A stretch of 64,000 nucleotides of DNA, taken from a virus. How positions within the stretch are numbered: position 1 is the stretch's first letter; the number at the start of each line of letters is the position of its first letter. The translations under genes and the position numbers were made by a program. Where the stretch lies: the IMG/VR virus record IMGVR_UViG_3300013958_000126, positions 1-64,000 of that record. The stretch is one strand, 5' to 3'. The notes beneath the pieces were generated by a model, which was not told the origin of the DNA, did not search any database, and saw only the letters and a list, made by a program, of their open reading frames with translations. Below are positions 1 to 64,000 of this stretch, in pieces.

Positions 1-23
1 AAAATTCTATTGCCGCAGGCAAT
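1..23 (-). terminator. Candidate intrinsic terminator downstream of hydA: hairpin ATTGCC-TGC-GGCAAT (9-23) followed on the minus strand by AGAATTTT
   Basis: Perfect 6-bp inverted repeat with 3-nt loop at 9-23; U-rich run follows on the transcribed (minus) strand; lies ~85 nt beyond hydA stop. Confidence 0.35.
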
Positions 24-105
24 CTGGAATGAATTTTGGCTACGTTACTGTGAACGGAGTGAACAGTAATGACATATTGTTACTGTCAGGCATCACAGAT
101 GTTCC

Positions 106-1794
106 TTAATAGGAATCATTGTGAAGCAGATGATGCTCTTTGCCTTTCAGAAGTCCGTTGTAAAGTTCCAGAACTAACGGGTTTTCATCGGATTTCTTAA
201 TGATAGTTGTATTATCTGCATTATACAGGCCCTTAGCTCTCAGAGCTTTGGTTCTGTCGCCGGATCTTGTCGGCTGTCCGCCACCCATGATACATCCGCG
301 GCGACATGCCATGATCTCGATCAGATGATATTCTTTCTCACCATTCTTAACCTGTTCCATAACGGTTCTTGCATTTGCAAGGCCGCTGGCAACACAGATA
401 TTAAGGTTCATTCCTTCATAAGGAACTGTAAATTCCTTGATTCCCTCATCTCCACGAACACCGCATTCTGCGATCTCATGCATGGTTTCTTTGCTGTGAT
501 CCGGAGTCAGGCGGCGGAGAACTGCTTCTGTAACACCTCCTGTAACACCGAAGATAACACCACCACCGGAGCCGAAGCCAAACGGCATATCACAGGCTTC
601 CGGACCAAGAGTTGCAAAGTCAAGCCCAAAGTTATCGATCATGCGGAGCAGCTCTGTAGTTGTAATAACGATATCTGTATCCTGTTCACCGTCTGTGAAG
701 CTGTTCGGACGAACTGCTTCTGCCTTCTTGGCTGTACATGGCATAATAGAAATCATAACTGTTTTCTTGCCGCCGGCATGTTCCGGATCGCGGAAGTACT
801 CTTTGATTACTGCTGAGAGCATTCCCTGTGGAGAACGGCAGGTAGAAAGATTAGGAATATACTCCTTGTATTGGTCTGTGATAAACTTCACCCATGCAGG
901 ACAGCAGGAAGTAAGAAGCGGAAGTTTCTCACCCTTCTTAATTCTGTCAAGGAACTCGGCACTCTCTTCCATAATAGTAAGGTCAGCACTGAATGAAGTA
1001 TCATAAACTTCATCGAATCCCATTCTGTGAAGTGCATTGACGATCTTACCCATAACACTCTTGCCTTTGGTCAGTCCATAATGATCACCTACTGCGACAC
1101 GTACTGCAGGAGCAATCTGAGCAACTACACGTATATTCGGATCAGCAAGTGCTTCCCATGCCTCGTCCATATGTGTCTTGATCGCAATAGCACCTGTTGG
1201 ACAATATACACGACACTGACCGCAGTTTACACATTCTGTCTCTGCGATTTTTTTGTTAAATGCAGGCATTACCATGGCCTCAGTTCCCCGGAATGCAAAT
1301 CCTAAAGCTCCGATTCCCTGAAGTTCTTCGCAGGCACGTACGCAGTTACCACACAGAATACATTTGTTTGGATCACGAACCAGAGAAGGAGAACTTGTAT
1401 CCAACTCATGATATTCCCTGGTATTTTTGAAACGGATTGTCTGTACGCCCAGCCTGTGTGCCAGTTCCTGAAGGACACACTCACCACTCTTAACACAGGT
1501 TGTACAGTCACGACAATGTGCTGCAAGCAATAATTCTACAATTAGTTTTCTGTATTTCTTGACTCTTCCGGAATTGGTATAGATCACCATTCCATCTCTT
1601 GGCTGTTCAGAACATGAGGCAAATGTTTTTCCCCTCTCGTCTTCAACTGTACATAAACGACAGGCACCAAAAGTGGATACCTCTGAGTGGTAGCACAGTG
1701 TCGGAATATTGATCCCTGCCTTGCGGATGACAGACAGGACATTTTTTTCATCGGTAAATTCTACCTTTCTACCGTCAATTATCATATGGCCCAT
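106..1794 (-). CDS. hydA: [FeFe] hydrogenase catalytic subunit (HydA/HndD-type, NADH/ferredoxin-dependent bifurcating hydrogenase large subunit)
   Basis: 562 aa; N-terminal 2Fe-2S and 4Fe-4S ferredoxin Cys clusters; H-cluster motifs TSCCPAW, MPCTAKK, EIMACRRGCIMGGGQP read directly in translation. Confidence 0.9.
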   Translation of the reverse strand: MGHMIIDGRKVEFTDEKNVLSVIRKAGINIPTLCYHSEVSTFGACRLCTVEDERGKTFASCSEQPRDGMVIYTNSGRVKKYRKLIVELLLAAHCRDCTTCVKSGECVLQELAHRLGVQTIRFKNTREYHELDTSSPSLVRDPNKCILCGNCVRACEELQGIGALGFAFRGTEAMVMPAFNKKIAETECVNCGQCRVYCPTGAIAIKTHMDEAWEALADPNIRVVAQIAPAVRVAVGDHYGLTKGKSVMGKIVNALHRMGFDEVYDTSFSADLTIMEESAEFLDRIKKGEKLPLLTSCCPAWVKFITDQYKEYIPNLSTCRSPQGMLSAVIKEYFRDPEHAGGKKTVMISIMPCTAKKAEAVRPNSFTDGEQDTDIVITTTELLRMIDNFGLDFATLGPEACDMPFGFGSGGGVIFGVTGGVTEAVLRRLTPDHSKETMHEIAECGVRGDEGIKEFTVPYEGMNLNICVASGLANARTVMEQVKNGEKEYHLIEIMACRRGCIMGGGQPTRSGDRTKALRAKGLYNADNTTIIKKSDENPLVLELYNGLLKGKEHHLLHNDSY

Positions 1795-1809
1795 AGTGTA
1801 TCCTCCCTT

Positions 1810-3687
1810 CTATGCTTCCACATATACTGCATCAAAGTTACAGTTGTCCTTACATGCACCGCATTTGATACAGATGTCGTTATCAATGTGATATGGATGT
1901 TTAATCTTACCTGAGATCGCGCCTGCCGGACAGTTCTTTGCGCATTTCCCGCAGCCAATACAGAACTCAGGGTTGATGTGGAACTGACGAAGAGCAGTAC
2001 ATACTTTTGCACGGCATTTCTTATCGCGGATATGTTCCTCATATTCATCGCGGAAGCGTTTGAGAGTACTGATAACAGGAAGAGGTGCACTCTTGCCAAG
2101 TCCGCACAGAGCCATGTTCTGAACCATATTTGCAAGCTCTTCCAGCTCATCCAGATCGGACATCTCACCCTTTCCATCTACGATCCTCTCCAGGATCTCC
2201 AGCATACGTTTGGTACCCTCACGGCACGGTACACATTTACCGCAGCTCTCACGCTGGGTGAAGTTCATAAAGAATCTGGCAACCTCAACCATACAGGTAT
2301 TCTCGTCCATAACTACCAGACCACCGGATCCCATAATCGCATCTAATTTTTTGACAGAATCAAAATCAAGAGGTGCATCCAGCTGGTCAAGGATCAGACA
2401 TCCGCCGGACGGACCGCCGATCTGGACACCTTTAAATGCGGCGCCACTCTTTAAGCCACCACCGATATCATAGATAATGTGGCGGAGTGTGGTTCCCATA
2501 GGAACCTCTATCAGACGGGTATTCTCGATAGAACCGGTCAGTGAGAAGGTTTTAGTTCCGGGGCTTCCCTCTGTACCGATGGTGCGGAACCAGTCTGCTC
2601 CCTGAAGAATAATCTTCGGTACATTAGCATAGGTTTCTACATTATTAAGAACTGTAGGCTTACCCCACAGACCTTTCTCTACTGTACGGGGCGGTTTTAC
2701 ACGAGGCATACCTCTGTTACCCTCGATAGATGCGGTAAGTGCCGAACCTTCTCCACATACGAAAGCTCCGGCACCTCTGTTGATATGTAAATGGAAGTTT
2801 ACACCGGAATTTAAAATATTATCACCTAACAGGCCATATTTTTCTGCCTGTTCAATCGCCATCCTAAGTCTCTTTACAGAAAGAGGATACTCTGCACGAA
2901 CATAAATATATCCATTCTCCGCACCGACTGCGTAGGCTGCAATAGTCATACCTTCGATCATCTTATATGGATCACCTTCCATGACGGAACCATCCATAAA
3001 TGCACCGGGATCACCCTCATCACCATTACATACAACATAGCGGGTTTTCTCTGCCTGGCGTGCAACCTGAGACCATTTCTTGCCTGCCGGGAATCCTGCA
3101 CCGCCACGACCGCGAAGCCCGGATTTAGTTACTTCATCAATAACTTCCTGCGGGGACATACTTCCCATCACTTTTGCAAGTGCCTGATAGCCTCCCACAG
3201 CAATATACTCTTCGATAGATTCCGCATCGATTTTTCCACAGTTTTCAAGAACGATACGTGTCTGTTGATTTAAGAAAGGAATATCATCAGGATGTGGACA
3301 GACTGTATTATTATCTCGATAAAACAGCCTCTCTACAGGTTTTCCTTCCAATATAGTTCTCTCCACAATTTCCTTACAGTCTTCCGGCTGTACGTGAACA
3401 TACTGATAATCATATGGTTCAATTCTCATCAGAGGTCCAAGTTCACATAAGCCCTGGCACCCTGTTTTGATCACGCCTACATGAGGCACATCCTTCTGCA
3501 TTTCAACTGTTACTCCATCAATTCTCTCACAGAGTACTGACATCTCTTCATAAATCTTCTGCGCTCCGGATGCGATACATCCGGTACCTGAACAGACAAG
3601 AACGCGGCAGGTATAAGATTTAATCTGCTCATTTACTTCAGCCTGCTTATTTAACAGGTCTTCTTTACTCTTAATACTCATACGCAC
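1810..3687 (-). CDS. hydB: NADH-binding flavoprotein subunit of bifurcating hydrogenase (NuoF/HndC-like)
   Basis: 625 aa; GRGGAGFPAGKKW FMN/NADH motif, ESCGKCVPCREG 4Fe-4S motif, C-terminal 2x[4Fe-4S] ferredoxin CxxCxxCxxxCP repeats; overlaps hydC start by 10 nt (operon). Confidence 0.9.
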   Translation of the reverse strand: MRMSIKSKEDLLNKQAEVNEQIKSYTCRVLVCSGTGCIASGAQKIYEEMSVLCERIDGVTVEMQKDVPHVGVIKTGCQGLCELGPLMRIEPYDYQYVHVQPEDCKEIVERTILEGKPVERLFYRDNNTVCPHPDDIPFLNQQTRIVLENCGKIDAESIEEYIAVGGYQALAKVMGSMSPQEVIDEVTKSGLRGRGGAGFPAGKKWSQVARQAEKTRYVVCNGDEGDPGAFMDGSVMEGDPYKMIEGMTIAAYAVGAENGYIYVRAEYPLSVKRLRMAIEQAEKYGLLGDNILNSGVNFHLHINRGAGAFVCGEGSALTASIEGNRGMPRVKPPRTVEKGLWGKPTVLNNVETYANVPKIILQGADWFRTIGTEGSPGTKTFSLTGSIENTRLIEVPMGTTLRHIIYDIGGGLKSGAAFKGVQIGGPSGGCLILDQLDAPLDFDSVKKLDAIMGSGGLVVMDENTCMVEVARFFMNFTQRESCGKCVPCREGTKRMLEILERIVDGKGEMSDLDELEELANMVQNMALCGLGKSAPLPVISTLKRFRDEYEEHIRDKKCRAKVCTALRQFHINPEFCIGCGKCAKNCPAGAISGKIKHPYHIDNDICIKCGACKDNCNFDAVYVEA

Positions 3688-4157
3688 TCTCCTCTCAGTT
3701 TATTCAAAAGTTCTACAGCTTTCTCAGGAGTCATCTTCGGATGTACTTCATCATTGACAGTCAGTGTGGGGGCAAGTCCACATGCACCCAGACAGGATAC
3801 TGTTTCTACGGTAAAAAGCATGTCATCTGTAGTGTGTTTCTTGTTGCTCAGTCCAAGTTCCTTCATCAAAGCCTCTTTTACAGGCATGGATTTTCTCACA
3901 TGACAGGCTGTTCCGTCACACACTTTAATGACATATTTCCCTTTCGGCTCAAAAGAAAAATTCTCATAGAATGTGGCTACACTGTAGGCCTTGGCTTCTT
4001 TTACTCCGATTTCTTTCGCTACATAAGTCAGCAATTCTCCCGGCAGGTAACGATATTCCGCCTGAATATCCTGCATGATCGGAATCAGCGATGCTGCTGT
4101 ACGTCCGTAGTGCTCGATGATCTCATCCGCTTTTCTGTAATAAGACTGGTCTAACAT
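3678..4157 (-). CDS. hydC: NuoE-like 2Fe-2S thioredoxin-fold subunit of hydrogenase (HydC/HndA)
   Basis: 159 aa; CDGTACHVRKS ... CLGACGLAP cysteine pattern of NuoE family; strong SD (AAGGAGGGAAC) upstream of ATG at 4157. Confidence 0.85.
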   Translation of the reverse strand: MLDQSYYRKADEIIEHYGRTAASLIPIMQDIQAEYRYLPGELLTYVAKEIGVKEAKAYSVATFYENFSFEPKGKYVIKVCDGTACHVRKSMPVKEALMKELGLSNKKHTTDDMLFTVETVSCLGACGLAPTLTVNDEVHPKMTPEKAVELLNKLRGECV

Positions 4158-4321
4158 TCGGTTCCCTCCTTAAATAGTAATTTTGATACATCGGTTTTAA
4201 TATAGTACCGATATATCGATTCCCACGCAGCTTTAGTTATTTTTAACATATGTGCTGTTGATATTATACATTATATAGTTGTTTTGCACAATATCATTTT
4301 TGAAATTTTCTGAAATTAATT

Positions 4322-4338
4322 TATAACAATTTGTTATA
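4322..4338. promoter_or_regulatory. Perfect 8-bp inverted repeat TATAACAA-T-TTGTTATA in AT-rich region between hyd operon start and integrase
   Basis: Seen directly; candidate operator / recombination-site element. Confidence 0.3.
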
Positions 4339-4577
4339 GATGTATAGTATTCATAAATGTATATAAATGAAAAGCAATTTCTTTAACAGGGTTGTTAATT
4401 TAATAGCAATATCAAAACAAAAAAAGATCATTGAAAAGAATATTATCTTCTTCTCAATGACCTTTCTGGAAATGGCTGCATTATTTAATTTCATGTTCCT
4501 CATGGAAATGCTTATATTTTTCTATAAGTCGTTTATAGGTCCCTGTAAAATCAATGATTTTAATGTGCTAATACTGA

Positions 4578-4600
4578 TTTTACACCATTTTTACACCATT
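4578..4600. repeat. Tandem direct repeat TTTTACACCATT x2 immediately adjacent to integrase 3' end (candidate att/arm-type site)
   Basis: Two copies at 4578-4589 and 4589-4600, 7 nt from integrase stop. Confidence 0.3.
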
Positions 4601-4606
4601 CTATAG

Positions 4607-5815
4607 TTAGCTGATTTTTTGGAATGCTCTGCACGTATTTATATCATTCATCGTACTTTCTAACAACTTAATGTCACTCATTTTTTTATCACTTAAAACT
4701 TCTGTATAGATATCCATGGTCATCTGAATATTTGTATGTCCAAGATATGATTGTACTGTCTTTGGTGGGATTCCTGCCTCAAAACAGCGTGTGGCAAATG
4801 TGTGTCTAAATGTATGCGCACTAAATTTTGGCATCAGAGGCTGATTTTGAGATGCTCTAATTTTATTAACATTATTTCTTACTGTACGTATCGAACTACC
4901 AAGTACTTCATCCATCAAGGGTCTATTATTTCTTGTCACGAAAAGGAGCTTACCAAGAACGTCAGAGTCATAATCAATCGGTGGCAATGTATTGAGCTGC
5001 TGTACTTGATCTTCAATTGCTTTTCTGCATATGGAATTCATCGGTACGGTTCTTATACTGGATTTAGTTTTTGGTATGCTGATTTTGTATCCTAAAAAAT
5101 CATCTTTTGAAGATTTTCTAAAATAAGTTAAAGTTTTAGTAACATTTATAGTATTATTTTCAAAATCAATATCATCTAAAGTAAGCGCTCTCAGTTCTCC
5201 TGAGCGAAGTCCTGTATTAACTGCGACAACATATAGATTATAATAGAAGCATCCTTTCGCCATAAAGAAGAAATCTCTTTGATCCTCACGGGATAAGGTA
5301 ACGATTTTTCTTTTGTCAGTTCCGATTATTTTTATGCCTTTTGCCGGGTTTTTAGTACATAAATCATTATCCATAGCATAAGAGAATAAATCGCACAAAA
5401 CTGTACGTATATTATTGACTGTACTTTTATGTAACCTTTTACCCAGCCCGTTAAGTAAATCTGTTACCATCAATTTAGTAATTGATGACAATGGCAATCT
5501 ACCTAGTACAGGTTTTATATAGCAATGGTATGTACGTATATATATTCTAATTGTACTTGGCTTCAGAACAGGTTCTTTATATACCCTCATCCACTTTTCA
5601 TACCACTGATCCAAAGTCATACTGGAGTCTACTACATTATTCTTACTGTAATTATCTACAACTTCACTCATTAATGCATTTTTAACTTCTTTTAAAGTTA
5701 TCCCGTATACGCATCTACGTTTCCCGAACCTATCTGTAAATCGGGCTTGATATCTACCGTCCTTTCTCTGTGAAATGCCCTTTCCGAGTTCTTTACCTTT
5801 TAAATCTTTTCCCAT
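4607..5815 (-). CDS. int: Tyrosine-type site-specific integrase (phage integrase family)
   Basis: 402 aa; C-terminal catalytic signature HTFRHTFAT ... GHTNIQMTMDIYTEV (R-H-R-Y family), N-terminal basic arm-binding region; sits at host/element GC boundary. Confidence 0.85.
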   Translation of the reverse strand: MGKDLKGKELGKGISQRKDGRYQARFTDRFGKRRCVYGITLKEVKNALMSEVVDNYSKNNVVDSSMTLDQWYEKWMRVYKEPVLKPSTIRIYIRTYHCYIKPVLGRLPLSSITKLMVTDLLNGLGKRLHKSTVNNIRTVLCDLFSYAMDNDLCTKNPAKGIKIIGTDKRKIVTLSREDQRDFFFMAKGCFYYNLYVVAVNTGLRSGELRALTLDDIDFENNTINVTKTLTYFRKSSKDDFLGYKISIPKTKSSIRTVPMNSICRKAIEDQVQQLNTLPPIDYDSDVLGKLLFVTRNNRPLMDEVLGSSIRTVRNNVNKIRASQNQPLMPKFSAHTFRHTFATRCFEAGIPPKTVQSYLGHTNIQMTMDIYTEVLSDKKMSDIKLLESTMNDINTCRAFQKIS

Positions 5816-5899
5816 TATACATCATCCTTTCAAAAAGTCCGTATGTACAATGAGGCAATTTTCTACATTAATCATATCATACATACGGACTTCTTTCAA

Positions 5900-6091
5900 T
5901 TATAAATAGACAATGCTATCTAAATATTTTTCAAACTTCTGTCTTTTTATCAGACACCTGTTACCGGAGTACATGACAAAAGTACATCCCGGTTCTTTAA
6001 CAAGCTCACGTAGCTTATTCTTTCCTATATTAAAGTATTGAGCGGCCTCATCTATAGTTAGAGCATATTTCTCAGATAATGCGATCATCAT
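5900..6091 (-). CDS. xis: Excisionase/helix-turn-helix DNA-binding protein (Xis-like)
   Basis: 63 aa, adjacent upstream of int; sequence pattern of excisionase-family HTH (LTIDEAAQYFNIGKNKLRELV). Confidence 0.55.
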   Translation of the reverse strand: MMIALSEKYALTIDEAAQYFNIGKNKLRELVKEPGCTFVMYSGNRCLIKRQKFEKYLDSIVYL

Positions 6092-6323
6092 CTTCTACTT
6101 TCCAAAATCCAAGTTGATGCTCCAAATCTTCTATTAATTTAGTATTGTCACTCTGAATTACTACCTCAATTGTTTTTGGAAGTTCAAATGATAACACTCC
6201 TAAAATAGATTTAAGATCTATAATATATCTTCCAAATTTTCCATCAATATCGCAATCTTTAAACTTATTTGCAATAGATACAACAGCCGTAGCATCTGCT
6301 GAATTATTTAGTCGAATTTTCAT
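6072..6323 (-). CDS. Hypothetical protein
   Basis: 83-aa ORF, same strand and tight spacing with neighbours. Confidence 0.4.
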   Translation of the reverse strand: MKIRLNNSADATAVVSIANKFKDCDIDGKFGRYIIDLKSILGVLSFELPKTIEVVIQSDNTKLIEDLEHQLGFWKVEDDDRII

Positions 6324-6591
6324 AGTTATCCTTTCTTTTTATCAAATAAAATGATATACTATGCATGGTTGTATTTGATGTATAGCATTCATACATATAA
6401 CCATACACATTTTTCTTTAAAGAGGCACTAACCATATACGGAGTGCCTCTTTTTTTACTTTTAATCATCATATTCCCATTCACGAGTGTGTCTATTATAA
6501 TGACTATTCGCTTTGCACCGGAAGTCATGTTGAGCAGGATCCCCTTTAATAAGTGGACACTCATTACAATGGACACGATTATTTTTATCAT
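6304..6591 (-). CDS. Hypothetical protein
   Basis: 95-aa ORF in AT-rich stretch. Confidence 0.3.
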   Translation of the reverse strand: MIKIIVSIVMSVHLLKGILLNMTSGAKRIVIIIDTLVNGNMMIKSKKRGTPYMVSASLKKNVYGYMYECYTSNTTMHSISFYLIKRKDNYENSTK

Positions 6592-6642
6592 ATGCGCTAT
6601 ATTTTTCGCATATAGCCTTTTCTTTGTCTGTTGTAAGCATAG

Positions 6643-6948
6643 TTACACGTCTTCATCCTGTGGCATTTCAAATGTATTGGTTTCTTCTAGTGCAGCAAGT
6701 ACATTATTCATAGATGAAATAGTTAAACCCATATTATTACTTGAATAAAATACATTCATAGAATGCCATTTATCATTTTGTTTTCTTAATTTATTCAATA
6801 CATTATGTGCTTTTTTAGAAGAAGAATATTCTCCAAGTAATACAGAACTATTTGCATATTTCATACGAATCTGATTTCCATTATATATAGAAAATGTCTT
6901 TCCAGATGCATCTAAATAATTTTCTTGATTTTGACTTCTGATCCACAT
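6643..6948 (-). CDS. Hypothetical protein
   Basis: 101-aa ORF. Confidence 0.4.
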   Translation of the reverse strand: MWIRSQNQENYLDASGKTFSIYNGNQIRMKYANSSVLLGEYSSSKKAHNVLNKLRKQNDKWHSMNVFYSSNNMGLTISSMNNVLAALEETNTFEMPQDEDV

Positions 6949-6957
6949 AAAACCCTC

Positions 6958-7494
6958 CTATTTATTCTCTGTTGTACTTCCAAATCCGCCATTTCGTACT
7001 CCTGCAGCTTCATCATCAATAGTAATACCATATTCAACAAAAATACCCTGAGCGAATCCTTCTCCGCGAAGTACATTAAGAGTTTTCCATGGTCTTTTAC
7101 TATCATTAGTAACTTTAATAAAGATATGACCTTCATTATCAGAATCATAGTAATCACTGTCGATGATACCTACTGTATTATCAAGCTGCAGACGGTATTT
7201 GAATCCAAGGCCGCTTCTTGGATAGCATTTCAGTACCCATCCTTCATCAATCTTACATCTAATTCCAGTTGGCACTTTTACTGTTTCACCTGGTTTCATA
7301 TTAAGTGTAAGCGGTGTGAAGAAGTCATAACCGGCACTTCCTACTGTTGCTCTTTTAGGAAGTTCAATACTACCATAAATGCCTTCTATTTCACGTCTCG
7401 TGTCAGCATCAGAGGCGTCTAATTCGAATGTATCACACCAATCTTTCATGAATTCTTCTAAGCTCACTTTTTCAAACTTTGCTATTCTTTTCAT
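6958..7494 (-). CDS. dut: dUTP diphosphatase (dUTPase) with N-terminal extension
   Basis: 178 aa; dUTPase motifs GSAGYDF, RSGLG, GIIDSDY, GGFGSTT present. Confidence 0.85.
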   Translation of the reverse strand: MKRIAKFEKVSLEEFMKDWCDTFELDASDADTRREIEGIYGSIELPKRATVGSAGYDFFTPLTLNMKPGETVKVPTGIRCKIDEGWVLKCYPRSGLGFKYRLQLDNTVGIIDSDYYDSDNEGHIFIKVTNDSKRPWKTLNVLRGEGFAQGIFVEYGITIDDEAAGVRNGGFGSTTENK

Positions 7495-8183
7495 TTACAA
7501 ATCTCCTTTTTTAAATATTCAATATATTCATTCCATTCGCCTAATGAATGGATATATTCTTTAGTTTTTAAACATTTTTTCTTCATATCTTTTTTCAAAT
7601 CAATTGTCCTATACTGCTTACTTTTTTGAAGTTTATTGGTCAAAAAAGCATCAGTTACCCTAGAGACTAACAAGTAATCCTTACTGTCCATAGAATCCAA
7701 AATAGCGTTGTATTCTGCTAAATCTTCCTCAGAAATAGGGTAATCACATTTGGGTAAGTTCTTAGTCGAGAAAGGACTAATATCAGCTCCTGCAATCGCA
7801 GGTTTAAGAAAAAGTGCTATGTATTCTAACTTACGAGCATGGAACTTAAACTCTATTTCTTTGTCGTTTTCCATGATACTTCGTACAGTTCCTTCATCTT
7901 CAAGTGCCTTGTATAATTCTGCATAAGTTTCATATTCCGGTAATCCGAGATCATTGGCTATAGCTTTTAAAATATTGTGTCCTCTTCCTATAGATGGAAT
8001 GTAAGCTACAAGAGTAGAAAACCCATAATGATATATTTGAGCGCCGCCATAACACTTAATATAAATATCATCAAAGCTTGGATCTATTCCTCCAGAATCA
8101 TCTCTGGGATAATCATTGGTACTTTGATCTATCGCAGCTTTTAGTCTGTAAGTACCTTTATATTTCATTAGATATTTTGCCAT
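7491..8183 (-). CDS. Hypothetical protein
   Basis: 230-aa ORF, start overlaps dut stop. Confidence 0.5.
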   Translation of the reverse strand: MAKYLMKYKGTYRLKAAIDQSTNDYPRDDSGGIDPSFDDIYIKCYGGAQIYHYGFSTLVAYIPSIGRGHNILKAIANDLGLPEYETYAELYKALEDEGTVRSIMENDKEIEFKFHARKLEYIALFLKPAIAGADISPFSTKNLPKCDYPISEEDLAEYNAILDSMDSKDYLLVSRVTDAFLTNKLQKSKQYRTIDLKKDMKKKCLKTKEYIHSLGEWNEYIEYLKKEICK

Positions 8184-8374
8184 TTAAAAACCTCTTTAGA
8201 ATCAGTTCCTTTCTTAAATCCAAAGAACGGAACATCTTCTTTAAAAGTATAATCATCATTAATATAGTAACATGGATGCTTTTTTGTCTTTATAAAGAAG
8301 CATTCCTCTTGCGTTAACTCACAACAGTTAAATAAAAAATTTTCTCTATAATAATCACAATTGAGACAATTCAT
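8168..8374 (-). CDS. Small Cys-rich hypothetical protein
   Basis: 68 aa, CxxC-type cysteines. Confidence 0.35.
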   Translation of the reverse strand: MNCLNCDYYRENFLFNCCELTQEECFFIKTKKHPCYYINDDYTFKEDVPFFGFKKGTDSKEVFKWQNI

Positions 8375-8515
8375 TTTAGTTTTTTACTCCCTTTAACTCA
8401 TTAACAATGGTAACAAAAACGCCCATAAGCACCATGCTGAATGCGTGACTTCAATGCCTACAATTACTGCTAATGCAGTTGAAATCCATGCTGCTGCTTT
8501 TGCAAATTCCATATC

Positions 8516-8758
8516 CTAATTCTCCTTCAATACCATAATTACTGCATCACAGATACCAATAATTCTTTGAAATTTTTCATCCTTCATACAAGCATTTACG
8601 CTAGATATCTCATATCCATTTTTCGCAAGCTCTTTTATTTCAGACATCCATTCAACAACAATGTTACTACCGGATTTTTCCTGAGACGTTTTTTTATCTG
8701 GTGGTGATACGTAAGGCAATTGTTGCGGCCTTCCTGGTGTCATATCTGCTTCCTCCAT
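8516..8758 (-). CDS. Hypothetical protein
   Basis: 80-aa ORF. Confidence 0.35.
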   Translation of the reverse strand: MEEADMTPGRPQQLPYVSPPDKKTSQEKSGSNIVVEWMSEIKELAKNGYEISSVNACMKDEKFQRIIGICDAVIMVLKEN

Positions 8759-8796
8759 TAATTTAATATAATTCCTTTAATGTTTTTATCATAATT

Positions 8797-9372
8797 TTAA
8801 TTCTCCTTTATGCTTTCCATAAGTTCACTACGAATTTCATTATACATTTTATGTAACTTAGGATTAACAAAAGTCATCCATTCTCGCCGTTTATCCTGTA
8901 TCATAAGTGCTCTCAACATGGTCCCAGAGATGGGTAATTCTTCACGATTAATGATTAATTCGGTTGTGTTCTTTAAATCTTTCTTGTCGAACCATCCACT
9001 CCGGCTATCATCATTACCATAAATCATTACATCTGGATTTTTATAAATATATCGATCTGCATTTTGAAGAAGATATCTACCCCAATCTGGTGTGATATCA
9101 TTTTCATCAGTAAGGTCTGATAATGCATAAATCATAATGTTTGGATCATCACCATATACTTCACGTATCATCTTGATTCTAGTATTAACATTCAAAGGAT
9201 TACGTTTTGTCCCACATTCTTGTGCACTGCCAACAAGAATAAGCATCCGATCACAAAGCAATAACCCAGTATCAATAAGTTTTTCATGGCCTTTGTGGAA
9301 CGTTTGAAAACGCCCACAAACAAGCCCAACATCATATGGTTTCATGTTATTTCTTCTCCTCTTTAATTCCAA
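8797..9372 (-). CDS. nadM: Nicotinamide/nicotinate mononucleotide adenylyltransferase (NadM-type NMNAT)
   Basis: 191 aa; cytidylyltransferase-fold signature GRFQTFHKGH (HxGH) as in archaeal/phage NMNATs. Confidence 0.75.
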   Translation of the reverse strand: MELKRRRNNMKPYDVGLVCGRFQTFHKGHEKLIDTGLLLCDRMLILVGSAQECGTKRNPLNVNTRIKMIREVYGDDPNIMIYALSDLTDENDITPDWGRYLLQNADRYIYKNPDVMIYGNDDSRSGWFDKKDLKNTTELIINREELPISGTMLRALMIQDKRREWMTFVNPKLHKMYNEIRSELMESIKEN

Positions 9373-9607
9373 GTGTATAAATAAATGTTACTAAGAACAC
9401 AATGGAAAAAGCGATATATATAATAATTGCTGCAGGAATAGTAAATATAACTGTAAGAAATATATATATCTTACCGAACCAATTTTTATTTTGGGACCAC
9501 TTTTTATATTCTTTTATTGGTAATAATTCATCAATTGCACAATTAATTATTAAAATTGTTGTGAAAAGAATTTCGATTAACAAGAATGATATAAATATGT
9601 TCTCCAT
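9347..9607 (-). CDS. Small membrane protein
   Basis: 86 aa, two hydrophobic helices. Confidence 0.4.
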   Translation of the reverse strand: MENIFISFLLIEILFTTILIINCAIDELLPIKEYKKWSQNKNWFGKIYIFLTVIFTIPAAIIIYIAFSIVFLVTFIYTLGIKEEKK

Positions 9608-10368
9608 TATTCTGCCTCCACTTTTAATTCAGGATTAAATACCGGAATCTTCTCTGATTTGAAGAGACATCGTTTATGCATTAAATCAATCTTAGCTTTT
9701 ACAGCCAGATCGTCAATCTCTCCTGTACGAAGATATCTGTCCAGAACTTCATATGGGAATCCTAAATTGTCCTCATCTGTCTTTCCACATAATCCATCAA
9801 TTGGAATCTTTTCAATAAGTTCTGTAGGAAGCAATAATTCATATCCAAGTTTTTTAACTTCATATACAGTTAATTTTCCTAACGGACTAAAATCACCTGC
9901 CGAATCACCATACCTGGTTTCATAACCGACATATGATTCTGAAAGATTACATGTATTTGCTACTCTTCCATTACAAGACTGAGAGACAGCATATAATGTA
10001 GACATTCTAATACGTGCCGGAAGATTTATTTTTGTCTGTTCGCTGATCTCGATTCCTGAGCTTTCGAGTCTTGACAATACACTTCGAACTGTGTCGCTAA
10101 TGTTGATTTCGTATGATTTAATATCAAGAAATTCACAAAGCTTGTACGCAGCATAAATATCTTTCTGCTGACCCTGTGGCATTAGTACACCAATTACACG
10201 ATCTTTTCCAAGAGCTTCTACACAAAGCGCTGCTACTACGGAAGAATCTTTTCCACCAGAGATTCCTACAATTGCATTGCAGCCGGGACCATTCTGATCG
10301 AACCAGTCTCTGATCCACTGTACAATTTCATTCTTGAGTTCTTTAAAATATCCATCGTAATATTTCAT
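9607..10368 (-). CDS. nadE: NH3-dependent NAD+ synthetase
   Basis: 253 aa; PP-loop ATP pyrophosphatase motif GISGGKDSS and NadE-like downstream blocks. Confidence 0.8.
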   Translation of the reverse strand: MKYYDGYFKELKNEIVQWIRDWFDQNGPGCNAIVGISGGKDSSVVAALCVEALGKDRVIGVLMPQGQQKDIYAAYKLCEFLDIKSYEINISDTVRSVLSRLESSGIEISEQTKINLPARIRMSTLYAVSQSCNGRVANTCNLSESYVGYETRYGDSAGDFSPLGKLTVYEVKKLGYELLLPTELIEKIPIDGLCGKTDEDNLGFPYEVLDRYLRTGEIDDLAVKAKIDLMHKRCLFKSEKIPVFNPELKVEAE

Positions 10369-10369
10369 C

Positions 10370-10729
10370 TTATAATCCTCCTAAACAATTAATATATTGT
10401 TTAACATTGCCATTATCATATGTCTTTGTAATCAATACGGCAGACACTGTTTGTCCTATTCTTCCATGATATTTACGATATGTACTTTCATCACTAAGTG
10501 AATATTCCACTCCGTTATAGTCTACCGTAATTTCATACTCGGCATAATCTGTCCGAAATTGTGGAACATGATTAATTATACCTATGAAACGAGTTTCTTT
10601 CGGTTTATAGTATTCATTAACAATTTTGACTTTTACACTTTCTTCTTTCTTATCAATACATTTAGCGCAACCAGTCAACATAAATGCACTGATAAGCAGA
10701 AGAATTAATATAGTAGTTACCTTTTTCAT
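10370..10729 (-). CDS. Putative lipoprotein
   Basis: 119 aa; signal peptide with lipobox LTGC. Confidence 0.45.
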   Translation of the reverse strand: MKKVTTILILLLISAFMLTGCAKCIDKKEESVKVKIVNEYYKPKETRFIGIINHVPQFRTDYAEYEITVDYNGVEYSLSDESTYRKYHGRIGQTVSAVLITKTYDNGNVKQYINCLGGL

Positions 10730-10783
10730 TTTGATTCCTCCTGCAGTTCCTTTCTTACTTTCATAAGAATTTATATGTAACTC

Positions 10784-11068
10784 CTACTGTCCTTTATGTC
10801 TTGACATATCGACTGTTGTTTTAAAATATTTACCAATTGTTGCAATTGTTGCACAAATAACAGGGATCATTGGTTTCGTAAATCTAGTTGTATTAAATAT
10901 GATATTTAATCCATTAACCAATGCGTCCCCTACAAAAAATTTCAGTATACATCCACCTATGTAAGCAAACATAAATGATAATGCCGGACTAATAACAAGA
11001 GTGAAAATCGCAAGGATGATTACTGTAAACGCACCTATTCCTTCTAATGTATTATCTTTTCTGTTCAT
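10784..11068 (-). CDS. Membrane protein
   Basis: 94 aa, hydrophobic. Confidence 0.4.
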   Translation of the reverse strand: MNRKDNTLEGIGAFTVIILAIFTLVISPALSFMFAYIGGCILKFFVGDALVNGLNIIFNTTRFTKPMIPVICATIATIGKYFKTTVDMSRHKGQ

Positions 11069-11477
11069 TTAATTCCTCCGAATCTTTTTCATATTCAACT
11101 ACAATTACATGTAATCCATATCTTCTTGCAGTATCAATCATATTTTTTGTACCTCGCGATTCACCATCCCAAAATGCGATCAACGTACCAGAGCCTGATT
11201 CTGATGCAAATTTTGCCATTTCATTATTACGTCTAGGGCCAGCAGACTTTCCATAAACTCCCCATAACGCTTGAAATCTTATAACGGAGTAACCATTATC
11301 AAACGCATAACATTCACCAAGCCTATCTGCACCTTTTGCACCACCACTGATAACTCTAATTTGCTGAGTGTTATTAACTTGATTCTCTTCGATATAATCT
11401 GACACAGTTTTCTTAAGCAAACGATAATCATCAAAATCTCGTGAACCGGCTATAATAATATTCATCGCCTCGCTCAT
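11052..11477 (-). CDS. SLOG/DprA-like Rossmann-fold protein (DUF2493-like)
   Basis: 141 aa; IIAGSRDF ... VISGGAKGADRLGE ... FWDGESRGT pattern typical of the Smf/DprA-LOG (SLOG) superfamily. Confidence 0.5.
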   Translation of the reverse strand: MSEAMNIIIAGSRDFDDYRLLKKTVSDYIEENQVNNTQQIRVISGGAKGADRLGECYAFDNGYSVIRFQALWGVYGKSAGPRRNNEMAKFASESGSGTLIAFWDGESRGTKNMIDTARRYGLHVIVVEYEKDSEELNEQKR

Positions 11478-12016
11478 TCATCCAGCCTCCATAATTCCAC
11501 ATCATAATCTTTAAGTTCCTCTTCAATGATTTTATAAACCATTTCCCAGTCTGCTCCCCCTCTTCCACAACCAATCTTATACGGAAGTGCTACTGAAGTT
11601 CTACAAAGATCTTTTCCTTCTAGTCCATTTTTTTCACGCCATACTCCAAAATGTTGCGAAATATATCTTAAACCATATCTAAAAGCTTCAAGATCTGTAT
11701 ACTGTTTACCATCATATCCATATTTATTTTGTGCGAATAAAGACAATACAATTTGACCTCTATCTTTCAATAAATATGCATCACACGTTCCGAGTAGTTC
11801 TTCCGACTCGAACTTACAAAACTCACAAAACTTTCTATAGTGTTTATAAATGCCTTCATCATAATCTCTTAATGCTTTAGCGACTCCAGTGTTCATTTCT
11901 CCTTGGCAGTTAACCTGATGAATTATAAAATCTGTCTTTGCATTAACGATATTACCTTCAATAATTTTAATCATAAATCTTTTCCTATAAATCCTGAAAT
12001 GTAAACTTCTCGCCAC
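11474..12016 (-). CDS. Macro-domain protein (ADP-ribose / ADP-ribose-1''-phosphate processing)
   Basis: 180 aa; macro-domain signature IHQVNCQGEMNTGVAKAL (cf. NAxN..GGGV). Confidence 0.65.
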   Translation of the reverse strand: MARSLHFRIYRKRFMIKIIEGNIVNAKTDFIIHQVNCQGEMNTGVAKALRDYDEGIYKHYRKFCEFCKFESEELLGTCDAYLLKDRGQIVLSLFAQNKYGYDGKQYTDLEAFRYGLRYISQHFGVWREKNGLEGKDLCRTSVALPYKIGCGRGGADWEMVYKIIEEELKDYDVELWRLDE

Positions 12017-12392
12017 AGGAGCAAATCACTTCTCCAATAGTTCCGATTGATGTTGGTGTAAAGCACCATGTAAGAGAGCCGCCTATGCAACCATGTCCCA
12101 TTGCTCTCTGTTCCATAGTTTTCAAACCATGTTTCTCAGCATCATGTTTTAATTCCCACTCTCTGATTTTCTCTTGTTCTTTTTCTGAAATTGGAAATCC
12201 TCTATACAGATCCTCTTTCGCTTTTTTCAGTTCTGCTTCCATTCTCTGCATTTCAGAATCTTTATAATGCTCATCTTTGAGTTTCTTGTTTTCTTCTCCT
12301 AAGTATTTAATTCGTTTTTCATAAGTATCTACTTTATCAATAATCCCCTGACAAAGATCTGAAACTGAATCAGTAAAATATGTTCTACTCAT
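11985..12392 (-). CDS. Hypothetical coiled-coil protein with C-terminal Cys cluster
   Basis: 135-aa ORF. Confidence 0.4.
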   Translation of the reverse strand: MSRTYFTDSVSDLCQGIIDKVDTYEKRIKYLGEENKKLKDEHYKDSEMQRMEAELKKAKEDLYRGFPISEKEQEKIREWELKHDAEKHGLKTMEQRAMGHGCIGGSLTWCFTPTSIGTIGEVICSCGEKFTFQDL

Positions 12393-12394
12393 TT

Positions 12395-12934
12395 TTATAC
12401 CTCCTTCATTAAATATTTCACTGGAACCTTTTTAGTCAGCCAAACTCCATTTTTAGATAAGTAAAATTTGTATCCATCTTTGTACATCTGTTCACTATTG
12501 ATAGAATAAACAACTTCTTTACCATGTCTTTTGCCGACAGCTTTGGCAGTTTCAACATCTTTTGACAAATGAACATATAAACGACTTTTAGGAATCAGTC
12601 CGTTCTGATCAATAGACGCTATATATTTCTCGCCAGTTCCATGATAAAGAATTTTAGGTGGCTCTTTCTCTTCCAGTTCTACATCTACCGGAATTGAATG
12701 TCCCTGATTCGCTCTGATCAATGTCTTGTCATCATTGAAAGAATATCGCTGCTTATTGTCAGTCCGTACAATTTCCTCTAAAAATTCTTTGTTGAATCCG
12801 GGATTGTTTTTAGCGATACCCTGAATCAGTTCTTCTACATTCGCCCAACCATGTTCATCTATAGTAATACCAATAACTTCAGGCTTATGTCTTAATATAA
12901 GACTTATATATCTACTAATACTTTGTAAATTCAT
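12395..12934 (-). CDS. kptA: RNA 2'-phosphotransferase Tpt1/KptA (NAD+-dependent)
   Basis: 179 aa; LSLILRH, RANQGHS, HGT motifs of the Tpt1 family. Confidence 0.8.
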
Positions 12935-12949
12935 TCTCTTTACTCCTCT

Positions 12950-13423
12950 TTACTCCATAAATGATGAAACATGTACAGTTACAAAATCGCTATGTGCACG
13001 AATATAATCCAAAGTTTTAACTGTATCTTCTACAATTGCAATCTGAGATGGCTTAAGTCCGAGCTTTTGTTGCAGCGTTTGAAGCACAGTAAGTTTTTCT
13101 GTCTTTTCTAAAGTGAAATAGATATTATCATCTGGCAGATCATAATTGTCTTTTATAAAAGCTCTTTTACCAGGAATTTCATTTAAAGGACTCTTTGAAC
13201 AGGTATATACTTTATTCACGCCTTTCTTCTGAATAAACTCCTGCATTAATTTGATCGGACGCACATCTTTATACGGATTCTCACCGGAAGCTACAAGTCT
13301 GTCCCATTCATCGTCAGTCATACTATGACTTAATTCAGAAAACTCATACGGAGCAAGTACTCCATCTACATCCATTACTACAATCACATCATCTTTTAAT
13401 AAATAATCTGTAATTTTACTCAT
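12950..13423 (-). CDS. HAD-superfamily phosphatase-like protein
   Basis: 157 aa; HAD motif I VVMDVDGVL. Confidence 0.5.
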   Translation of the reverse strand: MSKITDYLLKDDVIVVMDVDGVLAPYEFSELSHSMTDDEWDRLVASGENPYKDVRPIKLMQEFIQKKGVNKVYTCSKSPLNEIPGKRAFIKDNYDLPDDNIYFTLEKTEKLTVLQTLQQKLGLKPSQIAIVEDTVKTLDYIRAHSDFVTVHVSSFME

Positions 13424-14891
13424 CTTTGTTTCTTCCGTTTAATCTGTCTCTGATTTCTTTAAATATTTCTGTATGATATATTTCACCGTCTTTAAATACA
13501 GTTTTTAATGCCCCATCATAAACAAAGCTGTCATATCCATCTCTGCACCTTAATTCTCCATTTTCATCGTAATATACATGACAACATCCTTTATGAGATT
13601 TCTTTAAATGGCTTACATCTGTCTTTGGATCTTTGTAAATCATAATCGGTTGTCCGTTAACTTCTCCAAATGTAGCTTTCATAGCAATGCCGAACATATC
13701 TCTGGTTACAACGACCATACGTCCATCAGGTTCTACAACTGCCGAGAAACAAAAAGCCCCAACTCCAAATACAATGTTGTTTGCAGCGAATCCTTTCTTC
13801 TCAAGTTCTTCCCATACCTTTTTTACATTGTTAAGAGTACAGCCATCACCATAGATAATTCCAATATGAGGGTCCAGTACTTTGTAACCTTTGCTATTTA
13901 CTGATCCTTCAAATGTATTCCAGAGTTTTTCGATAGTCTTAACTGAAATCTCTACCATATCACCAGAATCCGGACGAACCAAGAGCTTACCATTGTGCTG
14001 CATAATTTCTTTTTTGCAAGCTGGAAGAATATTGTCAATCATGTTCCAGTAATCATATGTATCAGATACCATGCTGAAAGATGCATTCGGATATAATTCT
14101 GTAAGTAGTCTTTTCACAAATGTAATTTCGTCTCCGTCCACAGCATAATTTGAAGCCATGACCGCATGTTCGGTAGAAATCGCACCAATTCCAATATGAC
14201 TCACGCTACAGTCATTGAAATAATATTTGTCCAAATAATCAATTGCCGGGATCGTACTTGTCTTATCAAAGGATAATAGCCAAGCAACGGAGCATCTCTC
14301 TGCTTCTTCCATACAGGACATTCCACGCATTCCAAAGTCTGAGCAGGCCATTTCAGGTCTTAAAATGTCGTCGCAGGTCTTTTTATAGTAGAAATTTGCC
14401 AGTTCTCTGTACATATGTCCAATTGTTGCATGAGCACACGGCTTCCAAAGCTCAACCTGCAGAATACACTCAATCCACTGCACAACCCATGCAAAATCTG
14501 GATGTGTATTCGTGATTTCAATGCATGGCACTCCCATAGGCACTAATGTACCTTCCGGTAATGCACGGATCTGAATCGGAAGATACCCTAATTCGTGAAG
14601 TTTAAGGATTGGAGAAATATCGTAATTTCCTTCTCCTAACTGAATGTCCATACTAATTGTATAAAGTTCTTGAACTTCATCAGTGCTTAATTTAAAGAAA
14701 TCTCTTTTAAAATATGTAATAAGATATTCTTTAATAAAAGCCTGCAGTCCGAAGAAAACCATATGATCCTGCTCCTTTAACATTGATCTTCTCGGAGTCC
14801 AATAAGAGACTAACTTCGTCAATCCTCTCGGAAACATATTGTGGTGTACTTGTTTGTAAGTATCGCTTAACAGAATTGCTAAGGTATCCAT
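13416..14891 (-). CDS. nadV: Nicotinamide phosphoribosyltransferase family enzyme (NadV / Namat-like)
   Basis: 491 aa; NAMPT N-terminal LLSDTYKQVH block and full-length similarity pattern; cannot distinguish NadV from Namat by eye. Confidence 0.75.
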   Translation of the reverse strand: MDTLAILLSDTYKQVHHNMFPRGLTKLVSYWTPRRSMLKEQDHMVFFGLQAFIKEYLITYFKRDFFKLSTDEVQELYTISMDIQLGEGNYDISPILKLHELGYLPIQIRALPEGTLVPMGVPCIEITNTHPDFAWVVQWIECILQVELWKPCAHATIGHMYRELANFYYKKTCDDILRPEMACSDFGMRGMSCMEEAERCSVAWLLSFDKTSTIPAIDYLDKYYFNDCSVSHIGIGAISTEHAVMASNYAVDGDEITFVKRLLTELYPNASFSMVSDTYDYWNMIDNILPACKKEIMQHNGKLLVRPDSGDMVEISVKTIEKLWNTFEGSVNSKGYKVLDPHIGIIYGDGCTLNNVKKVWEELEKKGFAANNIVFGVGAFCFSAVVEPDGRMVVVTRDMFGIAMKATFGEVNGQPIMIYKDPKTDVSHLKKSHKGCCHVYYDENGELRCRDGYDSFVYDGALKTVFKDGEIYHTEIFKEIRDRLNGRNKDE

Positions 14892-15259
14892 TATTTTTTA
14901 TCCTCCTCTTTGTCATTTACAATTTTATCAATCTGATCTGTGATATAATCAACTACATCTTTACCAGTTTTGCCAATTGTTTGAATATTATCTGGTGTGA
15001 TTTCATTTACAACTGCCATCGTATATATTGTTTCTGTATTAGGTGTCATGATTGTAATGATAGTCATTACAACACATCCGATAATTAATTTGCTAATAGT
15101 TTTTCTAAACTTAAATGGTTCGTTATATCCGGTTAATCCAGCAAATAAAGCACACATAGCAATAACTCCGCATATTCCTGCGATCATTCCAAAAAATGTT
15201 GTTAAATTATCTGCTCTACTAGCAGAATAAATCAACCAAGGACTAATAATCGGTTTCAT
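14891..15259 (-). CDS. Membrane protein
   Basis: 122 aa, 3 predicted TM helices. Confidence 0.45.
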   Translation of the reverse strand: MKPIISPWLIYSASRADNLTTFFGMIAGICGVIAMCALFAGLTGYNEPFKFRKTISKLIIGCVVMTIITIMTPNTETIYTMAVVNEITPDNIQTIGKTGKDVVDYITDQIDKIVNDKEEDKK

Positions 15260-15272
15260 ATTTTTATCTCCC

Positions 15273-15662
15273 TTATAACTTTCCTATCAAACAGCCCCAA
15301 GTAAAAGCAATCTGAAACATATGAGTTATCTGATCTTGAATTAAATTAATTTTCTTTTTATTGGCTTTCATATCATCTACTAACATATGTATCAATAAAT
15401 TCATAACCAATAATAAAGGATTCCATTTACCGCCAATAATCATAAGCGCAATTGTTGGTGGTAACATAATCATAAATGACCAACTAAAGCTATGCATAAA
15501 CAACGCTGCTAAATAATCATATTTATATAATTTTCCTGGTGCATTCTTTTCCCACCATGATTTTTGTTTTGCAGATGCCAACCATCCTTGTAAATAATAA
15601 TCATCTACAATGTGGCAGAAAATCATTGTAAATAATATAAATATTTTATATGCAATATTCAT
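15273..15662 (-). CDS. Membrane protein (DUF3307-like)
   Basis: 129 aa hydrophobic. Confidence 0.4.
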   Translation of the reverse strand: MNIAYKIFILFTMIFCHIVDDYYLQGWLASAKQKSWWEKNAPGKLYKYDYLAALFMHSFSWSFMIMLPPTIALMIIGGKWNPLLLVMNLLIHMLVDDMKANKKKINLIQDQITHMFQIAFTWGCLIGKL

Positions 15663-16465
15663 TATCTAAACCTTTCAACCAGTTCAATCTTAGGACTTTC
15701 CAGATTTGTTAGAATCGTATCTGTCGTATAAATCTTCTCAATCAGTCCATTGTTTTTCAGAAGTTCTCCTTCATAAATAGTATTCTCACAATGAGTTATA
15801 TAAAGATAAATCTTATTTACTCCTGTTTCTTTTAGTTTCTTAGCACTATAATAAAAAGTACCACCTCTGCTGCAGATATCATCTACAATAAGGATATCTT
15901 TACCTGGCAGTTGATTAATTTCACCTGATAAATCTAAACCTTTAATTTCTCCAGTCTCCCAATCTCTATTCTTAATACCGAAAGCATATGGAAGATGTAC
16001 TGCTGAAGAATATCGCTTCATGGATCCCGCATCCGGATAAAACATCATAAGGTTATTACTCGCAATCTTCTTAACAGCATCCTCAATCATTCGATTCGGG
16101 GATTCTACATGTACTTTATTAAATAATGCGGCAGATACATCAGAATGCGGATCTAAAACTTCTACTTTTCCAAAATGTAATGAATTAATAGTCTGAGCAA
16201 AATATTTTAAAGTAAATAATTCGTTCTCATGCTTGACTCGATCCATACGTGCATCTGGGATATAAGGCATATATAAATTAGGCACTACTCTATGATCCCA
16301 ACAATATCTAGTAATATATTCAACTGCTGTTAATTCTTCCATTGATTCAAAGAACCATTCAATATTATCTCTACACCATCCTCCGATGGGTGGGATATTC
16401 TTAAATAAGAATGTCCCATCAGGATATTTGTCAAGTTTGATTTCTACACCGTTTAATTTAATCAT
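15662..16465 (-). CDS. Ribose-phosphate pyrophosphokinase family enzyme, N-terminally trimmed (Prs / Adps-like)
   Basis: 267 aa; PRPP-binding loop ILIVDDICSRGGT, PP-loop-like PDARMDR, FYPDAGSMKRY. Confidence 0.75.
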   Translation of the reverse strand: MIKLNGVEIKLDKYPDGTFLFKNIPPIGGWCRDNIEWFFESMEELTAVEYITRYCWDHRVVPNLYMPYIPDARMDRVKHENELFTLKYFAQTINSLHFGKVEVLDPHSDVSAALFNKVHVESPNRMIEDAVKKIASNNLMMFYPDAGSMKRYSSAVHLPYAFGIKNRDWETGEIKGLDLSGEINQLPGKDILIVDDICSRGGTFYYSAKKLKETGVNKIYLYITHCENTIYEGELLKNNGLIEKIYTTDTILTNLESPKIELVERFR

Positions 16466-17572
16466 TTAGTTCTCCTCACGTTCAAACAATTTTAATTTCC
16501 AGTTATCTTTGAATATTTTATGTATTTCATAAAGAGATATATTAGACTCGCAATATTCATTCATATGAGTCATAGCCAATGTCTTTCGACATGGGATTCC
16601 AGAGGTTTTTATGTCTGCTTGACATCTTTCATATAGTTCTTCAACATTTAACTTCCCATATCTCAAAGTATCCTGATGCGGATTTGGAACATTGGTTAAA
16701 TCTTTTATGTCTGGATTAATCTCTTCCTTATTACATTCAGTTGGGAACGCACCGGCTCCATGTCTAGTCATATATGTACGTGTCACATAACAAGCTTCTA
16801 TATTAATCTCATCAGTCCAATTTACAGACTTTATAATTCTTGCAGGATTTTTAATACCAGTGTTGGATGGAGTAAGATGTGGGTAATATTCAGTATTATT
16901 TTGATCTAAAAGAAGCCCCTGCCCATTTTCAAATACTATGATATCGTATCCATCAAGTAATTGATCATCATTCACGACATGTATGTGCGACATCATAAAA
17001 TCAAAATCTTCATTGTAATGGTCTTGAAGCCAAGGATTTTTGAAATGATTAAATAATTCTTCTTCCTGCTCAGATAACGTAATTCCCATGCGCTTGAACA
17101 TATTCATATAATATGACCATGACGATGAATATGAAGTAATATGTTTTTTATAGCGTTGAATTGTATTATAAATACCCATTCCACAGCTTCCGTGTTTATT
17201 ATTACCGCGGCTTTTCTCGATTATTTGATTTGCCATCATATCAAAAGGATTTGTAATCATACATTTTTCATGAACATACACATGAGGTTTCCATCCTAAT
17301 TTCTTCAACTCTTCCCATTCTTCCCTAAATACCAGAGGATTTAAAATAAAATCCTCCGGTAAATAAGTATCTGCTCCGTTTAATGTTCCAGAGCCGAAAT
17401 GGTGAAAGACATGCCGGGTTCCATCTGATTTTAATACTGTATGTCCTCTCTGAGCGCCGCCATTTGAACACACAACGATACAGTTATCTGCATTTTTAGT
17501 ATAATAATCTGTTAATTTGCCCTTACCCTCGTCACCAAAGTTTGCCCCGATGACAATTTTTATATCTTTCAT
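16466..17572 (-). CDS. Adenylosuccinate synthetase family ligase (short PurA/PurZ-like)
   Basis: 368 aa; PurA P-loop GDEGKGK, GGAQRGHT, HGSCGMGIYNT (cf. TGRGIGP) blocks; start abuts Prs-like stop. Confidence 0.65.
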   Translation of the reverse strand: MKDIKIVIGANFGDEGKGKLTDYYTKNADNCIVVCSNGGAQRGHTVLKSDGTRHVFHHFGSGTLNGADTYLPEDFILNPLVFREEWEELKKLGWKPHVYVHEKCMITNPFDMMANQIIEKSRGNNKHGSCGMGIYNTIQRYKKHITSYSSSWSYYMNMFKRMGITLSEQEEELFNHFKNPWLQDHYNEDFDFMMSHIHVVNDDQLLDGYDIIVFENGQGLLLDQNNTEYYPHLTPSNTGIKNPARIIKSVNWTDEINIEACYVTRTYMTRHGAGAFPTECNKEEINPDIKDLTNVPNPHQDTLRYGKLNVEELYERCQADIKTSGIPCRKTLAMTHMNEYCESNISLYEIHKIFKDNWKLKLFEREEN

Positions 17573-17581
17573 ATATTCTCC

Positions 17582-18478
17582 TTACCAAACAATAGCTCCT
17601 GATTCATCTGTCTTTGCCTGAACTAATGGTGTTACTTCTGGGATGTTGTTGCTTTCATTTGCAGAAGTAATAATTTCTACAATTGTATCTGTAATATCAT
17701 CAAGTTTATTAATTGTACAAAAATGCTTATCATCAAGATATTCTAAAAATGATTTTTTAATTTGCTCTTGGTCATACCCACCACGATGATTTACATTAAT
17801 ATGATAGATATCAAATTTCTCAGCAGTTTCTGTATACAAGTCTTTTGTTTCTACATCAGCCTGAAGTGAATCTCCTGTAGCATTTGATAAGCCACAATAA
17901 TATGCTGTCCTTGGAAGATAAGGATTAAGTCTCTCATCACCAATTGTGATAATTATTCCTTTTTTACCTCTATTCCAACAATCAAGCTTTGTATGTCTGG
18001 CACCAAAATACCATGCAGCAGTGTAAGATTCATAAGAATTACCACCACCACCAAACTCAAAATAAACTTTCTCAAGCTGTTCTGCAATTCGAATATCGGA
18101 TTCAAACTGAGATGCCTGTATTGGAAACCTATCATATGACAAATCGCCAATACCCATTACCATAAATTCAATATCTTCAACTTGTTCATATAATTTCGTC
18201 ATAATATTATTAAGTTTTTTAGATATTTCAACAGCTGCCTGCCCCATAGATCCGGTAACATCTAAAGCTAAAATAACTGGAACTGTATTTGGATGTTCTT
18301 TACTATCACAACATTCTCTTACGACATTTTTAGGATTGAGTGATGAATCAAGTTCTTTTGATTTAAACATTTCCTGATTAGAATAGCTTTTTGTGACTAC
18401 TCCTCGTGAATCAGTGTCATATCCTCTTGTTGTTGCATAATTTACAAAACTTGCCGTTGTCCAACTTCCGCTTCCCAT
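17582..18478 (-). CDS. von Willebrand factor A (vWA) domain protein
   Basis: 298 aa; MIDAS motif DVTGSM. Confidence 0.6.
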   Translation of the reverse strand: MGSGSWTTASFVNYATTRGYDTDSRGVVTKSYSNQEMFKSKELDSSLNPKNVVRECCDSKEHPNTVPVILALDVTGSMGQAAVEISKKLNNIMTKLYEQVEDIEFMVMGIGDLSYDRFPIQASQFESDIRIAEQLEKVYFEFGGGGNSYESYTAAWYFGARHTKLDCWNRGKKGIIITIGDERLNPYLPRTAYYCGLSNATGDSLQADVETKDLYTETAEKFDIYHINVNHRGGYDQEQIKKSFLEYLDDKHFCTINKLDDITDTIVEIITSANESNNIPEVTPLVQAKTDESGAIVW

Positions 18479-18480
18479 AA

Positions 18481-19113
18481 TTATTCATCCTCCTCTAAAT
18501 CATCTTCACTATCTTCTGTGTCTGTATCATCCATGCTAAAATCAAACATACCGTCAAATACATCACCAATACCACCATTCATCATCATAAATGGCATCAT
18601 AGCACTCATTGGATTACTGTCTGTTCCAGTTCCGGTACCGGCCGCTCCATTCATCATCTGGGACATCATCATATATTTAAAGATTTTATTTGCACTATTC
18701 TTATCTTTTCCAAGATTACTTCCAAACATAGATACAATTTTTCCATAGAAATAAGTATTTCCCATAAATACATGGCGCTCCGGCAGAATTGTTTCAACTG
18801 TAGAATCTTCATAATTGATTACAGTGATCTTTGTTTTATCTGCTTCGATGACGCACTTAGGTTTGCCATTTACAAGGATGATGTCTCCTTTAGCCACCTT
18901 ATTTGTTGGAATGACGAAGAAAAAGTTTTCATCTACTCCTGGGAATACAAAATTTCCACAGTTTGTGAGCTTACCGGATTTAACATTGTAACTCTTATAT
19001 CCATTAGAGGTTTTTACTGCGATATTACCACTCATAGATAACTTACACATTCCACTACCAATTTTTCCAAACATTCCATTCATAAAATTATTCATCATTT
19101 TAATTCCCTCCAT
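18481..19113 (-). CDS. Hypothetical Met-rich protein with poly-acidic C-terminus
   Basis: 210 aa; MMxxMM low-complexity segment, DTDTEDSEDDLEEDE tail. Confidence 0.45.
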   Translation of the reverse strand: MEGIKMMNNFMNGMFGKIGSGMCKLSMSGNIAVKTSNGYKSYNVKSGKLTNCGNFVFPGVDENFFFVIPTNKVAKGDIILVNGKPKCVIEADKTKITVINYEDSTVETILPERHVFMGNTYFYGKIVSMFGSNLGKDKNSANKIFKYMMMSQMMNGAAGTGTGTDSNPMSAMMPFMMMNGGIGDVFDGMFDFSMDDTDTEDSEDDLEEDE

Positions 19114-19121
19114 TGTTTAAT

Positions 19122-19784
19122 TTAATTTCTATTGATTACATTAATCTGGCAGCTTTCCATTACATCAAGAGCCGCTTTATGCTTTTCCGGTGTTGATCCT
19201 GCGCAGCATGATGCATCAACTGTGATTTTTGCCTCTGGATAATAAGTTTTAATCAAAAGAGCGTTCGTAATAACACAGATATCTGTGCATATGCCAATAA
19301 TTTCAATATCTAATAAAGAACCATCTGTAGTATTAAATATTTCTTCCCAATCCCAGTCATCAAATCCAAAAGTAGATTTACAACATACCATAAAACTATC
19401 GAGATTTTTATAATCAAGTTCATCAACAATTTCCCAACCTTTAGTACCATACATACAATGTTCAGGAAGTTTTCTGCCCTCTGAAGTATCTGCGTAATCT
19501 GAATGATGAGTATCCTTTGTAAGAATTACATTGTTCTTATTATTCTTATATTCATCAAATTTCTTTTTCACATTTGGTACAATAGCTTGTGCTTCCGGTG
19601 TTCCAAGAACTCCTGTCACAAAATCATTCTGCACATCAATTACAATCAGAACTTTCTTCTTCTCTTTTTTCATTTTTATTCTCCCATTCTTTAATTTGCT
19701 GTGCTCCATCTTCAACTTGCTGCTTATCATGTCTTGAATAGTTATCTGCTGGACCATAAGCACCTTTATGTCGATATGAGGCAT
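19122..19784 (-). CDS. Isochorismatase-family hydrolase (nicotinamidase PncA-like); true start probably internal Met (MKKEKKK, ~19673)
   Basis: VLIVIDVQNDF, catalytic Cys context GICTDICV. Confidence 0.6.
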   Translation of the reverse strand: MPHIDIKVLMVQQITIQDMISSKLKMEHSKLKNGRIKMKKEKKKVLIVIDVQNDFVTGVLGTPEAQAIVPNVKKKFDEYKNNKNNVILTKDTHHSDYADTSEGRKLPEHCMYGTKGWEIVDELDYKNLDSFMVCCKSTFGFDDWDWEEIFNTTDGSLLDIEIIGICTDICVITNALLIKTYYPEAKITVDASCCAGSTPEKHKAALDVMESCQINVINRN

Positions 19785-19995
19785 GTCCTTTCCGAGTATT
19801 AGTTTTTACTGCAGTTCCACCCATGCCAAGTCGTCCACTGTGTCCTTTATGTAACATCCCCCTCTTTAAAATCAGGATCGTTCAAAGTTTTATATCCATG
19901 ATACATAAGTTCTCGTTGACTTATTAATTTTTTTCTACGTTCAATATTTCGTAGTCTTTGCTTTCTCAAATACCCTCTGTTACGTTCCGGCATTA

Positions 19996-20454
19996 CTATT
20001 CCTCCAGTCTATACAAAATAATTGGTCCACCTTCAATATAGAACGTCGCATTGTAATCTATAAATTCTCTAGCCTCATCTTCTGTCATATCCTCATGGTT
20101 AACTAAAGATTCAACCATTTTTTCGTAATCATATATTGCTCTATCATCAGAAGAAACACCAAGAAACGCATCTTCATAAGATGGATTTGTAAAGAATATC
20201 GTTCCCTCGTACCCGGCCTCTAACAATAACCGTTCTGTTTTTGATACTTGGTCTTCATATATATTATCTGCATGTGCTTCAATGTCATCATGTAACGTCT
20301 CTTCTGGGTAATCTATAAGAGAATCCATAATATAAGAAGAAGTAATCATATTTAAAGCTTTCTCTTCTGAAATTTGATATTTTCTTTGTAATACATCTTG
20401 CAATCCTTCAATGTAACCCTTAACACTTTCTGTAAGTTCTGACATATCTACCAT
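19996..20454 (-). CDS. Hypothetical acidic protein
   Basis: 152-aa ORF. Confidence 0.45.
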   Translation of the reverse strand: MVDMSELTESVKGYIEGLQDVLQRKYQISEEKALNMITSSYIMDSLIDYPEETLHDDIEAHADNIYEDQVSKTERLLLEAGYEGTIFFTNPSYEDAFLGVSSDDRAIYDYEKMVESLVNHEDMTEDEAREFIDYNATFYIEGGPIILYRLEE

Positions 20455-21206
20455 TATGCGATCCTCACAATCTGTTCATATAGAACTATATCTTTTATTG
20501 TTATTGCTTTATTGTCGTGGTAATGTCCACACAACCAACGCTTATAATCAACATTGCACCTTATTTCTTCCAGATAATTTGTTAACTTATCCGGCTTATA
20601 TAATCCATGTGATAATAATGCTGCTGTAGAAGAAGCTGTACAATGTGTCAGGATAAAATCTACTTTATTATCATGTTCTGCCAGATTCTTTATACCCTCA
20701 TCCATCTCTTTTTCATCTGGCATTTCTCGCTCCCACCATGAAATGTGATTAATTCGGTACATTTTATCCGGATCATCCCTCCATTCTTTTACTCTTGGAT
20801 CGTCAATCTCTAATACTCCATCTGAAATATCATGACTTGAAGCCCCTCCAAAGGTAAAGAATGTTAAATCGTCTATCTCAAACACCTGTCCTCTCATAAG
20901 ATGAATTACTGATGGTTTAATAAAATGTACCTTACCTCCATGCCATTCTTCTACCGGATAAGAATCTAATATATCGTAATTCTCATGATTTCCGTCAATA
21001 AAGAGTGTTGTGAAATGTTTCTCTTCAAGCCAATTCAGGTACCACCTTTGCTGCGGTGAATCTCTCCATATCCCAAAATCTCCAAGAATTATCACATAAT
21101 CGTCCTTCGACATCTCACGCTGTTCGGGAAAAGAATCCATATTAACTCTATGGATCCAATCCCCATGCGTATCTCCAGTTACCCAAATCATGTCCGTGAT
21201 CCCCAA
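20454..21206 (-). CDS. Calcineurin-like metallophosphoesterase
   Basis: 250 aa; GDTHGD ... GDFGIWRD ... GNHEN metal-binding motifs. Confidence 0.7.
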   Translation of the reverse strand: MGITDMIWVTGDTHGDWIHRVNMDSFPEQREMSKDDYVIILGDFGIWRDSPQQRWYLNWLEEKHFTTLFIDGNHENYDILDSYPVEEWHGGKVHFIKPSVIHLMRGQVFEIDDLTFFTFGGASSHDISDGVLEIDDPRVKEWRDDPDKMYRINHISWWEREMPDEKEMDEGIKNLAEHDNKVDFILTHCTASSTAALLSHGLYKPDKLTNYLEEIRCNVDYKRWLCGHYHDNKAITIKDIVLYEQIVRIA

Positions 21207-21345
21207 ATGAAGTAGTTAACACTTAAAATAAATAATGATATTGCAGAAGGCCAATAACCATCCGGAACAACATTATTCATAACAACGCTCATGCATATCA
21301 CACTGATAATGAAAAACACAATATTTTTTAATATCGTTTTAATCA

Positions 21346-21822
21346 TTATTTCGTTAACTCCTTATACTGATCAAGCAAGGCCGCCAGTTCTGGATTCTCA
21401 GCCGCATACATTTCATATTTCTTTGTTACATCCATCTGCTTAATAACTGCATCCATATCTTTTTTAAGCTTCTCAGCTTTCTTTCTATTTTCAACACGCT
21501 GGTCATATGCAGATGTATCAACTCTACAGATAATTTCTGCAGTAATATTCTTGGCGCATTTTACTTCTGCTTCCGACACAGTTAAAATTTCTTTAATTGT
21601 CAGAACATCTTTGTTACAACCACTTACTAAAACCTGGTCTCCGGCTTTATATGTATTACCGTCATCAAAAACTGCATAATAATAGTCTTTTTTACAACAA
21701 CAAGTTACTTCTTCAATTACTGCTACTGCATAATACCCTGTTAATTTTGCCATTTGTTCATTCTCCTCTTCTGATTTAATTATATTTAATAAATAACCTT
21801 CATACGTTTTAAACTTAACCAT
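21346..21822 (-). CDS. Hypothetical protein
   Basis: 158-aa ORF. Confidence 0.45.
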   Translation of the reverse strand: MVKFKTYEGYLLNIIKSEEENEQMAKLTGYYAVAVIEEVTCCCKKDYYYAVFDDGNTYKAGDQVLVSGCNKDVLTIKEILTVSEAEVKCAKNITAEIICRVDTSAYDQRVENRKKAEKLKKDMDAVIKQMDVTKKYEMYAAENPELAALLDQYKELTK

Positions 21823-22003
21823 ATCTGCTTATTTCCCAAATACTGATTTCAGTAATAAGATTACAAGCCAAATTCCTGTAGCAATCAACCAGCTGAAAGC
21901 GACCCCGAAACATAATGTGATTAATTTTATAATTCCACATGTTACGATCCAACTGAAAGCTAATGCCAATAATGACATAATAATAAGTAACATTCCCCTC
22001 ATA

Positions 22004-22966
22004 TTATTCTCCTTTTACACTTGCTGTTCCTGATGTTAAATCACCTGCATCAACAATTGTTGCAGCATTTCCACCTTGTACCTTCGGCACATCACCATTC
22101 CATTTATCAATTTTCTGTTTCTCAATAAGCTCTGGAGTAAGAGACTCAGCAATTTTCTTATTTGCTTCTGCTTCAGCATCCGCTTTAATTCTTGTTGCTT
22201 CCGCTTTACCTTCAGCAGTGATCTTCGCCTGTTCAGCCTCAATAGCGGCCTTTTCTTTATCCTGTTCTGCTGCAATAAGAGCAACTTCTTTATCTTTATC
22301 TGCCTGTACCTTTGCAGTCTTAGCTTCAATATTTGCAAGTTCCAGTTCCTGCTGTGCATTTACTTTCTTCTGAATAGCTGCCTGAGTTTCATCATCGGTT
22401 GAAATCGAAGTAAAGTTTACAGTATCAATGATAATTCCATATGGCTCAAATTTCTTTTTCAAGTATTTGTCAAGTGCTTCATTCAGTTCCTGGCGTTTAT
22501 CACCAAATACATCTGTTACCGGATACTTAGCAGTTACTTCCTGTGTCCACGCTTTCATCTTTGGTTTAATGAAAGTATTTTTTACACTTTCACCGGACTG
22601 ACCTTTAAATCTTGTAAATACATCAGCAACTTGATCCTGATCGAACTTATAAGAGAATTCCAAATCAACAAGAAGCTGTTTTCCATCAGCAGTAGGTGTT
22701 TTAAAACTCTCATCTTTTGGTGAATCACCTTTATCTTCTGAAGTCAGATAAGACTGTTCAATACCAATTGAATACAGTGATGTTTTTACTGTAGGTGAAA
22801 TCAAATGCCATCCCTGTGGAAGAGTATCATTTGAAATTCCGCCGTTCATCTTGTATTCTACAGCTACATAACCAGCAGGAACTCTTACCGTACACTTTGC
22901 TACACAAATTAATCCTGCTACAATTATTACTGCTAATCCAACCCCACCTAAAAATCCTTTTCTCAT
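22004..22966 (-). CDS. SPFH/Band-7 (stomatin/prohibitin/HflKC-like) membrane protein
   Basis: 320 aa; N-terminal TM helix, SPFH core, long Ala/Glu/Lys coiled-coil tail. Confidence 0.6.
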   Translation of the reverse strand: MRKGFLGGVGLAVIIVAGLICVAKCTVRVPAGYVAVEYKMNGGISNDTLPQGWHLISPTVKTSLYSIGIEQSYLTSEDKGDSPKDESFKTPTADGKQLLVDLEFSYKFDQDQVADVFTRFKGQSGESVKNTFIKPKMKAWTQEVTAKYPVTDVFGDKRQELNEALDKYLKKKFEPYGIIIDTVNFTSISTDDETQAAIQKKVNAQQELELANIEAKTAKVQADKDKEVALIAAEQDKEKAAIEAEQAKITAEGKAEATRIKADAEAEANKKIAESLTPELIEKQKIDKWNGDVPKVQGGNAATIVDAGDLTSGTASVKGE

Positions 22967-22968
22967 TA

Positions 22969-23130
22969 CTCATTCTCCTTATCTTTTTCTTTATTTTCTT
23001 CTCTGTTTATTTCATCTGCTGCATCTTTCCAGATCCTATGTAAGAATCTACCAAATGGATAAAACAATGCAGATAATAGAAACCATAAAATTACTGCTCC
23101 AACTAATACTAAAAATATAAATACCGGATT
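22969..23130 (-). CDS. Small membrane protein immediately upstream of SPFH gene (not in ORF track, <60 aa)
   Basis: Read manually: MNPVFIFLVLVGAVILWFLLSALFYPFGRFLHRIWKDAADEINREENKEKDKE*. Confidence 0.3.
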
Positions 23131-23188
23131 CATATAATTCTCCTTACTACGGTATGCGTGTTCTTACGCATACCGTATAATTAAATTA

Positions 23189-24169
23189 TCATTTATTATT
23201 CTGCTGAGTCTGACCGTTCAGAATTTTAACTCCACCGGTAGATTCTACAGTCTTAGCAGCAAGTTCTCTCATCTGAGCATATGCATCGTCAAGTTTCTGC
23301 TGTAATTCAACTTTTTCTGCTCTCGCATTAGCCAGATCCTCTGTAAGTCTTTCATTTTTATCTTCCAGAAGCTGTTTCTGATATTCAGCATCTTTCTTAA
23401 GTGCTCTGACCTCAAACGCATTTGATTTATCAGCATCGGCTCTACCTTTTTTAATACCTTCCTCTGTTGCTGCTGCAATCAATGTCGGAATCTCTTCTAC
23501 TTTTGCTTCTAATTCCTTTACATGATCAGCTTTTGCATTCAGTTCTGTTTCTTTCTCAAGAGCCGCTGTTTCTCTAAGTTCCAAAATCTTTTCTCTAGCA
23601 GCTTTCTCATCTTCCCACTTATCATTTTCAGCTTTACGACTACGTTTCAGATTATAGGTATATTCATCTTCCTCACGGCTACGAGTTAATTTAATTTCAT
23701 TTTCTCTTGCTTTAGCTTCTGCATTGATAGAATCAATAATTTCCTGTTTCTGCTGCTTCAGTGCCTCAATTTCAGCTTTCAGTGTATCTTTTTTCTCACC
23801 CAATTCAGCTTCAATCTCTGCTTCTTTCGCTGCCTGAGCCTCTTTTAACTCTTCATTTTTCTCTTTATAAGCATTGATCATAGCTGCCATAGCATTTGCT
23901 TTTGTCTCAATGCCATATAATTCATCTAACTCAAGCTGTTTAATTTCAATAGCTTCTGTAAGATCATTGTATTTCTTGATAATCTCTGGATTAAAGATAT
24001 CCTCTTTTGCTGTTGCATCTGCAGATTCGATAACTTCTACCTTTTTAGCCTTCGCTGCTTCTTTTGCAGGATCATCAATCATTCGGTCTCTTGTATCAAG
24101 TTTCTCCACCGCTGCCTTATACGCTTCCATAATTTCTGCCTTTGTTGATTTCATTGTAATTTCTGCCAT
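23189..24169 (-). CDS. Ala/Glu/Lys-rich coiled-coil protein
   Basis: 326 aa; SD AAAGGAGAA 9 nt before ATG; composition typical of PspA/flotillin-associated coiled coils. Confidence 0.5.
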   Translation of the reverse strand: MAEITMKSTKAEIMEAYKAAVEKLDTRDRMIDDPAKEAAKAKKVEVIESADATAKEDIFNPEIIKKYNDLTEAIEIKQLELDELYGIETKANAMAAMINAYKEKNEELKEAQAAKEAEIEAELGEKKDTLKAEIEALKQQKQEIIDSINAEAKARENEIKLTRSREEDEYTYNLKRSRKAENDKWEDEKAAREKILELRETAALEKETELNAKADHVKELEAKVEEIPTLIAAATEEGIKKGRADADKSNAFEVRALKKDAEYQKQLLEDKNERLTEDLANARAEKVELQQKLDDAYAQMRELAAKTVESTGGVKILNGQTQQNNK

Positions 24170-24200
24170 GTTTTTAGTTCTCCTTTTTCTCCGTGTTTTG

Positions 24201-24216
24201 TTTAATTAAATTTTTA
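24201..24216 (-). promoter_or_regulatory. Instance of recurrent AT-rich motif (sense strand AAAAATTTAATTAAAC), ~33 nt upstream of start codon of 23189-24169
   Basis: One of ~19 near-identical copies; see findings. Confidence 0.4.
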
Positions 24217-24237
24217 TATCAAAGCTTTAATAGCTTA

Positions 24238-24765
24238 TCAATCATTATTAATGTCATCTTTATACAGAACGATCTTTTTCTCTTCGAGTGATCTCTGCAC
24301 ATCAATTACTCTTTGATTAGTTGATCCAGCCCAATGATAATTTACATCTGCCAAATCTTTCTTAAACATACCGTCTACAATTACATTTGTATTCAACAAA
24401 ATATCTGTTAAAATAGGAAATGCTTCTTCTATAATTTCATTCCAAGTGTATCCAGTATAAATCCAAATAGATTTAGAATTACCATATCTTGATTTAATTT
24501 TACTTATTAAATTACAAACTTCAACTCTGTTATTTTCATTTAACGGATCCCCTCCAGAAAAAGTAATTCCAGAAATATAATCATTATCAAGCTGTTTAAA
24601 AATCTCTTCTATTGCTGTATTATCAAATGGAATTCCAGATTTGGTGTCCCATGTTTCCGGGTTTTGACAGCCATTGCAATAATGATCACAACCGGAAACA
24701 AAAAGGGTGACTCTTAATCCTGGCCCATTGTTCATGTCGTCATGTTTAATATCGTGATAATTCAT
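24238..24765 (-). CDS. nrdG: Anaerobic ribonucleoside-triphosphate reductase activating protein (radical SAM)
   Basis: 175 aa; radical-SAM CDHYCNGCQN cluster, NrdG size and position next to nrdD. Confidence 0.8.
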   Translation of the reverse strand: MNYHDIKHDDMNNGPGLRVTLFVSGCDHYCNGCQNPETWDTKSGIPFDNTAIEEIFKQLDNDYISGITFSGGDPLNENNRVEVCNLISKIKSRYGNSKSIWIYTGYTWNEIIEEAFPILTDILLNTNVIVDGMFKKDLADVNYHWAGSTNQRVIDVQRSLEEKKIVLYKDDINND

Positions 24766-24771
24766 TACATT

Positions 24772-25488
24772 TTAACTCGCTTTCTTAATTTCTTTAGGAT
24801 GAGAAACATAATATAATTCCATACGTAGTCTATAAGGTAATTCCATTTTATATTTCAAATATAATTTTTGCATATATTCAACATCATGTCTTTTATAATT
24901 AATTGCAGTATTTATTTCTTTAGGTAGAAAACAGCACGTTGCAGGCGAATATATTTTATTACCTTCATATAAGAAATCTTTATCAAGTTCTAATGGATAA
25001 TTACATTCATATATATTATGGTTATACCATTCAGCAAAAATTTGAAAATTTTGAAATGGTTCTGCTACAGTACATCCTATATATGAGGGTTGTCTTTCAT
25101 GATATTTATCATCATAACAACGAACAAACATGCTAATCCATTTGATATATTCTTCTGTTTTTATATTATTATTTCTAGCGGTATAATTACCAACTCCATA
25201 ATATCCTATATTATATACAGACCTTTTATATGGATTTTTTATCTGACCATTTTTGATATTTTGTAAAGTTGTCCAAATAGTAACATCTGGATTATCATTA
25301 AATTTTATTAAAATTTCATGTCTTCCAATATAATCTAAAATGGTAATTTTATATCCTTCGTTAGTAGTATATTCTCGTCCAATATATTCTCGAAAATCTT
25401 TTGTTATATTACATCGATCTCCTCTCTGCAATTTCAGCCATTTTCGCTTTATTATATCTTGTATCACCGTGAACACGAGTATAACCAA
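24772..25488 (-). CDS. Hypothetical protein between nrdD and nrdG (possible free-standing homing-endonuclease-like insert)
   Basis: 238 aa; N-terminus overlaps nrdD 3' end by 80 nt; Tyr/Asn-rich, no clear catalytic motif. Confidence 0.35.
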   Translation of the reverse strand: MVILVFTVIQDIIKRKWLKLQRGDRCNITKDFREYIGREYTTNEGYKITILDYIGRHEILIKFNDNPDVTIWTTLQNIKNGQIKNPYKRSVYNIGYYGVGNYTARNNNIKTEEYIKWISMFVRCYDDKYHERQPSYIGCTVAEPFQNFQIFAEWYNHNIYECNYPLELDKDFLYEGNKIYSPATCCFLPKEINTAINYKRHDVEYMQKLYLKYKMELPYRLRMELYYVSHPKEIKKAS

Positions 25489-27586
25489 TATATCCGTTCA
25501 TGCGATCTATCTTTGTAATGTCTTCGCTGCCACATTTAGGACACATATCCATATTTAATTCTTCATAGCCACAATGTTCACAATAAGATAACGCCAAATT
25601 GACACCTTCGTAATATCCCATCTTCATTGCTCTTCTGATTAAAGTAACAACAGCTTCACGATTGTAATTGATCGGATAACGTACATACTGGATTTTGCCG
25701 CCATTAAACAGATTCCAAAATCTATTTTCCAGATCTTGTTTCTGAATTGGTGTAATATCTTCAGTTACATGGCAGTGGAAACTGTTGCTCACATATTCTC
25801 TGTCAGAAACCCCTTTCACAATGCCATACATCTTACGGAACTGTTCCACCTGCAGTCCACATAAACTCTCTGCTGGTGTTCCATAAATCGCATATAATAA
25901 TCCGTCCTCATGTTTAAATTGAGTAATCTTTTTATTAATGTATTTCATTACATCTACAGCAAACTTACCATCCTCAACTAATGACTTCTTATTATAAAGT
26001 TCCTGCAATTCATTCAAAGCAGTAATTCCAAATGATAAAGTCATAGGTTTAAGAATTGAACGTATTTTTTCATCTGGTTTTAAATAACCATTAAGGAAGC
26101 CACCCTCGCAATATGCAAGAGGATTTGTACTTGCTTTCATTTCACCAATGTAATCGTATGTACGTTTATGAATATTTCTAATCATCTCAAGATAATAATC
26201 CAATACTTCATAGAAATCTCTACTTTCACGCTGCGCTTTTGCCAAAATCATTGGAAGATGAAGGCTTACAACACCAAGATTGAAACGTCCTTCAAAAATT
26301 GCTTTGTCATTCTCATCCGCCGGTTCCATTCCACCTTTTTCATACCAAGGACTTAAGAATGCGCGACACCCCATTGGACTAACAACCGTACCATATTTTT
26401 TGTACATACTTGGTACATATCCATCCCCTGTTAATGATAACCAGTCTGGATACATTGTCTTCATACTACATTCAATGCCTGCATTAAATACATCTTCATT
26501 AACCTTTCCTTGTCCATGTAAATTCTCATCATATAAAAATACCAATTTGGGGAATAACACAGGTTTCTTATTACCGGCCTTACCTTGGCCTTCTTTATGA
26601 ACATTTAAGAATGTAATAGAAGCCATTTTACCAAATTTTGTGGTTGAGAGACCGAATGTCATTGTTACAAATGGATAATCACCTCTTGATGATCCTACAG
26701 TATTTAACTTATATTCAATTCCCTGCCAGCCCTGTTCAAAATCACGTTTTACTTTATTTGTTGCATATTCACAAGCTTTTTCTTCAATCAAATGTTCTGA
26801 TGTTGAAAAAACATCAACATAAACACCATCAATATCGGAATCAAAAACTTCAAAAAATTCTTTATAATATTTCTGATAACTTTTTTCTGCATATGGTTCC
26901 AAAATCTTGTCTACTTCCGGTACTGTGAATCCGCCATACTGCTGTGCAGCAGTGCTCAGGATAATATCACCCATAACATCAAACGCAGTATCAAGAGAAT
27001 TTGGTTCGTTATACCAGACATTTCCCATTTCGAATCCGCCTTTCATAACTTCTCCAACTCTAAATAAGCAACAGTTAATAGTATCAAGTCTGGCAGACTG
27101 ATCATGAATATAAATATATCCGTCCTTGCATGCCTGTAATTCATCTCTTGTCATGAAGAATTTTCTATACAAGTTTTTGTTCAGTTCATTAAAGATCAGG
27201 CTTCGCTTTGTAGCTACAAGCGCACTGTCTGTATTGGCATTACTCTTATCACCAATATAGCGGATAGCCTGACTCTTGGTGAAAACGTCATCCATCATAT
27301 GAACAAATTCTTTCTTATAATTACGATAATCTTTATAAGATTTTGCAATCTTTGGATTAAATTCATCCAATGCGGATTCTACTGCATTATGTAATTCTTC
27401 TACTGTACATGTGGTATTTTCATCTATATCATCAGCAATAAGCTCGTCCCAAACAAGATCTATAATTCTTTTATAATCATCATTTGTCAACTCGACCATT
27501 ACTCGTGATGCTGACTTATTTACGGCATCAACAATTTTCTGATCGTTAAAAGGTTCAACTGTTAAATCCTTTTTAACTACATTCAT
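25409..27586 (-). CDS. nrdD: Anaerobic ribonucleoside-triphosphate reductase (class III RNR)
   Basis: 725 aa; N-terminal ATP-cone, C-terminal CxxC...CxxC Zn ribbon followed by glycyl-radical region (GYTRVHG). Confidence 0.85.
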   Translation of the reverse strand: MNVVKKDLTVEPFNDQKIVDAVNKSASRVMVELTNDDYKRIIDLVWDELIADDIDENTTCTVEELHNAVESALDEFNPKIAKSYKDYRNYKKEFVHMMDDVFTKSQAIRYIGDKSNANTDSALVATKRSLIFNELNKNLYRKFFMTRDELQACKDGYIYIHDQSARLDTINCCLFRVGEVMKGGFEMGNVWYNEPNSLDTAFDVMGDIILSTAAQQYGGFTVPEVDKILEPYAEKSYQKYYKEFFEVFDSDIDGVYVDVFSTSEHLIEEKACEYATNKVKRDFEQGWQGIEYKLNTVGSSRGDYPFVTMTFGLSTTKFGKMASITFLNVHKEGQGKAGNKKPVLFPKLVFLYDENLHGQGKVNEDVFNAGIECSMKTMYPDWLSLTGDGYVPSMYKKYGTVVSPMGCRAFLSPWYEKGGMEPADENDKAIFEGRFNLGVVSLHLPMILAKAQRESRDFYEVLDYYLEMIRNIHKRTYDYIGEMKASTNPLAYCEGGFLNGYLKPDEKIRSILKPMTLSFGITALNELQELYNKKSLVEDGKFAVDVMKYINKKITQFKHEDGLLYAIYGTPAESLCGLQVEQFRKMYGIVKGVSDREYVSNSFHCHVTEDITPIQKQDLENRFWNLFNGGKIQYVRYPINYNREAVVTLIRRAMKMGYYEGVNLALSYCEHCGYEELNMDMCPKCGSEDITKIDRMNGYIGYTRVHGDTRYNKAKMAEIAERRSM

Positions 27587-28206
27587 AACGATTTCTCCTT
27601 TTCCATTTCACTCTTAAGTAAGTCACATAATGCTTCTGCAGCTTTCGAAAAGCTCATATCATTCACAAATAAGTGGTCATACCCTTCAGCTTCTTCATAT
27701 TTAGTGAATTGTTCATCTTCACTGTTATATCTGGAGTAAAATTCTTCTTCTGATCCATCTCTTTTAAGGAACCTGTCTTTTGCTAATTCAAATGGGGAAG
27801 AAAAATAAATCTCGATAAATTTAAATTCATCTTTGCAATGTTCTTTCAAATACTTTGCTCCGTTCGGATCAATTACATAAATATCGGAATTCACAATTTC
27901 ATTATATGTAGTGCCATATTTAATTCCGTTAATTTCAGTATACGCTACAAAGCCTTCTTTAAATTTAATTTCATCGAATTCACTTTCAGATACAAAATAA
28001 TGATCTTCATATCCTGTTATTTCATCTTTGCGCGGCAGTCTTGTTGTAATGCTTTTTACCTGTCGAAGTCCTAATGTCTCGCATATATATCTTGCAAGTG
28101 ATGATTTACCAGAAGCGGTTCTTCCAATAAATAAAAATACTAACTTCTTATGCATTATTTGTTTCATTCCTTTCCGGTATATATAAGATGTGATGATTTT
28201 CATCAT
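27583..28206 (-). CDS. Guanylate kinase-like P-loop nucleoside monophosphate kinase
   Basis: P-loop GRTASGKSS and Gmk-like TTRLPRKDEITGYEDHYFVSESEF. Confidence 0.65.
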   Translation of the reverse strand: MMKIITSYIYRKGMKQIMHKKLVFLFIGRTASGKSSLARYICETLGLRQVKSITTRLPRKDEITGYEDHYFVSESEFDEIKFKEGFVAYTEINGIKYGTTYNEIVNSDIYVIDPNGAKYLKEHCKDEFKFIEIYFSSPFELAKDRFLKRDGSEEEFYSRYNSEDEQFTKYEEAEGYDHLFVNDMSFSKAAEALCDLLKSEMEKEKSL

Positions 28207-28378
28207 TACACATAATCTTAAAAAGTCTTGTGCTTACATTGCCATCTGAATCAAGAAATCTTTTGCAAGTATCTTTCTTACAGCACTCATTACCATCTTT
28301 CTGGCAAAAATAATAACTATCTTTTTCATTATCGCATCCAACTACAATATTAGTTCCGTTTGCAAAATATACATTCAT
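28148..28378 (-). CDS. Small Cys-rich hypothetical protein
   Basis: 76 aa. Confidence 0.3.
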   Translation of the reverse strand: MNVYFANGTNIVVGCDNEKDSYYFCQKDGNECCKKDTCKRFLDSDGNVSTRLFKIMCNDENHHILYIPERNETNNA

Positions 28379-29133
28379 ACATTATTGCTCGCAATCTTTA
28401 AAAGTAATTCTCTATTAATTCCCGGATACCAAGACTCAATCTGATTAATTAAATCTTCAATCATGATCTGAAGCTCCGGAGCAGCTGTTCCATGAGCGCC
28501 ACCATCTTTTGATCCTCTCTCAACATAAATATGCGCTAATTCAGTAATATTTATTTTGAAAGTAAAATTCATGGGGATTGCTAGTGGATATAAACCACGT
28601 TTTACATCTTTATTATTTTCTAATCCTTTTTTGATGAAACCATTATTTGACCTTACATAAGTATCACCATAATAACTAATCTCACCAGGAATTTTCGTAC
28701 CAAGATATTTTAATACTTCATCCCATGTGATAATTTTATCTTCATACCATTCAGAAACTTCTCCTTCATGGTAATCTGCAAGCCTTGTACTGCTACGAAT
28801 AATTCTGTTATCCATTCTCTTTGCGTGGGAGTCAAGATCGTCGGTTGCTCCTCTATGAAGACCTTCTACAACAACTGAAATATCTTCAAATCGCAGCATT
28901 GTAATATGCTTTTGTCCCCATTTAAGAAGTTTTGCTACTTCTTTGTCGAATTTAATTTTTAATTCATCATCCTCTGGCGAATCTAATGGCCTCCCATAAC
29001 GATCTGTGCAATGATCTACCATTTCTTTGAGCTGCTGCTCTATCTCTCTATTCCATGTTCTTTTGCTCATGTACATTGTTCTGATTGCATCTCTAATTGA
29101 GTGCATTTCTGTAAGGGTTACTTTCATGTCCAC
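28375..29133 (-). CDS. Hypothetical protein; weak resemblance to divergent flavin-dependent thymidylate synthase (ThyX-like)
   Basis: 252 aa; HITMLRFEDISVVVEGLHRG ... SSTRLADY and ERG..GGAHGTAAPELQ loosely parallel ThyX blocks but canonical RHR..S motif absent. Confidence 0.3.
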   Translation of the reverse strand: MDMKVTLTEMHSIRDAIRTMYMSKRTWNREIEQQLKEMVDHCTDRYGRPLDSPEDDELKIKFDKEVAKLLKWGQKHITMLRFEDISVVVEGLHRGATDDLDSHAKRMDNRIIRSSTRLADYHEGEVSEWYEDKIITWDEVLKYLGTKIPGEISYYGDTYVRSNNGFIKKGLENNKDVKRGLYPLAIPMNFTFKINITELAHIYVERGSKDGGAHGTAAPELQIMIEDLINQIESWYPGINRELLLKIASNNV

Positions 29134-29210
29134 ATATCTCCTTGAGTTAATTTAATTTATTTTCCCTGTGCCATTATAATAGCACCGTAGGCTTCTGATG
29201 TCAATACTAA

Positions 29211-29230
29211 AAGTTAATTTAATTTGTTTT
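29211..29230 (-). promoter_or_regulatory. Instance of long variant of the motif (sense AAAACAAATTAAATTAACTT), overlapping stop of 29219-29992
   Basis: Identical 20-mer also at 46754-46773 and 56842-56861. Confidence 0.4.
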
Positions 29231-29992
29231 ATTTTTTAAAAGTTCATTTACGAATGTTTTCATAGGTTCTCTCATATTAACATTTTCATGTAGCCACTCC
29301 AGATACTCAGGATCTGTCTTTGCAACATCTGTCAGTAATTCATCCTTATGCTTTTTGTATGGACATTTGTATGTCTCAATATCCGGTAAATCATATGCAT
29401 CAGTATCATCTTTAAAAGAAATATCAATGTCTTTTCTGGAAGCCAAATAATCTGCTACATGTACAATTTTCCCTAACTGTGATTTTGGCTTTGGTAATAC
29501 AATACTTTCTCTATCACTTGTGTTCCATTGTCCCATATGAGACGAAACAGCATCAGCAATAATCTCAAGTTCATCATCTTCGAGATATAATCCTTTATAA
29601 TTACGAATATATTCTGCTGCCAACAACGGATGATTAAATACAGTAAACACCTTTTTTCCATCCTTTGCCTTTTCTTCATATATTTCTGCAGTACCAGACT
29701 TTTGAATATCATGTGCCAAACAAGCAACACGTCCAAGATCTATCCATCTCTCATCAAACTGATTCTGGTACTGTTCTAATCCGATGATATAATTGTAAAT
29801 CCTTAATACTGCTTTTGTATGACGCATTAAACCGCCATCACCCAGCGCGTATGCCGGGTGATATTTACCTGTAGAACTTGCCGCAACTTTGAAAAAATAG
29901 TCTGGGGCATCGTCCAAAACAACTTTTGCAAAATCACGAATATCATCTGAAGTAATTGTTTTTAATTCGTTTTTAAATAATTCTGACTTCAT
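29219..29992 (-). CDS. HD-domain phosphohydrolase
   Basis: 257 aa; H ... HD ... D metal-binding pattern (GKYHPAYA, CLAHDIQK). Confidence 0.65.
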   Translation of the reverse strand: MKSELFKNELKTITSDDIRDFAKVVLDDAPDYFFKVAASSTGKYHPAYALGDGGLMRHTKAVLRIYNYIIGLEQYQNQFDERWIDLGRVACLAHDIQKSGTAEIYEEKAKDGKKVFTVFNHPLLAAEYIRNYKGLYLEDDELEIIADAVSSHMGQWNTSDRESIVLPKPKSQLGKIVHVADYLASRKDIDISFKDDTDAYDLPDIETYKCPYKKHKDELLTDVAKTDPEYLEWLHENVNMREPMKTFVNELLKNKTN

Positions 29993-32292
29993 TTGCTCTC
30001 CTTTTTGTTTAATTTAATTTTTAACTTCTTTAATATATCTAATAAAAAAGTGTTCCTCTTAAAATTCTCTTTCTTTTTAATGGATCTGTTTACAGTGTCT
30101 TTATCTCCAATATGAAAGCATTTTTCTTTTGTACGTGTTAATGCCACATATAATAAATTAGAATTCATCATATAAGCATGACAAGATGGTGTAAGTGTAA
30201 TCGTCACCTTAGCACTTCCTCCTTGGCTTTTATGAATAGAAATTGCATATCCAAGCAGCAACATTGACATTTCTGATTTTTCATATTTTACTCTGACACC
30301 ATCAAAATCAATAATAGCGCCTGTCTTATGTTCATTTGTATATGGAATAATTTCGTCATAAATATCAATAATCTTTCCTAACATACCATTAGGAATAAAT
30401 GTGTTCTTTATAGAAGGTTCATCATTTTGAGAAGCATTTTCTATATTCATATCCCCCATATCCACTTCTGCTTCATAATTATTTTTGATCTGAATTACTA
30501 TATCACCAACGTAATATGTCGTATCTCCAGATTTGATACATTTTTCTGATCCATAGTTTGGATTAGCAATTTTCTGGATTGCATTATTAATTGCAATAGT
30601 ACCACAATCACCTTTATTGAAAGCAGATAGAACAAGGATATCTTCAGGAACATATTGAGAAAGAAGCTTCTGATATAATCCAATTGCACATTTTACTGCT
30701 TGTTCATTATTAGCATTAATAAAAGTATAATCCTTGCCAAATTTTACCATACCATTACTCAAATCATATAAATATGGTTTCATATTTCTAACATCAGTAG
30801 CAACTTTCATTAACCCACCCTCAGCATACCTGAAAATTTGATTCAAAGTCACTGTAGGTATAATAAATGAATTGATCATATCGTAAAGTAGATTTCCCGG
30901 CCCAACAGATGGAAGCTGCGCTGAATCACCTACAACAATAAGTTTCGTTCTGCTAAAATCAATTGCGTCACACAAATGTAAGAACAGAAATATATCTGTC
31001 ATAGAGAATTCATCTACAAGAACAACATCAAATGGGAGTTTGCATTCACTATCATATCCCCACCTATTCTTCGGCATATAACCTAAGCCACGATGAATTG
31101 TAGCCGCTGGCTTACCGGTATAATCACTCAACACTTTTGCAGCGCGTCCTGTTGGAGCCATTAAAGTATATGAAATATTGTTATCCTCCAACATTTTAAT
31201 GATCATTGCGGAAGTGGCACTTTTACCTGATCCTGCAAAACCATTCAGTATCATAATATTATTGTTACATATACATTCCAATGCACTGGTTTGTTCGTCA
31301 GTTAAATGATACTCTCCCGACGTCTGATAACTCTTCCAGTCAAAATCCCATATTTTAGGTTTTAAGTTTGCTACAAATAATATAGCAGCTATAGCAGTTT
31401 CAGTATCATGTGTGGCTTTTAAAGATACTTCAAAAGTATCTTTGTTATAATAAATATCTGGATCCTTTAAACATTCAACATAATGTGATGAACAAGCAGG
31501 AACAAGTCTTACAACCTGTTTTCTGAGATCGCGGAGATCCATTTTAGTATTTCCCTCTTTTTGATTCTCTTCCAAATAATATTCCATACATGCTGCACAT
31601 CTTTGCGCAGATGATTTTAATTCAAACGGAAAATTGATCTTGCCAAGTCTCTGCAATTCTAAAAGAATACTATCTGCCTTAATAAAACCTACACCAGATA
31701 TTTTTGTCAAAGATTTATATGGTTGTTTTCTCAATTCTTGTTTCATTTTAGGGATTGATTTAAATTCATCATATAATTTCTTTAACATTGACATTGTGAG
31801 AATTCCACCAAATTCAATTACTAAATCATAGATACAATAATTCTCAACTATTTTTGTTTTAATAGTTTCAAATGTTTTTTCTCCGATACCTTTTAATTTA
31901 TCAAGATCAACAGTATCAGCTTCTCCTCTTAACACAATATCAATAATATCTGGATAATGCTGCCAAAGTACTCCTGCCTGGTTCTCAGTTAAAATTTCTC
32001 TTAAGAACATATAAACTTCTTCTTCAGTTTTAGGCTTATCCATTCTCACATTTACAATATCATACCCAAAACCATATTTATCGAGCTGTTCCACAGCCGT
32101 AATTTCATACGACTGTGAAACTACTAAATTATGTACGTTTCCATAAATAGTAACATTATCATATTTATTATGTTTAATATTGGGAAACTCTTTTTTATCT
32201 ACATCTGTAGCATAAATCTTATAATCCTCCGAATTATACATGCACTTTACGATTTTACAATTAAATTTCACTTCTTTTTTACTCATATTCAC
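29989..32292 (-). CDS. SF1B DNA helicase, RecD/Dda-like, with ~330-aa N-terminal extension
   Basis: 767 aa; Walker A GFAGSGKSAT, Walker B VVLVDEFSM, motif III GDSAQLPSVGPG, motif V SIHKSQGGSA, motif VI YVALTRTKEK. Confidence 0.85.
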   Translation of the reverse strand: MNMSKKEVKFNCKIVKCMYNSEDYKIYATDVDKKEFPNIKHNKYDNVTIYGNVHNLVVSQSYEITAVEQLDKYGFGYDIVNVRMDKPKTEEEVYMFLREILTENQAGVLWQHYPDIIDIVLRGEADTVDLDKLKGIGEKTFETIKTKIVENYCIYDLVIEFGGILTMSMLKKLYDEFKSIPKMKQELRKQPYKSLTKISGVGFIKADSILLELQRLGKINFPFELKSSAQRCAACMEYYLEENQKEGNTKMDLRDLRKQVVRLVPACSSHYVECLKDPDIYYNKDTFEVSLKATHDTETAIAAILFVANLKPKIWDFDWKSYQTSGEYHLTDEQTSALECICNNNIMILNGFAGSGKSATSAMIIKMLEDNNISYTLMAPTGRAAKVLSDYTGKPAATIHRGLGYMPKNRWGYDSECKLPFDVVLVDEFSMTDIFLFLHLCDAIDFSRTKLIVVGDSAQLPSVGPGNLLYDMINSFIIPTVTLNQIFRYAEGGLMKVATDVRNMKPYLYDLSNGMVKFGKDYTFINANNEQAVKCAIGLYQKLLSQYVPEDILVLSAFNKGDCGTIAINNAIQKIANPNYGSEKCIKSGDTTYYVGDIVIQIKNNYEAEVDMGDMNIENASQNDEPSIKNTFIPNGMLGKIIDIYDEIIPYTNEHKTGAIIDFDGVRVKYEKSEMSMLLLGYAISIHKSQGGSAKVTITLTPSCHAYMMNSNLLYVALTRTKEKCFHIGDKDTVNRSIKKKENFKRNTFLLDILKKLKIKLNKKESK
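30007..30022 (-). promoter_or_regulatory. Instance of recurrent AT-rich motif
   Basis: GTTTAATTTAATTTTT on + strand between helicase and HD genes. Confidence 0.4.
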
Positions 32293-32294
32293 AC

Positions 32295-35200
32295 CTATTT
32301 AATTACTTCATATTCATCAAGTATATTTTCAAGTTCATCTGTTTCCTGCCATGTTCCATTCACACATTTTTTCTTCTTTTTCTTTGTAAAGTGTGGGACT
32401 TTCAAAATAGAAAATTCACCAAATGGATTATCCTGATATACTTTTATACTGGTTACTCTTGCTTTTACATCCTCTCCGGTTTTAATATTATGTAATACAC
32501 AATATGGTTTTCTGACTTCCTTGAATGTTTTATAATCTGTCACGACGTAAAAACATTGATTTACTTTTGGATTTACATATACAACATACTGAAGATATTC
32601 CTTTTCGAATTTTACCTGATCAATGACAGACATTGCTTTATTTTCTAAACGACTAGATAACTCAGCTATAAGCCCTGTATTATCCAAATCCCTATATTGA
32701 GAAGCAGTCTCTTTCCCGGCATATTTCTTCATCAGATACTCTGTCAAGCCAAGACTTTCCATCTTTTTTTTACTGATAATCTTACATAAAGCAAATTTGT
32801 CGTAGATCTCGGATACTTGCATCAAATACTGATTTTTTCCAAACTCCTCGAAATAATTTAATCCAATAAGAATCGTTAGCTGTCTGGAATTTACAGATGT
32901 TTTTGTATTTACATCTGCCAGAACTTCTGTAAAATTGTTATATCGATTCGTTGCTAATTCAAGAAGATCATCTGCTATTTGAGCATTACAGAATTTAATT
33001 GATGCAATACCCTTATATAATGCATGATTCGCTTTATCTACGGTATATTCGGCACCGGATTTTCGGAACTTGATATTTTTTATTTCAATGTTCTTTATCT
33101 TCGCCAATTCAGTCCCCATCAGAATATCATCTGTATTGTTTGCACAGTTTAAATATGCAGCAATGAATTCTTCTGGATAATAATACCTACAGAATGCACA
33201 CATATAACCAATCATAGAATAGCCTGTTGAATGATTATACCCAAATTGATAATTTGCACTATCCTCAATAATCTGTAAGAACGCCCTTGCTTCCTTCTCT
33301 GCTATTTCTCTTGGCTGAGAAGACATTTTACAATACCCATTCAAAATATCAGGCAAAGCTTTCTGCAGTCGATCCATCTGTTTACGTCCGATTGCTCGTC
33401 GAACGTTATCAGCAGCAGACCCACTTAACCCGCATATATTTTGAAGAAACTTAATGGTGTCCTCCTGAAAAATAAGAAATCCTCTATTATCTTTCAGCAA
33501 TTCATCAATAAGTGGTGATGGATTTTTATTTGTCTCACCTGCCAGCAGCCTATCTCGATATGAAGCCCCAGATGGTCTTAGTGACGCATTTATCATTGAT
33601 AAATCGTTGATACATTGTGGGCCATAATTCTTAAGCATTTCATATGCGTATGGCGATTCGAACTGAAATACACCAGCAGGACAAAGAACAATATCATTCC
33701 ATACCTTCTTATCATTCCAGTTAATCTGATGTGATTTTGGATATGGAAGTCCGGCATATTCATAGCACTTTCGAATAATTTCCAGATTCTTTAGTCCAAG
33801 TAAATCGTATTTAACAAGACCGGCTCCATCATGAATTTCTTCCATATTAATACACATAATACGTTTTCCATCATTCCAAAACGTTCCATAGTTGTCTGGA
33901 AGTGTTACCGGAGAAACTACAATGCCTGCCGGATGAATTGACTGAGAAACCGGAGTGCCGTTAATTCCATCAAAATAATAGAACAATTTCCTGTACTGAT
34001 TATCTTTCAAATCATTCATTTGCTTTATAGCCTTGTCACGCTCAGTTATTTTATTTTCATAATCACGACGTAGGCCATAATATTCTGATTCTTTATCTGC
34101 CTGTTTAATTTCATCGAAATGAATCATATCTTCGATTTCTTTAATTCTTTTTCCGGTTGATTCAATTGTATCTTTATAGGCACTATACATTTCCTTAATA
34201 TGTGCAACCTCATCAAGTGGAATATCTAAAGCACGCCCGATTTCATCAATAGTGCCTTTATCAGACACAGTTCCGATAGCAAGAATATATGCTGTCTTAT
34301 CATATCCAAATGACTCAATGATGTGATTGTAAACTAATTCTCGCTGATCTGGTGAAATATCAAGATCAATATCTCCAACCTCTTCACGATCTTCATTTGC
34401 AAATCGTGAAAAAATTGTATTCCATATAACTGGATCAACATCAATGATATCTGTTATGTATGCAACAGTAGAACCACCTACAGATCCTCTACATGGCCCA
34501 ACTGGTATACCATTTTCCCAACACCAACATACCAGTTCGGACATAAAGAGCATAAATCCAATCATATTAATCTTTTTAAATACACGCATTTCCTCTTTGA
34601 TACGCTTCACGTATTCTGGAATTTTTTCCTTTTTGATAATTCCTGCATCAATTTTCTCATGCAATTTATCAAAAATTCTTTTCTTTAATACTTCCTCTTC
34701 ATTGTCGTACAATTTTGGATATTTTACAGAAGTATCAAGTTCGAAATCAGTAACAGAATCAGCCATCACATTTGTATTCTCTATTGCCTGCAGAATCACA
34801 TCAAATGGAATATCGCAATTCTGAATGCGGAACATTTCAACCAACTCTTCGTAAGTCTTTAATGTCAGATCAAATTTATCTTCATCAGCATATTCGATAC
34901 GTTTTGCTTTCTGTAAAATGCTTCTGCATTCAGCTTTATAATAATCAATGCTATGTGTATCTGTTCCGGCGATTAAAGGTTTCCCTGTTTGTTTTGATGC
35001 AGCATATAAAAATTCGTTATATCGTTTCTGCTCTGGAAAATCATGCGGCTGAATTTCATAGTAATCATATGTTTCCAGTAACTTATAAAAAGTCTCTCTC
35101 GCTGTCACATTCATAAGCTGAACTTCTTCAAGCAGATTATCATAATATTGCTTCAACTTATCAATTTGAGCTTCGATATAATGCAAATATGAATCCCCTG

Positions 35201-35804
35201 GAATACATCCGTTTATTACCCACGGTAACTCCTCTTCTTCAAAGTCATCAAACTGTTTAAACCATTTTGTCATGGCTTTTTGATCACTCTTTTGCTTTTC
35301 AAATTCAGCTACTTTATTTGCCAGTTCCTGCTTTAATGCTGCAGACTTTTCCGCTATTTGCTTTTGGATATCCTTTGGGTATTTATTCAAAGGTGATGCC
35401 AAACAAGCAGAAATCTTGATTACATTATCTGAAATATTAAAAAATTCTTCAAATGTAATACGTGGTTTATAATATCTATGATCCGGTTGTGTAGATTTAT
35501 CAATCAAAAGATTGATTTCTTTTACACCTTCATAGTTTTTAGCCAAAAGAATTGTATGATAATTGTCCCTCACCTTCTCTTCTAGTGAAGCTGTTAAATA
35601 ACACTCAACTCCGTGTATGTATTTCAATCCTTTTGAATTGATATACATCTTTTTTTCAACCCAATTGTAGGCATTACCATGTTCCGTCAGAGCTAAGGCT
35701 TTATACCCTAGCTCCGATACACGGTCTGCATATTCTTTATAACCAGTACAACTATCAAGAAGAGAACGGTTTGAGTGGCAATGATAAATAGTATACTGTC
35801 CCAT
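32295..35804 (-). CDS. DNA polymerase III alpha-type catalytic subunit (DnaE/PolC family, PHP domain)
   Basis: 1169 aa; N-terminal PHP motif YHCHSNRSLLDS ... LTEHGN, catalytic acidic cluster GDIDLDISPDQRE. Confidence 0.8.
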   Translation of the reverse strand: MGQYTIYHCHSNRSLLDSCTGYKEYADRVSELGYKALALTEHGNAYNWVEKKMYINSKGLKYIHGVECYLTASLEEKVRDNYHTILLAKNYEGVKEINLLIDKSTQPDHRYYKPRITFEEFFNISDNVIKISACLASPLNKYPKDIQKQIAEKSAALKQELANKVAEFEKQKSDQKAMTKWFKQFDDFEEEELPWVINGCIPGDSYLHYIEAQIDKLKQYYDNLLEEVQLMNVTARETFYKLLETYDYYEIQPHDFPEQKRYNEFLYAASKQTGKPLIAGTDTHSIDYYKAECRSILQKAKRIEYADEDKFDLTLKTYEELVEMFRIQNCDIPFDVILQAIENTNVMADSVTDFELDTSVKYPKLYDNEEEVLKKRIFDKLHEKIDAGIIKKEKIPEYVKRIKEEMRVFKKINMIGFMLFMSELVCWCWENGIPVGPCRGSVGGSTVAYITDIIDVDPVIWNTIFSRFANEDREEVGDIDLDISPDQRELVYNHIIESFGYDKTAYILAIGTVSDKGTIDEIGRALDIPLDEVAHIKEMYSAYKDTIESTGKRIKEIEDMIHFDEIKQADKESEYYGLRRDYENKITERDKAIKQMNDLKDNQYRKLFYYFDGINGTPVSQSIHPAGIVVSPVTLPDNYGTFWNDGKRIMCINMEEIHDGAGLVKYDLLGLKNLEIIRKCYEYAGLPYPKSHQINWNDKKVWNDIVLCPAGVFQFESPYAYEMLKNYGPQCINDLSMINASLRPSGASYRDRLLAGETNKNPSPLIDELLKDNRGFLIFQEDTIKFLQNICGLSGSAADNVRRAIGRKQMDRLQKALPDILNGYCKMSSQPREIAEKEARAFLQIIEDSANYQFGYNHSTGYSMIGYMCAFCRYYYPEEFIAAYLNCANNTDDILMGTELAKIKNIEIKNIKFRKSGAEYTVDKANHALYKGIASIKFCNAQIADDLLELATNRYNNFTEVLADVNTKTSVNSRQLTILIGLNYFEEFGKNQYLMQVSEIYDKFALCKIISKKKMESLGLTEYLMKKYAGKETASQYRDLDNTGLIAELSSRLENKAMSVIDQVKFEKEYLQYVVYVNPKVNQCFYVVTDYKTFKEVRKPYCVLHNIKTGEDVKARVTSIKVYQDNPFGEFSILKVPHFTKKKKKKCVNGTWQETDELENILDEYEVIK

Positions 35805-35813
35805 TTTATCTCC

Positions 35814-36995
35814 TTATAAATCGTTAAGCCAATCTAAGTTATCAATGTCGTATTCTTCATCCTGCTTATTTTTCGTACCCAAAATATCTCCATTTTTCTT
35901 TGCATCTTGAGCATCAAGATAAGCTTTTAACGGTTTATAAAGTTTAGTGGAATAACCACACAAATTCGTAAGATAATAACTTTGCTTTTTTAGACTCTCT
36001 TCATCTTCCCACCAAAGTTTATCTGCTTCATCATATTTTCCTGCTGCCTTTAGCTCCGCATATGTAGCTTCTTTATCACGAATCATTTTCATAGTATTGA
36101 TAATAAAATTTTCCCAATACTGAATCAGCTCCGGAGTCAAGTCAACATATACATAACAATCATGCAATTCATATTTCTCCTGTACTTCCGGTGGAAGACA
36201 GGTAATATCATTTGTTTGAGCTAATTTATCCAGATACTCCAGCATGTTTTCTTCATATCCGAATTCTTTTAACCACATCTTTGCATTTGCCTGTAGCTTC
36301 TCCCCAAGCTCAAAGCGTTCGATTTCTCTTACTTTCTTTACACCTTTTTTAGATTGAACAGTTACACACTGATATTTAAGGAAATTCCATGCAATTTTGA
36401 TCTTTTCAAACGGAATTCCAATCTGATGTAAAGCCAGAGAGTACATTACCAACTGCCCACATTCATTTTTCGCTTTATCTCCCTTATATATGCTGCTTGT
36501 CTTCCAATCTAATATAGTATAATTACCATTTTCATCTGTCACCAGAGCGTCAATATACCCCTGGTAATATTCATCACCAACCTTTACGGTTACAAACTTT
36601 TCAATATCAATATGATCAGTAATCTTCTCGTGTGTCTCAAAGAAATTTTTCAAATCATAATAATACTTAGTTGCAATACTATTGTTTCTGGCACCATCTC
36701 CACGAACAAATTTTAGATCAGCAATATCAAATGCCATCATCCATCCTTCATCAAACTCTTCAGCCATTTTTTCATAAGCTAATTCTTCAGTATAAAATCG
36801 CTCTATAATATCATGACTAATACCGCCAGTTACTTTATAAATAGAATCATCACGATCCTCTTTTTTATGTAATACATACTTCAAAAAATACTCATAGAGA
36901 CCATTGTGTACGCAGTTTACACGGCTCCATGAATTGAGTCTATCGACTCCAAGTGCCTCGCACATCTTCTGCAGTTCTTCATAGCTTAATCTCAA
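35814..36995 (-). CDS. PD-(D/E)XK nuclease (RecB/Cas4-like exonuclease)
   Basis: 393 aa; GYIDALVTDENGNYTILDWKTS ... QLVMYSLAL core. Confidence 0.65.
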   Translation of the reverse strand: MRLSYEELQKMCEALGVDRLNSWSRVNCVHNGLYEYFLKYVLHKKEDRDDSIYKVTGGISHDIIERFYTEELAYEKMAEEFDEGWMMAFDIADLKFVRGDGARNNSIATKYYYDLKNFFETHEKITDHIDIEKFVTVKVGDEYYQGYIDALVTDENGNYTILDWKTSSIYKGDKAKNECGQLVMYSLALHQIGIPFEKIKIAWNFLKYQCVTVQSKKGVKKVREIERFELGEKLQANAKMWLKEFGYEENMLEYLDKLAQTNDITCLPPEVQEKYELHDCYVYVDLTPELIQYWENFIINTMKMIRDKEATYAELKAAGKYDEADKLWWEDEESLKKQSYYLTNLCGYSTKLYKPLKAYLDAQDAKKNGDILGTKNKQDEEYDIDNLDWLNDL

Positions 36996-38075
36996 CTATT
37001 TTTTCAAACTCTTTAAATATTCTCTGTGTTTACTTTCATCATAAGGAATTCTCCATTTAAACAGAAAATTGTATATTTTATTTGGCGCATCTGCAGGTGA
37101 GTCCTTTGGGCCAAGCAGTTTCCATTTATCACGAATGTAGCTGACTTTACGTAATCCGTAAAACTTCTCACACATATTCCAGACCTCTTCTATTGGAACA
37201 TCATTATCCATCGCGATAATAACTTCTTCTACTCCGGTACCAAGTATAATTCGCACCTGCTCATCTGAAAGTACATGGCCTTCAATTGCACCGCCGGTTG
37301 GATCCATTCTGCTATCTCTTTTAAGAACAGATTTCTCGGCCTCGAATATAACAATATATCCTGCTTTCTGAATATCTTTATAATTTTCCCACAATCCATA
37401 TATATTAATTTCTTTTCGCATCCCAGGTGTTATAAAGTACTTTGATATTCCAAATTCAGAACAATTTTCGATGGAACTTCTGGCATTATATCCCATCAGA
37501 GTTCCATCTAGCCAATATCTAATTGGAAATATTGTTCTCCTCCATCTATACGAATATCCAAGTCCAAATTTTTTAATTGTTCGTTTTACAATCCCTTCGC
37601 GAAATAAATCAATATGAATATATGGAACAAAATCATTTAAAATATCTTCACTCATAGGATCAAAGTCATTTACGATACATTTCCTACGCTTAACCACAAA
37701 TCTTGAGAACACGAACCAGGAATCATCCGGCTTTTTCTTCTCCTCTTTTCCTTTGTATAAATTTTTCAATCCTAAAAGTTTATGAAGATATTTCATTGCA
37801 TTTGCAAAATCAATATTTTTATTATACTGAACTAAAGAAATTAAATCCTCACCATCGTCATATTCAACTCCTCTGGTATAATTTCGATAATTCAGATATT
37901 TATTATTTCTTATATTGATGGCGGCTGGATTGTTACAGTCACCACCCACCGCATTAGAGCAGCTATAATAATCCTTGTTATCATGATATACTATATTGCT
38001 ACACCCAATGCTTTCTAAAACATAAGGTATTTTTCCATTTTTTTGAATGTATTCCTTAATCTCTAATGCAGTCAT
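36996..38075 (-). CDS. DnaG-like DNA primase (TOPRIM)
   Basis: 359 aa; N-terminal Cys-rich zinc-binding region, TOPRIM IVIFEAEKSVL ... IAMDNDVP. Confidence 0.65.
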   Translation of the reverse strand: MTALEIKEYIQKNGKIPYVLESIGCSNIVYHDNKDYYSCSNAVGGDCNNPAAINIRNNKYLNYRNYTRGVEYDDGEDLISLVQYNKNIDFANAMKYLHKLLGLKNLYKGKEEKKKPDDSWFVFSRFVVKRRKCIVNDFDPMSEDILNDFVPYIHIDLFREGIVKRTIKKFGLGYSYRWRRTIFPIRYWLDGTLMGYNARSSIENCSEFGISKYFITPGMRKEINIYGLWENYKDIQKAGYIVIFEAEKSVLKRDSRMDPTGGAIEGHVLSDEQVRIILGTGVEEVIIAMDNDVPIEEVWNMCEKFYGLRKVSYIRDKWKLLGPKDSPADAPNKIYNFLFKWRIPYDESKHREYLKSLKK

Positions 38076-38088
38076 ATTTACTCTCCGC

Positions 38089-39612
38089 TTAAAAATCTTG
38101 TGCTATATTACAAATAGCAACATCTTTGTGCATATTTGTACTCAGATCATACTCTGAGATTATCTGAAATTGGTCTGTAGCCCCAAATCTATTTTTAGTA
38201 ATAAATGTAATCATATAATGTTTATCCGGATCCAGATGATACGGAATCTTTGAGGAATTATTTTTCCCCGCCAACTTATAAGCTTTAATCTCATGTGAAC
38301 CACCAGGAAACTCATCTTCAAATGGTTTACGCATCATTAAATTCACACTAAATACATCCAATATATTCTTTGCTTGTCCAATTTCATTATTTGTAAGATA
38401 CCTCATCTTTACTGAAGCTTTCCCTAACTGATATGTAACAAATAATGCTACATTTTTAGCAGCTGGTTTCACAACATCGTAAAGATCAACCATATCTCGT
38501 TCCATAGATTTCCATGTTTCTGTGTCTCTTGAATCAGATGATTCTTTTAATGTATCCAGAACAAACAGCCTTACTCCCATGCTAGAGTATTTTTTTATTA
38601 CTTTGATTGCTGCTTTGACAGTATATTTTTCAAAGGGAACGATTGTAATATTTCTGCGTTCTTTTAACTCTTCAAGATATTTTGCTGCCTTACGAAGCTT
38701 ATCTAAAACATCTTTACTAAAATGGCCATCACGTAAAATATATTTATGTAGTCCAGCACTATATAAATTATTTGCAACCCAGACAAGTAACTCTTTCTTT
38801 ACTTTATCCTGATCTTCTTCATTAATCATAATGACCATTTTTTCATTATGTTCTAATACTGAAGGCATTAAGTAGTTGATTGCTGTTGTTGATTTTCCAA
38901 CACCTGAATTGGCACCTAGACCATAAATGTTTCCATTAAAATTAATGCCGCCAATTTCTCTATTCAAAATATCACAATGTTTAAGTGGCATTCCTACCTG
39001 ACTTCCAGCATTTAATTTATCAATCAAATCAAATAATCCGTCGCAGGCATTATAAGTTTTAACTTCAGATTCCACATTAATAAATGTGTGATTTAAAAGT
39101 GCCTCAAGTTCGTTATATATATCTTCAGCTTTAGCATCGACATATTTACTTAACTTTTCTTTTACAGGAAAGCCCATTCGGGCTAATTTCATTACAGCGT
39201 TCCACTTTTTTACTTCATTCACATAAGAATCAAAATTAGCCTCTTCGATATATGTAAATGAACTTTCAATCTTCCCATATCCACCGTATTCATCGTATTT
39301 CTTACTTAATTTTGAATGTTTCGATAGATACATATTGATTGTAATTTCATCTAATGTATTTTTTTGTTCTACATTGATGATATCGTTCGCAATTGAAAAA
39401 TATACTCTCCAAGCATTATTTGTTATATCTTCCAGTTTCAAAGAAGTGTCTCTGACTAAATCCGGGTTCTTGTAAATAGAAGACACTGCATTTGCTTCTG
39501 CAATTAACTTATATTCATTTACCTTTTTAATAGTCTCAATACATTCCTTTTCAAAAGGGGACATTGTTTTCGCACTACTGCGATCTTTCGTCTTAGTAGT
39601 GATAGATGTCAA
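38089..39612 (-). CDS. DnaB-like replicative helicase
   Basis: 507 aa; Walker A GLGANSGVGKSTTA, Walker B LFVLDTLK, RecA-fold C-terminal domain plus N-terminal helical domain. Confidence 0.7.
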   Translation of the reverse strand: MTSITTKTKDRSSAKTMSPFEKECIETIKKVNEYKLIAEANAVSSIYKNPDLVRDTSLKLEDITNNAWRVYFSIANDIINVEQKNTLDEITINMYLSKHSKLSKKYDEYGGYGKIESSFTYIEEANFDSYVNEVKKWNAVMKLARMGFPVKEKLSKYVDAKAEDIYNELEALLNHTFINVESEVKTYNACDGLFDLIDKLNAGSQVGMPLKHCDILNREIGGINFNGNIYGLGANSGVGKSTTAINYLMPSVLEHNEKMVIMINEEDQDKVKKELLVWVANNLYSAGLHKYILRDGHFSKDVLDKLRKAAKYLEELKERRNITIVPFEKYTVKAAIKVIKKYSSMGVRLFVLDTLKESSDSRDTETWKSMERDMVDLYDVVKPAAKNVALFVTYQLGKASVKMRYLTNNEIGQAKNILDVFSVNLMMRKPFEDEFPGGSHEIKAYKLAGKNNSSKIPYHLDPDKHYMITFITKNRFGATDQFQIISEYDLSTNMHKDVAICNIAQDF

Positions 39613-40107
39613 TTACCAAATCCCCTCGAATGTAGAATTTACGACCTCTTCCGTCTGACGTTGATATTTAGCGGCTTCACTATTTTGCGCTCCTATATCA
39701 ATCTTTTCAGATTTCTCTTCGCTTTTCTTTGCATTTTTCATTCTGGTGTACATATCATTAATTCGACTGCTTACAATAGCACAAATGTAAGCCATTTTCT
39801 GATCTTCGCTGTTAAATGTTTTCCCTTTTATTGCTTTTAAAATGACATATTTGTTCGCTTTAAAAGTATTAAAAATAACATCAATAGGATATTCTCCATA
39901 CATTTCATGAGAATTATTTGCCATACTTTGTCCTTTTCTTAGCCCCTGCAATCTTAGATATGCGTTCTTATGCAAACGCTGCGTCCCAGAATACCCCATC
40001 AATTCTCTTTCAACCCAATTACACATTTGTAAGAAGTCTTCATTTTTCCAACCAGTTGTGTCCTTTTTATTTTCCTTACTCAATGTTATTCTCCTTAGAA
40101 ATCCCAA
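39613..40107 (-). CDS. Hypothetical protein
   Basis: 164-aa ORF. Confidence 0.45.
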   Translation of the reverse strand: MGFLRRITLSKENKKDTTGWKNEDFLQMCNWVERELMGYSGTQRLHKNAYLRLQGLRKGQSMANNSHEMYGEYPIDVIFNTFKANKYVILKAIKGKTFNSEDQKMAYICAIVSSRINDMYTRMKNAKKSEEKSEKIDIGAQNSEAAKYQRQTEEVVNSTFEGIW

Positions 40108-40134
40108 GGCAAAAGCCCTGGGATCAATATTTAT

Positions 40135-41283
40135 TTACGCAACAGTAAGTTCAAGAATCTTTTTTGCGTCATCAATATTTGTTACTTTCATCGGATTGTC
40201 ATAACCCATTTCTTTAGCTGCAGCTACAAGTGGTTTTAATTTTGCTGTTTTACCTTTATTAGCAATACAGAACGCCTTAATCTTTTCTGTGATTTCACTA
40301 AGTTCTTTCTGTATTTTAGCTTCTGCCTCAGCTTCCGCAATCTTTTCAGCTCTTTTTTCTGCAGCTGAATCCTGTTCTTTCTTTAATTCATCAACAGATT
40401 TACTCCCTTTAGATGCTTCGGCTTTGATAGCATCTGTAAGAGCCTTGATTAATGCATCTGAACTAAATTCAATTTCCGGAACAATGTCAGCAAATCTTGA
40501 TTTGGAATCGATAGAATAAGAATCATCACGGAATGTAATTTTACGGCTTTCGCTTGTAATTACACCTTTCATAATATCTACATCTTTTTTACCTTCCTTT
40601 TTAGTCTTGCCAGTCTTTTCCTGTACGATTTCTCTATCAATAGAAGCAACACCAAGAAAATGTAATTTTGTTTTGATTGCATTAAAATCTCTCATTGACA
40701 TATTAGTTGTTAGAGAAGTATATGTCTGTCCTGTTGTTACATCGTCTTGTGTACGCTGCTTAACGTGTCCAATAATAATGAAATGAACACCAACCGATTT
40801 CAGTTCCCATAACTTATTCAGAACAATTTCTGTTGCCTTATCCTCTCCGGCCATATAACCACCAAAAGCTGCTTTAATAGATTTCACCGGTTTCTCAGGA
40901 TTCTCCGCATTATGCATACGAATAACTTCTGGCTTTGCAATTTCTACAAGCTGATCATATGTATCAATAACAACTGTTTTCAAATCAGGATATTCTGTGG
41001 ATTTATTCTCAACGACATCATCCACAAAATCTTCAAATCCAATACTGTTTGTTTCTTCATCATAATCCATTGACCATTCCGGACAATTCAAATAGTTGAT
41101 TCCATTAATACCGTCAGCGCCATCTTCTTTACCACACTCAAGAAAACGATATCCATCTTCACCTACAAGTTTCTCGCACATCTCTTTAACAATTGTTGTT
41201 TTTCCGATACCACTTTCCCCAATAAGTCCAATATTATATGATAAAGGATCAATTTTAATTGTATTCTTTTTTCCGTATCCCAT
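40135..41283 (-). CDS. AAA_24 / Sak4-like recombination ATPase
   Basis: 382 aa; Walker A GLIGESGIGKTT, Walker B VVIDTYDQL; Lys/Glu-rich C-terminal tail. Confidence 0.6.
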   Translation of the reverse strand: MGYGKKNTIKIDPLSYNIGLIGESGIGKTTIVKEMCEKLVGEDGYRFLECGKEDGADGINGINYLNCPEWSMDYDEETNSIGFEDFVDDVVENKSTEYPDLKTVVIDTYDQLVEIAKPEVIRMHNAENPEKPVKSIKAAFGGYMAGEDKATEIVLNKLWELKSVGVHFIIIGHVKQRTQDDVTTGQTYTSLTTNMSMRDFNAIKTKLHFLGVASIDREIVQEKTGKTKKEGKKDVDIMKGVITSESRKITFRDDSYSIDSKSRFADIVPEIEFSSDALIKALTDAIKAEASKGSKSVDELKKEQDSAAEKRAEKIAEAEAEAKIQKELSEITEKIKAFCIANKGKTAKLKPLVAAAKEMGYDNPMKVTNIDDAKKILELTVA

Positions 41284-41328
41284 AGTATTTGTTTCCTTTC
41301 TGTACTTTGTATAATTTAATTATTATAG

Positions 41329-42546
41329 TTAATCATCAAGCAGCGAATCTAACATTGAATCATAATCAATTTCTTCATCCTGATCCGTTGTATCAGTTTC
41401 TGAATCTTCTTCTACTTCATCCACTTCTTCGTCATCATCTGCTTCAATCAGATAATCTAATACAAGATCATCTTCTGAATACATAGAATCAAATTTCTGA
41501 ATCTGTGGAATCTTAGATCCGTCTTCTCCAACTAACTTAATAACTGGTCTAGTAAGTAACATCCTGCGTTCTTTACTAGCATTTTCTGTACAAAGTGCTA
41601 ATGCTTCTTCCAAACTGTAAGCTCCCATTTCTACCAGTTCTTTAATATCGTCTGGTAAATCGTCTTCAGTTGTCTGGATCACTGCACCGCCTTCAACAAA
41701 TACTCCTTGACAAGTAATCAATGTCACGTTTTTCTTAACTTTGAAAAGTTTTCCTGCGCGCTCAATAGATTTTTCATCTTCCGGATCATAAACATATTCA
41801 AATGTCTTTCTCAAAGGTACAAACTTTCCGCCTTTTACGGCGCCACCTTCAGTCAAGTCATTACCATTATATTCTTTGAATTTCTCCAGAATGTATGCCG
41901 TTATCGGGAACGCACATTTATCTTTATCTGCTTTTCCGATTGAATACTTGTCAAGAAGCATCGACTGAGTAAATGCTGCTTCATAAGTATTCAATTCTTT
42001 CTCCCTTGGAAGATAAATACTGTTAATTTCTTTTCTTACTTGTACATGTTTGTCATATACAGTATATTTTAACTGCCCTCTTACCTTAATCTCCATACCA
42101 TCCTGCAATGCTTCAGACAGATATTTAATTGCATCATATGCATGTAAGAATTTATTGATAACAACTTCACCTTTTGTATCCTTCTCAATACCAATTTTGA
42201 TAAAGCAAAGCTCTCCAATATCTTTTAGAATATCCTCGTCAAATCGATCATCAAAATCAATCTGGTATCTGTTATCAAAATCATCTCCACCATTCTCATC
42301 TTTGCCATGAACATAAATCACATTGTTTCTACCAGCTCCATAACCACCCATTAATTCGCAGCCAACTTTTCCGTATTTATCACCGCAGTCAACATTCAGG
42401 TTAATAGAATTGTAAATCCAGTCGCTTTTCTTAGAATGTTCATCAATTTTGAATGTGTAATCTTTAATACATGCCTTTCCAATCAATTCAAATGTCTGAA
42501 CCCAACCTTTTTTATCTAACGGTTTTTTTTCTTTCTGTTTTGCCAT
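41329..42546 (-). CDS. Putative ssDNA-binding protein with poly-acidic C-terminal tail
   Basis: 405 aa; C-terminus DDDEEVDEVEED...DSLLDD; position within replication module. Confidence 0.3.
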   Translation of the reverse strand: MAKQKEKKPLDKKGWVQTFELIGKACIKDYTFKIDEHSKKSDWIYNSINLNVDCGDKYGKVGCELMGGYGAGRNNVIYVHGKDENGGDDFDNRYQIDFDDRFDEDILKDIGELCFIKIGIEKDTKGEVVINKFLHAYDAIKYLSEALQDGMEIKVRGQLKYTVYDKHVQVRKEINSIYLPREKELNTYEAAFTQSMLLDKYSIGKADKDKCAFPITAYILEKFKEYNGNDLTEGGAVKGGKFVPLRKTFEYVYDPEDEKSIERAGKLFKVKKNVTLITCQGVFVEGGAVIQTTEDDLPDDIKELVEMGAYSLEEALALCTENASKERRMLLTRPVIKLVGEDGSKIPQIQKFDSMYSEDDLVLDYLIEADDDEEVDEVEEDSETDTTDQDEEIDYDSMLDSLLDD

Positions 42547-42565
42547 TATTTATTATTCTCCTATT

Positions 42566-42781
42566 CTATACCATGTCATAATCATAATATTTTCTATCAT
42601 TGTTTAATTTCATCGAGTCATCTTCAAAATATCGAATCACATTTAATCGCCCACAATGTTTGCATTTCACAAGCTTGGTTGAATATCCATATCCATTCTC
42701 ATCAAAGATGGCGTCTGTTTGTTTGTATGCAAATCTTTTTTTACAAGAAGTACATAATCTACTAAATGCTGTTGCCACCAT
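42566..42781 (-). CDS. Zinc-ribbon protein
   Basis: 71 aa; CxxC ... CxxC. Confidence 0.4.
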   Translation of the reverse strand: MVATAFSRLCTSCKKRFAYKQTDAIFDENGYGYSTKLVKCKHCGRLNVIRYFEDDSMKLNNDRKYYDYDMV

Positions 42782-42799
42782 TCGTGTCCTCCTTTCGCC

Positions 42800-43720
42800 T
42801 TACTTTGCTCCAGTCGGACCGAGAATAATCTCTCGTGCGTAATTCATCGAAATAACGGAACAGAATTTTCCAAAATATTGTCCTGCTGCTCGAACTACTT
42901 CCGGTTCTTCTTTTACACAATCTGTATAAATTCTGTTTGGAAGATTCCTTGCAACAGTTTTCATATCCTGTTCACACCACTCTGTTGGGATGATTCCTTC
43001 ATCACGCATTTTATATAACTCTTTTTCAACTCTACGCCGCGTCACGACAGATTTTACAAGTTCCTGTGCTTCTGTTCGTTCTTGCAACTTTTGTGGATCT
43101 TGAATCTTTTTAACATGATTCATTTTTGCGACTTCATGAAATTTATCTCCAACGATTTTCACTACAAATGGTAATCTGCTATTCGGATCGTTTAATCTTG
43201 TTTGGTTCTTTATAACAATACCTTCTTGAATTTCTCCATATCCCGGATGATCCATAAAACTTTGTACATGTTCCCAACTGACAAACGGTCCAACATAAAA
43301 TGTATTGATATATGTAAGTCCATGCGTTTCTGCAAATGCCTTTACTTCTGACTGAGGAAGATATTTTTCTTCCCTTACATCATAAATATCAAATACGTAC
43401 CATTTCTTAGTATTTTCTGGATAATAAATAATCGCATTTCTTGCTCCAGACCATTCTCCAAATATTACATAGTCCGGAACATCTTTATAATCTTCAGGAT
43501 TTAACTCCTGCACATAATTATAAAAACCATTTAATGTATTGTTCTGATCCAACGTATGTCTTCTGGAAAAAGCTACCATTTTGCCAGTCTCTGCATCATA
43601 TCTAGCTGCTGCATTGGATCCGTCGAATTTTTCCTGGATAACAATTAAGTCACCCGGTACAAATCCATCTGCATATCCTTCTTTCAGACGTTGAATATCC
43701 ATAAATTTCTTCTGCTCCAT
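42800..43720 (-). CDS. ATP-dependent RNA/DNA ligase-family nucleotidyltransferase (Rnl2-like)
   Basis: 306 aa; motif I EKFDGSN (KxDG adenylation lysine), motif IV EGIVIK. Confidence 0.55.
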   Translation of the reverse strand: MEQKKFMDIQRLKEGYADGFVPGDLIVIQEKFDGSNAAARYDAETGKMVAFSRRHTLDQNNTLNGFYNYVQELNPEDYKDVPDYVIFGEWSGARNAIIYYPENTKKWYVFDIYDVREEKYLPQSEVKAFAETHGLTYINTFYVGPFVSWEHVQSFMDHPGYGEIQEGIVIKNQTRLNDPNSRLPFVVKIVGDKFHEVAKMNHVKKIQDPQKLQERTEAQELVKSVVTRRRVEKELYKMRDEGIIPTEWCEQDMKTVARNLPNRIYTDCVKEEPEVVRAAGQYFGKFCSVISMNYAREIILGPTGAK

Positions 43721-43841
43721 TATTTCACCTCGCTTTCCGAAGTGGAATAACTTTGCAGTTTATTGTCACACTGACATCTATGCACTGATCTTTTAAGATA
43801 GTGCTTCAAATATTATTTCCTATTCCTCATTTATACGTGCC

Positions 43842-43857
43842 TGTATAATTAAATTTT
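43842..43857 (-). promoter_or_regulatory. Instance of recurrent AT-rich motif (TGTATAATTAAATTTT on + strand)
   Basis: Immediately 3' of stop of 43859-44227. Confidence 0.4.
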
Positions 43858-43858
43858 A

Positions 43859-44227
43859 TTACTTTACAATTTTTACTTTGCAGCCAAACTTTTCTTCAAC
43901 TTCAGCCATAGTTACTTCCTTAATTAACTCTTCATAGATGCATTCAAATCCATGACATTCTGCTGCATTATATTCTGTAATTGCTTTATCACCAAGATAA
44001 TGTTTGTCTTTCGTTCTCCATACCTTAATAATACGATTACCTAAATCATATTTAAATGTAAGATCTTCGTTAATCATAGAAAAAGATCTAAATCTGTTAA
44101 TAACCTGTCCTTTATTATTACTGTACCATTTGATTTGATCATCTCCATTAGTTCCGATTAGCACAATACCGTAGCTTCCCTTTGTAGAAAGAACGATATC
44201 ACCCGTACATAAATCATATTTTGTCAT
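43859..44227 (-). CDS. Hypothetical protein
   Basis: 122-aa ORF. Confidence 0.45.
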   Translation of the reverse strand: MTKYDLCTGDIVLSTKGSYGIVLIGTNGDDQIKWYSNNKGQVINRFRSFSMINEDLTFKYDLGNRIIKVWRTKDKHYLGDKAITEYNAAECHGFECIYEELIKEVTMAEVEEKFGCKVKIVK

Positions 44228-44304
44228 GTTTACTGCCTCCTTAAATATACATTTCAGTGGTTACTATTTTCTTCTGTAATGATCCGCGCGACATCATTAC
44301 AAAT

Positions 44305-44377
44305 GTGATAAGAGTGGACTCGAACCACCGACCTCACTTTTGTAGTGCGCTCTTTCTCCCAACTGAGCTACTTATCA
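44305..44377 (-). tRNA. tRNA-like gene with canonical acceptor, D and T arms but non-canonical anticodon arm
   Basis: Acceptor TGATAAG/CTTATCA, D-arm GCTCAGTTGGGAG, T-arm GGTGGTTCGAGTCCACT; anticodon arm CGCAC-TACAAAA-GTGAG has a G.A mismatch and A33 (possible anticodon CAA). Confidence 0.45.
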
Positions 44378-44582
44378 CTTTTCATGCATGACCTGTCGTG
44401 CTGCAGTCACAACAGGATTATGTGTTCTTTGATCCGCTCAATTCCCTACATTTTCTCTAAAGCTGGATATTTTTACTTATAAAACATCTCAAAAAAACAC
44501 CAGTTTCACGCCATAACTAGAAACGGCTTATTTCTTATTGGAACTCTACAGCCTATAAAAGTCACTCCTTCATCAGGAGAAA

Positions 44583-44656
44583 TGGAAACTCTGGGACTCG
44601 AACCCAGGACCGACCGGTTATGAGCCGGTTGCTCTAACCAACTGAGCTAAGTTTCC
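44583..44656 (-). tRNA. tRNA-Met (anticodon CAT; could be initiator, elongator or Ile2)
   Basis: Acceptor GGAAACT/AGTTTCC, anticodon stem-loop CCGG-CTCATAA-CCGG, T-loop GGTTCGAGTCC. Confidence 0.75.
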
Positions 44657-45091
44657 TTTGTAGTGGGCGTTATAATTACACCCACAATATAGAAATGTAA
44701 CAATATCTGTAAAAAACTTATCTATGCAATCGCATCAGCTACACGAACAGTCGTCACCATTCCGTTGCCCCATCACTCACCTCTACCTCGCTGACTCAAT
44801 TACTTTTTTGCTTCATAACTAATTACACATCTGCTACCAGATCATCCTCCAACGCCCACTCACAACCTCATTAGCACAAAGCACATCTATATAAATGTTT
44901 CCTTTCAATGCGTCCAAACCATACAACCAACACATTCGCAGCTTCCTCATCACTGGGTTCCAGTATTCCACCAACTTTTCAATCTTCTTTAATGTCCTAT
45001 AGACGCTATATAATATACAGGTTAACCTCTCGGACTTATTTCTCCTCATTACTATTTAGGCCATCAAGTAAATCCGTAAGAATAGTCCGAA

Positions 45092-45171
45092 TACGGATAG
45101 TGGGATTCGAACCCACACGATTTCTCCGAAGGGTTTGAGCCTTCTACGTCTGCCAGTTCCGTCATATCCGC
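45092..45171 (-). tRNA. tRNA-Leu (anticodon CAA), type II with long variable arm
   Basis: Anticodon stem-loop GAAGG-CTCAAAC-CCTTC, variable arm GGAGAAATCGTGT, T-loop GGTTCGAATCC. Confidence 0.65.
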
Positions 45172-45324
45172 TTGTTGTATAAGGTTACTACCGGCTTACC
45201 CTTATACAGTTTATTTATACTCGTAAGACCTGCTTCAAACGAGTTATAAGAGGTAAAAAGTAAAATGAAAGCCACATGCTTATAACCGAACTTCCACATA
45301 TCTAAAGTTTTTATTCATCGGAAT

Positions 45325-45340
45325 GTTTAATTAAATTTTT
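45325..45340 (-). promoter_or_regulatory. Instance of recurrent AT-rich motif, between tRNA-Leu and AAA ATPase gene
   Basis: GTTTAATTAAATTTTT. Confidence 0.4.
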
Positions 45341-46457
45341 ATACAGAAAGATTATAATGAAGTCCCTTTTCTTCTTTTCTTGCAAAAACGATACGATCAA
45401 TTTTAATATTTTCGTATTTTTTCTTTTCTTCTTTTGTAAGATCCGCATAGTCTTCATCCGGAATAATTTCAACATCTTTTCCATCAACAAAATCAATGTG
45501 TCTGTCAAAATCATATCTTACATCAACACCAGAAAATTTTGTATAGAACCATTTTCCATCTATCGTAAAATATAAACTATGATTAGCAGTCTTATCAAAT
45601 AAATCAAGGCTCTTTTCTTCTGTATCCTTTTTACCATCTTTAGTATACAAAGTAGCTATATAAACAGTATTATTTATATGAAGGATATTCATATCTTTAA
45701 TTGCTTCTTGAAATTGTAAGCCTGTATTAAGTTCAAATGCAATAGCTCTTAAACAATCATAATTCAAGCTGACTCTTTTAGAGAATGCAATTACCTTACT
45801 AATTTCGCCATAGTATTCTTCGTGTAACTTGTCTCTCATATATTCTGTAATTTCAGAATCTGTCGGATAATCAAATCTAAAATGATAATGAAATCTTCCA
45901 GGTCTATTTACCAAATAATCACTCAGAGTATTAAGATTATTACAAGTAATAACATATAACTTTTTCCCTTGAGCTAATCCATCAAATAATGTAAGCAGCT
46001 CTGTTTGCGGATTAGCCATACCATCAGCAGCTTTAATATTACCAAATGTTTTATCAAACTCATCAAACATTACTAATACTTCCTGTTCAATTTCTTCAAT
46101 AAAATTAGCAATTCCAGGGATATATGTATCAACAATAATTACTGGCAATCCTTTTTTTACAGCTTCTACAGCAAGAATCTTAGAAAATAAAGATTTGCCA
46201 ATTCCTTTGGCTCCAGATAAGATCACGCCAAGATTTTTATTGAAATTTGGAAAAGCATTTAATACTTTATTTACTTTTTCCATGTGCACACCGTATATTT
46301 TATCTTCATTGATCTCAATATCAGCATGTTTCTCTAAATAAAATCCTGTCATCTGTGAACATCTGATAGAATAAATTTGTGCCGGAAGTTGATTATGTGT
46401 TACAAGATCATCTCCGTAGATTCTAAAAGTGGAACCTGTACTAATAATTTTACTCAT
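45339..46457 (-). CDS. AAA+ ATPase
   Basis: 372 aa; Walker A SGAKGIGKS, Walker B LVMFDEFDK; flanked by tRNA genes. Confidence 0.6.
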   Translation of the reverse strand: MSKIISTGSTFRIYGDDLVTHNQLPAQIYSIRCSQMTGFYLEKHADIEINEDKIYGVHMEKVNKVLNAFPNFNKNLGVILSGAKGIGKSLFSKILAVEAVKKGLPVIIVDTYIPGIANFIEEIEQEVLVMFDEFDKTFGNIKAADGMANPQTELLTLFDGLAQGKKLYVITCNNLNTLSDYLVNRPGRFHYHFRFDYPTDSEITEYMRDKLHEEYYGEISKVIAFSKRVSLNYDCLRAIAFELNTGLQFQEAIKDMNILHINNTVYIATLYTKDGKKDTEEKSLDLFDKTANHSLYFTIDGKWFYTKFSGVDVRYDFDRHIDFVDGKDVEIIPDEDYADLTKEEKKKYENIKIDRIVFARKEEKGLHYNLSV

Positions 46458-46535
46458 TTTTATCTCCTTTTTGTATAATTAAATTATATTTCTCTGCAAT
46501 TCGGCTGGAGTATATTTGTATAAAATACTTGCCAA

Positions 46536-46620
46536 ACGGCGGTAGTGGGATTCGAACCCACACGAGCTACTGCTCAATAGAGTCAAAGTCTATTATGTCT
46601 AGCCAATTTCATCATACCGC
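46536..46620 (-). tRNA. Type II tRNA (long variable arm) with apparent anticodon UUG
   Basis: Anticodon stem-loop ATAGA-CTTTGAC-TCTAT, variable arm TGAGCAGTAGCTCGT, T-arm GTGGGTTCGAATCCCAC, acceptor GCGGTAT/TACCGC; identity ambiguous (Gln anticodon on Leu/Ser-type body). Confidence 0.55.
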
Positions 46621-46753
46621 TACATTCATTGTTTGTATAATTAAATTTCTTTCTTCTTTTTATTTAGCACAGGGAGCTTTCACTCCTCTGTGCTGTTGTC
46701 ATCCTTGACTATGTATTTAGTATAGCATATCAAGTTTCGTTTGTCAATATGCA

Positions 46754-46773
46754 AAGTTAATTTAATTTGTTTT
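46754..46773 (-). promoter_or_regulatory. Instance of long variant AAGTTAATTTAATTTGTTTT
   Basis: Exact copy of 29211-29230. Confidence 0.4.
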
Positions 46774-47283
46774 GTTGATTTTGCTTATATAATATGAATT
46801 TGCACGTTTCTCAATCAATTTCGCAATCAATCTTCGCTCTGCCAGTTCCCTACCAAACTTATAATCAAATTGATCTCCTGCTTCAATATTACAAGAAGCC
46901 ATAGCTTTTACACCGTCGAATTCTACCTGTACTCTCTTACCATTAGTTCTAACCTTATATGCTAATAACTTTTCTCTACAAGAAAATGGATCCATAAAAA
47001 AAGTGTAACCTTCTTTCCAGTCTCCCCATTTGTACTTAGGTTTTATTTCTTTATCTAATTTATTAACATGTTCTTGTGTAACAAGAACCGGCACATTGTT
47101 TGTAATGTTATTCTCTTTGCATAATGACTTATATTTTTCTGCTCCAAGATTAACATCAATTGATTTATATGTACCATCTTTAAGTTTTAAAACTATTAAT
47201 AATGTCCCATCTGGACAAAAAATCCCAATATTAATACTGTCTACTTCGTATTTATATTCTTCTCCAAATAATGTAAATCCCAT
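46762..47283 (-). CDS. Hypothetical protein
   Basis: 173-aa ORF. Confidence 0.45.
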   Translation of the reverse strand: MGFTLFGEEYKYEVDSINIGIFCPDGTLLIVLKLKDGTYKSIDVNLGAEKYKSLCKENNITNNVPVLVTQEHVNKLDKEIKPKYKWGDWKEGYTFFMDPFSCREKLLAYKVRTNGKRVQVEFDGVKAMASCNIEAGDQFDYKFGRELAERRLIAKLIEKRANSYYISKINKTN

Positions 47284-47397
47284 AATTTTTCTCCTTTATT
47301 TCTTTAATTTAATTTTTGCAACCAGAATACCTGCCAGAAAAGCAATGACAAGGCATACAACAAATGTTTCTATATTTAAAGCAACCATAATTACTCC

Positions 47398-48744
47398 TTA
47401 CTCAATGATCTTAAATGATACATCAGTACGTCTATTCATTGCGCGATGTTCATCAGTATCATTATCAACAACAGGATTGCTGGATCCATTTCCAACTACT
47501 ACAATACGTCCGTTAGAAATTCCATTCATAACAAAATAGTTTTTAACAGCTTCTGCTCTTTGTAAAGACAACTTCTGATTATACTCGTCTTCAGGATCTG
47601 ATTCCGGATTAGGGTCTGTATTTCCTGCAATTTCAATTATTGCACCGTCAAGTACCTTTGCAATGTCAATAAACTTATTAAGTTCTTTAGATGCTGCAGC
47701 AGAATCAGAGAATTTTGCCGTATTCTGAATAAATGTAACAGATGCTTTACCCTGTAATAAAGCTTCAGTATCCTGAATTTCCTTTTTATTATCCTCTGTA
47801 ACCTTTACAGTATTTGTATTAGACACTTCCGTTGCACTAAATTTATCTGAAATAGCATTAATATATGTATCATCAAAAATACTATTAACAAGATCAGCAT
47901 TTACAGACTCACCAATTGATGTCCATACGTTACACATATCTGAATAAATTGTCTTTGCAGTTCCATTTAACAGATCTAAATTATCTTTCCATGTTGTCAG
48001 TTTTGCAGACTCCGTATTTGCTACAATATCTTCATCTGATGCAGTATTAAACATAGGCATTACTTCACGAATTGCATTAAATTCTGTATTATACATATCT
48101 GCAGCTTCCAGAGATCCCTGGATAAATTTCTCCACTACATCTGCATGTGCTTCTGCAAATTTCTTATCAAACAGAATTCCATCCATAACAAGATTTGAAG
48201 AACTTGCAGTGCTAAATAATACATGTGCGTCTGTCATATTCTTTGCCTGAGTCAGGTATGGTTCCCAGGTTGCTGCAACATCAATCTGACCGGCAAAAAA
48301 TGCTTTTGCTGCATCATCTGGTGTTGAAAATAATACAAGATTATCAATAATTTTCGCTTTCTTCTTGGCTGAAAGATCAGAATTATTTACAAACCATACT
48401 ACAAGTGTTTGAGCTTCAGAAAATTCTGGTACACCAATTTTAGCATTTACAAGATCATTTACATTCTGAATAGAAGACTTCGCAATAATACCGTCGCCAC
48501 CATTTGAGTAATTTGTAATATACGGCATCACCACTTCTTTTCCAGCATCAGTGAATTTCTTAGATAAGAATGCAGTTCTGTTAATTGTATAACCTGCAGC
48601 GTTCAGATCTCCTTTAATCAGAGCATTACTTGATTGTGTTGCGTCGTTAATAACATTAATATTTACTTTTACGCCAAGTTTATCATAGATGGAACCTGAC
48701 TGAGTTGTTAAGCCGCCATTAGCGTCAATAATGGATTTCCACAT
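47398..48744 (-). CDS. Substrate-binding protein (NMT1/SsuA/TauA family) fused to C-terminal OmpA-like peptidoglycan-binding domain; lacks signal peptide
   Basis: 448 aa; SBP fold over ~340 aa, then OmpA-C block LSLQRAEAVKNYF...NRRTDVSF. Confidence 0.55.
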   Translation of the reverse strand: MWKSIIDANGGLTTQSGSIYDKLGVKVNINVINDATQSSNALIKGDLNAAGYTINRTAFLSKKFTDAGKEVVMPYITNYSNGGDGIIAKSSIQNVNDLVNAKIGVPEFSEAQTLVVWFVNNSDLSAKKKAKIIDNLVLFSTPDDAAKAFFAGQIDVAATWEPYLTQAKNMTDAHVLFSTASSSNLVMDGILFDKKFAEAHADVVEKFIQGSLEAADMYNTEFNAIREVMPMFNTASDEDIVANTESAKLTTWKDNLDLLNGTAKTIYSDMCNVWTSIGESVNADLVNSIFDDTYINAISDKFSATEVSNTNTVKVTEDNKKEIQDTEALLQGKASVTFIQNTAKFSDSAAASKELNKFIDIAKVLDGAIIEIAGNTDPNPESDPEDEYNQKLSLQRAEAVKNYFVMNGISNGRIVVVGNGSSNPVVDNDTDEHRAMNRRTDVSFKIIE

Positions 48745-48746
48745 TA

Positions 48747-49595
48747 CTATTGATTCAGTTCGTTACGCTGAACTGTTGATTTCCGTATAGGATATTTTAT
48801 ATTTGGATTATGCCAACTGCCACCATTATTAATTCTATAAATCTGAGTAACAGCTCGACCATATAATTTAGCAATATACTTCATAGGAATGCTAGGATCT
48901 TCTAACAATTTAATAATTTCTTCTAATTCATCATGAGTTAATCCTAATTCTCTGATAGGATATTCATCGTTTTCATCATAATATGTAACACCTTTATTAA
49001 TGTTTAAAATTACATATCTTTCTACTTTAAACATTCTAGCAATATAGTCTATACTATAAAAGCCATCTCGTAACATTTTTTTGATTAATTTAATTTTTTC
49101 ATGATTTATAGATGGACATATTAAAGGTTCTCTGATAGGATAAGTGATATCATTTTTTCTCCAAGCTATTCCGGTATTAACATTTCGAATAGTTTTTATT
49201 GATACATTATACTTTTCGGCAAGCTTATCAAATTCAACGTTCGTTTCTTTTAAATCTTTCATCAATAAATCAACCTGCTGTTGTGTTAACTTACTTTGCG
49301 GATTATTTTCTCCAGAACTATCTTGCCCACCATTTTGAATATTATATCCGAACTCTTTCTCATTACTGCGATATAATTTAATATATTCCTTTTCTTTTGT
49401 ATTATAATCTTCTCCGAAATATAATGTTTCTACCGAAAAATTTTCCCATCCATATTTATGTATTGCATTATAGATAGGATGATTCATGCGTTTATCATGC
49501 CGATGCTCTTTAATACATCTTTCTAAATTATTAGTTTGTCCTATATAAATCTTATGATTTATGTTATTCTCTATTTTGTATACATATTTCTCCAA
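48747..49595 (-). CDS. GIY-YIG homing endonuclease
   Basis: 282 aa; N-terminal YVYKIENNINHKIYIGQT (GIY...YIG), C-terminal repeated NUMOD-like DNA-binding modules (YPIREL repeats). Confidence 0.8.
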   Translation of the reverse strand: MEKYVYKIENNINHKIYIGQTNNLERCIKEHRHDKRMNHPIYNAIHKYGWENFSVETLYFGEDYNTKEKEYIKLYRSNEKEFGYNIQNGGQDSSGENNPQSKLTQQQVDLLMKDLKETNVEFDKLAEKYNVSIKTIRNVNTGIAWRKNDITYPIREPLICPSINHEKIKLIKKMLRDGFYSIDYIARMFKVERYVILNINKGVTYYDENDEYPIRELGLTHDELEEIIKLLEDPSIPMKYIAKLYGRAVTQIYRINNGGSWHNPNIKYPIRKSTVQRNELNQ

Positions 49596-49976
49596 TTCTT
49601 TATATTCTCCTTACACGTTACAACACTATATTTTTCAATATAGATTAGAGTACATCACCATCTTTTATAAGATGCGCCTCCACTGGCTTTAACGAATTTA
49701 AAAGCTCTTACTCGTTGAACCTTATCCTGTTCGGATTTTGGAAGCTGATTCCCCATTCTTACAGCACTTAGCACCTTCTCATATTTCAATGAAAAAGCTT
49801 TTATTTCAGCTTATGCCATCTTACTAATTTTTTCTGCTTTCGCCACATTCACACTTATGCGTATTTCATCATTATGTTGTAGTTTAGTAAGCTTTAGGGT
49901 GGCTACGTGTATAGCCTTAATTCCAGCAATTCAAAGGCGTTCGATCACATTGTCACCAATGTAAAAGGGCTAGAAA

Positions 49977-50264
49977 TTAACCAATCCATTCATCTAATGA
50001 CACATTAATAACATTATCATCAGCAGTTTTCGCTTCATCTTTCTTTACAGTGTTTTTCTTGTCATCATCCTCATTATTTGAAGTAGATTCTGTTTTAGCG
50101 ACTGTTTCTGATGTAGTAGTACCGGATACTGATTTATCTTTCTTCGTCTGAATCATTCCGGTCTGTGTTCCTGCAAAGATACCTCCTCCAAGCAGTGCTA
50201 CAATCAGAACCATAATCAGAATTTTTGCTGCTTTAGTTAATCTAAATCTTTTTGCTTTCTTCAT
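49977..50264 (-). CDS. Small membrane-anchored protein (possible upstream exon / N-terminal part of the split SBP gene)
   Basis: 95 aa; N-terminal signal-anchor helix then Ser/Thr/Asp/Lys-rich linker. Confidence 0.4.
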   Translation of the reverse strand: MKKAKRFRLTKAAKILIMVLIVALLGGGIFAGTQTGMIQTKKDKSVSGTTTSETVAKTESTSNNEDDDKKNTVKKDEAKTADDNVINVSLDEWIG

Positions 50265-50275
50265 TTTACTACTCC

Positions 50276-51013
50276 TTATTTATTATATTTCTTTTTCAAG
50301 CTGTTCAGATAATCATTGCTGTTATTCTTTTTTGCTTCCGCTTCAGCCTTTTCAAGTTTGGTAGACATCTTATTATTGTGTACTACTTTAGATCCTTCCA
50401 CAATAGCATCCAGATCTCTGTTTTTATCTCGAACAGAATCAAGCAATTTATCTGTTGCCGTGACATTTTTCAATTCATCCATATCATCATAGACTTCCTG
50501 AAGCTGCTTCTTTACTTTCATATTCTCCACAACTTCTTTGCTCTCACGCTTCAGACTTCTCAGATTCTTTTCACATCTTTCCTGCGTCTCTTTTGCTGCG
50601 TCTGTAGCTTCTTTATAAGCATTTACCAATCCAGTAACTCTGCGAATATCTGAAAGAATCTCTTCTCTTTCCTCTGCCTTTAACTGTGCAAGCTCGATCT
50701 GATTAGTTTTAACCAGAGATTCACACTCTGCTTCAACATTAACAAGTCGCTTTCTTTTTCTATCAAGATCTTTCTGCGCATTGCTCAGTTTTCCAGCAGC
50801 AATCTTATATGCATTATCCGCTTTATTATAAGATTCCTGAGCCTGGTCAATTTTTTCTTCGTAGATAGCCTCTGCGCCTTCTGGTGTGGTTGCCATATCT
50901 TTGATAAATAATCTAGTAAATCCAGACAGTAATTTTCTTGCTTCCGGAAACAAGATCAGTATCAATACAATAACAACCACTGCAACAATAAAAATCAGTT
51001 TACCAAGTTCCAT
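50276..51013 (-). CDS. PspA/IM30-like coiled-coil protein with N-terminal TM helix
   Basis: 245 aa; PspA-like N-terminal amphipathic block and heptad-rich remainder. Confidence 0.4.
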   Translation of the reverse strand: MELGKLIFIVAVVVIVLILILFPEARKLLSGFTRLFIKDMATTPEGAEAIYEEKIDQAQESYNKADNAYKIAAGKLSNAQKDLDRKRKRLVNVEAECESLVKTNQIELAQLKAEEREEILSDIRRVTGLVNAYKEATDAAKETQERCEKNLRSLKRESKEVVENMKVKKQLQEVYDDMDELKNVTATDKLLDSVRDKNRDLDAIVEGSKVVHNNKMSTKLEKAEAEAKKNNSNDYLNSLKKKYNK

Positions 51014-51546
51014 TATGCATTTCCTCCAATAGTAAAGTTAATTAAATTTTTGATTCTATCAATTTCAGTAGTAATAGTTTCATCAGATGTTTTTGTTTCA
51101 GCCCTTTGATCAGCAATCTCCTTTTCCAAACGCTCGATTTCCATTTTGTGTTCTTCAATAGCATTTTCTTTTTTAGTAACAACAGCTTCAGAATCACAAA
51201 TAATCTTTGAGAGAATGTCGCTTAAAACATCAACTCTTTTTTCTCCGTCTGCCTCAACATCAGTCACTGTCAAGCCAAATACACCAAGTGTTGCCAACAC
51301 TGAATTTCTTTTTGTTTCTGTCGTCATTTCCTTTGGAAATGATTTTATTAACTCCTCCACTTTAAAAATTGACTGTGTTTTATCTGCCAGATTATTCTGG
51401 CTGTAAATATCATCAATCAAAGTGTCAGTGTTAACTGAATCAAGCTCTGCGTTGGTCTCGGTTGTATCAAAATCAGTATCTATGTCTGGAATATCAGGCG
51501 TCTCATCCGGTACTTCTTCCACAAATAAGTTTTTTAAAATTCCCAT
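51013..51546 (-). CDS. Hypothetical acidic coiled-coil protein
   Basis: 177-aa ORF, stop overlaps next start (ATAATG). Confidence 0.45.
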   Translation of the reverse strand: MGILKNLFVEEVPDETPDIPDIDTDFDTTETNAELDSVNTDTLIDDIYSQNNLADKTQSIFKVEELIKSFPKEMTTETKRNSVLATLGVFGLTVTDVEADGEKRVDVLSDILSKIICDSEAVVTKKENAIEEHKMEIERLEKEIADQRAETKTSDETITTEIDRIKNLINFTIGGNA

Positions 51547-51558
51547 AGTATTTCCTTC

Positions 51559-52170
51559 CTAAAATTTCAATATTTCATCACACATTATCTTTGCTTCTGA
51601 TTCACTGTGTGTGACCATGATCACAGTATTATCAAGTAACCTATGCAAATCCATAATTAACAATTGCATATTACTTCGTGTCTCAGCATCCAGCGCTGAC
51701 AACGGTTCATCCATTAAAAGAATCTTTGGTTTTGCAAATAACGTCCTTGCTAACGCAAGTCGCTGTTTCATGCCTCCAGATAACTGCTTAGGATATTTAT
51801 TTTCGTTTCCATTCAAACCAACTAAATAAAGCATCTTCTTAGCTGCTTCTATATCTTCTGGTTCTACATGGCCTTTAACTTTTTTAGCAATTAGTATATT
51901 GTCAAGACAATTTAACCAATCAAAAGAAGTATAGTTCTGATGCATCATATATACTTCATTTTTACTTGCTTTTGTAACCGGAGTATTATCTATGATAATT
52001 TCTCCAGATAACGGTTTGATTAATCCTGCAACCGTCCTTAACAAAGTTGTCTTGCCGCATCCAGATTCTCCAAGGATCCCGTAGATCTTATTATCAAAAT
52101 TATAATTAAACCCAGATAAAAGTGGTTTATCTCTGCTGTATCCTGTGTATAAATCATGAATTTTAATCAT
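51559..52170 (-). CDS. ABC transporter ATP-binding protein (short SsuB/TauB-like)
   Basis: 203 aa; Walker [10 protein letters not shown], signature [13 protein letters not shown], Walker [12 protein letters not shown]. Confidence 0.8.
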
Positions 52171-52909
52171 TTATATACCTCCACTTAAAAATCTTCTTTA
52201 CTAACCATTTAGATACATAATCAAATATAACACTGATGATCATAATCACAATGATTGCCATAAATACTAAATCTGTTCTCCCTCTGGAAGATGATTGCTG
52301 GATTATATATCCAAGTCCATATTGAGCATTTATTGTTTCAGCTACTGCAATATATGTAAATCCAATTCCATACATCATAATGTAGCTATTTAATACTCCT
52401 GGCAATGATGCCGGAATCTGGATTCTCCATATCGTTTGTAATTTGCTCATTCCAATTGTAAGTCCGGTATCTATTAGATCGTTGTTCACTTCCTCCAGGC
52501 ATAATACAACTGACGGCATCATATATACGAATGTTGCGATAAACAAAAATACAATTTTCATCATTTCATCTATCCCGAACCACATAATAAGCAATGGATA
52601 AAATGCAGTCACCGGAATATATCGCATGACACTGATCATCGGATTAAGAATATCCTTAGCAATTCTGGAATTATAAACCAGAATCGCTATAGGAAATGCT
52701 ATTGCTCCAGATATAAATGTAGCAGCAGTTATTCTTAGAAACGAATATTCAATTGCCTTAATCAACTGTCCTGTATGTATCATGCCTATCAGATCATCAA
52801 ATACCGTAACTGGTTCCGGAATGAACAAGGGATTTACGTGTTTTGCTGTGATATCCCAAATAAGGAGTATCGAAGCAAGTAAAAGAATTCTTTTTGTAAA
52901 TGTTTTCAT
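52163..52909 (-). CDS. ABC transporter permease (SsuC/TauC-like)
   Basis: 248 aa, 6 TM helices, binding-protein-dependent transport signature region. Confidence 0.7.
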
Positions 52910-53096
52910 TTTATTTCCCTTAAAGAATATGGCGTAAAATATTATACAAAGCTTCTAATTTTCCGGTTTCCTCGTATATAGCTTCTACAATTACAGCTAA
53001 CACCGCAGCACATATAAAACACAAAATTAGTAGTAAAATCAATATCACAATCACCATAAACAGAAATGCCGCAATATCTCCGAGTATTCCCATATA

Positions 53097-53498
53097 TTAC
53101 TCCTCTAACATAGCTGTCAGTTCTTCAAGACTCTTGCCTTCCAGAGCTTCGTTCTGCTTTCTCTCAATGATTCTCATAATCTTCTGATTGCGCTCTTTCT
53201 TATCTTTTGCAGCTAATCTCTCTGCAGTTTCTACCTGTTTTACCTGTACGATGAATTTTACAATCTGAATTTTATTTTCCAGCGCCTGATCCGCTTCAGA
53301 TTTAACCTGTAACAGACTTTCTTCATCACTCTGCTTTTTCTCTTTATTCAGCAGTTTAAATACTGAATCCAGATCCTGTAATTTCAGATCCCATAAATCC
53401 TCTACTGAAATCATTCCTTTGAACGGGAATCTGTATTTATATCTTGTTGCCGCCTCAAAAATATTTGTAAGTTCCATGTTTTTATTCCTCCAATACAT
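53097..53498 (-). CDS. Hypothetical coiled-coil protein
   Basis: 133-aa ORF. Confidence 0.45.
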   Translation of the reverse strand: MYWRNKNMELTNIFEAATRYKYRFPFKGMISVEDLWDLKLQDLDSVFKLLNKEKKQSDEESLLQVKSEADQALENKIQIVKFIVQVKQVETAERLAAKDKKERNQKIMRIIERKQNEALEGKSLEELTAMLEE

Positions 53499-53504
53499 AT
53501 AATT

Positions 53505-53999
53505 TTATTTAACAAACATCCAGTCTTCTGCGAGCATATCCGACTGGGTAGCAAGCCATCCCATCTGTACGCCAGATGTTCCAACAAAAGCGATGGCTTT
53601 ATTTCCGATTGCGTCATGCTCACAATTTACAATCTCATTATCGGCAGTCTTATAAGAAATCCCAGTGGCAAGCTGAATGTACTGTTTCTTTCCATTCCAG
53701 CCTTTACGTGCCACTTTAAATCCTCTTTTCAGGTACTTAATCGCTTCTCCGAATGAGAATGTTGCTTCTCCACCAAGTATTGGGCAGTTCCGACTATCCG
53801 AATAAACCCACTCATCGGAAAGAATATTCTGAAGCGTATACTCCACATTCTGTGTTTCTCTTATATCCAGACAGCCGCCATCTTTTGTGTACATAAGGAT
53901 TGTCTGGGATTCTTCATCCCACCACCAATAACCCGCCCATGACGGAAGTTTTACTGGAATTCCAGATTTCATTTCTTCAAATGCTTCTTTAAATTTCAT
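53505..53999 (-). CDS. Tandem DUF2829-like protein (candidate Tad2-type small-molecule sponge)
   Basis: 164 aa; two internal repeats each resembling the DUF2829 pattern (FxEA...MK.G..V.R.GWNGK ... GWLATQSDMLAEDW). Confidence 0.4.
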   Translation of the reverse strand: MKFKEAFEEMKSGIPVKLPSWAGYWWWDEESQTILMYTKDGGCLDIRETQNVEYTLQNILSDEWVYSDSRNCPILGGEATFSFGEAIKYLKRGFKVARKGWNGKKQYIQLATGISYKTADNEIVNCEHDAIGNKAIAFVGTSGVQMGWLATQSDMLAEDWMFVK

Positions 54000-54032
54000 A
54001 ACTTTCTCCCTTCTTTGTTTAATTAAATTGTA

Positions 54033-56102
54033 TTAGAATTTGATTTTTAATACTCGCTCTGTAGCACCCTTTACCTTAATAATCAAATCATTTCTCTTTG
54101 TAAGGGAGAATCCTACTCCAGAAAGCTGATCATCAATATCTTTTACATGTGCCTTCGCTCCAAGCGCTTCAAATACTCTTCGATGCTGCTCAAGTTCCGG
54201 TTTCAAGAATTCATTATAATATCCATTCGGCTCTTCTGGATTGATGCAGTCCTTCAGCATAAAGAATAAGTGCTGATGACCAATTCCCTTCTGTTCATCC
54301 CAGTAATTTGGTGAGTAGCATACAACTGATACCGGTGTAAACTGCAAGGTTTTAATTCCCCAGACATCTTTACTGATTGTTGCACAATTTCCTGGAAGTT
54401 TGTCCACTACTTTGAAATTTCCTGACTGATCAAGTATTACTTCTGCAACATCTACATTGCCACGTACTGGAGCATTGTATTCGTAAGAATGAATTTCTCC
54501 ATTTACTTCAATTTCAGCTTTAAATCCCTGAGATCCTCTGTATGCGAACTGATTTACAAAAAACTTATATGTACCAGGAATCATATACTCTTTAGATGGA
54601 TATGTAATATTTTCAACAGCCACTCCATTACTTGCTCTACACTGATCAACTGGCTGAGTAATATCAATGTCCAATTCTCCTCTAGTACGTAGTGATTTTC
54701 TACAACCAAAATAAATATGCTCTCCACCTTTTGGTTCAATACAATGTGCGTCAAGATCAGAATTATCCTTTCCATCTTTGTCATTCCATTGAATAGAAAA
54801 TCTTACAATGCCTGTGACTGAACCACCAGCAGCTTTTACATTTTCTTTGATATCTGAATCTGTAATATTACCGGTATACGCCCAAGACATTCCATTGTTC
54901 CATTTGAACATTGTTTTCGCATCAGCAACTTCTGGAGCAATCAAAGATACCATATTTTGAATATGTTTATTCTCCAGGTATACTTCCAGTTCCTTTGCCA
55001 CTGGCAAAACATTCTTAATGAAATCTTCTGCACTTATTTCCTCTACCTTAGAGAATCGTTTTGGATCAATTGCAACATCCTGTTCCATTTCATCAAACAA
55101 ATCCATAGCGCCGGTAATTCTCTTTGCTGCGTCTTTATTAGAGAAAAGTATATTGTTCACTGTGATATCATCCAAGGTAGCAAATCTTCTCTGTAATGAA
55201 TCCATATAACCAAGTTCTGTAATAGTCTTCTTTGCATCTTCAAGCATCTTCTTTGTAAAAATTGCCTTTGGACGTTTATAATTTACAGGGGCTACAATCT
55301 GCTCATATTTTCTAACGGCAAGGTCAAGATCCATTCCTTCGGAAATATTTACCAGCAATGTTCCAATACTATGGTTACGAATCTTACCGATAACGGCACC
55401 TGCAGCAATTGACTTTTCCCAGATCCAAAGTTCTTTCTGTTCATCCGTAAGCTTTCCATATTCTTTCTGATAATTCTTAAATTCAGTAAGTTGCTTTTTC
55501 CATTCGGCACCTTTATATAAAGAATTTTGAGCAATCAGTTCAAGTACAGTATCTACAGCTTCTTTACTAATTTCATCAAGAGAACGTTTAAATACATTAC
55601 GGACATCTCTGAATTGACTTAAATCACCTTCAAGTGTATGTCCATAACATTCCTTAAAGATACAAATTTCTGGCAGATCTACGAAGAAATGCTCGTATTT
55701 ATTAATTTTTCCTGTCGGGAGCATTTCTCTATTTTCAGGAGTACCAATTCGTTTCTCTTTTTTGAGGAATACCCCTAATACCGCTTTCTGTTTTACATAG
55801 GCATCAAGCGCAGCTGCGACTACATTATATTTATCATCTGATACTGGATTAATTCCCCAAATGGTATGTAACTCACCATTTTTAATAGATACAACGTTAC
55901 CAACGTCTCTGATAAAATGTCTACAGCAACTACAGTCATATTCTCTTCTTTCTCTGTAAATTTCATTTGTACCTGCCGGAAACGAATCCAGATATAAATT
56001 ATAAAGCTCCTCGGTATCCACATTTACTGTGAATAATCTTGAAGAATCTTTAGACATCTGCTGTAAATTTTTCTGGATTGCCTTTACAAAATCTTTAAAC
56101 AT
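54033..56102 (-). CDS. Large hypothetical protein
   Basis: 689 aa; N-terminal YDCSCCRHF cysteine cluster. Confidence 0.5.
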   Translation of the reverse strand: MFKDFVKAIQKNLQQMSKDSSRLFTVNVDTEELYNLYLDSFPAGTNEIYRERREYDCSCCRHFIRDVGNVVSIKNGELHTIWGINPVSDDKYNVVAAALDAYVKQKAVLGVFLKKEKRIGTPENREMLPTGKINKYEHFFVDLPEICIFKECYGHTLEGDLSQFRDVRNVFKRSLDEISKEAVDTVLELIAQNSLYKGAEWKKQLTEFKNYQKEYGKLTDEQKELWIWEKSIAAGAVIGKIRNHSIGTLLVNISEGMDLDLAVRKYEQIVAPVNYKRPKAIFTKKMLEDAKKTITELGYMDSLQRRFATLDDITVNNILFSNKDAAKRITGAMDLFDEMEQDVAIDPKRFSKVEEISAEDFIKNVLPVAKELEVYLENKHIQNMVSLIAPEVADAKTMFKWNNGMSWAYTGNITDSDIKENVKAAGGSVTGIVRFSIQWNDKDGKDNSDLDAHCIEPKGGEHIYFGCRKSLRTRGELDIDITQPVDQCRASNGVAVENITYPSKEYMIPGTYKFFVNQFAYRGSQGFKAEIEVNGEIHSYEYNAPVRGNVDVAEVILDQSGNFKVVDKLPGNCATISKDVWGIKTLQFTPVSVVCYSPNYWDEQKGIGHQHLFFMLKDCINPEEPNGYYNEFLKPELEQHRRVFEALGAKAHVKDIDDQLSGVGFSLTKRNDLIIKVKGATERVLKIKF

Positions 56103-56119
56103 ATTTTTATCTCCTTATT

Positions 56120-56135
56120 GTTTAATTAAATTTTT
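56120..56135 (-). promoter_or_regulatory. Instance of recurrent AT-rich motif upstream of 54033-56102
   Basis: GTTTAATTAAATTTTT. Confidence 0.4.
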
Positions 56136-56758
56136 ATTTTCACTGATTTTTCTTTTCTTATTCGTGACTGATTCTTTTTGAACAATTCATCAAATACTCT
56201 TGGAGTATATTTTTTATCTGGTACAATTTTTTCTATTATTTTAGTAGCATTTCCAGATAAAACACTTGCACACGATTGATGTTTTATCGTGTTTATAATT
56301 TGTATTTTATTTTTGGCTTCTCTTCGTCTATCACAAATCTCTTGCAACTTTTTGCATAATTTATATCCTTCTGCCGCAGAAAACTTATGAAATTCAATAT
56401 AATGCAAAATGTCTGAAATTTGTAAATCAGTATATGAAATAATAGAATTAAGTTCTTTTGAATAATCAGTAATTTCATTCATCTTACTTGAAAATTCATT
56501 TATACTACCGATAATTTCACCAACTATATCATCTGTCGTAATTGCTTCAACTCCATTATAATCGGTTTCACAAATTTCATATGGTCCAAATTTTTTTAAT
56601 ACGTCTGGAATATTATTTGCTTGAATTGCCTTAATCTTTTTCTTTTCAATTTCAGGAACCAAGAGTGCATCACCAAGATCAGATACTAATTTGATTCTTC
56701 CTGTTGGATCTCTTGCGATGTACTCTCCATTTTTTCCTTTTAAATAGTAACATATCAT
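56126..56758 (-). CDS. Hypothetical protein
   Basis: 210-aa ORF. Confidence 0.45.
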   Translation of the reverse strand: MICYYLKGKNGEYIARDPTGRIKLVSDLGDALLVPEIEKKKIKAIQANNIPDVLKKFGPYEICETDYNGVEAITTDDIVGEIIGSINEFSSKMNEITDYSKELNSIISYTDLQISDILHYIEFHKFSAAEGYKLCKKLQEICDRRREAKNKIQIINTIKHQSCASVLSGNATKIIEKIVPDKKYTPRVFDELFKKNQSRIRKEKSVKIKI

Positions 56759-56841
56759 TGTTCATGCCTTTCTGATTGAGTTAATCTAATTCGTTTTGAT
56801 AGGTCAACTATATCACCATTATTTGCATTTGTCAATAGTAA

Positions 56842-56861
56842 AAGTTAATTTAATTTGTTTT
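56842..56861 (-). promoter_or_regulatory. Instance of long variant AAGTTAATTTAATTTGTTTT overlapping ligA stop
   Basis: Exact copy of 29211-29230. Confidence 0.4.
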
Positions 56862-58845
56862 TGTATTCTTCTTCACTGATAATAGGAATATTCAACTCAG
56901 AAGCTTTCTTATTTTTACTAGATCCACTGTTTTTATCATTGGTAATTAGATAATCAGTTGCCTTTGTAACTCCGGACACAACTTTCCCTCCTTTTGATTC
57001 TATATCCGCCACAAGTTCATCCCGGTTAGCAAAAATATGTAACTTCCCAGTGATACAGAATTTCTTTCCGGACAATGAATCACTTTCAGAAGATATTTTA
57101 TCATTATTAAGTTTCGAAAATATGAACTGTTCTGCCAAAGCAATCACGTAATCATAATTTTCCTTAAAATATCTATGGATAGAAATATTTCGCTCCGTCC
57201 CTAATCCTTCAATACAGGTAAAATTAAAATCAGAAGCAGCATCTTTAATAAAAGTTTCAAATGGATAGAGCATTCCTAATTCCCTGGTTCTTATTTCTTC
57301 ATATCTAGCAATATCCTTTGCAGCTCTACCACCAATTAACGGAATATTTAATCCTACAATAAATTTTTCTATGGTAGTATTTCTGCTAGACTCAATAGAA
57401 TCTAAAATATTCGCAATTTTCTTTGCTCCCATTCTAGGTAATCTGGACAATTCTGTAGAATGATCCTTCAAATAATACAGATCAATTGGTGATGTCACAA
57501 GCCCAGTATCAATCAATAGCTGCAATGTGGCCTCAGATAATCCATTAATATCATGGGCCTTTTTCCCTACAAAAGCATTCATCTCACCCAAAAGTTTGCC
57601 TTTGCATCCAGCATTCATGCACATCAATACTTCAGAATCGTTCTCTTTTACGACAGACACTGGTTCTCCACAAATTGGGCATATTTTAGGAATTATAAAC
57701 TTTTCACCGGTATTATAACCTCTTGTTATGTTTTGAGAAATCTGCGGAATTATCTGGTTTGCCTTATACACAGATACGGTATCATCTTTATGGAGATAAA
57801 ATCCTTTGAATATACTCACATTGTGTAGACTCGCTCTGCTTACAGATGTTCCATCAATATCGACCGGTTCAAAAACTGCTGTAGGCGTTAATTGTCCAGA
57901 TTTACCCATAGTCCATTCAATATCAGTCAAAACTGTCTCAAATTCATCATCATAGAACTTGTATGCCAGAGAATGACGTGGATACTTATCTGTGACTCCA
58001 AGTGATAATCCATAAGCGATATCATTATATGCAGCAACAAGCCCATCAATTGGATAAGATAAGTATGCTGCCTTTTCCTTTAACAAATTAATAACCTCTT
58101 CAAGATCCTGATTTTCTTTATATACACGAATATAAGGTACAATATCAAATCCAAGTTCTCTTGCTTTTTCAAATCTTGCTGACATTAAAGATAGTTCATC
58201 CATACCGGCAGGTACCTTCCATACTATAAAACGAACATGACGTTTGGCTGCTACCTTACTATCTAACTGTCTGACTGATCCTGAAGCAAGATTTCGCGGG
58301 TTCTTATATCTATCTTCTTCGTGTTTAATTAAATTATTAATTTTCTCAAAATCTGTATATGTAATAATAGCTTCTCCTTCAATTTCAACGTGGCCTTTCT
58401 GATTAATATGCATAGGAATATTTTCGAACGCCTTTGCATTGTGAGTAATAATTTCTCCTGTGACGCCGTTTCCGCGAGTTTCAGCCTGGATCAGCTCTCC
58501 ATCTTCATACGTCAAAAGAATTGTCAATCCATCCATCTTACACATTAGCAAAGAATCTTTATCACCAATAAATTTTCGAAGTATATTCACATCTTTAGTT
58601 TTATCAAGAGACATCATTAAATGTGAATGTTCAATTTTCTCTAATTTACTTTTTACTTCATATCCAACACTATGGACTGGAGAATTACTTAAAATAACTC
58701 CTGTTTCTTTTTCCATTTTTTCCAACTGATCACACAGATCATCATACTGATGATCCGTAACAATACTTTCTGCATTATTATAATAAGCATCTCGGTACTG
58801 ATTAAGTTTTTCAACCAATGCTTTCATTTCTTCAATCTTGTTCAT
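56845..58845 (-). CDS. ligA: NAD+-dependent DNA ligase
   Basis: 666 aa; adenylation motif KMDGLTI ... RGNGVTGE, Zn finger CPICGEPVSV...CMNAGC, C-terminal BRCT-like segment. Confidence 0.85.
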   Translation of the reverse strand: MNKIEEMKALVEKLNQYRDAYYNNAESIVTDHQYDDLCDQLEKMEKETGVILSNSPVHSVGYEVKSKLEKIEHSHLMMSLDKTKDVNILRKFIGDKDSLLMCKMDGLTILLTYEDGELIQAETRGNGVTGEIITHNAKAFENIPMHINQKGHVEIEGEAIITYTDFEKINNLIKHEEDRYKNPRNLASGSVRQLDSKVAAKRHVRFIVWKVPAGMDELSLMSARFEKARELGFDIVPYIRVYKENQDLEEVINLLKEKAAYLSYPIDGLVAAYNDIAYGLSLGVTDKYPRHSLAYKFYDDEFETVLTDIEWTMGKSGQLTPTAVFEPVDIDGTSVSRASLHNVSIFKGFYLHKDDTVSVYKANQIIPQISQNITRGYNTGEKFIIPKICPICGEPVSVVKENDSEVLMCMNAGCKGKLLGEMNAFVGKKAHDINGLSEATLQLLIDTGLVTSPIDLYYLKDHSTELSRLPRMGAKKIANILDSIESSRNTTIEKFIVGLNIPLIGGRAAKDIARYEEIRTRELGMLYPFETFIKDAASDFNFTCIEGLGTERNISIHRYFKENYDYVIALAEQFIFSKLNNDKISSESDSLSGKKFCITGKLHIFANRDELVADIESKGGKVVSGVTKATDYLITNDKNSGSSKNKKASELNIPIISEEEYKNKLN

Positions 58846-58869
58846 TTTTTCCTCCTGTATTATGTATAA

Positions 58870-59205
58870 TTAAATCGTCAAAATATCAAAATGTACTGAC
58901 CAATGATCACACATCATATCAATTGTTGCATCCGCGATATCGTTAACGCACTCGTCATCACATTTGACTGAATCAAACTGAGAAATATCAATATAATGCT
59001 CTGCTGTTCCCTCTTCAAAAGTAATAATATTATCATTTACTGTAATATTAACTGGATTCAACTGCATATGAGATATTATTGCAGATTCTTTTTCTCCTAC
59101 AGAGAAATGTACCGCAACAGTTTTATTGTCATATGCTGCTTTTTCAAACATAATATCGATTTTCTGAGCTACTTTACTTGCATTCTTTACAAATTCTCTA
59201 ACCAT
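58870..59205 (-). CDS. Hypothetical protein
   Basis: 111-aa ORF. Confidence 0.45.
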   Translation of the reverse strand: MVREFVKNASKVAQKIDIMFEKAAYDNKTVAVHFSVGEKESAIISHMQLNPVNITVNDNIITFEEGTAEHYIDISQFDSVKCDDECVNDIADATIDMMCDHWSVHFDILTI

Positions 59206-59278
59206 TTTTTTGTTCCTCGTAATAAATTTGATTTTAATGAAAGTTAATTTAACTTGTTACTTTATTTAAACATGGCGA

Positions 59279-60190
59279 CTATATTAAATAGTCACCATAT
59301 TTTTTAAGAAAATATGAAGGTCTATTAATCTTAATTCCATATTGGTGTTCAATCATAGACCGAGTTTCAACATCATATAAAATCTTGTTTTTATTTGAAT
59401 TATACTTCCGGATTAATTCATTTGTCATATGAATTTGTCCGGAAATGTTAATTTTTTCAGCAGTCATATATGATACATCTATAGACTTCAATGCTGCTGC
59501 TAATGAATTATACATTTGCCTTCCAAGACAATGCGGATCATCTTTTACAATATGAGATCTTTTTATAATGGTTCCATCATCCATGAGTTTGGATTTAGTT
59601 CCATATGGATATGTTAATTCCATTGTCATATTACTCTTTTGTGCAGTTAAAATTAATGCTTCACTTACATTTACAACTCTTCCGGAATACAATTTCATTG
59701 TATGATTTTCTACGTCGATATCATCAAGTTTTGCTCTAATCGTGTCTTCAAAATCTTTAGACTTGCCATATTCAAAAATGCTCAGAATCATGAATCGATC
59801 TCTAGGATTCTTTAATGCTTCGATCCATGTTAAAATCGTGTCTCTTGATACAATCTGATGATTTAACAATGTCTTATTTAATAGTGCTGCCAGCATATCA
59901 GGTGTGATAGTTGCATAGATATTTTGTCCATTTAACACTAAATTCTCATTAACACACCAGTCCGTATATTGTGTAAGAGTATTATTTACTACAATAATGG
60001 ACTCTAATGTTGTAAATTTGAACAACTTATACATTTCTGTAATCTCATTTAAATTAAAGTCACATAAATCCTTTTGATACATATGTTCAAACGGCGCAAC
60101 TCTCTTAAATCTAGGCACAAGAGGAGTAACGCTTGCAACAGTTTTTAACTTAAATTCGTAAAACCTTTGTTTTCTATCTTCGTTATACAT
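59279..60190 (-). CDS. Hypothetical protein
   Basis: 303-aa ORF. Confidence 0.45.
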   Translation of the reverse strand: MYNEDRKQRFYEFKLKTVASVTPLVPRFKRVAPFEHMYQKDLCDFNLNEITEMYKLFKFTTLESIIVVNNTLTQYTDWCVNENLVLNGQNIYATITPDMLAALLNKTLLNHQIVSRDTILTWIEALKNPRDRFMILSIFEYGKSKDFEDTIRAKLDDIDVENHTMKLYSGRVVNVSEALILTAQKSNMTMELTYPYGTKSKLMDDGTIIKRSHIVKDDPHCLGRQMYNSLAAALKSIDVSYMTAEKINISGQIHMTNELIRKYNSNKNKILYDVETRSMIEHQYGIKINRPSYFLKKYGDYLI

Positions 60191-61471
60191 TTACATTCTC
60201 TCCTCTAAAAAAGGAATTAATCTTTTCCTTATCCTATTAAAGTTTCTCGAAAAATCATATATTATTTTTTCCTCACGTTCCGCATCATCAATAAGAAAAC
60301 GCTTATAGTTCTCTATCATTGATATTTTATTTTTTCCATCATAATAATGAAACAAGATCGTAAGAATTATAATTTCTTTCTTTGAATATTCTTTTTCAAG
60401 ATACTTGTCATCTTCTTCTGTAAGCATATTAAGATCTTCGATAAATTCCTTTGATACTCTAATGATTTCTTTTCGTTGCTCAGGAGAATCACTTTGCCTT
60501 TTACTGAAATATAATCTCTTAATACATTCTGCCAGGGTTGTTGAATCAATAAGTCCACCTATTTTTATTTTCCCTTGCAAATTACACATACTGCTTTCAT
60601 TAATACGCTGGACCACTTTATTTTGAGCTGCATATGAGTTATATGTGTCGCTTAACTGTTTGCTCATTTTAGTTTTCTGGTCATACTGATATATCATACG
60701 GCGAGATTTATCAATGTCAAAGTTTGTAATTCTCAGCTCCATTGGATAGTTAAAATTTGGATTTTTACTTCTGGCCTGGAACATTGATACATATCTATGA
60801 TATCCATCGTTTATATCAAATGCCTCTAAAGAATGAATAATAAGCTGACGTGATTGCTCATCATAATGAAAATCTGCGTATATATCATCTTTCGGGATAT
60901 TCAAAGTGATTGTATCCGGAACATAAATATGTTCCAACATATCTGCCGTAATTTCTTTTACTGCACTCTTATTCAATGTAATACGATATAGCTCATTATT
61001 ATCTCGTGTTACTTTAGTCATAGCACGTTGTGTGACAGGATTATAGTTAATTAATCCTGATTCTTGCAGAGCGCAAAATGCATCTACATTTAAAGATCCT
61101 ATCCATTGATCATCGCTTACCTGAATCATATTGAATACTAACGGGAATTCAATTTTATTTGGTTCTTCGTATCGCATCCCACTATATTTACTTATTTCTC
61201 TGTCTGTAAAAAAGTCAGATAACTTTTTGCGATAATCTTTCTTAGTGGCATTTAAAATACTATCTGCAATTACAAAAAGTGTATAATCATTTGCTTCTTC
61301 AATACTCTTTCTACTAGATAGAAAATCTGAAAAAATGCCTTTTGGATAATTATATTTCTCATATGCATAATTGTAAATTTCTAGTTCTTCACTCTTATTA
61401 ATTAAGATATTAAAAAACTTTTTGGATAAATAATCTTCTAAAATACTTCTATCGACATTCATTTTTCTCAC
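60191..61471 (-). CDS. Hypothetical protein with DGQHR-like (ParB/sulfiredoxin-fold, DndB-like) motif
   Basis: 426 aa; motif INDGYHRYVSM resembles DGQHR signature. Confidence 0.3.
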   Translation of the reverse strand: MRKMNVDRSILEDYLSKKFFNILINKSEELEIYNYAYEKYNYPKGIFSDFLSSRKSIEEANDYTLFVIADSILNATKKDYRKKLSDFFTDREISKYSGMRYEEPNKIEFPLVFNMIQVSDDQWIGSLNVDAFCALQESGLINYNPVTQRAMTKVTRDNNELYRITLNKSAVKEITADMLEHIYVPDTITLNIPKDDIYADFHYDEQSRQLIIHSLEAFDINDGYHRYVSMFQARSKNPNFNYPMELRITNFDIDKSRRMIYQYDQKTKMSKQLSDTYNSYAAQNKVVQRINESSMCNLQGKIKIGGLIDSTTLAECIKRLYFSKRQSDSPEQRKEIIRVSKEFIEDLNMLTEEDDKYLEKEYSKKEIIILTILFHYYDGKNKISMIENYKRFLIDDAEREEKIIYDFSRNFNRIRKRLIPFLEERM

Positions 61472-61509
61472 CTCTTTCCTCAGATTATATCACGCAAAGT
61501 TAATTTTGT

Positions 61510-62538
61510 CTATATTTTTGATGATAAATTTTTCGACATGAACTCCGTTGCTTCCTTTCTTGAGTTATTTTCTTCAACTGTATAAATACTGGTTGTCTGT
61601 ATATCCGCATGCCCTACAGCATTTTTCGTAGCAACGATATCTTTTGTCTCCTTATAATATAATGAAGCAAAAGCAGCTCTTAACTTATGCGGAGACACAT
61701 GTTTACCAATTCCTTTCTCGGCATATTTGACTACCATACAATAGATCGTTTGTGGATCCATACGTTTTCCATTTTTTGATATAAAAAGAGCATCCTCTTT
61801 AATCCCCATATTATATAGTATTTTATCTCGATCAAGGATCCAATCTCTTAATACACGTATGGAATCATCATTTAATTGATATACCTGTTCTTTATCTCGC
61901 TTGTCGATAATAGTCAAATTGTGAGTCTCAAAATTTAAATCACTTAAGTTAATTTCGCTTAATGCAGTTTTTCTCATGCCGGTAACCATAAATAAATATA
62001 ATATAGCATAATCTCTTGAATGCCATTCTTTTGGCATGTAAGAATATTTTACGGCACCCAATATTCCATTTAAATCATCCATTGATAAAAACACTCTTTT
62101 AATCGAGTCTTTTCTAATAGGCCGGTTTACATTGTCCATCGGATTCCTTTCAATATCTCCTCTCCGATACAAAAAATCAAAAAACCTATTTAATGTGCAA
62201 CATACCAATTTAGTATATGCCACAGACGACTTTTTAATTTCACCATTACCATCTTTTACGTATTTAATATGCTCCAGATACCTTGCGATATCATCTGCGT
62301 CAATTTCGCTTATATCTTCTACATCTATATAATCTAAGAAATGATGAAGTTTTCTGACATAATTTAAACAAGTATTCGGGCTGCGAACAGCCTGAATACT
62401 CATATAAAAATCACTCACGCATTGTGGCATATCATTAAGAATTTTCTTAACATTCTTATTTAATTTTAATTCATGCTCCAACCTTCCATTCATAACTTCA
62501 TTCTCCTCTCTAACATAATTCCAGCTTGTTGATACCAT
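61510..62538 (-). CDS. Tyrosine recombinase (XerC/D-like, second recombinase in the element)
   Basis: 342 aa; HKLRAAFAS and GHADIQTTSIYT catalytic blocks. Confidence 0.75.
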   Translation of the reverse strand: MVSTSWNYVREENEVMNGRLEHELKLNKNVKKILNDMPQCVSDFYMSIQAVRSPNTCLNYVRKLHHFLDYIDVEDISEIDADDIARYLEHIKYVKDGNGEIKKSSVAYTKLVCCTLNRFFDFLYRRGDIERNPMDNVNRPIRKDSIKRVFLSMDDLNGILGAVKYSYMPKEWHSRDYAILYLFMVTGMRKTALSEINLSDLNFETHNLTIIDKRDKEQVYQLNDDSIRVLRDWILDRDKILYNMGIKEDALFISKNGKRMDPQTIYCMVVKYAEKGIGKHVSPHKLRAAFASLYYKETKDIVATKNAVGHADIQTTSIYTVEENNSRKEATEFMSKNLSSKI

Positions 62539-63323
62539 GGCAATATCACACTACAATATTCCTTGACTTTCCATGAATACCACTCTCCAATTCCCATAAA
62601 CAAAAGTAATCCAATTGCTGAAATAAGTCCTTTGTTCACCACAATACATAATAATAAACATGGCGCTACCCATAACCAATTCGTAGAAAAGTTGCACCAT
62701 CTTACTAGCCATTTTTCGCTCATACGATCAAAACTCGCAATTTCATCTGGAGTCAAAGAAGTCTGTGGTGGGTTTGCTTTCGCTCTCCTTTTAACAAGTT
62801 CTGCTCCTCCGACATTTTTTTCTCCTGGTTTTATATACTTAGTATATTCTTCTGTTATTTTTGATGCTGCTCTTTCTTGTGGTGTCTTTCTTACTTCCGG
62901 TATACTCCAAAAAATCATTTCTATTACTTCGATTGGATATTCAGGATATAATATTGCTAAAGAAAATCCATTGTCCATTAAATAATATAGAAAACTTACC
63001 ATTTTTTCTGATTCTGTAAAATCATCCATTTTATATCTTGGATCATATGGTGCTACAGCTGAAGAATTGTAAATACGTTCCCTATTTTTAAATTCTTCAT
63101 ATCTTTTTTCAATGTCATTAACACAACGCATATAAAATTCTCCAGTAGTAAGCCTTTCTACCTCCACTTTTTCAAATTTTATATTATTTCCATAGACAAT
63201 GTATTCCTCATCTCTTTCTTCGGGTGTTAAATCATCATAAAATTTCTTTGCTTTCTCAATGAGTTGCTTAGGAGTTAGAGCATATCCCTTATATGCTCTG
63301 GCTTCTTCTTTTGTTAACCTCAT
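62490..63323 (-). CDS. Hypothetical protein with C-terminal TM segments
   Basis: 277-aa ORF. Confidence 0.45.
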   Translation of the reverse strand: MRLTKEEARAYKGYALTPKQLIEKAKKFYDDLTPEERDEEYIVYGNNIKFEKVEVERLTTGEFYMRCVNDIEKRYEEFKNRERIYNSSAVAPYDPRYKMDDFTESEKMVSFLYYLMDNGFSLAILYPEYPIEVIEMIFWSIPEVRKTPQERAASKITEEYTKYIKPGEKNVGGAELVKRRAKANPPQTSLTPDEIASFDRMSEKWLVRWCNFSTNWLWVAPCLLLCIVVNKGLISAIGLLLFMGIGEWYSWKVKEYCSVILPWYQQAGIMLERRMKL

Positions 63324-63811
63324 TTTAAAATCACCTTACCCCTTTCTAAACAAGTATATCTAATATAATAAGTTTTACCATTTTTAGTAACTATTCCCCA
63401 ATTACGAATTGGAACCCCTGTATCTATCATCTTCTTCAATTTCTCAATTCGCCTTCTGTCAAAACACCATTCAATCATGTAAGAATTAAAGTTCTCAATA
63501 AATTCTTCTTTATCAAAAACAAGAACTCCATTTTTTAAATATGATATGGTCTCTTCTTTTGAGTGACCATCCTCCATAATTATTTTAAAGTCAGTTAATG
63601 GTTTTTCCTCTATTATTTCACCTTCTAATGTTTTATAAGACTGCTTATATGTATATTCTGTAAATTTTTGTATTTTATTACAAATCGGACAATACAAATC
63701 TTTAATATGCCCCTTTTCTCTCTGTTGTCCAATTTTTCTTGGGATAGGGAACTCAAGTCCACATTCTGGGCATATAAAATTTGATATAGTGCTTCGTTTC
63801 TTTTTAGACAT
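63320..63811 (-). CDS. Zinc-finger hypothetical protein
   Basis: 163 aa; CPECG ... CPICN. Confidence 0.45.
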   Translation of the reverse strand: MSKKKRSTISNFICPECGLEFPIPRKIGQQREKGHIKDLYCPICNKIQKFTEYTYKQSYKTLEGEIIEEKPLTDFKIIMEDGHSKEETISYLKNGVLVFDKEEFIENFNSYMIEWCFDRRRIEKLKKMIDTGVPIRNWGIVTKNGKTYYIRYTCLERGKVILK

Positions 63812-63828
63812 TTTAATACTTCCTCCTT

Positions 63829-64000
63829 ATGCTGCAAATCCAAATTCTGATAAATTAATTGTTTCTTTTCGAGGTAAATAATCTGATCCACATGAATCAC
63901 AAATTTCTTTGACTTCCTGATCGCTTAATATCTTGATTACTTTCATTTCTCCGGCAATGATCCATTCTCCAGTCATTACAGGAGACGTTTTATACCGGTA
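63829..64000 (-). CDS. Partial ORF (C-terminal fragment; gene continues beyond window end)
   Basis: Open frame to window edge; ends ...SDQEVKEICDSCGSDYLPRKETINLSEFGFAA*. Confidence 0.35.

Follow-up and report, generated by a model that had tools for sequence, protein, structure and literature searches.

An NAD-related gene cluster in a gut prophage

The window analyzed here, 64,000 nt of DNA (positions 1 to 64,000 of IMG/VR record IMGVR_UViG_3300013958_000126), comes from a large temperate phage (prophage) integrated in a gut Clostridia genome. Between positions 8797 and 19784 lie 18 minus-strand ORFs whose neighbors overlap or sit 0-54 nt apart. A first-pass annotation had described a tightly packed, co-oriented operon here, and the motifs it quoted (GRFQTFHKGH, SGGKDSS and DDICSRGGT) were all found in this cluster. 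Profile searches supported most of the genes it had named (NMNAT, NadE, SLOG, macro, Tpt1, NAMPT-family, Prs, PurA and nicotinamidase), while the HAD phosphatase scored below cut-off and the vWA protein remained a candidate without Pfam or PDB support. The clustering of NAD genes far exceeds chance. Seven further ORFs lie outside that list, encoding four small membrane or lipoprotein-like proteins, a DUF3307 protein, u135 and u210.

The first gene of the unit encodes a PncA-type nicotinamidase (19122..19784; Pfam Isochorismatase 86.6 bits) that probably starts at the Met near 19673. Its best PDB match was P. horikoshii PncA (1IM5), with conservation of the catalytic D/K/C triad and the D-x-H...H (D-H-H) metal site. 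Further along is a Prs-like homolog of Adps, the ADPR pyrophosphokinase of NARP1 (15662..16465), which in tblastn was 41.5% identical to SPbetaL1 Adps over 95% of its length and 34% identical to FADO Adps. It conserves SPbetaL1 Adps residues K162, R69, D71, H102, D143, R164, D191, D192 and H221. A Namat-like transferase (13416..14891) was found with the NAPRTase and NAMPT_N profiles, and an NH3-dependent NAD+ synthetase, NadE (9607..10368), was recognized by both Pfam NAD_synthase (180 bits) and TIGR00552 (179 bits, cut-off 64).

Between the last two genes is a macro-domain protein (11474..12016, probable start at the Met near 11974) that gave no match in Pfam but matched phrog_335 'phosphatase' at 131 bits. 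Its PDB matches were the DarG macro domain (E 4e-6) and Poa1p (E 0.004-0.007), the NCBIfam DarG model also matched, and it was 30% identical (E 1e-25) to a Vibrio phage K408 phosphatase encoded between Adps and Namat. The macro gene had not been tied to any described pathway; it matches Adpp, the published ADPR-1''-phosphate phosphatase of NARP1-AP (bioRxiv 10.64898/2026.01.28.702374).

Outside the cluster, two genes that had been reported in passing were recovered: an NAD+-dependent LigA (56845-58845) and a Tad2-like (DUF2829) domain protein (53505..53999, minus strand; Pfam PF11195 84.4 bits, cut-off 25), the latter a candidate Thoeris signal sponge. The prophage also encodes an RNA ligase, NrdD/G, a dUTPase and a guanylate-kinase-like protein.

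The Namat homolog carries a nicotinate-type pocket

The top PDB matches of the Namat-like transferase were structures of SPbetaL1 Namat (9W5X/9W5W, 372 bits), with human NAMPT at 188 bits, and sequence placement assigns it as a Namat homolog within the Adps-linked Namat radiation. The nearest characterized relatives of the NAMPT-like and Prs-like proteins are SPbetaL1 Namat and SPbetaL1 Adps. This pair corresponds to NARP1 and agrees with the earlier proposal of an NAD+ reconstitution island with a putative anti-NADase function. The accompanying claim that NARP1 and NARP2 are combined did not hold: there is no NadV and the single NAMPT-family gene falls in the Namat radiation, indicating that NARP2 is absent.

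Relative to SPbetaL1 Namat, Ser212, Ser239 and Lys210 replace Asp215, Ala242 and Gly213, and the catalytic residues His242, Arg306 and Asp308 are kept. The alignment at position 215 is ungapped and well anchored (FDKTSTIP in the window versus FTGTDTIP). In SPbetaL1 Namat, Asp215 hydrogen-bonds nicotinamide, and a D215A substitution reduces nicotinamide-dependent NAD+ synthesis 8.1-fold (PMC12774641). The substrate specificity of human NAMPT is set by Asp219. Unlike both enzymes, the window's transferase has Ser at this position, as in nicotinate phosphoribosyltransferase; according to Marletta et al., NAPRTase specificity is not fully explained by Ser214 alone.

The switch extends beyond this residue. 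The Ala242 position was Ser in 112/112 Ser/Ala-type sequences versus Ala in 152/152 Asp/Glu-type sequences, and the Gly213 position was Lys in 109 of the 112 versus Gly in all 152, with the remaining pocket and catalytic residues invariant in both groups. Sequences of the main Ser clade depart from part of the adenine clamp, with Met for Arg40, Val for Tyr396 and an insertion of ~10 residues, and two NMN-phosphate contacts are changed (Ser190 to Gly, Ser391 to Ala), changes that could reflect a different ribosyl donor. The genetic-code-15 phage Phass-1 combines a canonical adenine clamp (Y392/Y394/Y396) with the switched pocket, which argues that ADPR-PP is still the donor.

NadE and PncA are inherited with the switched pocket

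We surveyed co-variation across about 270 loci, grouped by the residue at position 215 (SPbetaL1 numbering). None of the 155 loci with Asp or Glu had NadE or PncA within 10 kb, whereas both genes were present in 99 of the 118 with Ser or Ala; the other 19 are each shorter than 15 kb, with sequence ending early on at least one side. Among loci with full 10-kb flanks, NadE and PncA were found together in 80/80 Ser/Ala-type cases and either one in 0/78 Asp/Glu-type cases, a perfect association that represents one or a few evolutionary events rather than ~100 independent ones, since a neighbor-joining tree places the Ser/Ala-type sequences in what is essentially a single deep clade. Within that clade co-inheritance is strict, and the link holds down to 32-37% identity and across differing gene orders, including in Phass-1. 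NadE and PncA are invariant partners of the Namat subfamily with the nicotinate-type pocket, a tie that the first-pass annotation overlooked.

At every Ser/Ala-type locus there is also a gene of the Adps clade that retains its full set of core residues. The macro (Adpp homolog) gene was present in 82% of Ser/Ala-type versus 10% of Asp/Glu-type loci, an enrichment that points to ADPR-derived substrates. The smallest conserved operon has the order PncA-Adps-Namat-(macro)-NadE, and the conserved core is PncA, Adps, the switched Namat, NadE and usually the macro protein. Four-gene operons with overlapping stops and starts exist (for example, L055), and these close a cycle from ADPR and nicotinamide to NAD+ only if the transferase makes nicotinate adenine dinucleotide (NaAD). 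More than 100 uncultivated gut-phage contigs share the PncA/NadE/Namat arrangement, showing that it recurs as a family rather than standing alone. It was not found in cultured phages, and of 50,697 GenBank phage records, 44 carry NadE-like genes and 7 carry PncA-like ones.

Lineage-specific accessories and a mobile triad

The NMNAT, Tpt1, SLOG, HAD and small membrane protein genes are lineage-specific accessories. An NMN/NaMN adenylyltransferase-like protein of the archaeal NadM type, without a Nudix domain (8797..9372; Pfam CTP_transf_like), matched MJ0541 NMNAT and NadM-Nudix enzymes in the PDB, and NCBIfam arch_NMN_Atrans at 60 bits, under the equivalog cut-off. Although it had been read as a NARP2 signature, it occurs in 19% of Ser/Ala-type loci and is an accessory. 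A Tpt1/KptA RNA 2'-phosphotransferase (12395..12934; Pfam PTS_2-RNA 165 bits; NCBIfam equivalog 261 bits, cut-off 239) was found in 24%; this enzyme consumes NAD+ to give ADPR 1''-2'' cyclic phosphate. The SLOG-family (YAcAr/DUF2493) protein (11052..11477; Pfam PF10686 50 bits; phrog_289) occurs in 14%, and a putative HAD-like phosphatase (12950..13423), with a DVDG motif I and a sub-cut-off NCBIfam HAD-IA score of 25.8 bits, in 29%. The u135 protein (11985..12392), with a coiled coil and a C-terminal CxC...F motif but without a family match, was found in 42% of Ser/Ala-type and 0% of Asp/Glu-type loci.

Two small membrane proteins separate Adps from the Namat-like transferase: a DUF3307 protein (15273..15662; Pfam 24.8 bits; phrog_2470; 14% of Ser/Ala-type loci) and a 122-aa phrog_3878 protein (14891..15259; 38%, always in this position). 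The others are a 119-aa lipoprotein-like protein (10370..10729) with a signal peptide followed by Cys, which starts MKKVTTILILLLISAFMLTGC and has no family match, a 94-aa membrane protein with hydrophobic segments and a weak phrog_30257 match (10784..11068), and an 86-aa membrane protein without a family match (9347..9607).

Inserted between PncA and Adps is a separable mobile triad, two of whose members, the PurA-like and vWA-like genes, had been grouped with the NAD genes. It begins with u210 (18481..19113), which has a Met-rich region and an acidic tail, lacks Pfam or PHROG matches, and accompanies the other two genes in MT835469.1 and in three survey loci (L047, L049 and L123). The 298-aa vWA-like protein (17582..18478) matched phrog_2971 at 257 bits; Pfam gave no match, a 6-sequence profile against the PDB was empty at E<=1, and a single-sequence AF2 model reached pLDDT 35, so that the fit to a vWA fold consists of an LDVTGSMG motif plus alternating beta and alpha elements. 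The third gene encodes a short PurA-type adenylosuccinate-synthetase-like enzyme (16466..17572; Pfam Adenylsucc_synt 133 bits). Identity as PurZ was rejected, as it keeps the Asp of GDEGKGK, a position at which Ser is found in 100% of phage PurZ (PMC12884076); NCBIfam scores were 49.6 bits for PurZ (cut-off 300) and 108 for PurA (cut-off 402). In Rhizobium phage RHph_Y65 and Vibrio phage SRILMA, the vWA-like protein (37-39% identity) is encoded next to the PurA-like one, and in the closest relative the triad is present where the 40 kb examined gave no Adps or Namat. The triad is best left out of the NAD chemistry of the cluster.

A proposed nicotinate route to NAD+

We propose that the cluster represents an enlarged form of NARP1, an operon that would act against host NADases by rebuilding NAD+ through nicotinate, and give this reading as a whole a probability of about 0.6. 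A host effector of the SIR2, TIR or SEFIR type would cleave NAD+ to ADPR and nicotinamide; RES-type enzymes would yield ADPR-1''P, from which the macro protein would remove the phosphate to leave ADPR. PncA would convert nicotinamide to nicotinate and NH3, and Adps would form ADPR-PP from ADPR and ATP. The Namat-like transferase, whose nicotinate specificity is predicted from its pocket and gene linkage, would then join nicotinate and ADPR-PP into NaAD, with the pyridine ring held in a pocket where Ser or Ala replaces the amide-binding Asp, together with Ser242 and usually Lys213. Finally, NadE would make NAD+ from NaAD, NH3 and ATP. The benefit of this routing to the phage is not obvious, and anion trapping in the cell or adaptation to a high-PncA host are speculations.

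A canonical NARP1-AP pathway, in which the transferase still takes nicotinamide (ADPR-PP + nicotinamide to NAD+), could also sit beside a separate booster, with PncA and NadE sending surplus nicotinamide through host PncB, host NadD or the phage NMNAT, and phage NadE. Homology of Adps, Namat and macro to characterized systems and retention of every catalytic residue in Namat family members fit this arrangement, as does the usual salvage in gut Clostridia through PncA and PncB. We nevertheless consider it unlikely: it is silent on why loss of the amide-binding Asp marks all NadE/PncA-linked enzymes and no others, leaves A242S and G213K unexplained, and sits poorly with the 8-fold drop in nicotinamide activity of D215A. 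PncA and Namat would moreover be rivals for nicotinamide, and the operon has no PncB.

The nicotinate-type pocket would also fit a PRPP-based phage Preiss-Handler pathway, in which the clade's Adps-like enzyme, or the host, supplies PRPP and the transferase makes NaMN. Host NadD or the phage NadM-type NMNAT would convert this to NaAD for NadE or, in a possible Francisella-type order, NadE would convert NaMN to NMN ahead of NadM. The partly changed adenine clamp of the main Ser clade, the acceptance of PRPP by SPbetaL1 Namat in vitro, and the proximity of NadE and the NadM-type NMNAT in the window favor such a scheme. We judge it quite improbable given the intact Adps core at every Ser/Ala-type locus, the lack of measurable product from SPbetaL1 Adps in a Prs-type assay (its authors concluded that it is not a Prs), the scarcity of NMNAT (19%), the intact clamp of Phass-1, and the frequency of an Adpp-type macro protein (82%) that makes sense only with ADPR as substrate. 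Finally, an auxiliary-metabolism island without any role in immunity might raise NAD+ for phage LigA and Tpt1 in an anaerobic host, in keeping with the RNA ligase and the nucleotide-metabolism genes (NrdD/G, dUTPase and guanylate-kinase-like) of the prophage. This seems very improbable, because Adps/Namat chemistry begins with ADPR, a product of NAD+ cleavage, experiments have shown that NARP1 acts only when NADases fire, and the Adpp-type macro and Tad2-like proteins are dedicated counter-defense functions.

As the first-pass annotation had recognized, the composition of this cluster is unusual among described pathways. If the proposed nicotinate route is correct, the operon would be a variant of the known NARP1 system that rebuilds NAD+ through nicotinic acid, a route so far undescribed.

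Genomic context and gene content

At the start of the window, 4.2 kb of sequence with 45% GC carries genes for subunits of a HydABC-type electron-bifurcating [FeFe] hydrogenase (106-4157), followed by a Tn916-like tyrosine integrase (4607-5815), after which GC falls to 33% and the low-GC element reaches the window end. The element encodes a dUTPase, NrdD/NrdG, a DnaE-like polymerase, a RecD-like helicase, an RNA ligase, LigA and four tRNA genes. Also present, all on the minus strand, are a GIY-YIG and HTH homing-endonuclease-like gene (48747-49595), a DndB-like gene (60191-61471) and a second tyrosine recombinase/integrase (61510-62538). Given the hydrogenase flank, the integrases, the drop in GC and the phage genes, the window is a piece of bacterial chromosome into which a large phage has integrated, and the element is a large prophage. 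Relatives include IMG/VR contigs 100-175 kb long, and integrated copies also occur in Ruminococcus sp. AM36-2AA and in MAGs of Lachnospiraceae and Acutalibacteraceae. The sole DNA-level relative returned by megablast against 50,697 GenBank phage records was an unannotated human-faecal scaffold, so gene context was taken from IMG/VR loci.

Eighteen consecutive ORFs, overlapping or 0-54 nt apart and of even GC (~33-35%), occupy the minus strand from 8797 to 19784. A promoter and terminator scan of 8300-20600 gave counts not above shuffled controls and is therefore silent on sub-operons. Most gene calls of the first-pass annotation were upheld by profile searches (all minus strand). These comprise a NadM-type NMNAT-like protein (8797-9372), which scores under every NCBIfam equivalog cut-off and lacks a Nudix domain; NadE (9607-10368; TIGR00552 179 bits, cut-off 63.65, with the PP-loop motif SGGKDSS); a YAcAr/DUF2493 SLOG protein (11052-11477), whose family is predicted to act on ADPR-derived signals; a macro protein (11474-12016) that matched PHROG 335, the DarG and Poa1p macro structures and NCBIfam DarG, and had no match in a Pfam search; Tpt1/KptA (12395-12934; NF002014 261.2 bits, equivalog cut-off 239); and NAMPT-family (13416-14891), Prs-family (15662-16465) and PurA-family (16466-17572) enzymes. 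The isochorismatase-family protein (19122-19784) carries the residues of P. horikoshii nicotinamidase: aligned with PncA of that species (1IM5), it matches at 6/6 positions of the Asp-Lys-Cys triad and the Asp-His-His metal site. Two calls are less secure. In the proposed HAD protein (12950-13423) a DVDG motif is joined by an NCBIfam match below threshold, and the call is retained tentatively. The proposed vWA protein (17582-18478) has a DxTGS-like motif, whereas Pfam gave no match, its family profile had no PDB match and a single-sequence AlphaFold (AF2) model reached a pLDDT of 35; we call it vWA-like. Between the Prs-family and NAMPT-family genes (14891-15662, minus strand) lie the genes for DUF3307 and phrog_3878, both small proteins that cross the membrane several times and might conceivably transport a pyridine precursor. 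In 38% of related loci the phrog_3878 gene is found at the same place.

Other NAD-linked genes lie outside the island. The LigA and DUF2829 proteins noted on the element at first pass were both recovered, the latter as the C-terminal domain (84 bits) of a 164 aa Tad2-like protein (53505-53999, minus strand). This protein is a candidate Thoeris cyclic-ADPR sponge, which fits a phage under pressure from NAD+-based immunity. The RNA ligase (PF09414; 42800-43720, minus strand) adjoins the tRNA genes for Cys, Met, Leu and Gln (44304-46622, minus strand); this ligase beside tRNAs, together with Tpt1, suggests a tRNA-repair capability and fits the NAD+-dependent RNA-repair systems of large phages (PMC9503650). 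The Tpt1 by-product, ADPR 1''-2'' cyclic phosphate, becomes a macro phosphatase substrate when ring-opened (PMC9503650).

A NARP1-like pair with a macro protein

NAD+ depletion is among the commonest bacterial antiviral strategies, and among the phage responses known so far NARP1 is the most frequent. The best solved relatives of the NAMPT-family protein were 9W5X and 9W5W (372 bits), compared to 188 bits for human NAMPT; both are structures of SPbetaL1 Namat (PMC12774641). The Prs-like protein is 41.5% identical to SPbetaL1 Adps over 95% of its length, with FADO Adps next among annotated relatives, and keeps SPbetaL1 residues K162, R69, D71, H102, D143, R164, D191, D192 and H221. SPbetaL1 and FADO Adps come from experimentally characterised NARP1 operons (Osterman et al., bioRxiv 10.1101/2024.02.11.579819). 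Two further genes separate them in the window, and all ~270 sampled Namat relatives are linked to Adps. Since the proteins are closest to characterised Adps and Namat, homology assigns the pair to NARP1. In Vibrio phage K408 a 'phosphatase' gene lies between Adps and Namat, and the window macro protein shares 30% identity (E 1e-25) with its product. In NARP1-AP (Adps-Adpp-Namat; Vibrio phage Gary), the Poa1p-like macro protein Adpp turns RES-made ADPR-1''P into ADPR (bioRxiv 10.64898/2026.01.28.702374). Homology and architecture thus place the island with NARP1 and NARP1-AP, but its transferase lacks the nicotinamide-type pocket of these systems.

The operon had initially been read as combining NARP1 with NARP2 (NadV and NMNAT). 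That reading did not hold: the only NAMPT-family gene is Adps-linked and of the Namat clade, and the NMNAT-like protein is below cut-off and has no Nudix domain. As there is no separate NadV, NARP2 is not present. NARP3, which pairs a PnuC-like transporter with a bifunctional NadR-like enzyme (PMC13464706), was likewise rejected, with neither PnuC nor a NadR kinase domain among the 18 ORFs.

A pocket switch in the Namat homologue

The SPbetaL1 Namat segment FTGTDTIP reads FDKTSTIP in the window protein in an ungapped alignment. The window enzyme has Ser212 for Asp215, Ser239 for Ala242 and Lys210 for Gly213; pocket positions below follow SPbetaL1 numbering. In SPbetaL1 Namat, Asp215 hydrogen-bonds nicotinamide, and D215A lowers nicotinamide-dependent NAD+ synthesis 8.1-fold (PMC12774641); its counterpart, human NAMPT Asp219, is the recognised determinant of nicotinamide specificity. 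When relatives were grouped by residue 215, position 242 was Ser in 112/112 of the Ser/Ala group and Ala in 152/152 of the Asp/Glu group, and position 213 was Lys in 109/112 and Gly in 152/152, respectively, with Arg in the gut phage Phass-1. Neither group varies at Phe189, Arg192, Arg306, Asp13, Tyr15 or the catalytic residues His245 and Asp308. The switched pocket loses a negative charge and gains a hydroxyl and usually a positive charge, as expected for binding a carboxylate, not an amide. According to Marletta et al., Ser at the position equivalent to 215 does not by itself fully account for NAPRTase specificity. Separately, a 27-locus Namat subgroup from IMG/VR (L171-L194 and related loci) has Glu for Asp at the amide-binding site (motif GSETIP); all 27 are Adps-linked, and NadE/PncA occur in 0/27.

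The adenine clamp of the window enzyme has also changed: Phe392 is kept, Arg40 is replaced by Met and Tyr396 by Val, and ~10 residues are inserted after residue 395. In the main Ser clade, clamp residues Arg40 and Tyr396 are replaced, a ~10-residue insertion follows 395, and Ser190 and Ser391 are changed. The clamp's loop residue is described as non-conserved in Namat (PMC12774641). The altered clamp, the insertion and the Ser190/Ser391 changes mean that enzymes of this clade may use a different ribosyl donor. Against PRPP in this role and in favour of ADPR-PP, the product of Adps from ADPR and ATP, the canonical clamp of Phass-1 (Y392/Y394/Y396) is intact alongside its switched pocket, and an Adpp-type macro protein is strongly enriched at these loci.

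Co-inheritance of the switched pocket with NadE and PncA

We compared about 270-280 Namat-family loci from IMG/VR and GenBank phages, with <=10 kb of flank per side and genes scored by iterated HMM searches. Neither NadE nor PncA occurred at any of 155 loci with Asp (128) or Glu (27) at position 215, and both occurred at 99 of 118 loci with Ser (115) or Ala (3); the remaining 19 Ser/Ala loci are <15 kb with incomplete flanks. Among loci with full flanks, both genes were present in 80/80 of the Ser/Ala type and either gene in 0/78 of the Asp/Glu type, samples that correspond to 68 versus 49 distinct sequences and 10 versus 36 clusters at 70% identity. In a neighbour-joining tree, Ser/Ala-type Namat forms essentially one deep clade, in which Phass-1 sits apart on a long branch of its own. 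The weight of the association is therefore long-term co-retention, through divergence to 32-56% identity, shifting gene order and a code-15 phage, and not many independent origins. Among GenBank phage records, Adps-like proteins are found in 1505, NadE-like proteins in 44 and PncA-like proteins in 7, and those seven records are all uncultured human-gut phages.

Conserved core and variable insertions

Divergent members (loci L055, L120, L109 and Phass-1) share the core PncA-Adps-Namat-(macro)-NadE. In L055 the four core genes have overlapping stops and starts, and the Phass-1 order is PncA-Adps-Namat-x-NadE. Phass-1 (L001, OQ749652.1) is a genetic-code-15 gut phage; its 'hypothetical' protein WIC39685.1 (14974-15897) is a NadE homologue, 46% identical to the window NadE, encoded two genes downstream of a gene annotated nicotinamide phosphoribosyltransferase.

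In the window this core is interrupted. Adps is set apart from PncA by u210 (a family-less ORF), the vWA-like and the PurA-like genes; Namat from Adps by DUF3307 and a membrane protein of 122 aa; macro from Namat by HAD, Tpt1 and the family-less u135; and NadE from macro by SLOG and two small proteins of the envelope. A membrane protein and the NMNAT gene follow NadE. Across full-flank Ser/Ala-type loci, macro occurs in 82%, u135 in 42%, HAD in 29%, PurA/vWA in 26%, Tpt1 in 24%, NMNAT in 19% and SLOG in 14%; at Asp/Glu-type loci macro occurs in about 10% and the other accessories in ~0-3%. The window Namat homologue is 99-100% identical to the copies in loci L006-L009 (Adps 85-100%, HAD 97-99%), and the NadE, macro and PncA proteins of these loci are just 55-72% identical to the window's. 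Conversely, contigs with 96-100% identical NadE, SLOG and Tpt1 carry a Namat homologue of 82% identity; the comparison also took in L017 and L021-L039. These uneven identities point to inter-lineage recombination inside the island.

The PurA-like and vWA-like genes had been counted in the NAD pathway, but relatives carry the triad they form with u210 away from Adps/Namat. The PurA-like and vWA-like (phrog_2971) genes adjoin in the window, in MT835469.1 and in Rhizobium and Vibrio phages; the regions concerned are L002 7977-10251, L003 8031-10113, L004 13809-16319 and, with u210, 16466-19113 of the window. No Adps/Namat was found beside the pair in the Rhizobium and Vibrio phages. u210 joins the pair in gut-phage relatives (MT835469.1, L047, L049, L123), and the triad has invariant motifs, an N-terminal MG and GGGN..ESY. 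In MT835469.1 no Adps or Namat was found in the 40 kb examined around the triad, and the triad sits elsewhere in L123 and L118. A role in NAD chemistry was rejected on these placements, and we regard PurA-like and phrog_2971 as a separate module. In Rhizobium phage RHph_Y65 (L002), phosphoribosyltransferase-like and NMNAT/Nudix genes (3546-5221) lie ~4-5 kb upstream of the pair, so the pair may be more loosely tied to NAD genes.

A PurZ/Z-genome reading of the PurA-like enzyme was considered, and the two share some features: the enzyme is likewise a short (368 aa) phage PurA homologue in the same PHROG (phrog_1211). All phage PurZ have Ser in place of PurA catalytic Asp13 (PMC12884076; bioRxiv 2025.10.22.683976), whereas the window enzyme keeps Asp (GDEGKGK) and its conserved neighbour is the phrog_2971 protein. 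The NCBIfam PurZ model scored 49.6 bits against a cut-off of 300, the curated PurA cut-off was also missed, and no PurZ structure matched, so this reading was rejected. Relatives of the enzyme occur in Rhizobium, Vibrio and mycobacterial phages.

A proposed nicotinate route to NAD+

We propose that these gut phages encode a 'deamido-NARP1', a self-contained NAD+ cycle running through nicotinic acid, and put the probability of this reading at about 55%. PncA would convert the nicotinamide freed by immune NADases to nicotinate and NH3, and Adps would make ADPR-PP from ADPR and ATP. The Namat-derived transferase would then join nicotinate and ADPR-PP to give nicotinate adenine dinucleotide (NaAD), an undescribed reaction, and NadE would amidate NaAD to NAD+. 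ADPR-PP is the predicted donor because the transferase is of Namat type and paired with Adps, and the macro protein could channel ADPR-1''P into the pathway. Under these assignments four-gene operons would form a closed, self-sufficient cycle in which every gene is needed, which fits the strict co-inheritance. The gene identities, the conserved residues and the association are observed here; nicotinate specificity, NaAD as intermediate and the role against host defence are inferred from them. Why a phage would take this detour is a matter of speculation: the anionic base may be kept in the cell, or hosts may be quick to deamidate nicotinamide.

NadE and nicotinamidase go unmentioned in a survey of viral NAD+-ADPr systems from 2022 (PMC9503650). 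A full-text search of a limited literature collection for phage NadE, nicotinamidase or NaAD reconstitution, or for 'NARP4', returned no description of such a variant; obligatory NadE and PncA and the pocket signature are absent from the published NARP accounts consulted there. If Ser/Ala-type enzymes do use nicotinate, they would bring both a new enzymatic reaction and a further branch to the NAD+ arms race. Genes for NadE and nicotinamidase are otherwise very uncommon in phages, and nicotinate use would explain why abundant human-gut phages of Lachnospiraceae and Ruminococcaceae carry them; the three-residue signature 213 K/R, 215 S/A, 242 S would predict pyridine specificity across the NAMPT/Namat family. 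It might also mean, more speculatively, that host pressure such as fast deamidation or loss of free nicotinamide favours the detour.

Comparison with known NAD+ pathways

The proposed route shares its nicotinamidase start and NH3-dependent NAD synthetase end with the Preiss-Handler pathway (PncA-PncB-NadD-NadE), and at the specificity position the window transferase carries Ser, the NAPRTase-type residue. Unlike that pathway, the window has no PncB or NadD; Namat is paired with Adps, and NaMN would be bypassed. With NARP2 (NadV and NadM-Nudix NatV; Vibrio phage KVP40) the window has in common a NadM-type adenylyltransferase-like gene, but it lacks an Adps-independent NadV-type enzyme, and its NMNAT-like gene encodes no Nudix domain and occurs in only 19% of related loci. 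As in NARP1-AP, a Poa1p/DarG-like macro protein, a predicted phosphatase in the window, is encoded inside a NARP1 operon; here the gene lies downstream of Namat with HAD, Tpt1 and u135 between, and macro is present in 82% of Ser/Ala-type loci versus about 10-15% of ordinary NARP1 loci. NARP1 itself (Bas63, SPbetaL1, FADO) is likewise phage-borne, with Adps-clade and Namat-clade enzymes in one operon, ADPR as the expected input and shared catalytic residues (Adps K162; Namat His245, Arg306 and Asp308). The window differs from NARP1 by Asp215 to Ser, Ala242 to Ser and Gly213 to Lys, by altered clamp positions Arg40 and Tyr396, by two membrane-protein genes dividing Adps from Namat, and by PncA and NadE, which are obligatory in this group and absent from 78/78 full-flank Asp/Glu-type loci (155 overall).

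Follow-up and report, generated by a model that had tools for sequence, protein, structure and literature searches.

Sequence comparison places the PurA-like protein encoded by this phage in a separate clade of the PurA superfamily, neither housekeeping adenylosuccinate synthetase nor PurZ, and assigns its gene to a conserved cassette with the order Met-rich g210 or J-domain kinase-like gene, then a vWA/MIDAS gene, then the PurA-like ligase. All three genes of the g210-type version are present in the window, by which we mean the whole 64,000-nucleotide stretch analysed here (IMG/VR record IMGVR_UViG_3300013958_000126): the ligase with the clade signature, the vWA gene upstream of it, and g210. 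The features discussed below are the following.

1-4157, host hydrogenase genes
4607-5815, integrase
13416-14891, minus strand, NAMPT/Namat-like phosphoribosyltransferase of 491 aa (Pfam PF04095 and PF18127)
15662-16465, minus strand, Prs/Adps-like gene, 267 aa (Pfam PF14572/PF00156, PHROG 619)
16466-17572, minus strand, PurA-superfamily ligase of 368 aa, the catalytic gene of the cassette (Pfam PF00709, PHROG 1211)
17582-18478, minus strand, vWA/MIDAS-domain partner of 298 aa (PHROG 2971), upstream of the ligase across a 9-nt spacer
18481-19113, minus strand, third cassette gene, g210, with a small beta-rich N-terminal part, a Met/Gly-rich region and an acidic tail
19122-19784, minus strand, isochorismatase/nicotinamidase-like gene directly upstream of the cassette (Pfam Isochorismatase, 2.8e-24)

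The element is an integrated prophage, as the host hydrogenase genes and the integrase indicate. The original prediction had named neither this integration nor the vWA partner or the third gene.

What had been described from the sequence as a 368-residue PurA-family protein with GDEGKGK, GGAQRGHT and GMGIYNT blocks is confirmed as such, with the three motifs at residues 13-19, 38-45 and 131-137 and a match to Pfam Adenylsucc_synt at E 1.8e-38, in which residues 6-284 alone align, to profile positions 1-280 of 416. Its closest PDB match is bacterial PurA (E 1e-18), and an AF2 model with a pLDDT of 80 has PurA as its top Foldseek matches (E 1e-14, TM ~0.65), both substrate loops being low-confidence in this model (pLDDT<50 at residues 219-237 and 295-299). 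The PurA equivalog models TIGR00184 and NF002223 score 97.9 and 107.7 bits against cut-offs near 400, a quarter of what these require, and a chromosomal member of the family (L139) also stays below them at 141-155 bits. The protein is indeed shorter than housekeeping PurA, by about 65 residues relative to the 432 aa of the Salmonella enzyme, a difference due mainly to the lack of the C-terminal guanine-binding region. The clade is very large, with 2356 representatives at 50% clustering (E<=1e-30). Databases already call the family "PurA-like adenylosuccinate synthetase", and PHROG 1211, which the ligase matches at 3e-88, bears a PurZ-derived name that labels the whole family with PurZ function. 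No functional study came to light when we searched the literature for PurA-like proteins in connection with vWA, NrtR, anti-defence or jumbo phages.

The active site is where this clade parts from canonical PurA. Scored on 149 diverse representatives and 80/80 genome loci, the family signature is D14, E15, K17, Q41, H44, S129, C130, R140, Q218, T234, R270, H271, N294, N297, Q300 and R304, of which the window ligase carries Q41, S129-C130, H271, N294, N297, Q300 and R304 along with D14, H44 and Q218. It is not absolute, since residue 41 is Asn in phage pv27 and residue 15 is Ala in Bxz1. With bacterial PurA (EC 6.3.4.4; E. coli structures 1ADE/1CG0) the ligase has in common the fold, the P-loop GDEGKG and the catalytic residues: PurA Asp13, Lys16, His41 and Gln224 correspond to the invariant D14, K17, H44 and Q218. 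The residues for binding a 6-oxopurine nucleoside 5'-monophosphate and for transfer of the gamma-phosphate from an NTP to its O6 are retained throughout the clade, and the PurA ligands of the nucleotide 5'-phosphate are kept in part.

The determinants of the other two substrates have been exchanged. Mutagenesis of E. coli PurA reportedly gives Val273 and Thr301 a role in aspartate recognition. In the 298-304 region of the PurA aspartate loop, the sole survivor in the ligase is the equivalent of Arg305 (R304); the rest is replaced by N297, [HFY], Q300 and T/V/S/N302, with His271 in place of Val273, so that the PurA loop GATTGRRRR becomes NxPNPxQxTxR, whereas phiVC8 PurZ retains TTVTKKVRR. Thr129 is changed to Cys and Asn38 to Gln, and Arg131 and Arg303 are lost. 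On the guanine side, TKLD is replaced by T-[H/C]-x-[N/D] and the C-terminal S-x-G-P segment is absent. Aligned in this way, the residues for L-aspartate (Val273, Thr300/301, Arg303) and for the guanine of GTP are swapped for the invariant His271, Gln300, Asn297 and Cys130. In PurA, R303 and the TT tip of the loop touch aspartate, and the Val273 position, His in the ligase, adjoins the sugar 2' position (PMC8342488). The "GTP-dependent" ligation that had been suggested is unsupported because the guanine-specificity elements are lost, but a "novel ligase" is plausible for this gene, as its aspartate pocket has been rebuilt with invariant residues.

The same residues bear on the possibility, raised at the outset, that this is a PurZ-like enzyme. 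Phage PurZ/PurZ0 and the ligase are both short phage-borne PurA homologues in the same PHROG, and the loss of strict GTP dependence is common to both, as a prediction in the case of the ligase. However, all 147 phage PurZ/PurZ0 (100%) have Ser where E. coli PurA has Asp13 (PMC12884076), and the P-loop of phiVC8 PurZ reads GSTGKG, while Asp14 of the ligase is invariant in the 149 representatives and 80/80 genome loci; PurZ also keeps the aspartate loop tip that the ligase has lost. Comparison of the base-specificity residues with PurA, PurZ and PurZ0 therefore speaks against PurZ through the kept Asp14 and missing Ser, and the aspartate and guanine determinants differ from those of PurA as well. 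With the PurZ model NCBIfam NF038379, whose cut-off is 300 bits, the ligase scores 49.6, and the PurZ/PurZ0 structures match with E values of only 0.018 (6FM1), 0.033 (7VF6) and 0.23 (7ODX), compared with 1e-18 for PurA. Genomes that encode PurZ also carry DatZ/MazZ/DUF550 or DutZ/DmtZ, along with a PolA-type DpoZ or PrimPol. With phiVC8 DatZ, p26 and DpoZ as phmmer queries (E<=10) no homologue was found in the 64 kb window, in line with the earlier remark that no obvious DatZ/MazZ/DpoZ trio adjoins the gene, and the replicative polymerase in the window is DnaE-type (Pol III alpha) rather than PolA-type. The HD phosphohydrolase noted at 29219-29992 is real (Pfam HD 4.4e-10) and has an ExoX-like C-terminus; it has no similarity to phiVC8 DatZ.

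Unlike bacterial PurA, the ligase is paired with a vWA protein. The vWA gene lies directly upstream of the ligase in 82 phage loci and 77/80 bacterial genome loci, is also found there in Bxz1 and in Rhizobium and Vibrio phages, and precedes the ligase in this way, on the same strand, in all comparison loci that have upstream DNA; the evolutionary partner of the ligase is this gene, not Prs. No PDB homologue of the vWA protein, whose MIDAS residues include D73 and S77, was found at the sequence level, and all 235 vWA homologues begin MGxxx[W/F/Y]. The third gene comes in two forms that are mutually exclusive: among the 80 genome loci a J-domain kinase-like gene, its HPD motif invariant, occupies the position in 40 and g210 in 31. 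In phages, g210 precedes the vWA gene in the majority of 80 IMG/VR loci; in a dereplicated set it does so in 13/19, Rhizobium phage TM30 and Vibrio phage pv27 among them. We found no Pfam, PHROG or NCBIfam family for g210, and homology between it and the J-domain kinase-like protein was rejected at an hhalign probability of 0.5%. A division of the operon by promoters or terminators was rejected, as matches to these are at background level only. PADLOC gave no anti-phage defence match for any of the three cassette proteins, and we rejected the idea that one of them is a known component of such a defence.

Mycobacteriophage Bxz1 (cluster C) offers an annotated counterpart. Its gp250 is called "PurA-like adenylosuccinate synthetase" and shares the clade signature (D, Q41, H44, S-C, H271, Q300, R304) at 27% identity to the window ligase, with a longer C-terminus; upstream lies gp248, which hhalign relates to the window vWA protein with a probability of 100% (E 5.6e-43), and the third gene is present as gp247, in its J-domain kinase-like version. 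In Bxz1 a 90-aa gene separates the vWA gene from the ligase and there is no adjoining NAD island.

In this prophage, on the other hand, the cassette does sit in such an island. The ligase stop abuts the Prs/Adps-like start, as had been observed, in a TAAATG junction (...GAGGAGaacTAAATG...), with the Shine-Dalgarno of the downstream gene within the last codons of the ligase gene. We rejected this coupling as the key partnership, since the Prs/Adps-like gene adjoins the ligase only in the closest clade (loci L003-L018 and L086; 16/80 phage loci); it is local context and not a conserved cassette partner. The gene at 15662-16465 and the one at 13416-14891 fit the Adps and Namat Pfam profiles, the latter also matching PHROG 448 at 3e-161 and NCBIfam NF006629 at 458.6 bits, and the former agrees with Adps of NARP1 in its Pfam profile, in being short and in having a NAMPT-like gene close by (bioRxiv 10.1101/2024.02.11.579819, PMC13586617). 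The gene at 19122-19784 matches the NCBIfam nicotinamidase/pyrazinamidase model at 2.9e-7, far below its cut-off. Together with macro, Tpt1, NadE and NMNAT-like genes, these Adps-like, Namat-like and PncA-like genes make up a NARP1-like island around the cassette.

The position of the cassette between the PncA-like and Adps-like genes recurs in L003-L018 and L086, and in the clade of L038, L047 and L054 the isochorismatase-like gene adjoins Prs and NAMPT with no cassette between them. NAD genes are near the cassette in those three loci and in L046, L050, L053, L087, L147, L154, L155 and L163, but ~55/80 phage loci have no NAD gene within 10 kb of it, so the clustering in phages could reflect a mere shared auxiliary-gene region. 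NARP1-operon inserts can nonetheless feed the pathway, as the RyDEP precedent illustrates, an accessory gene inserted in the NARP1 operon and functionally linked to NARP1. No PurA-like, vWA or g210 component has been described for NARP1, NARP2 or NARP3, and we found no PurA-like or vWA component in the NARP1, NARP3, Adps-structure and RyDEP papers. In most phages, and in bacterial chromosomes, the cassette occurs with no NAD genes.

A second connection to NAD comes from those chromosomes. In 57/80 bacterial genome loci a protein with NUDIX and NrtR_WHD domains adjoins the cassette, its Nudix box intact and its best NCBIfam match "ADPR responsive transcriptional repressor", at a score below the equivalog cut-off. 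The AraR_C domain also matches these regulators, and regulators of this kind can respond to ligands other than ADPR. Two palindromes, (T/A)AGTAG-N7-CTACT(A/T) and TGTTATTAT-G-ATAATAACA, cluster in the 160 nt that precede the first cassette gene, with 20/37 and 20/25 of their matches in 1.4% of the bases. An adjacent regulator and upstream palindromes are what one sees in NrtR regulons, where ADPR-responsive Nudix/wHTH repressors govern NAD metabolism, but the adjoining regulator is a feature of the chromosomal cassettes only: the search for it in the window and the IMG/VR phage loci found nothing, barring two weak matches elsewhere, and neither palindrome was found in the window. Among papers outside the regulon literature itself, our search met none that lists PurA-like, vWA or J-kinase genes among the targets of NrtR. 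Of the role in the NAD/ADPR pathway first suggested for this ligase, the part that stands is the link through this regulator and the recurrent NAD salvage genes; the Prs coupling on which it had been based does not carry it.

Our tentative reading, to which we give a probability of about 45%, is that the cassette ligase aminates C6 of an IMP-type nucleotide with an altered aspartate pocket, works with the vWA protein and is tied to ADPR or NAD stress. The ligase would activate C6 of an IMP-type nucleotide, not dGMP, using ATP or an unspecific NTP, and the phosphate would then be displaced by an amine other than free aspartate, or by aspartate bound in a new way, to yield AMP or an N6-substituted adenine nucleotide. 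It would act in complex with the vWA protein, as the fixed gene order and tight junctions suggest. The weakest inference is a response of the cassette to ADP-ribose or to NAD stress: in bacteria the ADPR-type repressor, with operators ahead of the cassette, would control it, and in the prophage the cassette, inserted in the NARP1-like NAD+ reconstitution island, may take care of the purine part of the recovery when infection depletes NAD+/ATP. Against this reading, the aspartate loop could still bind aspartate via its Asn/Gln side chains.

Alternatively, the ligase may be a genuine adenylosuccinate synthetase (IMP + Asp + NTP to adenylosuccinate) carried as an auxiliary metabolic gene, with the vWA protein a regulator or scaffold only, an explanation we consider unlikely but by no means negligible. 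It would increase adenine-nucleotide supply for an AT-rich genome (33% GC) in a phage that also encodes NrdD, a guanylate kinase and a thymidylate synthase, and with its guanine pocket lost the enzyme might escape both GTP dependence and the inhibition by (p)ppGpp to which PurA is subject. The conserved first half-reaction residues, the fold and best matches, and the database family name are all consistent with it. Yet the aspartate-recognising side chains that even PurZ retains are all swapped for other invariant residues, the scores fall far under every PurA equivalog cut-off, and a simple metabolic enzyme would need no obligatory vWA partner, chaperone-linked third gene or dedicated ADPR-type repressor in Clostridia genomes, which are expected to have a purA of their own.

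We regard as improbable a counter-defence role in which the ligase clears hypoxanthine nucleotides by returning (d)IMP towards (d)AMP, and so drains the precursor of the (d)ITP immune signals of Kongming or repairs RADAR-type ATP-to-ITP damage. Since dITP activates an NADase, such an enzyme would act alongside NAD+ reconstitution, in whose island the gene lies, and the Kongming preprint describes both dITP-triggered NAD+ depletion and phage counter-measures on the dAMP pool. The Asp retained at the PurA-13 position argues for hypoxanthine over a guanine base, and the invariant His for Val273 sits beside the sugar 2' position. These points are purely circumstantial, however; the cited papers name no PurA-like counter-defence enzyme, and chromosomal cassettes with their own regulator, vWA and J-domain partners are left unexplained.

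It is less probable still that the protein is no metabolic enzyme but a switch operated by binding of NTP or IMP, in which a SIMIBI-type NTPase would have the vWA protein as its adaptor and recruit Hsp70, much like the MoxR-vWA remodelling machines. A mere NTPase switch would have no need of the Asp13, His41 and Gln224 equivalents of IMP chemistry, which are invariant family-wide. Finally, synthesis of the 2-aminoadenine (Z) precursor from dGMP by a PurZ/PurZ0, for which there are the PHROG name and a size near that of PurZ, is effectively ruled out by Asp14, the model score, the structural E values and the missing Z-cluster partners, and the family also occurs in ordinary bacterial chromosomes.

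Within C6 amination, a far more speculative version, and one we hold to be a long shot, is that activated C6 of IMP is joined to the vWA partner itself, through the alpha-amine of its invariant N-terminal glycine. The ligase would then use no free amino acid, and its product would be a protein with an N6-linked adenylate or a glycine-derived N6-carboxymethyl-adenine nucleotide. ADP-ribose would switch the system on in bacteria, large phages would use it in NAD+-depletion conflicts, and the J-domain or Met-rich third protein would handle the conjugate. If true, protein and nucleotide would be ligated here in a way not known before.

Phage PurA homologues are routinely read as either PurA or PurZ, and the ligase described here represents a third clade, set apart by an invariant signature in the active site and by a vWA partner that is obligatory. 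Z-genomes should not be inferred from annotation alone. The cassette ranges over mycobacteriophages, Rhizobium, Vibrio and gut phages and the chromosomes of Clostridia, and because cultured phages (Bxz1, RHph_TM30, pv27) and bacteria (Clostridium carboxidivorans, Desulfitobacterium, Ruminococcus flavefaciens) carry it, the question of what it does is directly testable. The clade may lead to new C6-amination chemistry, and its repeated link with ADP-ribose-sensing regulators and NAD+ reconstitution genes is a lead in the NAD+ arms race between phages and bacteria.

The PurA-like ORF of the window is a real gene, and its immediate surroundings are as follows:

15662-16465, minus strand: Prs-like ORF (267 aa), starting directly after the ligase stop
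16466-17572, minus strand: PurA-like ligase (368 aa) with motifs GDEGKGK, GGAQRGHT and GMGIYNT
17582-18478, minus strand: vWA partner
18481-19113, minus strand: g210-type third gene, encoding a Met/Gly-rich protein

The ligase matches the Pfam profile Adenylsucc_synt at E = 1.8e-38 through residues 6-284 only, corresponding to positions 1-280 of the 416 in the profile, and its junction with the Prs-like gene reads GAGGAG-aac-TAA-ATG, so that the ribosome-binding site of the Prs-like gene lies inside the final ligase codons. ORF, profile and junction thus bear out the original prediction of a PurA-family gene with these motifs whose stop abuts a Prs-like start. The minus strand carries every gene of the window, and since the region from 11 to 22 kb has no more promoter- and terminator-like matches than background, nothing there speaks against a single long operon.

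The first 4.2 kb of the window have a GC content of 45%, versus 33% for the remainder, and encode bacterial HydABC-type [FeFe]-hydrogenase subunits (Fe_hyd_lg_C, Nuo51-like and NuoE-like). Together with a tyrosine integrase at 4607-5815, this places the left boundary of a large integrated prophage inside the window. The host is probably a member of the Lachnospiraceae, because Ruminococcus sp. AM36-2AA (locus L086) has an 86% identical ligase among similarly arranged genes. Elsewhere in the window, ARAGORN reports a tRNA-Cys with anticodon ACA, where GCA is expected, at 44304-44378, clustered with tRNA-Met, tRNA-Leu(CAA) and tRNA-Gln(TTG) (44304-46622); positions 48747-49595 encode a homing endonuclease of GIY-YIG/HNH type, and a DndB-like protein (60191-61471) adjoins a second tyrosine recombinase (61510-62538).

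The partnership of the ligase with the vWA protein is obligatory. Rhizobium phage RHph_TM30 and Vibrio phage pv27 encode ligases with 38% and 34% identity to the window protein by tblastn, and in both the gene upstream is a homolog of the window vWA ORF (35-37% identity). The same holds for all 80 IMG/VR loci fetched, whose ligases are 46-100% identical to that of the window, and for 77 of 80 bacterial genome loci, the remaining 3 being cut at a contig end. Mycobacterium phage Bxz1 keeps the arrangement as well, with gp248 matching the vWA family profile in hhalign at 100% probability (E 5.6e-43). The window partner is modeled as a vWA domain (pLDDT 90.6), and in its MIDAS motif, D73-x-T75-x-S77, D73 and S77 are invariant and T75 is present in at least 90%. 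All 235 full-length homologs, including those of Bxz1, TM30 and pv27, begin M-G-x-x-x-[W/F/Y], an unusual invariance of an N-terminal glycine. In some relatives, proteins of 302-303 aa (P0194-P0198) share 92-93% identity with the vWA partner along approximately 74% of it and have a Tpt1/KptA domain (PF01885) in addition. These may be deletion variants without the ligase, Prs, NAMPT and HAD genes, and if so, the block is dispensable in some strains.

A third gene precedes the vWA gene and takes two alternative forms that are unrelated to each other (hhalign probability 0.5%). Of 19 dereplicated phage loci, 13 have the g210 type, TM30 and pv27 among them, as do 31 of 80 genome loci. In the J-kinase type, found in Bxz1 (gp247), 5 IMG/VR loci and 40 of 80 genome loci, an N-terminal J-domain with an invariant HPD is joined to a kinase-like domain that does not conserve the canonical Asp position of the catalytic loop.

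The ligases form a clade distinct from PurA and PurZ with an active-site signature of their own. When 1.84 billion cluster representatives were searched, 2356 proteins matched the ligase at E<=1e-30. We aligned 149 representatives from this search and, separately, the 80 loci of GTDB species genomes; in both alignments the family-invariant residues are either kept from PurA or replaced by another invariant residue. Those kept are G13, D14, E15 and K17 of the P-loop (ligase numbering), H44 (PurA His41), Q218 (Gln224), T234 (Thr239), R270 and R304 (Arg305); from these the ligase seems capable of phosphorylating an IMP-type nucleotide at O6. The replacements are Asn38 to Gln41, Thr128-Thr129 to Ser129-Cys130, Val273 to His271 and Thr301 to Gln300, with Asn297 new and PurA Arg131 and Arg303 lost. 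Arg303 and the tip of the aspartate loop contact the aspartate substrate (PMC8342488). That loop, GATTGRRRR in PurA, has become N-x-P-N-P-x-Q-x-T-x-R, whereas phiVC8 PurZ, an aspartate user, retains TTVTKKVRR. T-[H/C]-x-[N/D] stands in place of the guanine motif TKLD, and the C-terminus lacks the guanine-binding segment, so the second-substrate and NTP-base pockets have been rebuilt. These replaced aspartate and guanine residues, and scores of 98-108 bits against PurA equivalog cut-offs near 400, set the ligase apart from canonical PurA. That it is a standard adenylosuccinate synthetase whose partner is regulatory is the less probable reading.

Many genome loci are ordinary chromosome rather than prophage, as their flanking genes are of ordinary chromosomal kind:

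Clostridium carboxidivorans P7: chemotaxis, peptidase, amine oxidase, LysR
Desulfitobacterium sp. Sab5: Lon, AbiH, multicopper oxidase
Lachnospiraceae contig: GH43, aldo-keto reductase, xanthine/uracil permease
Ruminococcus flavefaciens: GGDEF/EAL, CotH

Clustering of flanking ORFs places a fourth, NrtR-like gene at 57 of 80 genome loci. Where the third gene is of g210 type, this fourth gene immediately follows the ligase; in the remaining loci it precedes the J-kinase gene or is divergent from it. Its product has NUDIX and NrtR_WHD domains with an intact Nudix box. In NCBIfam it scores highest against 'ADPR responsive transcriptional repressor', at 110-154 bits where the equivalog cut-off is 400, with NadM-type ADPR pyrophosphatases next. 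In the bacterial genomes, two lineage-specific palindromes cluster in the 160 nt that precede the first cassette gene. These upstream windows make up 1.4% of the bases searched and hold 20 of 37 matches to (T/A)AGTAG-N7-CTACT(A/T), often a tandem pair, and 20 of 25 matches to TGTTATTAT-G-ATAATAACA, although several of the loci are related and the binomial P values make the matches look more independent than they are. The loci concerned are L098, L100, L102, L112, L113, L118, L120, L122 and L124 on the one hand and L090, L127, L134-L136, L142 and L145-L162 on the other, with an extra copy between the J-kinase and vWA genes in L098 and L100. By position, the palindromes are candidate operators of the adjacent regulator.

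In Desulfitobacterium sp. Sab5 the chromosomal cassette is directly followed by an AbiH abortive-infection gene (L129:7235-8233), and Bxz1 gp247 has weak matches to the defense-associated kinases MAD6 and PglW, which hints at a conflict-system context. Scavenging of (d)IMP by the ligase, blunting dITP/ITP-based immunity, fits the context of the cassette and is attractive but unsupported beyond it. A xanthine/uracil-family permease comes after the NrtR-like gene in a single Lachnospiraceae contig (L128:8284-9684), consistent with a purine-related role, and this permease is absent from the neighbor families common to at least 5 loci.

The original prediction that the ligase is PurZ-like proved wrong. 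In a study of 767 PurA homologs that defined a PurZ group of PurZ and PurZ0, E. coli Asp13 is Ser in 100% of 147 phage sequences of that group, and Asp is kept in 99% of the PurA clade (PMC12884076, NAR 2026). The ligase has Asp at this position, D14, invariant in both family alignments, and its P-loop is GDEGKGK where that of phiVC8 PurZ is GSTGKG. Against the NCBIfam PurZ model the ligase scores 49.6 bits, where the cut-off is 300. Among solved structures, bacterial PurA matches at E = 1e-18, phiVC8 PurZ at 0.018, PurZ0 at 0.033 and S-2L PurZ at 0.23, and bacterial PurA also comes first for the AlphaFold model (pLDDT 80). No homolog of phiVC8 DatZ, its neighbor p26 or DpoZ was found across the 64-kb window, whose replicative polymerase is a DnaE-type Pol III alpha, and the HD protein at 29219-29992 does have the HD domain ascribed to it, joined to an ExoX-like C-terminus, with no resemblance to DatZ. 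Residue, scores, polymerase and the lack of these Z partners in the window together rule out PurZ, and the PHROG label '2-aminooxy adenylosuccinate synthetase' is the PurZ name stretched too far.

In the window prophage the cassette is inserted into an NAD island, between the PncA-like isochorismatase and the Prs-like gene. Other genes of the island are:

8797-9372: NMNAT/NadD-like
9607-10368: NadE
11474-12016: macro domain
12395-12934: Tpt1/KptA
12950-13423: HAD
19122-19784: PncA-like isochorismatase
20454-21206: metallophosphoesterase

With its Prs/Adps-like and NAMPT/Namat-like genes, the island (8797-21206) is far larger than Prs plus NAMPT; outside it the phage encodes an NAD-dependent DNA ligase (56845-58845). 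The Pfam profiles of the Prs-like and NAMPT-like genes are exactly those of Adps and Namat of the NAD+ reconstitution pathway NARP1, and the Prs-like protein is short, as described for Adps. As RyDEP demonstrates, an accessory insert in a NARP1 operon can have a functional link to NARP1; NARP3, a PnuC/NadR pair, is unrelated. A Prs-like gene directly after the ligase is confined to the nearest clade, L003-L018 (at least 81% identity) and L086. Elsewhere, isochorismatase, Prs, NAMPT and macro genes sit together in a separate block 4-8 kb away, or the flanks lack them. The cassette has NAD genes on its flanks in L087, L147, L154, L155 and L163 too. The idea of a novel ligase with an NAD/ADPR connection thus stands in part, on the NrtR-like regulator and the NAD genes, and the argument from Prs adjacency falls.

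The ligase is a PurA-type enzyme variant in a previously undescribed conserved cassette; in the searchable literature we found no PurA-like genes linked with vWA or NrtR. We infer that it would activate and aminate an IMP-type nucleotide, with an amino donor other than aspartate bound in the PurA manner, and would act in complex with the vWA protein, and that the cassette would be an ADPR/NAD-stress-responsive module acquired by large phages. In a speculative and improbable reading, prompted by the invariance of the N-terminal glycine of the vWA protein, the ligase would join a purine to that residue. The ligase family is large, mislabeled and accessible to experiment.

Follow-up and report, generated by a model that had tools for sequence, protein, structure and literature searches.

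The window analysed here (the whole 64,000-nucleotide stretch of an IMG/VR virus record) carries a short AT-rich word that recurs ahead of many of its minus-strand genes, raising the question of what this word does and which factor reads it. Positions 1-4527 are DNA of the host, Blautia wexlerae, followed by one arm of an SPbeta-like prophage of about 170 kb. The motif-bearing region is the early, replication and nucleotide-metabolism arm beside the lysogeny module, and the replication block of the prophage matches SPbeta yorG-yorL; the late (lysis/tail) end, as sampled, has 0-1 copies per 10 kb.

All 19 positions listed for the motif in the initial annotation bear a copy, exactly there or within 1-3 nt. 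TTAATTWAATT has 16 matches versus 1.08 +/- 1.14 expected from dinucleotide-preserving shuffles (largest shuffle, 5), which upholds the suspected enrichment; 15 of the 16 lie on the plus strand, antisense to the genes. Read in the sense direction, the 13-mer AATTWAATTAWAC has 12 exact copies, all 12 on the gene (minus) strand, and 18 matches at no more than one mismatch (3.06 expected). A fuller sense form, AATTWAATTAW[AC][CT] (equivalent to AATTWAATTA followed by WAC or ACT), has 18 exact sense copies and one antisense copy, in agreement with the fixed orientation relative to minus-strand genes that had been proposed. For sixteen of these 18, the next start codon or tRNA follows 12-154 nt downstream, in prophage DNA whose non-coding share is only 7-8%; the typical distance to a start codon is 12-42 nt rather than the 25-120 nt first given. 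The conserved stretch spans about 16-20 bp around a core that is a 9-bp palindrome with a free central base, and across relatives the motif is 92% conserved versus 84% for its flanks. Three additional copies occur within genes, exact at 58323-58335 and 23684-23696 and with one mismatch at 49083-49095. Our analysis supports the motif as a cis-element that belongs to the integrated element and is specific, non-random and strand-oriented.

The 20-nt long form was reproduced as exact repeats at 29211, 46754 and 56842; among the matches listed, the exact 20-mer occurs only at these three window positions. Each of these copies immediately precedes the -35 of a canonical TTGACA-N17-TG-extended -10 promoter. 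These promoters (29204, 46747 and 56835) are the three best sigma-A promoters of the scanned 18-60 kb and the only ones there on the minus strand that are TG-extended and score 11/12; in all three, a second motif copy lies downstream of the start site. The long-form copies keep a constant distance to the -35, not to the start codon; the long form accompanies ordinary sigma-A promoters as an extra and does not itself constitute one. The promoter-associated features are:

56843-56855, minus strand: long-form copy AAAACAAATTAAATTAACTT, ending 10 nt upstream of the -35
56807-56835, minus strand: sigma-A promoter TTGACA-17-TGaTATAGT, 11/12, TG-extended, motif copies on both flanks
56779-56791, minus strand: degenerate copy AATTAGATTAACT, beyond the transcription start of the 56835 promoter
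46755-46767, minus strand: long-form copy, promoter-proximal, upstream of the -35
46719-46747, minus strand: sigma-A promoter TTGACA-17-TGcTATACT, 11/12, TG-extended
46635-46647, minus strand: copy AATTTAATTATAC, about 60 nt beyond the 46747 promoter, with tRNA-Gln 13 nt further on
29212-29224, minus strand: long-form copy, promoter-proximal, upstream of the -35
29176-29204, minus strand: sigma-A promoter TTGACA-17-TGcTATTAT, 11/12, TG-extended
29145-29157, minus strand: copy AATTAAATTAACT, past the start site of the 29204 promoter and ahead of the ribosome-binding site of gene 28375-29133
24200-24212, minus strand: copy adjoining a candidate promoter, TTGATA-17-TGaTATAAA, before gene 23189-24169

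The degenerate copy at 56779-56791 is perfect in a related phage (L017). The copy at 56843-56855 (minus strand) shares sequence with the final codons and the stop of the ligase gene.

The remaining copies occupy the gap from a stop codon to the following ribosome-binding site, with no promoter of their own; about 12 of the 19 have no recognisable sigma-A promoter nearby, and promoter scans agree with the earlier observation that the short form does not correspond to a sigma-A -35/-10 pair. These copies are:

59242-59254, minus strand: near copy AGTTAAATTAACT, between the repressor gene (see below) and a 111-aa gene
58864-58876, minus strand: intercistronic copy GATTTAATTATAC, before the NAD-ligase gene
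56120-56132, minus strand: intercistronic copy before a 689-aa gene
54017-54029, minus strand: intercistronic copy before a Tad2-like gene
53497-53509, minus strand: degenerate copy AATAAAATTATAT, before a 126-aa gene
51036-51048, minus strand: copy AATTTAATTAACT, within gene 51013-51546 at its 3' end, next start codon 23 nt on
47302-47314, minus strand: intercistronic copy AATTAAATTAAAG
46473-46485, minus strand: intercistronic copy before an AAA-ATPase gene
45325-45337, minus strand: copy 154 nt upstream of tRNA-Leu
43843-43855, minus strand: copy 123 nt upstream of the RNA-ligase gene
41309-41321, minus strand: intercistronic copy before a Sak4-like AAA_24 gene, head of the replication block
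30007-30019, minus strand: copy in the 3' end of a RecD2-like gene, next start codon 15 nt on
23175-23187, minus strand: copy followed by a hairpin, then a ribosome-binding site
21774-21786, minus strand: degenerate copy AATATAATTAAAT
19115-19127, minus strand: intercistronic copy, furthest from the lysogeny module

The copy at 53497-53509 is perfect in L017 and L224, where it adjoins the ribosome-binding site. The motif was said to bracket each tRNA gene; this is so for tRNA-Gln (46635-46647 and 46473-46485) and loosely for tRNA-Leu, and not for tRNA-Met or tRNA-Cys.

Other sequences take the place of the motif in related phages. Orthologous positions carry ATAATGATTTAATCAAAAGG in L331 phages and TWAWTAATAAATTT in L311/L312 phages (repressors 36% and 33% identical, respectively), and in both groups the replaced positions include the pair flanking the orthologous promoter. 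Because related phages have different sequences at the same positions, the motif is most likely recognised by a phage-encoded factor, as had been suggested. Two kinds of gene, sigma-like or DNA-binding, had been proposed as its source. Screening about 57 ORFs of the window turned up neither a phage RNA polymerase nor a sigma factor; the search did yield an MrpR/SroF homologue, at 59279-60190, within the following module:

59279-60190, minus strand: gene for an MrpR/SroF-like integrase-fold repressor (303 aa), the proposed trans-acting factor
60191-61471, minus strand: YopQ/SroE-like gene (DndB domain), YopQ match at E 1e-13
61510-62538, minus strand: YopP/SroD-like gene of the tyrosine-integrase family
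61484-61512, minus strand: candidate promoter TAGACA-17-TGaTATAAT of the YopQ-like and repressor genes, half motif AAATTAACTTT in its spacer
59272-59298, minus strand: hairpin with an 11-bp stem, ATGGTGACTAT-ttaat-ATAGTCGCCAT, overlapping the repressor stop codon

The ORF at 59279-60190 matches Pfam MrpR_N_CB (E 1e-16), and a database protein identical to its product carries PF22822 and PF22823. A phmmer search against the PDB matched YopR/MrpR and phi3T SroF, and BLASTP against YopR gave 5e-9. The top seven Foldseek matches of its AF2 model (pLDDT 89) are SroF, MrpR and YopR (E about 1e-10 to 3e-14), with a best TM-score of 0.77, to 'Phi3T SroF bound to DNA'; the E-values of true recombinases are 2e-4 or worse, and the R..HxxR..Y catalytic set is not conserved in the repressor family alignment. 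The order integrase-like, YopQ-like, MrpR-like equals that of SPbeta yopP-Q-R. Two comparisons among relatives also favour this gene as the source of the factor. Where the 10 kb searched hold no MrpR-like gene (11 relatives sampled), nine relatives have no repeated upstream 10-mer, and L339 and L340 have one each, at three sites. Repressor alleles at 58% and 49% identity go with the same core, in its T-centred form alone or its A-centred form alone. The hairpin is probably an insulator or terminator of the lysogenic transcript; different hairpins occupy its position in L311, L331 and L333. A Sar-type antirepressor was not identified, and the neighbouring 111-aa protein gave no sign of being one.

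MrpR (YopR) of SPbeta and SroF of phi3T have a tyrosine-recombinase fold and recombine DNA no longer; clamped as monomers around a long asymmetric AT-rich box at many distant sites, they keep lytic genes silent. MrpR was located on the repeated element SPBRE in vivo by ChAP-seq (Kohm et al. 2023, PMC10516654), and SroF, as a monomer, binds an asymmetric AT-rich box of 26 bp and reads its A-tracts (Chmielowska et al. 2025, bioRxiv 10.1101/2025.11.27.690993). We extracted about 12 SPBRE copies from the SPbeta sequence (45-134 kb scanned), all in gene orientation, placed just upstream of a -35 (aimR), adjoining the ribosome-binding site (yopM, yopV and yonX copy 2) or as a promoter-flanking pair (yonX); about half span a TAGACA-17-TATAAT promoter.

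The motif resembles SPBRE as an AT-rich repeat at a dozen or more distant intergenic sites, oriented with the downstream gene, and in its placements upstream of a -35, between start site and ribosome-binding site, and in promoter-flanking pairs. The phages share a homologous integrase-fold gene, last in a yopP-yopQ-yopR-like trio, and a large temperate layout with a DnaE-type replication block. However, the sequences are unrelated (AAATACAAAWAATATGTATA versus AAAAATTWAATTAWAC), the copies here number about 19-25 in 40 kb and are mostly promoter-less, and the host is a gut Clostridium-class anaerobe rather than Bacillus. No arbitrium genes were seen in gene lists of the 10 kb upstream. By the predicted structure, phi3T SroF with its operator Phi3TRE (PDB 9rd5) is the closest counterpart; Phi3TRE too is AT-rich and asymmetric with A-tracts, and its reading by a monomer fits a site of fixed polarity. 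It differs in length (26 bp, 24 of them read, versus the 16-20 conserved here) and from the palindromic core of the motif, and no Sar-type antirepressor was identified here.

Given the sequence comparisons and the analogy with SPbeta, we consider it somewhat probable that the motif is an operator array for the prophage's own MrpR/SroF-like master repressor; that the 59279-60190 protein binds it is inferred on the same grounds. Of the two roles first suggested, promoter or regulator site, the second is the better supported, and the system is most likely a further case of the known SPbeta-type repressor operators, not a novel class of promoter. In the lysogen, the repressor would occupy an element of about 16-20 bp, (A)AAA-AATTWAATTA-WAC/ACT. 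At promoters 29204, 46747 and 56835, one copy would lie over the UP-element/-35 flank and the second just downstream of the start site, which would exclude RNA polymerase or trap it. The roughly 12 promoter-less copies between stop codon and ribosome-binding site may serve as roadblocks or auxiliary sites, stopping read-through, including that from the repressor operon itself, into co-oriented early, replication and nucleotide-metabolism genes. The roadblock role is an added assumption, since the SPBRE copies examined in SPbeta are all promoter-associated.

Several observations weigh against the operator array. The repressor alleles at only 58% and 49% identity keep the same core motif although their genomes are otherwise 92-98% identical, a poor fit to a specificity that closely follows the repressor sequence. 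The conserved stretch is shorter than the 24-26-bp SroF box, and the parallel divergence of motif and repressor from clade to clade cannot be separated from that of the phages as a whole. The relative L339 has a small repeated upstream word in a locus where no MrpR-like gene was detected, and searches did not mark the 111-aa neighbour of the repressor as a Sar-type antirepressor. Strict sense-strand orientation would equally be expected of an RNA-level signal.

It is unlikely that the short-form copies are phage-specific (middle-type) promoters, used by reprogrammed host RNA polymerase or a phage polymerase and starting transcription a few nucleotides downstream. The late promoters of phage T4 (TATAAATA), like some other phage-specific promoters, have no -35, and the short forms likewise are AT-rich words shortly upstream of many genes and two tRNA regions, always gene-oriented, with no sigma-A pair; clade-specific sequence at conserved positions is also as expected with a phage-encoded recognition factor. 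However, no cognate sigma factor or polymerase appeared among the ORFs screened, and the motif, initially taken for a possible middle/late promoter, belongs to early and replication genes. Only 0-9 nt separate the motif from the Shine-Dalgarno sequence, and none in L017, L224 and all L331 copies (motif plus Shine-Dalgarno in relatives, AATTTAATTAAAGGAGG), so transcripts starting 5-8 nt downstream would lack the ribosome-binding site. Copies also flank ordinary strong sigma-A promoters, the palindromic core with its free central base better fits duplex than single-strand -10 recognition, and on inspection no register gives the sigma-A A(-11)/T(-7) pair for both centre variants.

Action in the mRNA is likewise improbable, whether as an AU-rich operator beside the ribosome-binding site for a phage translational repressor or as an endoribonuclease site cutting co-oriented transcripts into cistrons. 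T4 RegA, a phage protein, binds AU-rich words by the translation starts of many early genes. Most copies here lie directly 5' of a Shine-Dalgarno sequence, repeat and ribosome-binding site form one conserved unit in L331, orientation is strict (18 versus 1), and read-through would transcribe all copies, the 'promoter-proximal' ones included. Unlike RegA operators, copies also precede tRNAs and keep a fixed distance from -35 boxes; those before tRNA-Gln (13 nt), tRNA-Leu (154 nt) and the RNA-ligase gene (123 nt) have no nearby translation start. No RNA-binding or nuclease candidate co-varying with the motif was identified, and SPbeta elements identically placed by ribosome-binding sites are bound as DNA by MrpR in vivo (PMC10516654).

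It is very improbable that the copies are mainly gene-cassette exchange junctions with a secondary regulatory role, whether through homologous recombination at short repeats or site-specifically via the nearby recombinase-family proteins: only two swaps were seen, the recombinase-fold repressor family has no conserved catalytic residues, and in most cases the junction that holds a copy is orthologous and stable from clade to clade. Conserved intergenic repeats of any kind commonly give rise to exchange as a side effect, as T4 promoter-stem-loop elements do. In favour of exchange, the Tad2-like gene cassette is present or absent exactly between two motif copies (window versus L001/L219), the tRNA after the same copy differs between strains (L001:9876 versus window 46647), and three unrelated genes share motif-encoded final codons and stop.

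The prophage arm contains a recurrent AT-rich element, and the motif was confirmed at all 19 positions listed in the initial annotation. The string TTAATTWAATT occurs 16 times against 1.08 expected from shuffled sequence, so the excess over a shuffled control that the annotation had made its check is present, and 15 of the 16 lie on the plus strand. On the gene strand, the element reads AATTWAATTA with WAC or ACT after it; all 12 exact copies of the WAC-ending 13-mer are in the sense orientation, and pooling both endings gives 18 exact sense copies and one antisense. Sixteen of these 18 precede the nearest downstream gene or tRNA by 12-154 nt, in a prophage whose non-coding share is only 7-8%. 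Conservation extends beyond the selected core to an A-rich 5' flank and to the 3' positions W-A/C-C/T, giving an element of ~16-20 bp; in relatives the 13-mer is 92% conserved and its flanks 84%, a figure that ignores shared ancestry. The window thus holds at least ten distant intergenic AT-rich repeats co-oriented with their downstream genes.

Near 4.4 kb of the window, GC falls from 45% to 33%. Positions 1-4527 are host DNA with an Fe-hydrogenase/NuoF-like operon; the hydrogenase has 100% identity to its counterpart in Blautia wexlerae strain MSK.20.46, and the chromosome of that strain matches the window at 99% identity through 4527 and diverges beyond. From 4527 to the window end lies an integrated phage arm with all genes on the minus strand: a tyrosine integrase (4607-5815, minus strand), an NAD-salvage/nucleotide block (including NAMPT, NadE, a PurA/PurZ-like gene, and NrdD), a replication block in the SPbeta yorG-yorL order (Sak4-like ATPase, DnaB, primase, nuclease, DnaE polymerase, and RecD2-like helicase), four tRNAs with an RNA ligase and an NAD-dependent DNA ligase, and last a lysogeny module at 59-63 kb. 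In phage-form contigs, homology to the window breaks at 4470-4481 and is followed by an oppositely oriented lysis/tail-like region. A megablast of 20 kb against cultured phages gave no match, protein searches found only distant relatives (Clostridium difficile phiCD211-like phages and large Bacillus siphophages), and a literature search for SPbeta-like prophages of Blautia returned nothing relevant.

Copies of the element run from 59.25 kb, just downstream of the gene for a MrpR/SroF-like repressor, to 19.1 kb. No exact full element occurs in the tightly packed 4.5-19 kb block, where the only near-copies, with one mismatch each, are at 16451-16463 (intragenic) and 8761-8773; the 6 kb of small genes past the window end has one copy only, and 10 kb at the lysis/tail end has 0-1. 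When IMG/VR was scanned with the exact 20-nt long form of the element, the matches listed were mostly chance ones in unrelated AT-rich contigs, and among them contigs of this clade matched at three window positions only.

Two placements can be distinguished. Each of the three exact 20-mers ends 10 nt upstream of a TTGACA-N17-TG-extended -10 promoter, and these (named 29204, 46747, and 56835 by coordinate) are the sole 11/12, TG-extended sigma-A promoters on the minus strand in a scan of 18-60 kb. A second copy lies downstream of the start site at each of them:

29145-29157, minus strand, downstream copy of the 29204 promoter
46635-46647, minus strand, downstream copy of the 46747 promoter, ~60 nt downstream
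56779-56791, minus strand, downstream copy of the 56835 promoter, with one mismatch (perfect in the related phage locus L017)

The other copies lie in the short interval that separates a stop codon from the following Shine-Dalgarno sequence, at 0-12 nt from the latter, and two stand before tRNA regions. That the short form is not a sigma-A -35/-10 pair, as had been noted at the outset, is borne out: upstream of short-form copies the best scores for TTGACA and TATAAT hexamers 16-18 bp apart are no higher than those of random positions, without enrichment, and only sequences adjoining the three long-form copies carry such a pair. The early-promoter placement is seen at the three strong promoters and at 24212, which adjoins TTGATA-17-TGaTATAAA and with 29157 forms the exceptions to the promoter-less rule, and ~12 copies have no detectable sigma-A promoter. 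An antisense TATAAT in GTATAATT was also rejected as a promoter on inspection, being without a -35 box and absent from the GTTTAATT variants. Three unrelated genes, encoding the ligase, a 173-aa protein, and an HD-domain protein, share the same motif-encoded end, ...N-K-L-N-stop, and a ~36-bp module of motif plus promoter seems to have been copied onto gene ends:

56843-56855, motif-encoded gene end
46755-46767, motif-encoded gene end
29212-29224, motif-encoded gene end

The lysogeny module encodes a relative of a known phage regulator. MrpR (YopR; SroF in phi3T), the master repressor of the Bacillus prophage SPbeta, is folded like a tyrosine recombinase but no longer functions as one, and ChAP-seq located it at the SPbeta repeated element (SPBRE) of ten promoter regions (PMC10516654). 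The phi3T SroF binds as a monomeric clamp round a 26-bp AT-rich asymmetric box, reading 24 bp that include two A-tracts, at sites genome-wide (bioRxiv 10.1101/2025.11.27.690993). In the window, the gene order is that of yopP-yopQ-yopR (sroD-E-F) and is common to relatives:

61510-62538, minus strand, Phage_integrase (YopP-like) gene
60191-61471, minus strand, YopQ-like gene, DndB (BLASTP against YopQ, 1e-13)
59279-60190, minus strand, MrpR/SroF-like repressor gene

The 59279-60190 product matches Pfam MrpR_N_CB (E 1e-16), and an identical database protein carries both MrpR Pfam domains (PF22822 and PF22823). A phmmer search of the PDB retrieves YopR and SroF, and BLASTP against YopR gives 5e-9. 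The AF2 model (pLDDT 89) has only SroF, MrpR, or YopR among its top seven Foldseek PDB matches, with a best TM-score of 0.77 to DNA-bound SroF (9rd5), and true recombinases rank behind, at E 2e-4 or worse. The protein is thus a MrpR/SroF homolog with core-binding and catalytic-like domains in a tyrosine-recombinase fold. An invariant R..HxxR..Y catalytic set is absent from a 13-sequence family alignment, in which the tyrosine aligned in the window protein is a histidine in other members; the recombinase catalytic residues appear not to be retained, pointing to a function as repressor rather than enzyme.

The YopQ-like and repressor genes have a candidate TAGACA-17-TGaTATAAT promoter (61512-61484) with a half motif in its spacer. 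A strong hairpin with an 11-bp stem and no U-tract (59272-59298, minus strand) ends the repressor gene, its left arm encoding the conserved C-terminus KYGDYL. It may serve as a terminator/insulator or be a palindromic site for a different protein; at the equivalent place other clades carry hairpins that differ from it:

~6905-6935 of locus L311, hairpin
~5640-5670 of locus L331, hairpin
~7240-7270 of locus L333, hairpin

Compared with two relatives (L224 and L226), the module (58870-63323, minus strand) is hypervariable, its genes (277-aa, YopP-like, YopQ-like, MrpR-like, and 111-aa) being 49-80% identical, versus 92-98% for the rest of the genomes. The 111-aa ORF (58870-59205), which co-diverges with the repressor, has a Sar-like size and position and an acidic C-terminus; for this candidate Sar-type antirepressor the PDB gave no sequence match, and a fold search gave no match to Sar, the model being a monomer and Sar an intertwined dimer.

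The arrangement of the element also resembles the Bacillus system. SPBRE as derived from the SPbeta sequence is AAATACAAAWAATATGTATA, with ~12 copies all oriented with the downstream gene and four placements: spanning a TAGACA-17-TATAAT promoter, directly upstream of the -35 box (aimR), adjoining a Shine-Dalgarno sequence just downstream of a promoter (yopM and yopV), and, at yonX, as a pair on either side of a promoter. The last three recur exactly in the window. The orientation rule shared by SPBRE and the window motif looks odd for a DNA site; it fits a monomer reading an asymmetric box. In contrast, known sites of SPbeta and phi3T are all at promoters, whereas the window has a dozen promoter-less intercistronic copies.

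The comparison across many related phages used loci with the orthologue of the 689-aa gene at their centre. In L331, whose MrpR-like gene is 36% identical to the window repressor, the window motif is absent and ATAATGATTTAATCAAAAGG takes the orthologous positions (after the repressor gene, before the 689-aa gene, before the next gene, directly upstream of the orthologous promoter's -35 box, and again downstream of the start site); the repeat of this type is also given as TTTAATCAAAAGG. In L311 and L312, with a 33% repressor allele, TWAWTAATAAATTT is used likewise, including before the orthologous tRNA, and the L311-type repeat TAATAAATTT of the L023 clade sits at positions orthologous to the window motif; its interpretation as a promoter spacer was rejected on the wider L311 locus. 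Within the window's own clade, repressor alleles are 58% or 49% identical, flanking proteins are 92-98% identical, and the core motif is kept: intergenic copies are of the T-centred form only in 58%-allele genomes, A-centred only and with a changed 3' end in 49%-allele genomes, and mixed in the window. No repeated upstream 10-mer was found in nine of 11 sampled loci lacking a MrpR-like gene within 10 kb; the other two, L339 and L340, have a short repeated word at three sites each. In L339, where no MrpR-like gene was detected in the 22-kb locus, the small repeat TAATAAATAATATTAAAAA lies directly before three ribosome-binding sites (2349, 7481, and 12085).

Because the sequence changes between phages at fixed positions, this comparison argues against signals read by the host, such as a host promoter, a generic AU-rich ribosome enhancer, or a stop-rich spacer, and argues for a putative phage-encoded, fast-evolving reader. 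For this role the repressor suggests itself as the candidate, its co-variation with the motif being confounded with overall phage divergence.

The motif array and repressor of this gut Blautia prophage are best classed, by analogy, with MrpR/SroF-SPBRE systems, with predicted binding; the repeats changing at fixed positions support the suggestion in the initial annotation of a regulator site recognized by a phage factor. Gene-cassette exchange also occurs at the motif copies and looks like a by-product: the presence or absence of a Tad2-like gene is bounded exactly by two copies (window 53505-54029; L001:2860; L219:16161), and a different tRNA follows the same copy in other strains (window 46536-46647 versus L001:9876), which indicates that cassette swapping takes place at the repeats. 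An RNA-level operator (RegA-like) or processing site would account for the sense-strand rule and the Shine-Dalgarno adjacency, but it is improbable given that copies lie at a fixed distance from -35 boxes and are not confined to the proximity of start codons, standing before tRNA-Gln and tRNA-Leu and 123 nt before the RNA-ligase gene. The other initial proposal, a phage-specific middle/late promoter, is disfavoured: the window ORFs (the arm from 4527 to the window end of a ~170-kb phage) include no cognate phage polymerase, sigma factor, or appropriator, motif-to-RBS spacing is too short (zero in several copies), copies flank ordinary sigma-A promoters, and the sampled late-gene end has 0-1 copies. 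The YonO-type phage RNA polymerase has a single late promoter in SPbeta and hence offers no multi-site analogue, and the 689-aa protein, a widespread phage protein, has no polymerase signature.

Under regulation of the MrpR/SroF kind, the motif copies would be bound by the repressor in the lysogen. RNA polymerase would be shut out or trapped at the three early promoters by two clamps, one on the UP/-35 flank and one immediately past the start site, and the half motif in the spacer of the 61512-61484 promoter may permit autoregulation. Every early gene is downstream and co-oriented, so the promoter-less copies may be roadblocks against read-through, a step that we infer and that is the main departure from SPbeta. 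In a less likely reading, they would not be classical operators; a DNA-encircling monomeric clamp would sit before almost every early cistron, silencing a 40-kb co-oriented arm directly downstream of a constitutively transcribed repressor operon. It is possible, although rather doubtful, that the promoter-less copies form such a polar array silencing the 40-kb arm and double as junctions for swapping gene and tRNA cassettes; if so, this mode of prophage silencing has not been described for SPbeta or phi3T.

Among the commensals of the human gut, B. wexlerae is abundant, and gut metagenomes commonly contain relatives of this ~170-kb prophage, with dozens of IMG/VR contigs recovered at lengths of 90-175 kb. 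The finding extends a recently described mechanism and is not a new one; if correct, the integrase-fold MrpR/SroF system, so far known only from Bacillus SPbeta-like phages, reaches to gut Clostridia, and a concrete operator and three early promoters would be available for probing lysogeny control, induction, and superinfection immunity in gut megaprophages. The natural repressor alleles (100, 58, 49, 36, and 33% identity), whose repeats are matched or changed, offer a series on how such a clamp reads AT-rich DNA.

A 368-aa PurA-like protein (16466-17572, minus strand) matches PHROG 1211, "2-aminooxy adenylosuccinate synthetase" (PurZ), with E 3e-88; the PDB sequence matches listed are all adenylosuccinate synthetase (best E ~1e-18), and the protein is a candidate PurZ by PHROG annotation only. 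Should it be PurZ, adenine might be replaced by 2-aminoadenine in virion DNA; the minor groove of all A-tract operator copies would then be changed, so that the repressor could bind prophage DNA differently from replicating DNA.

The arm also has a dense gene set of NAD+ salvage/anti-defence type (8797-19784 and 53505-53999, minus strand), comprising NMNAT-like, NadE, Tpt1/KptA, NAMPT, PRPP-synthetase-like, nicotinamidase-like, and Tad2-like (Thoeris anti-defence) members and accompanied by the RNA ligase and four tRNAs, of which tRNA-Gln (46536-46622, minus strand; ARAGORN call) is unusually long at 87 nt. A homing-endonuclease-like gene with GIY-YIG and HTH_7 domains (48747-49595, minus strand), in a region with a 381-nt gap, holds one intragenic motif copy with one mismatch (49083-49095). 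A second repeated word, (TG)CAACAATTG, occurs eight times against 0.36 expected, always on the gene (sense) strand and always intragenic (58928, 41198, 22062, 15457, 14428, 10851, 10842, and 8725), the copies at 10842 and 10851 forming a tandem pair.
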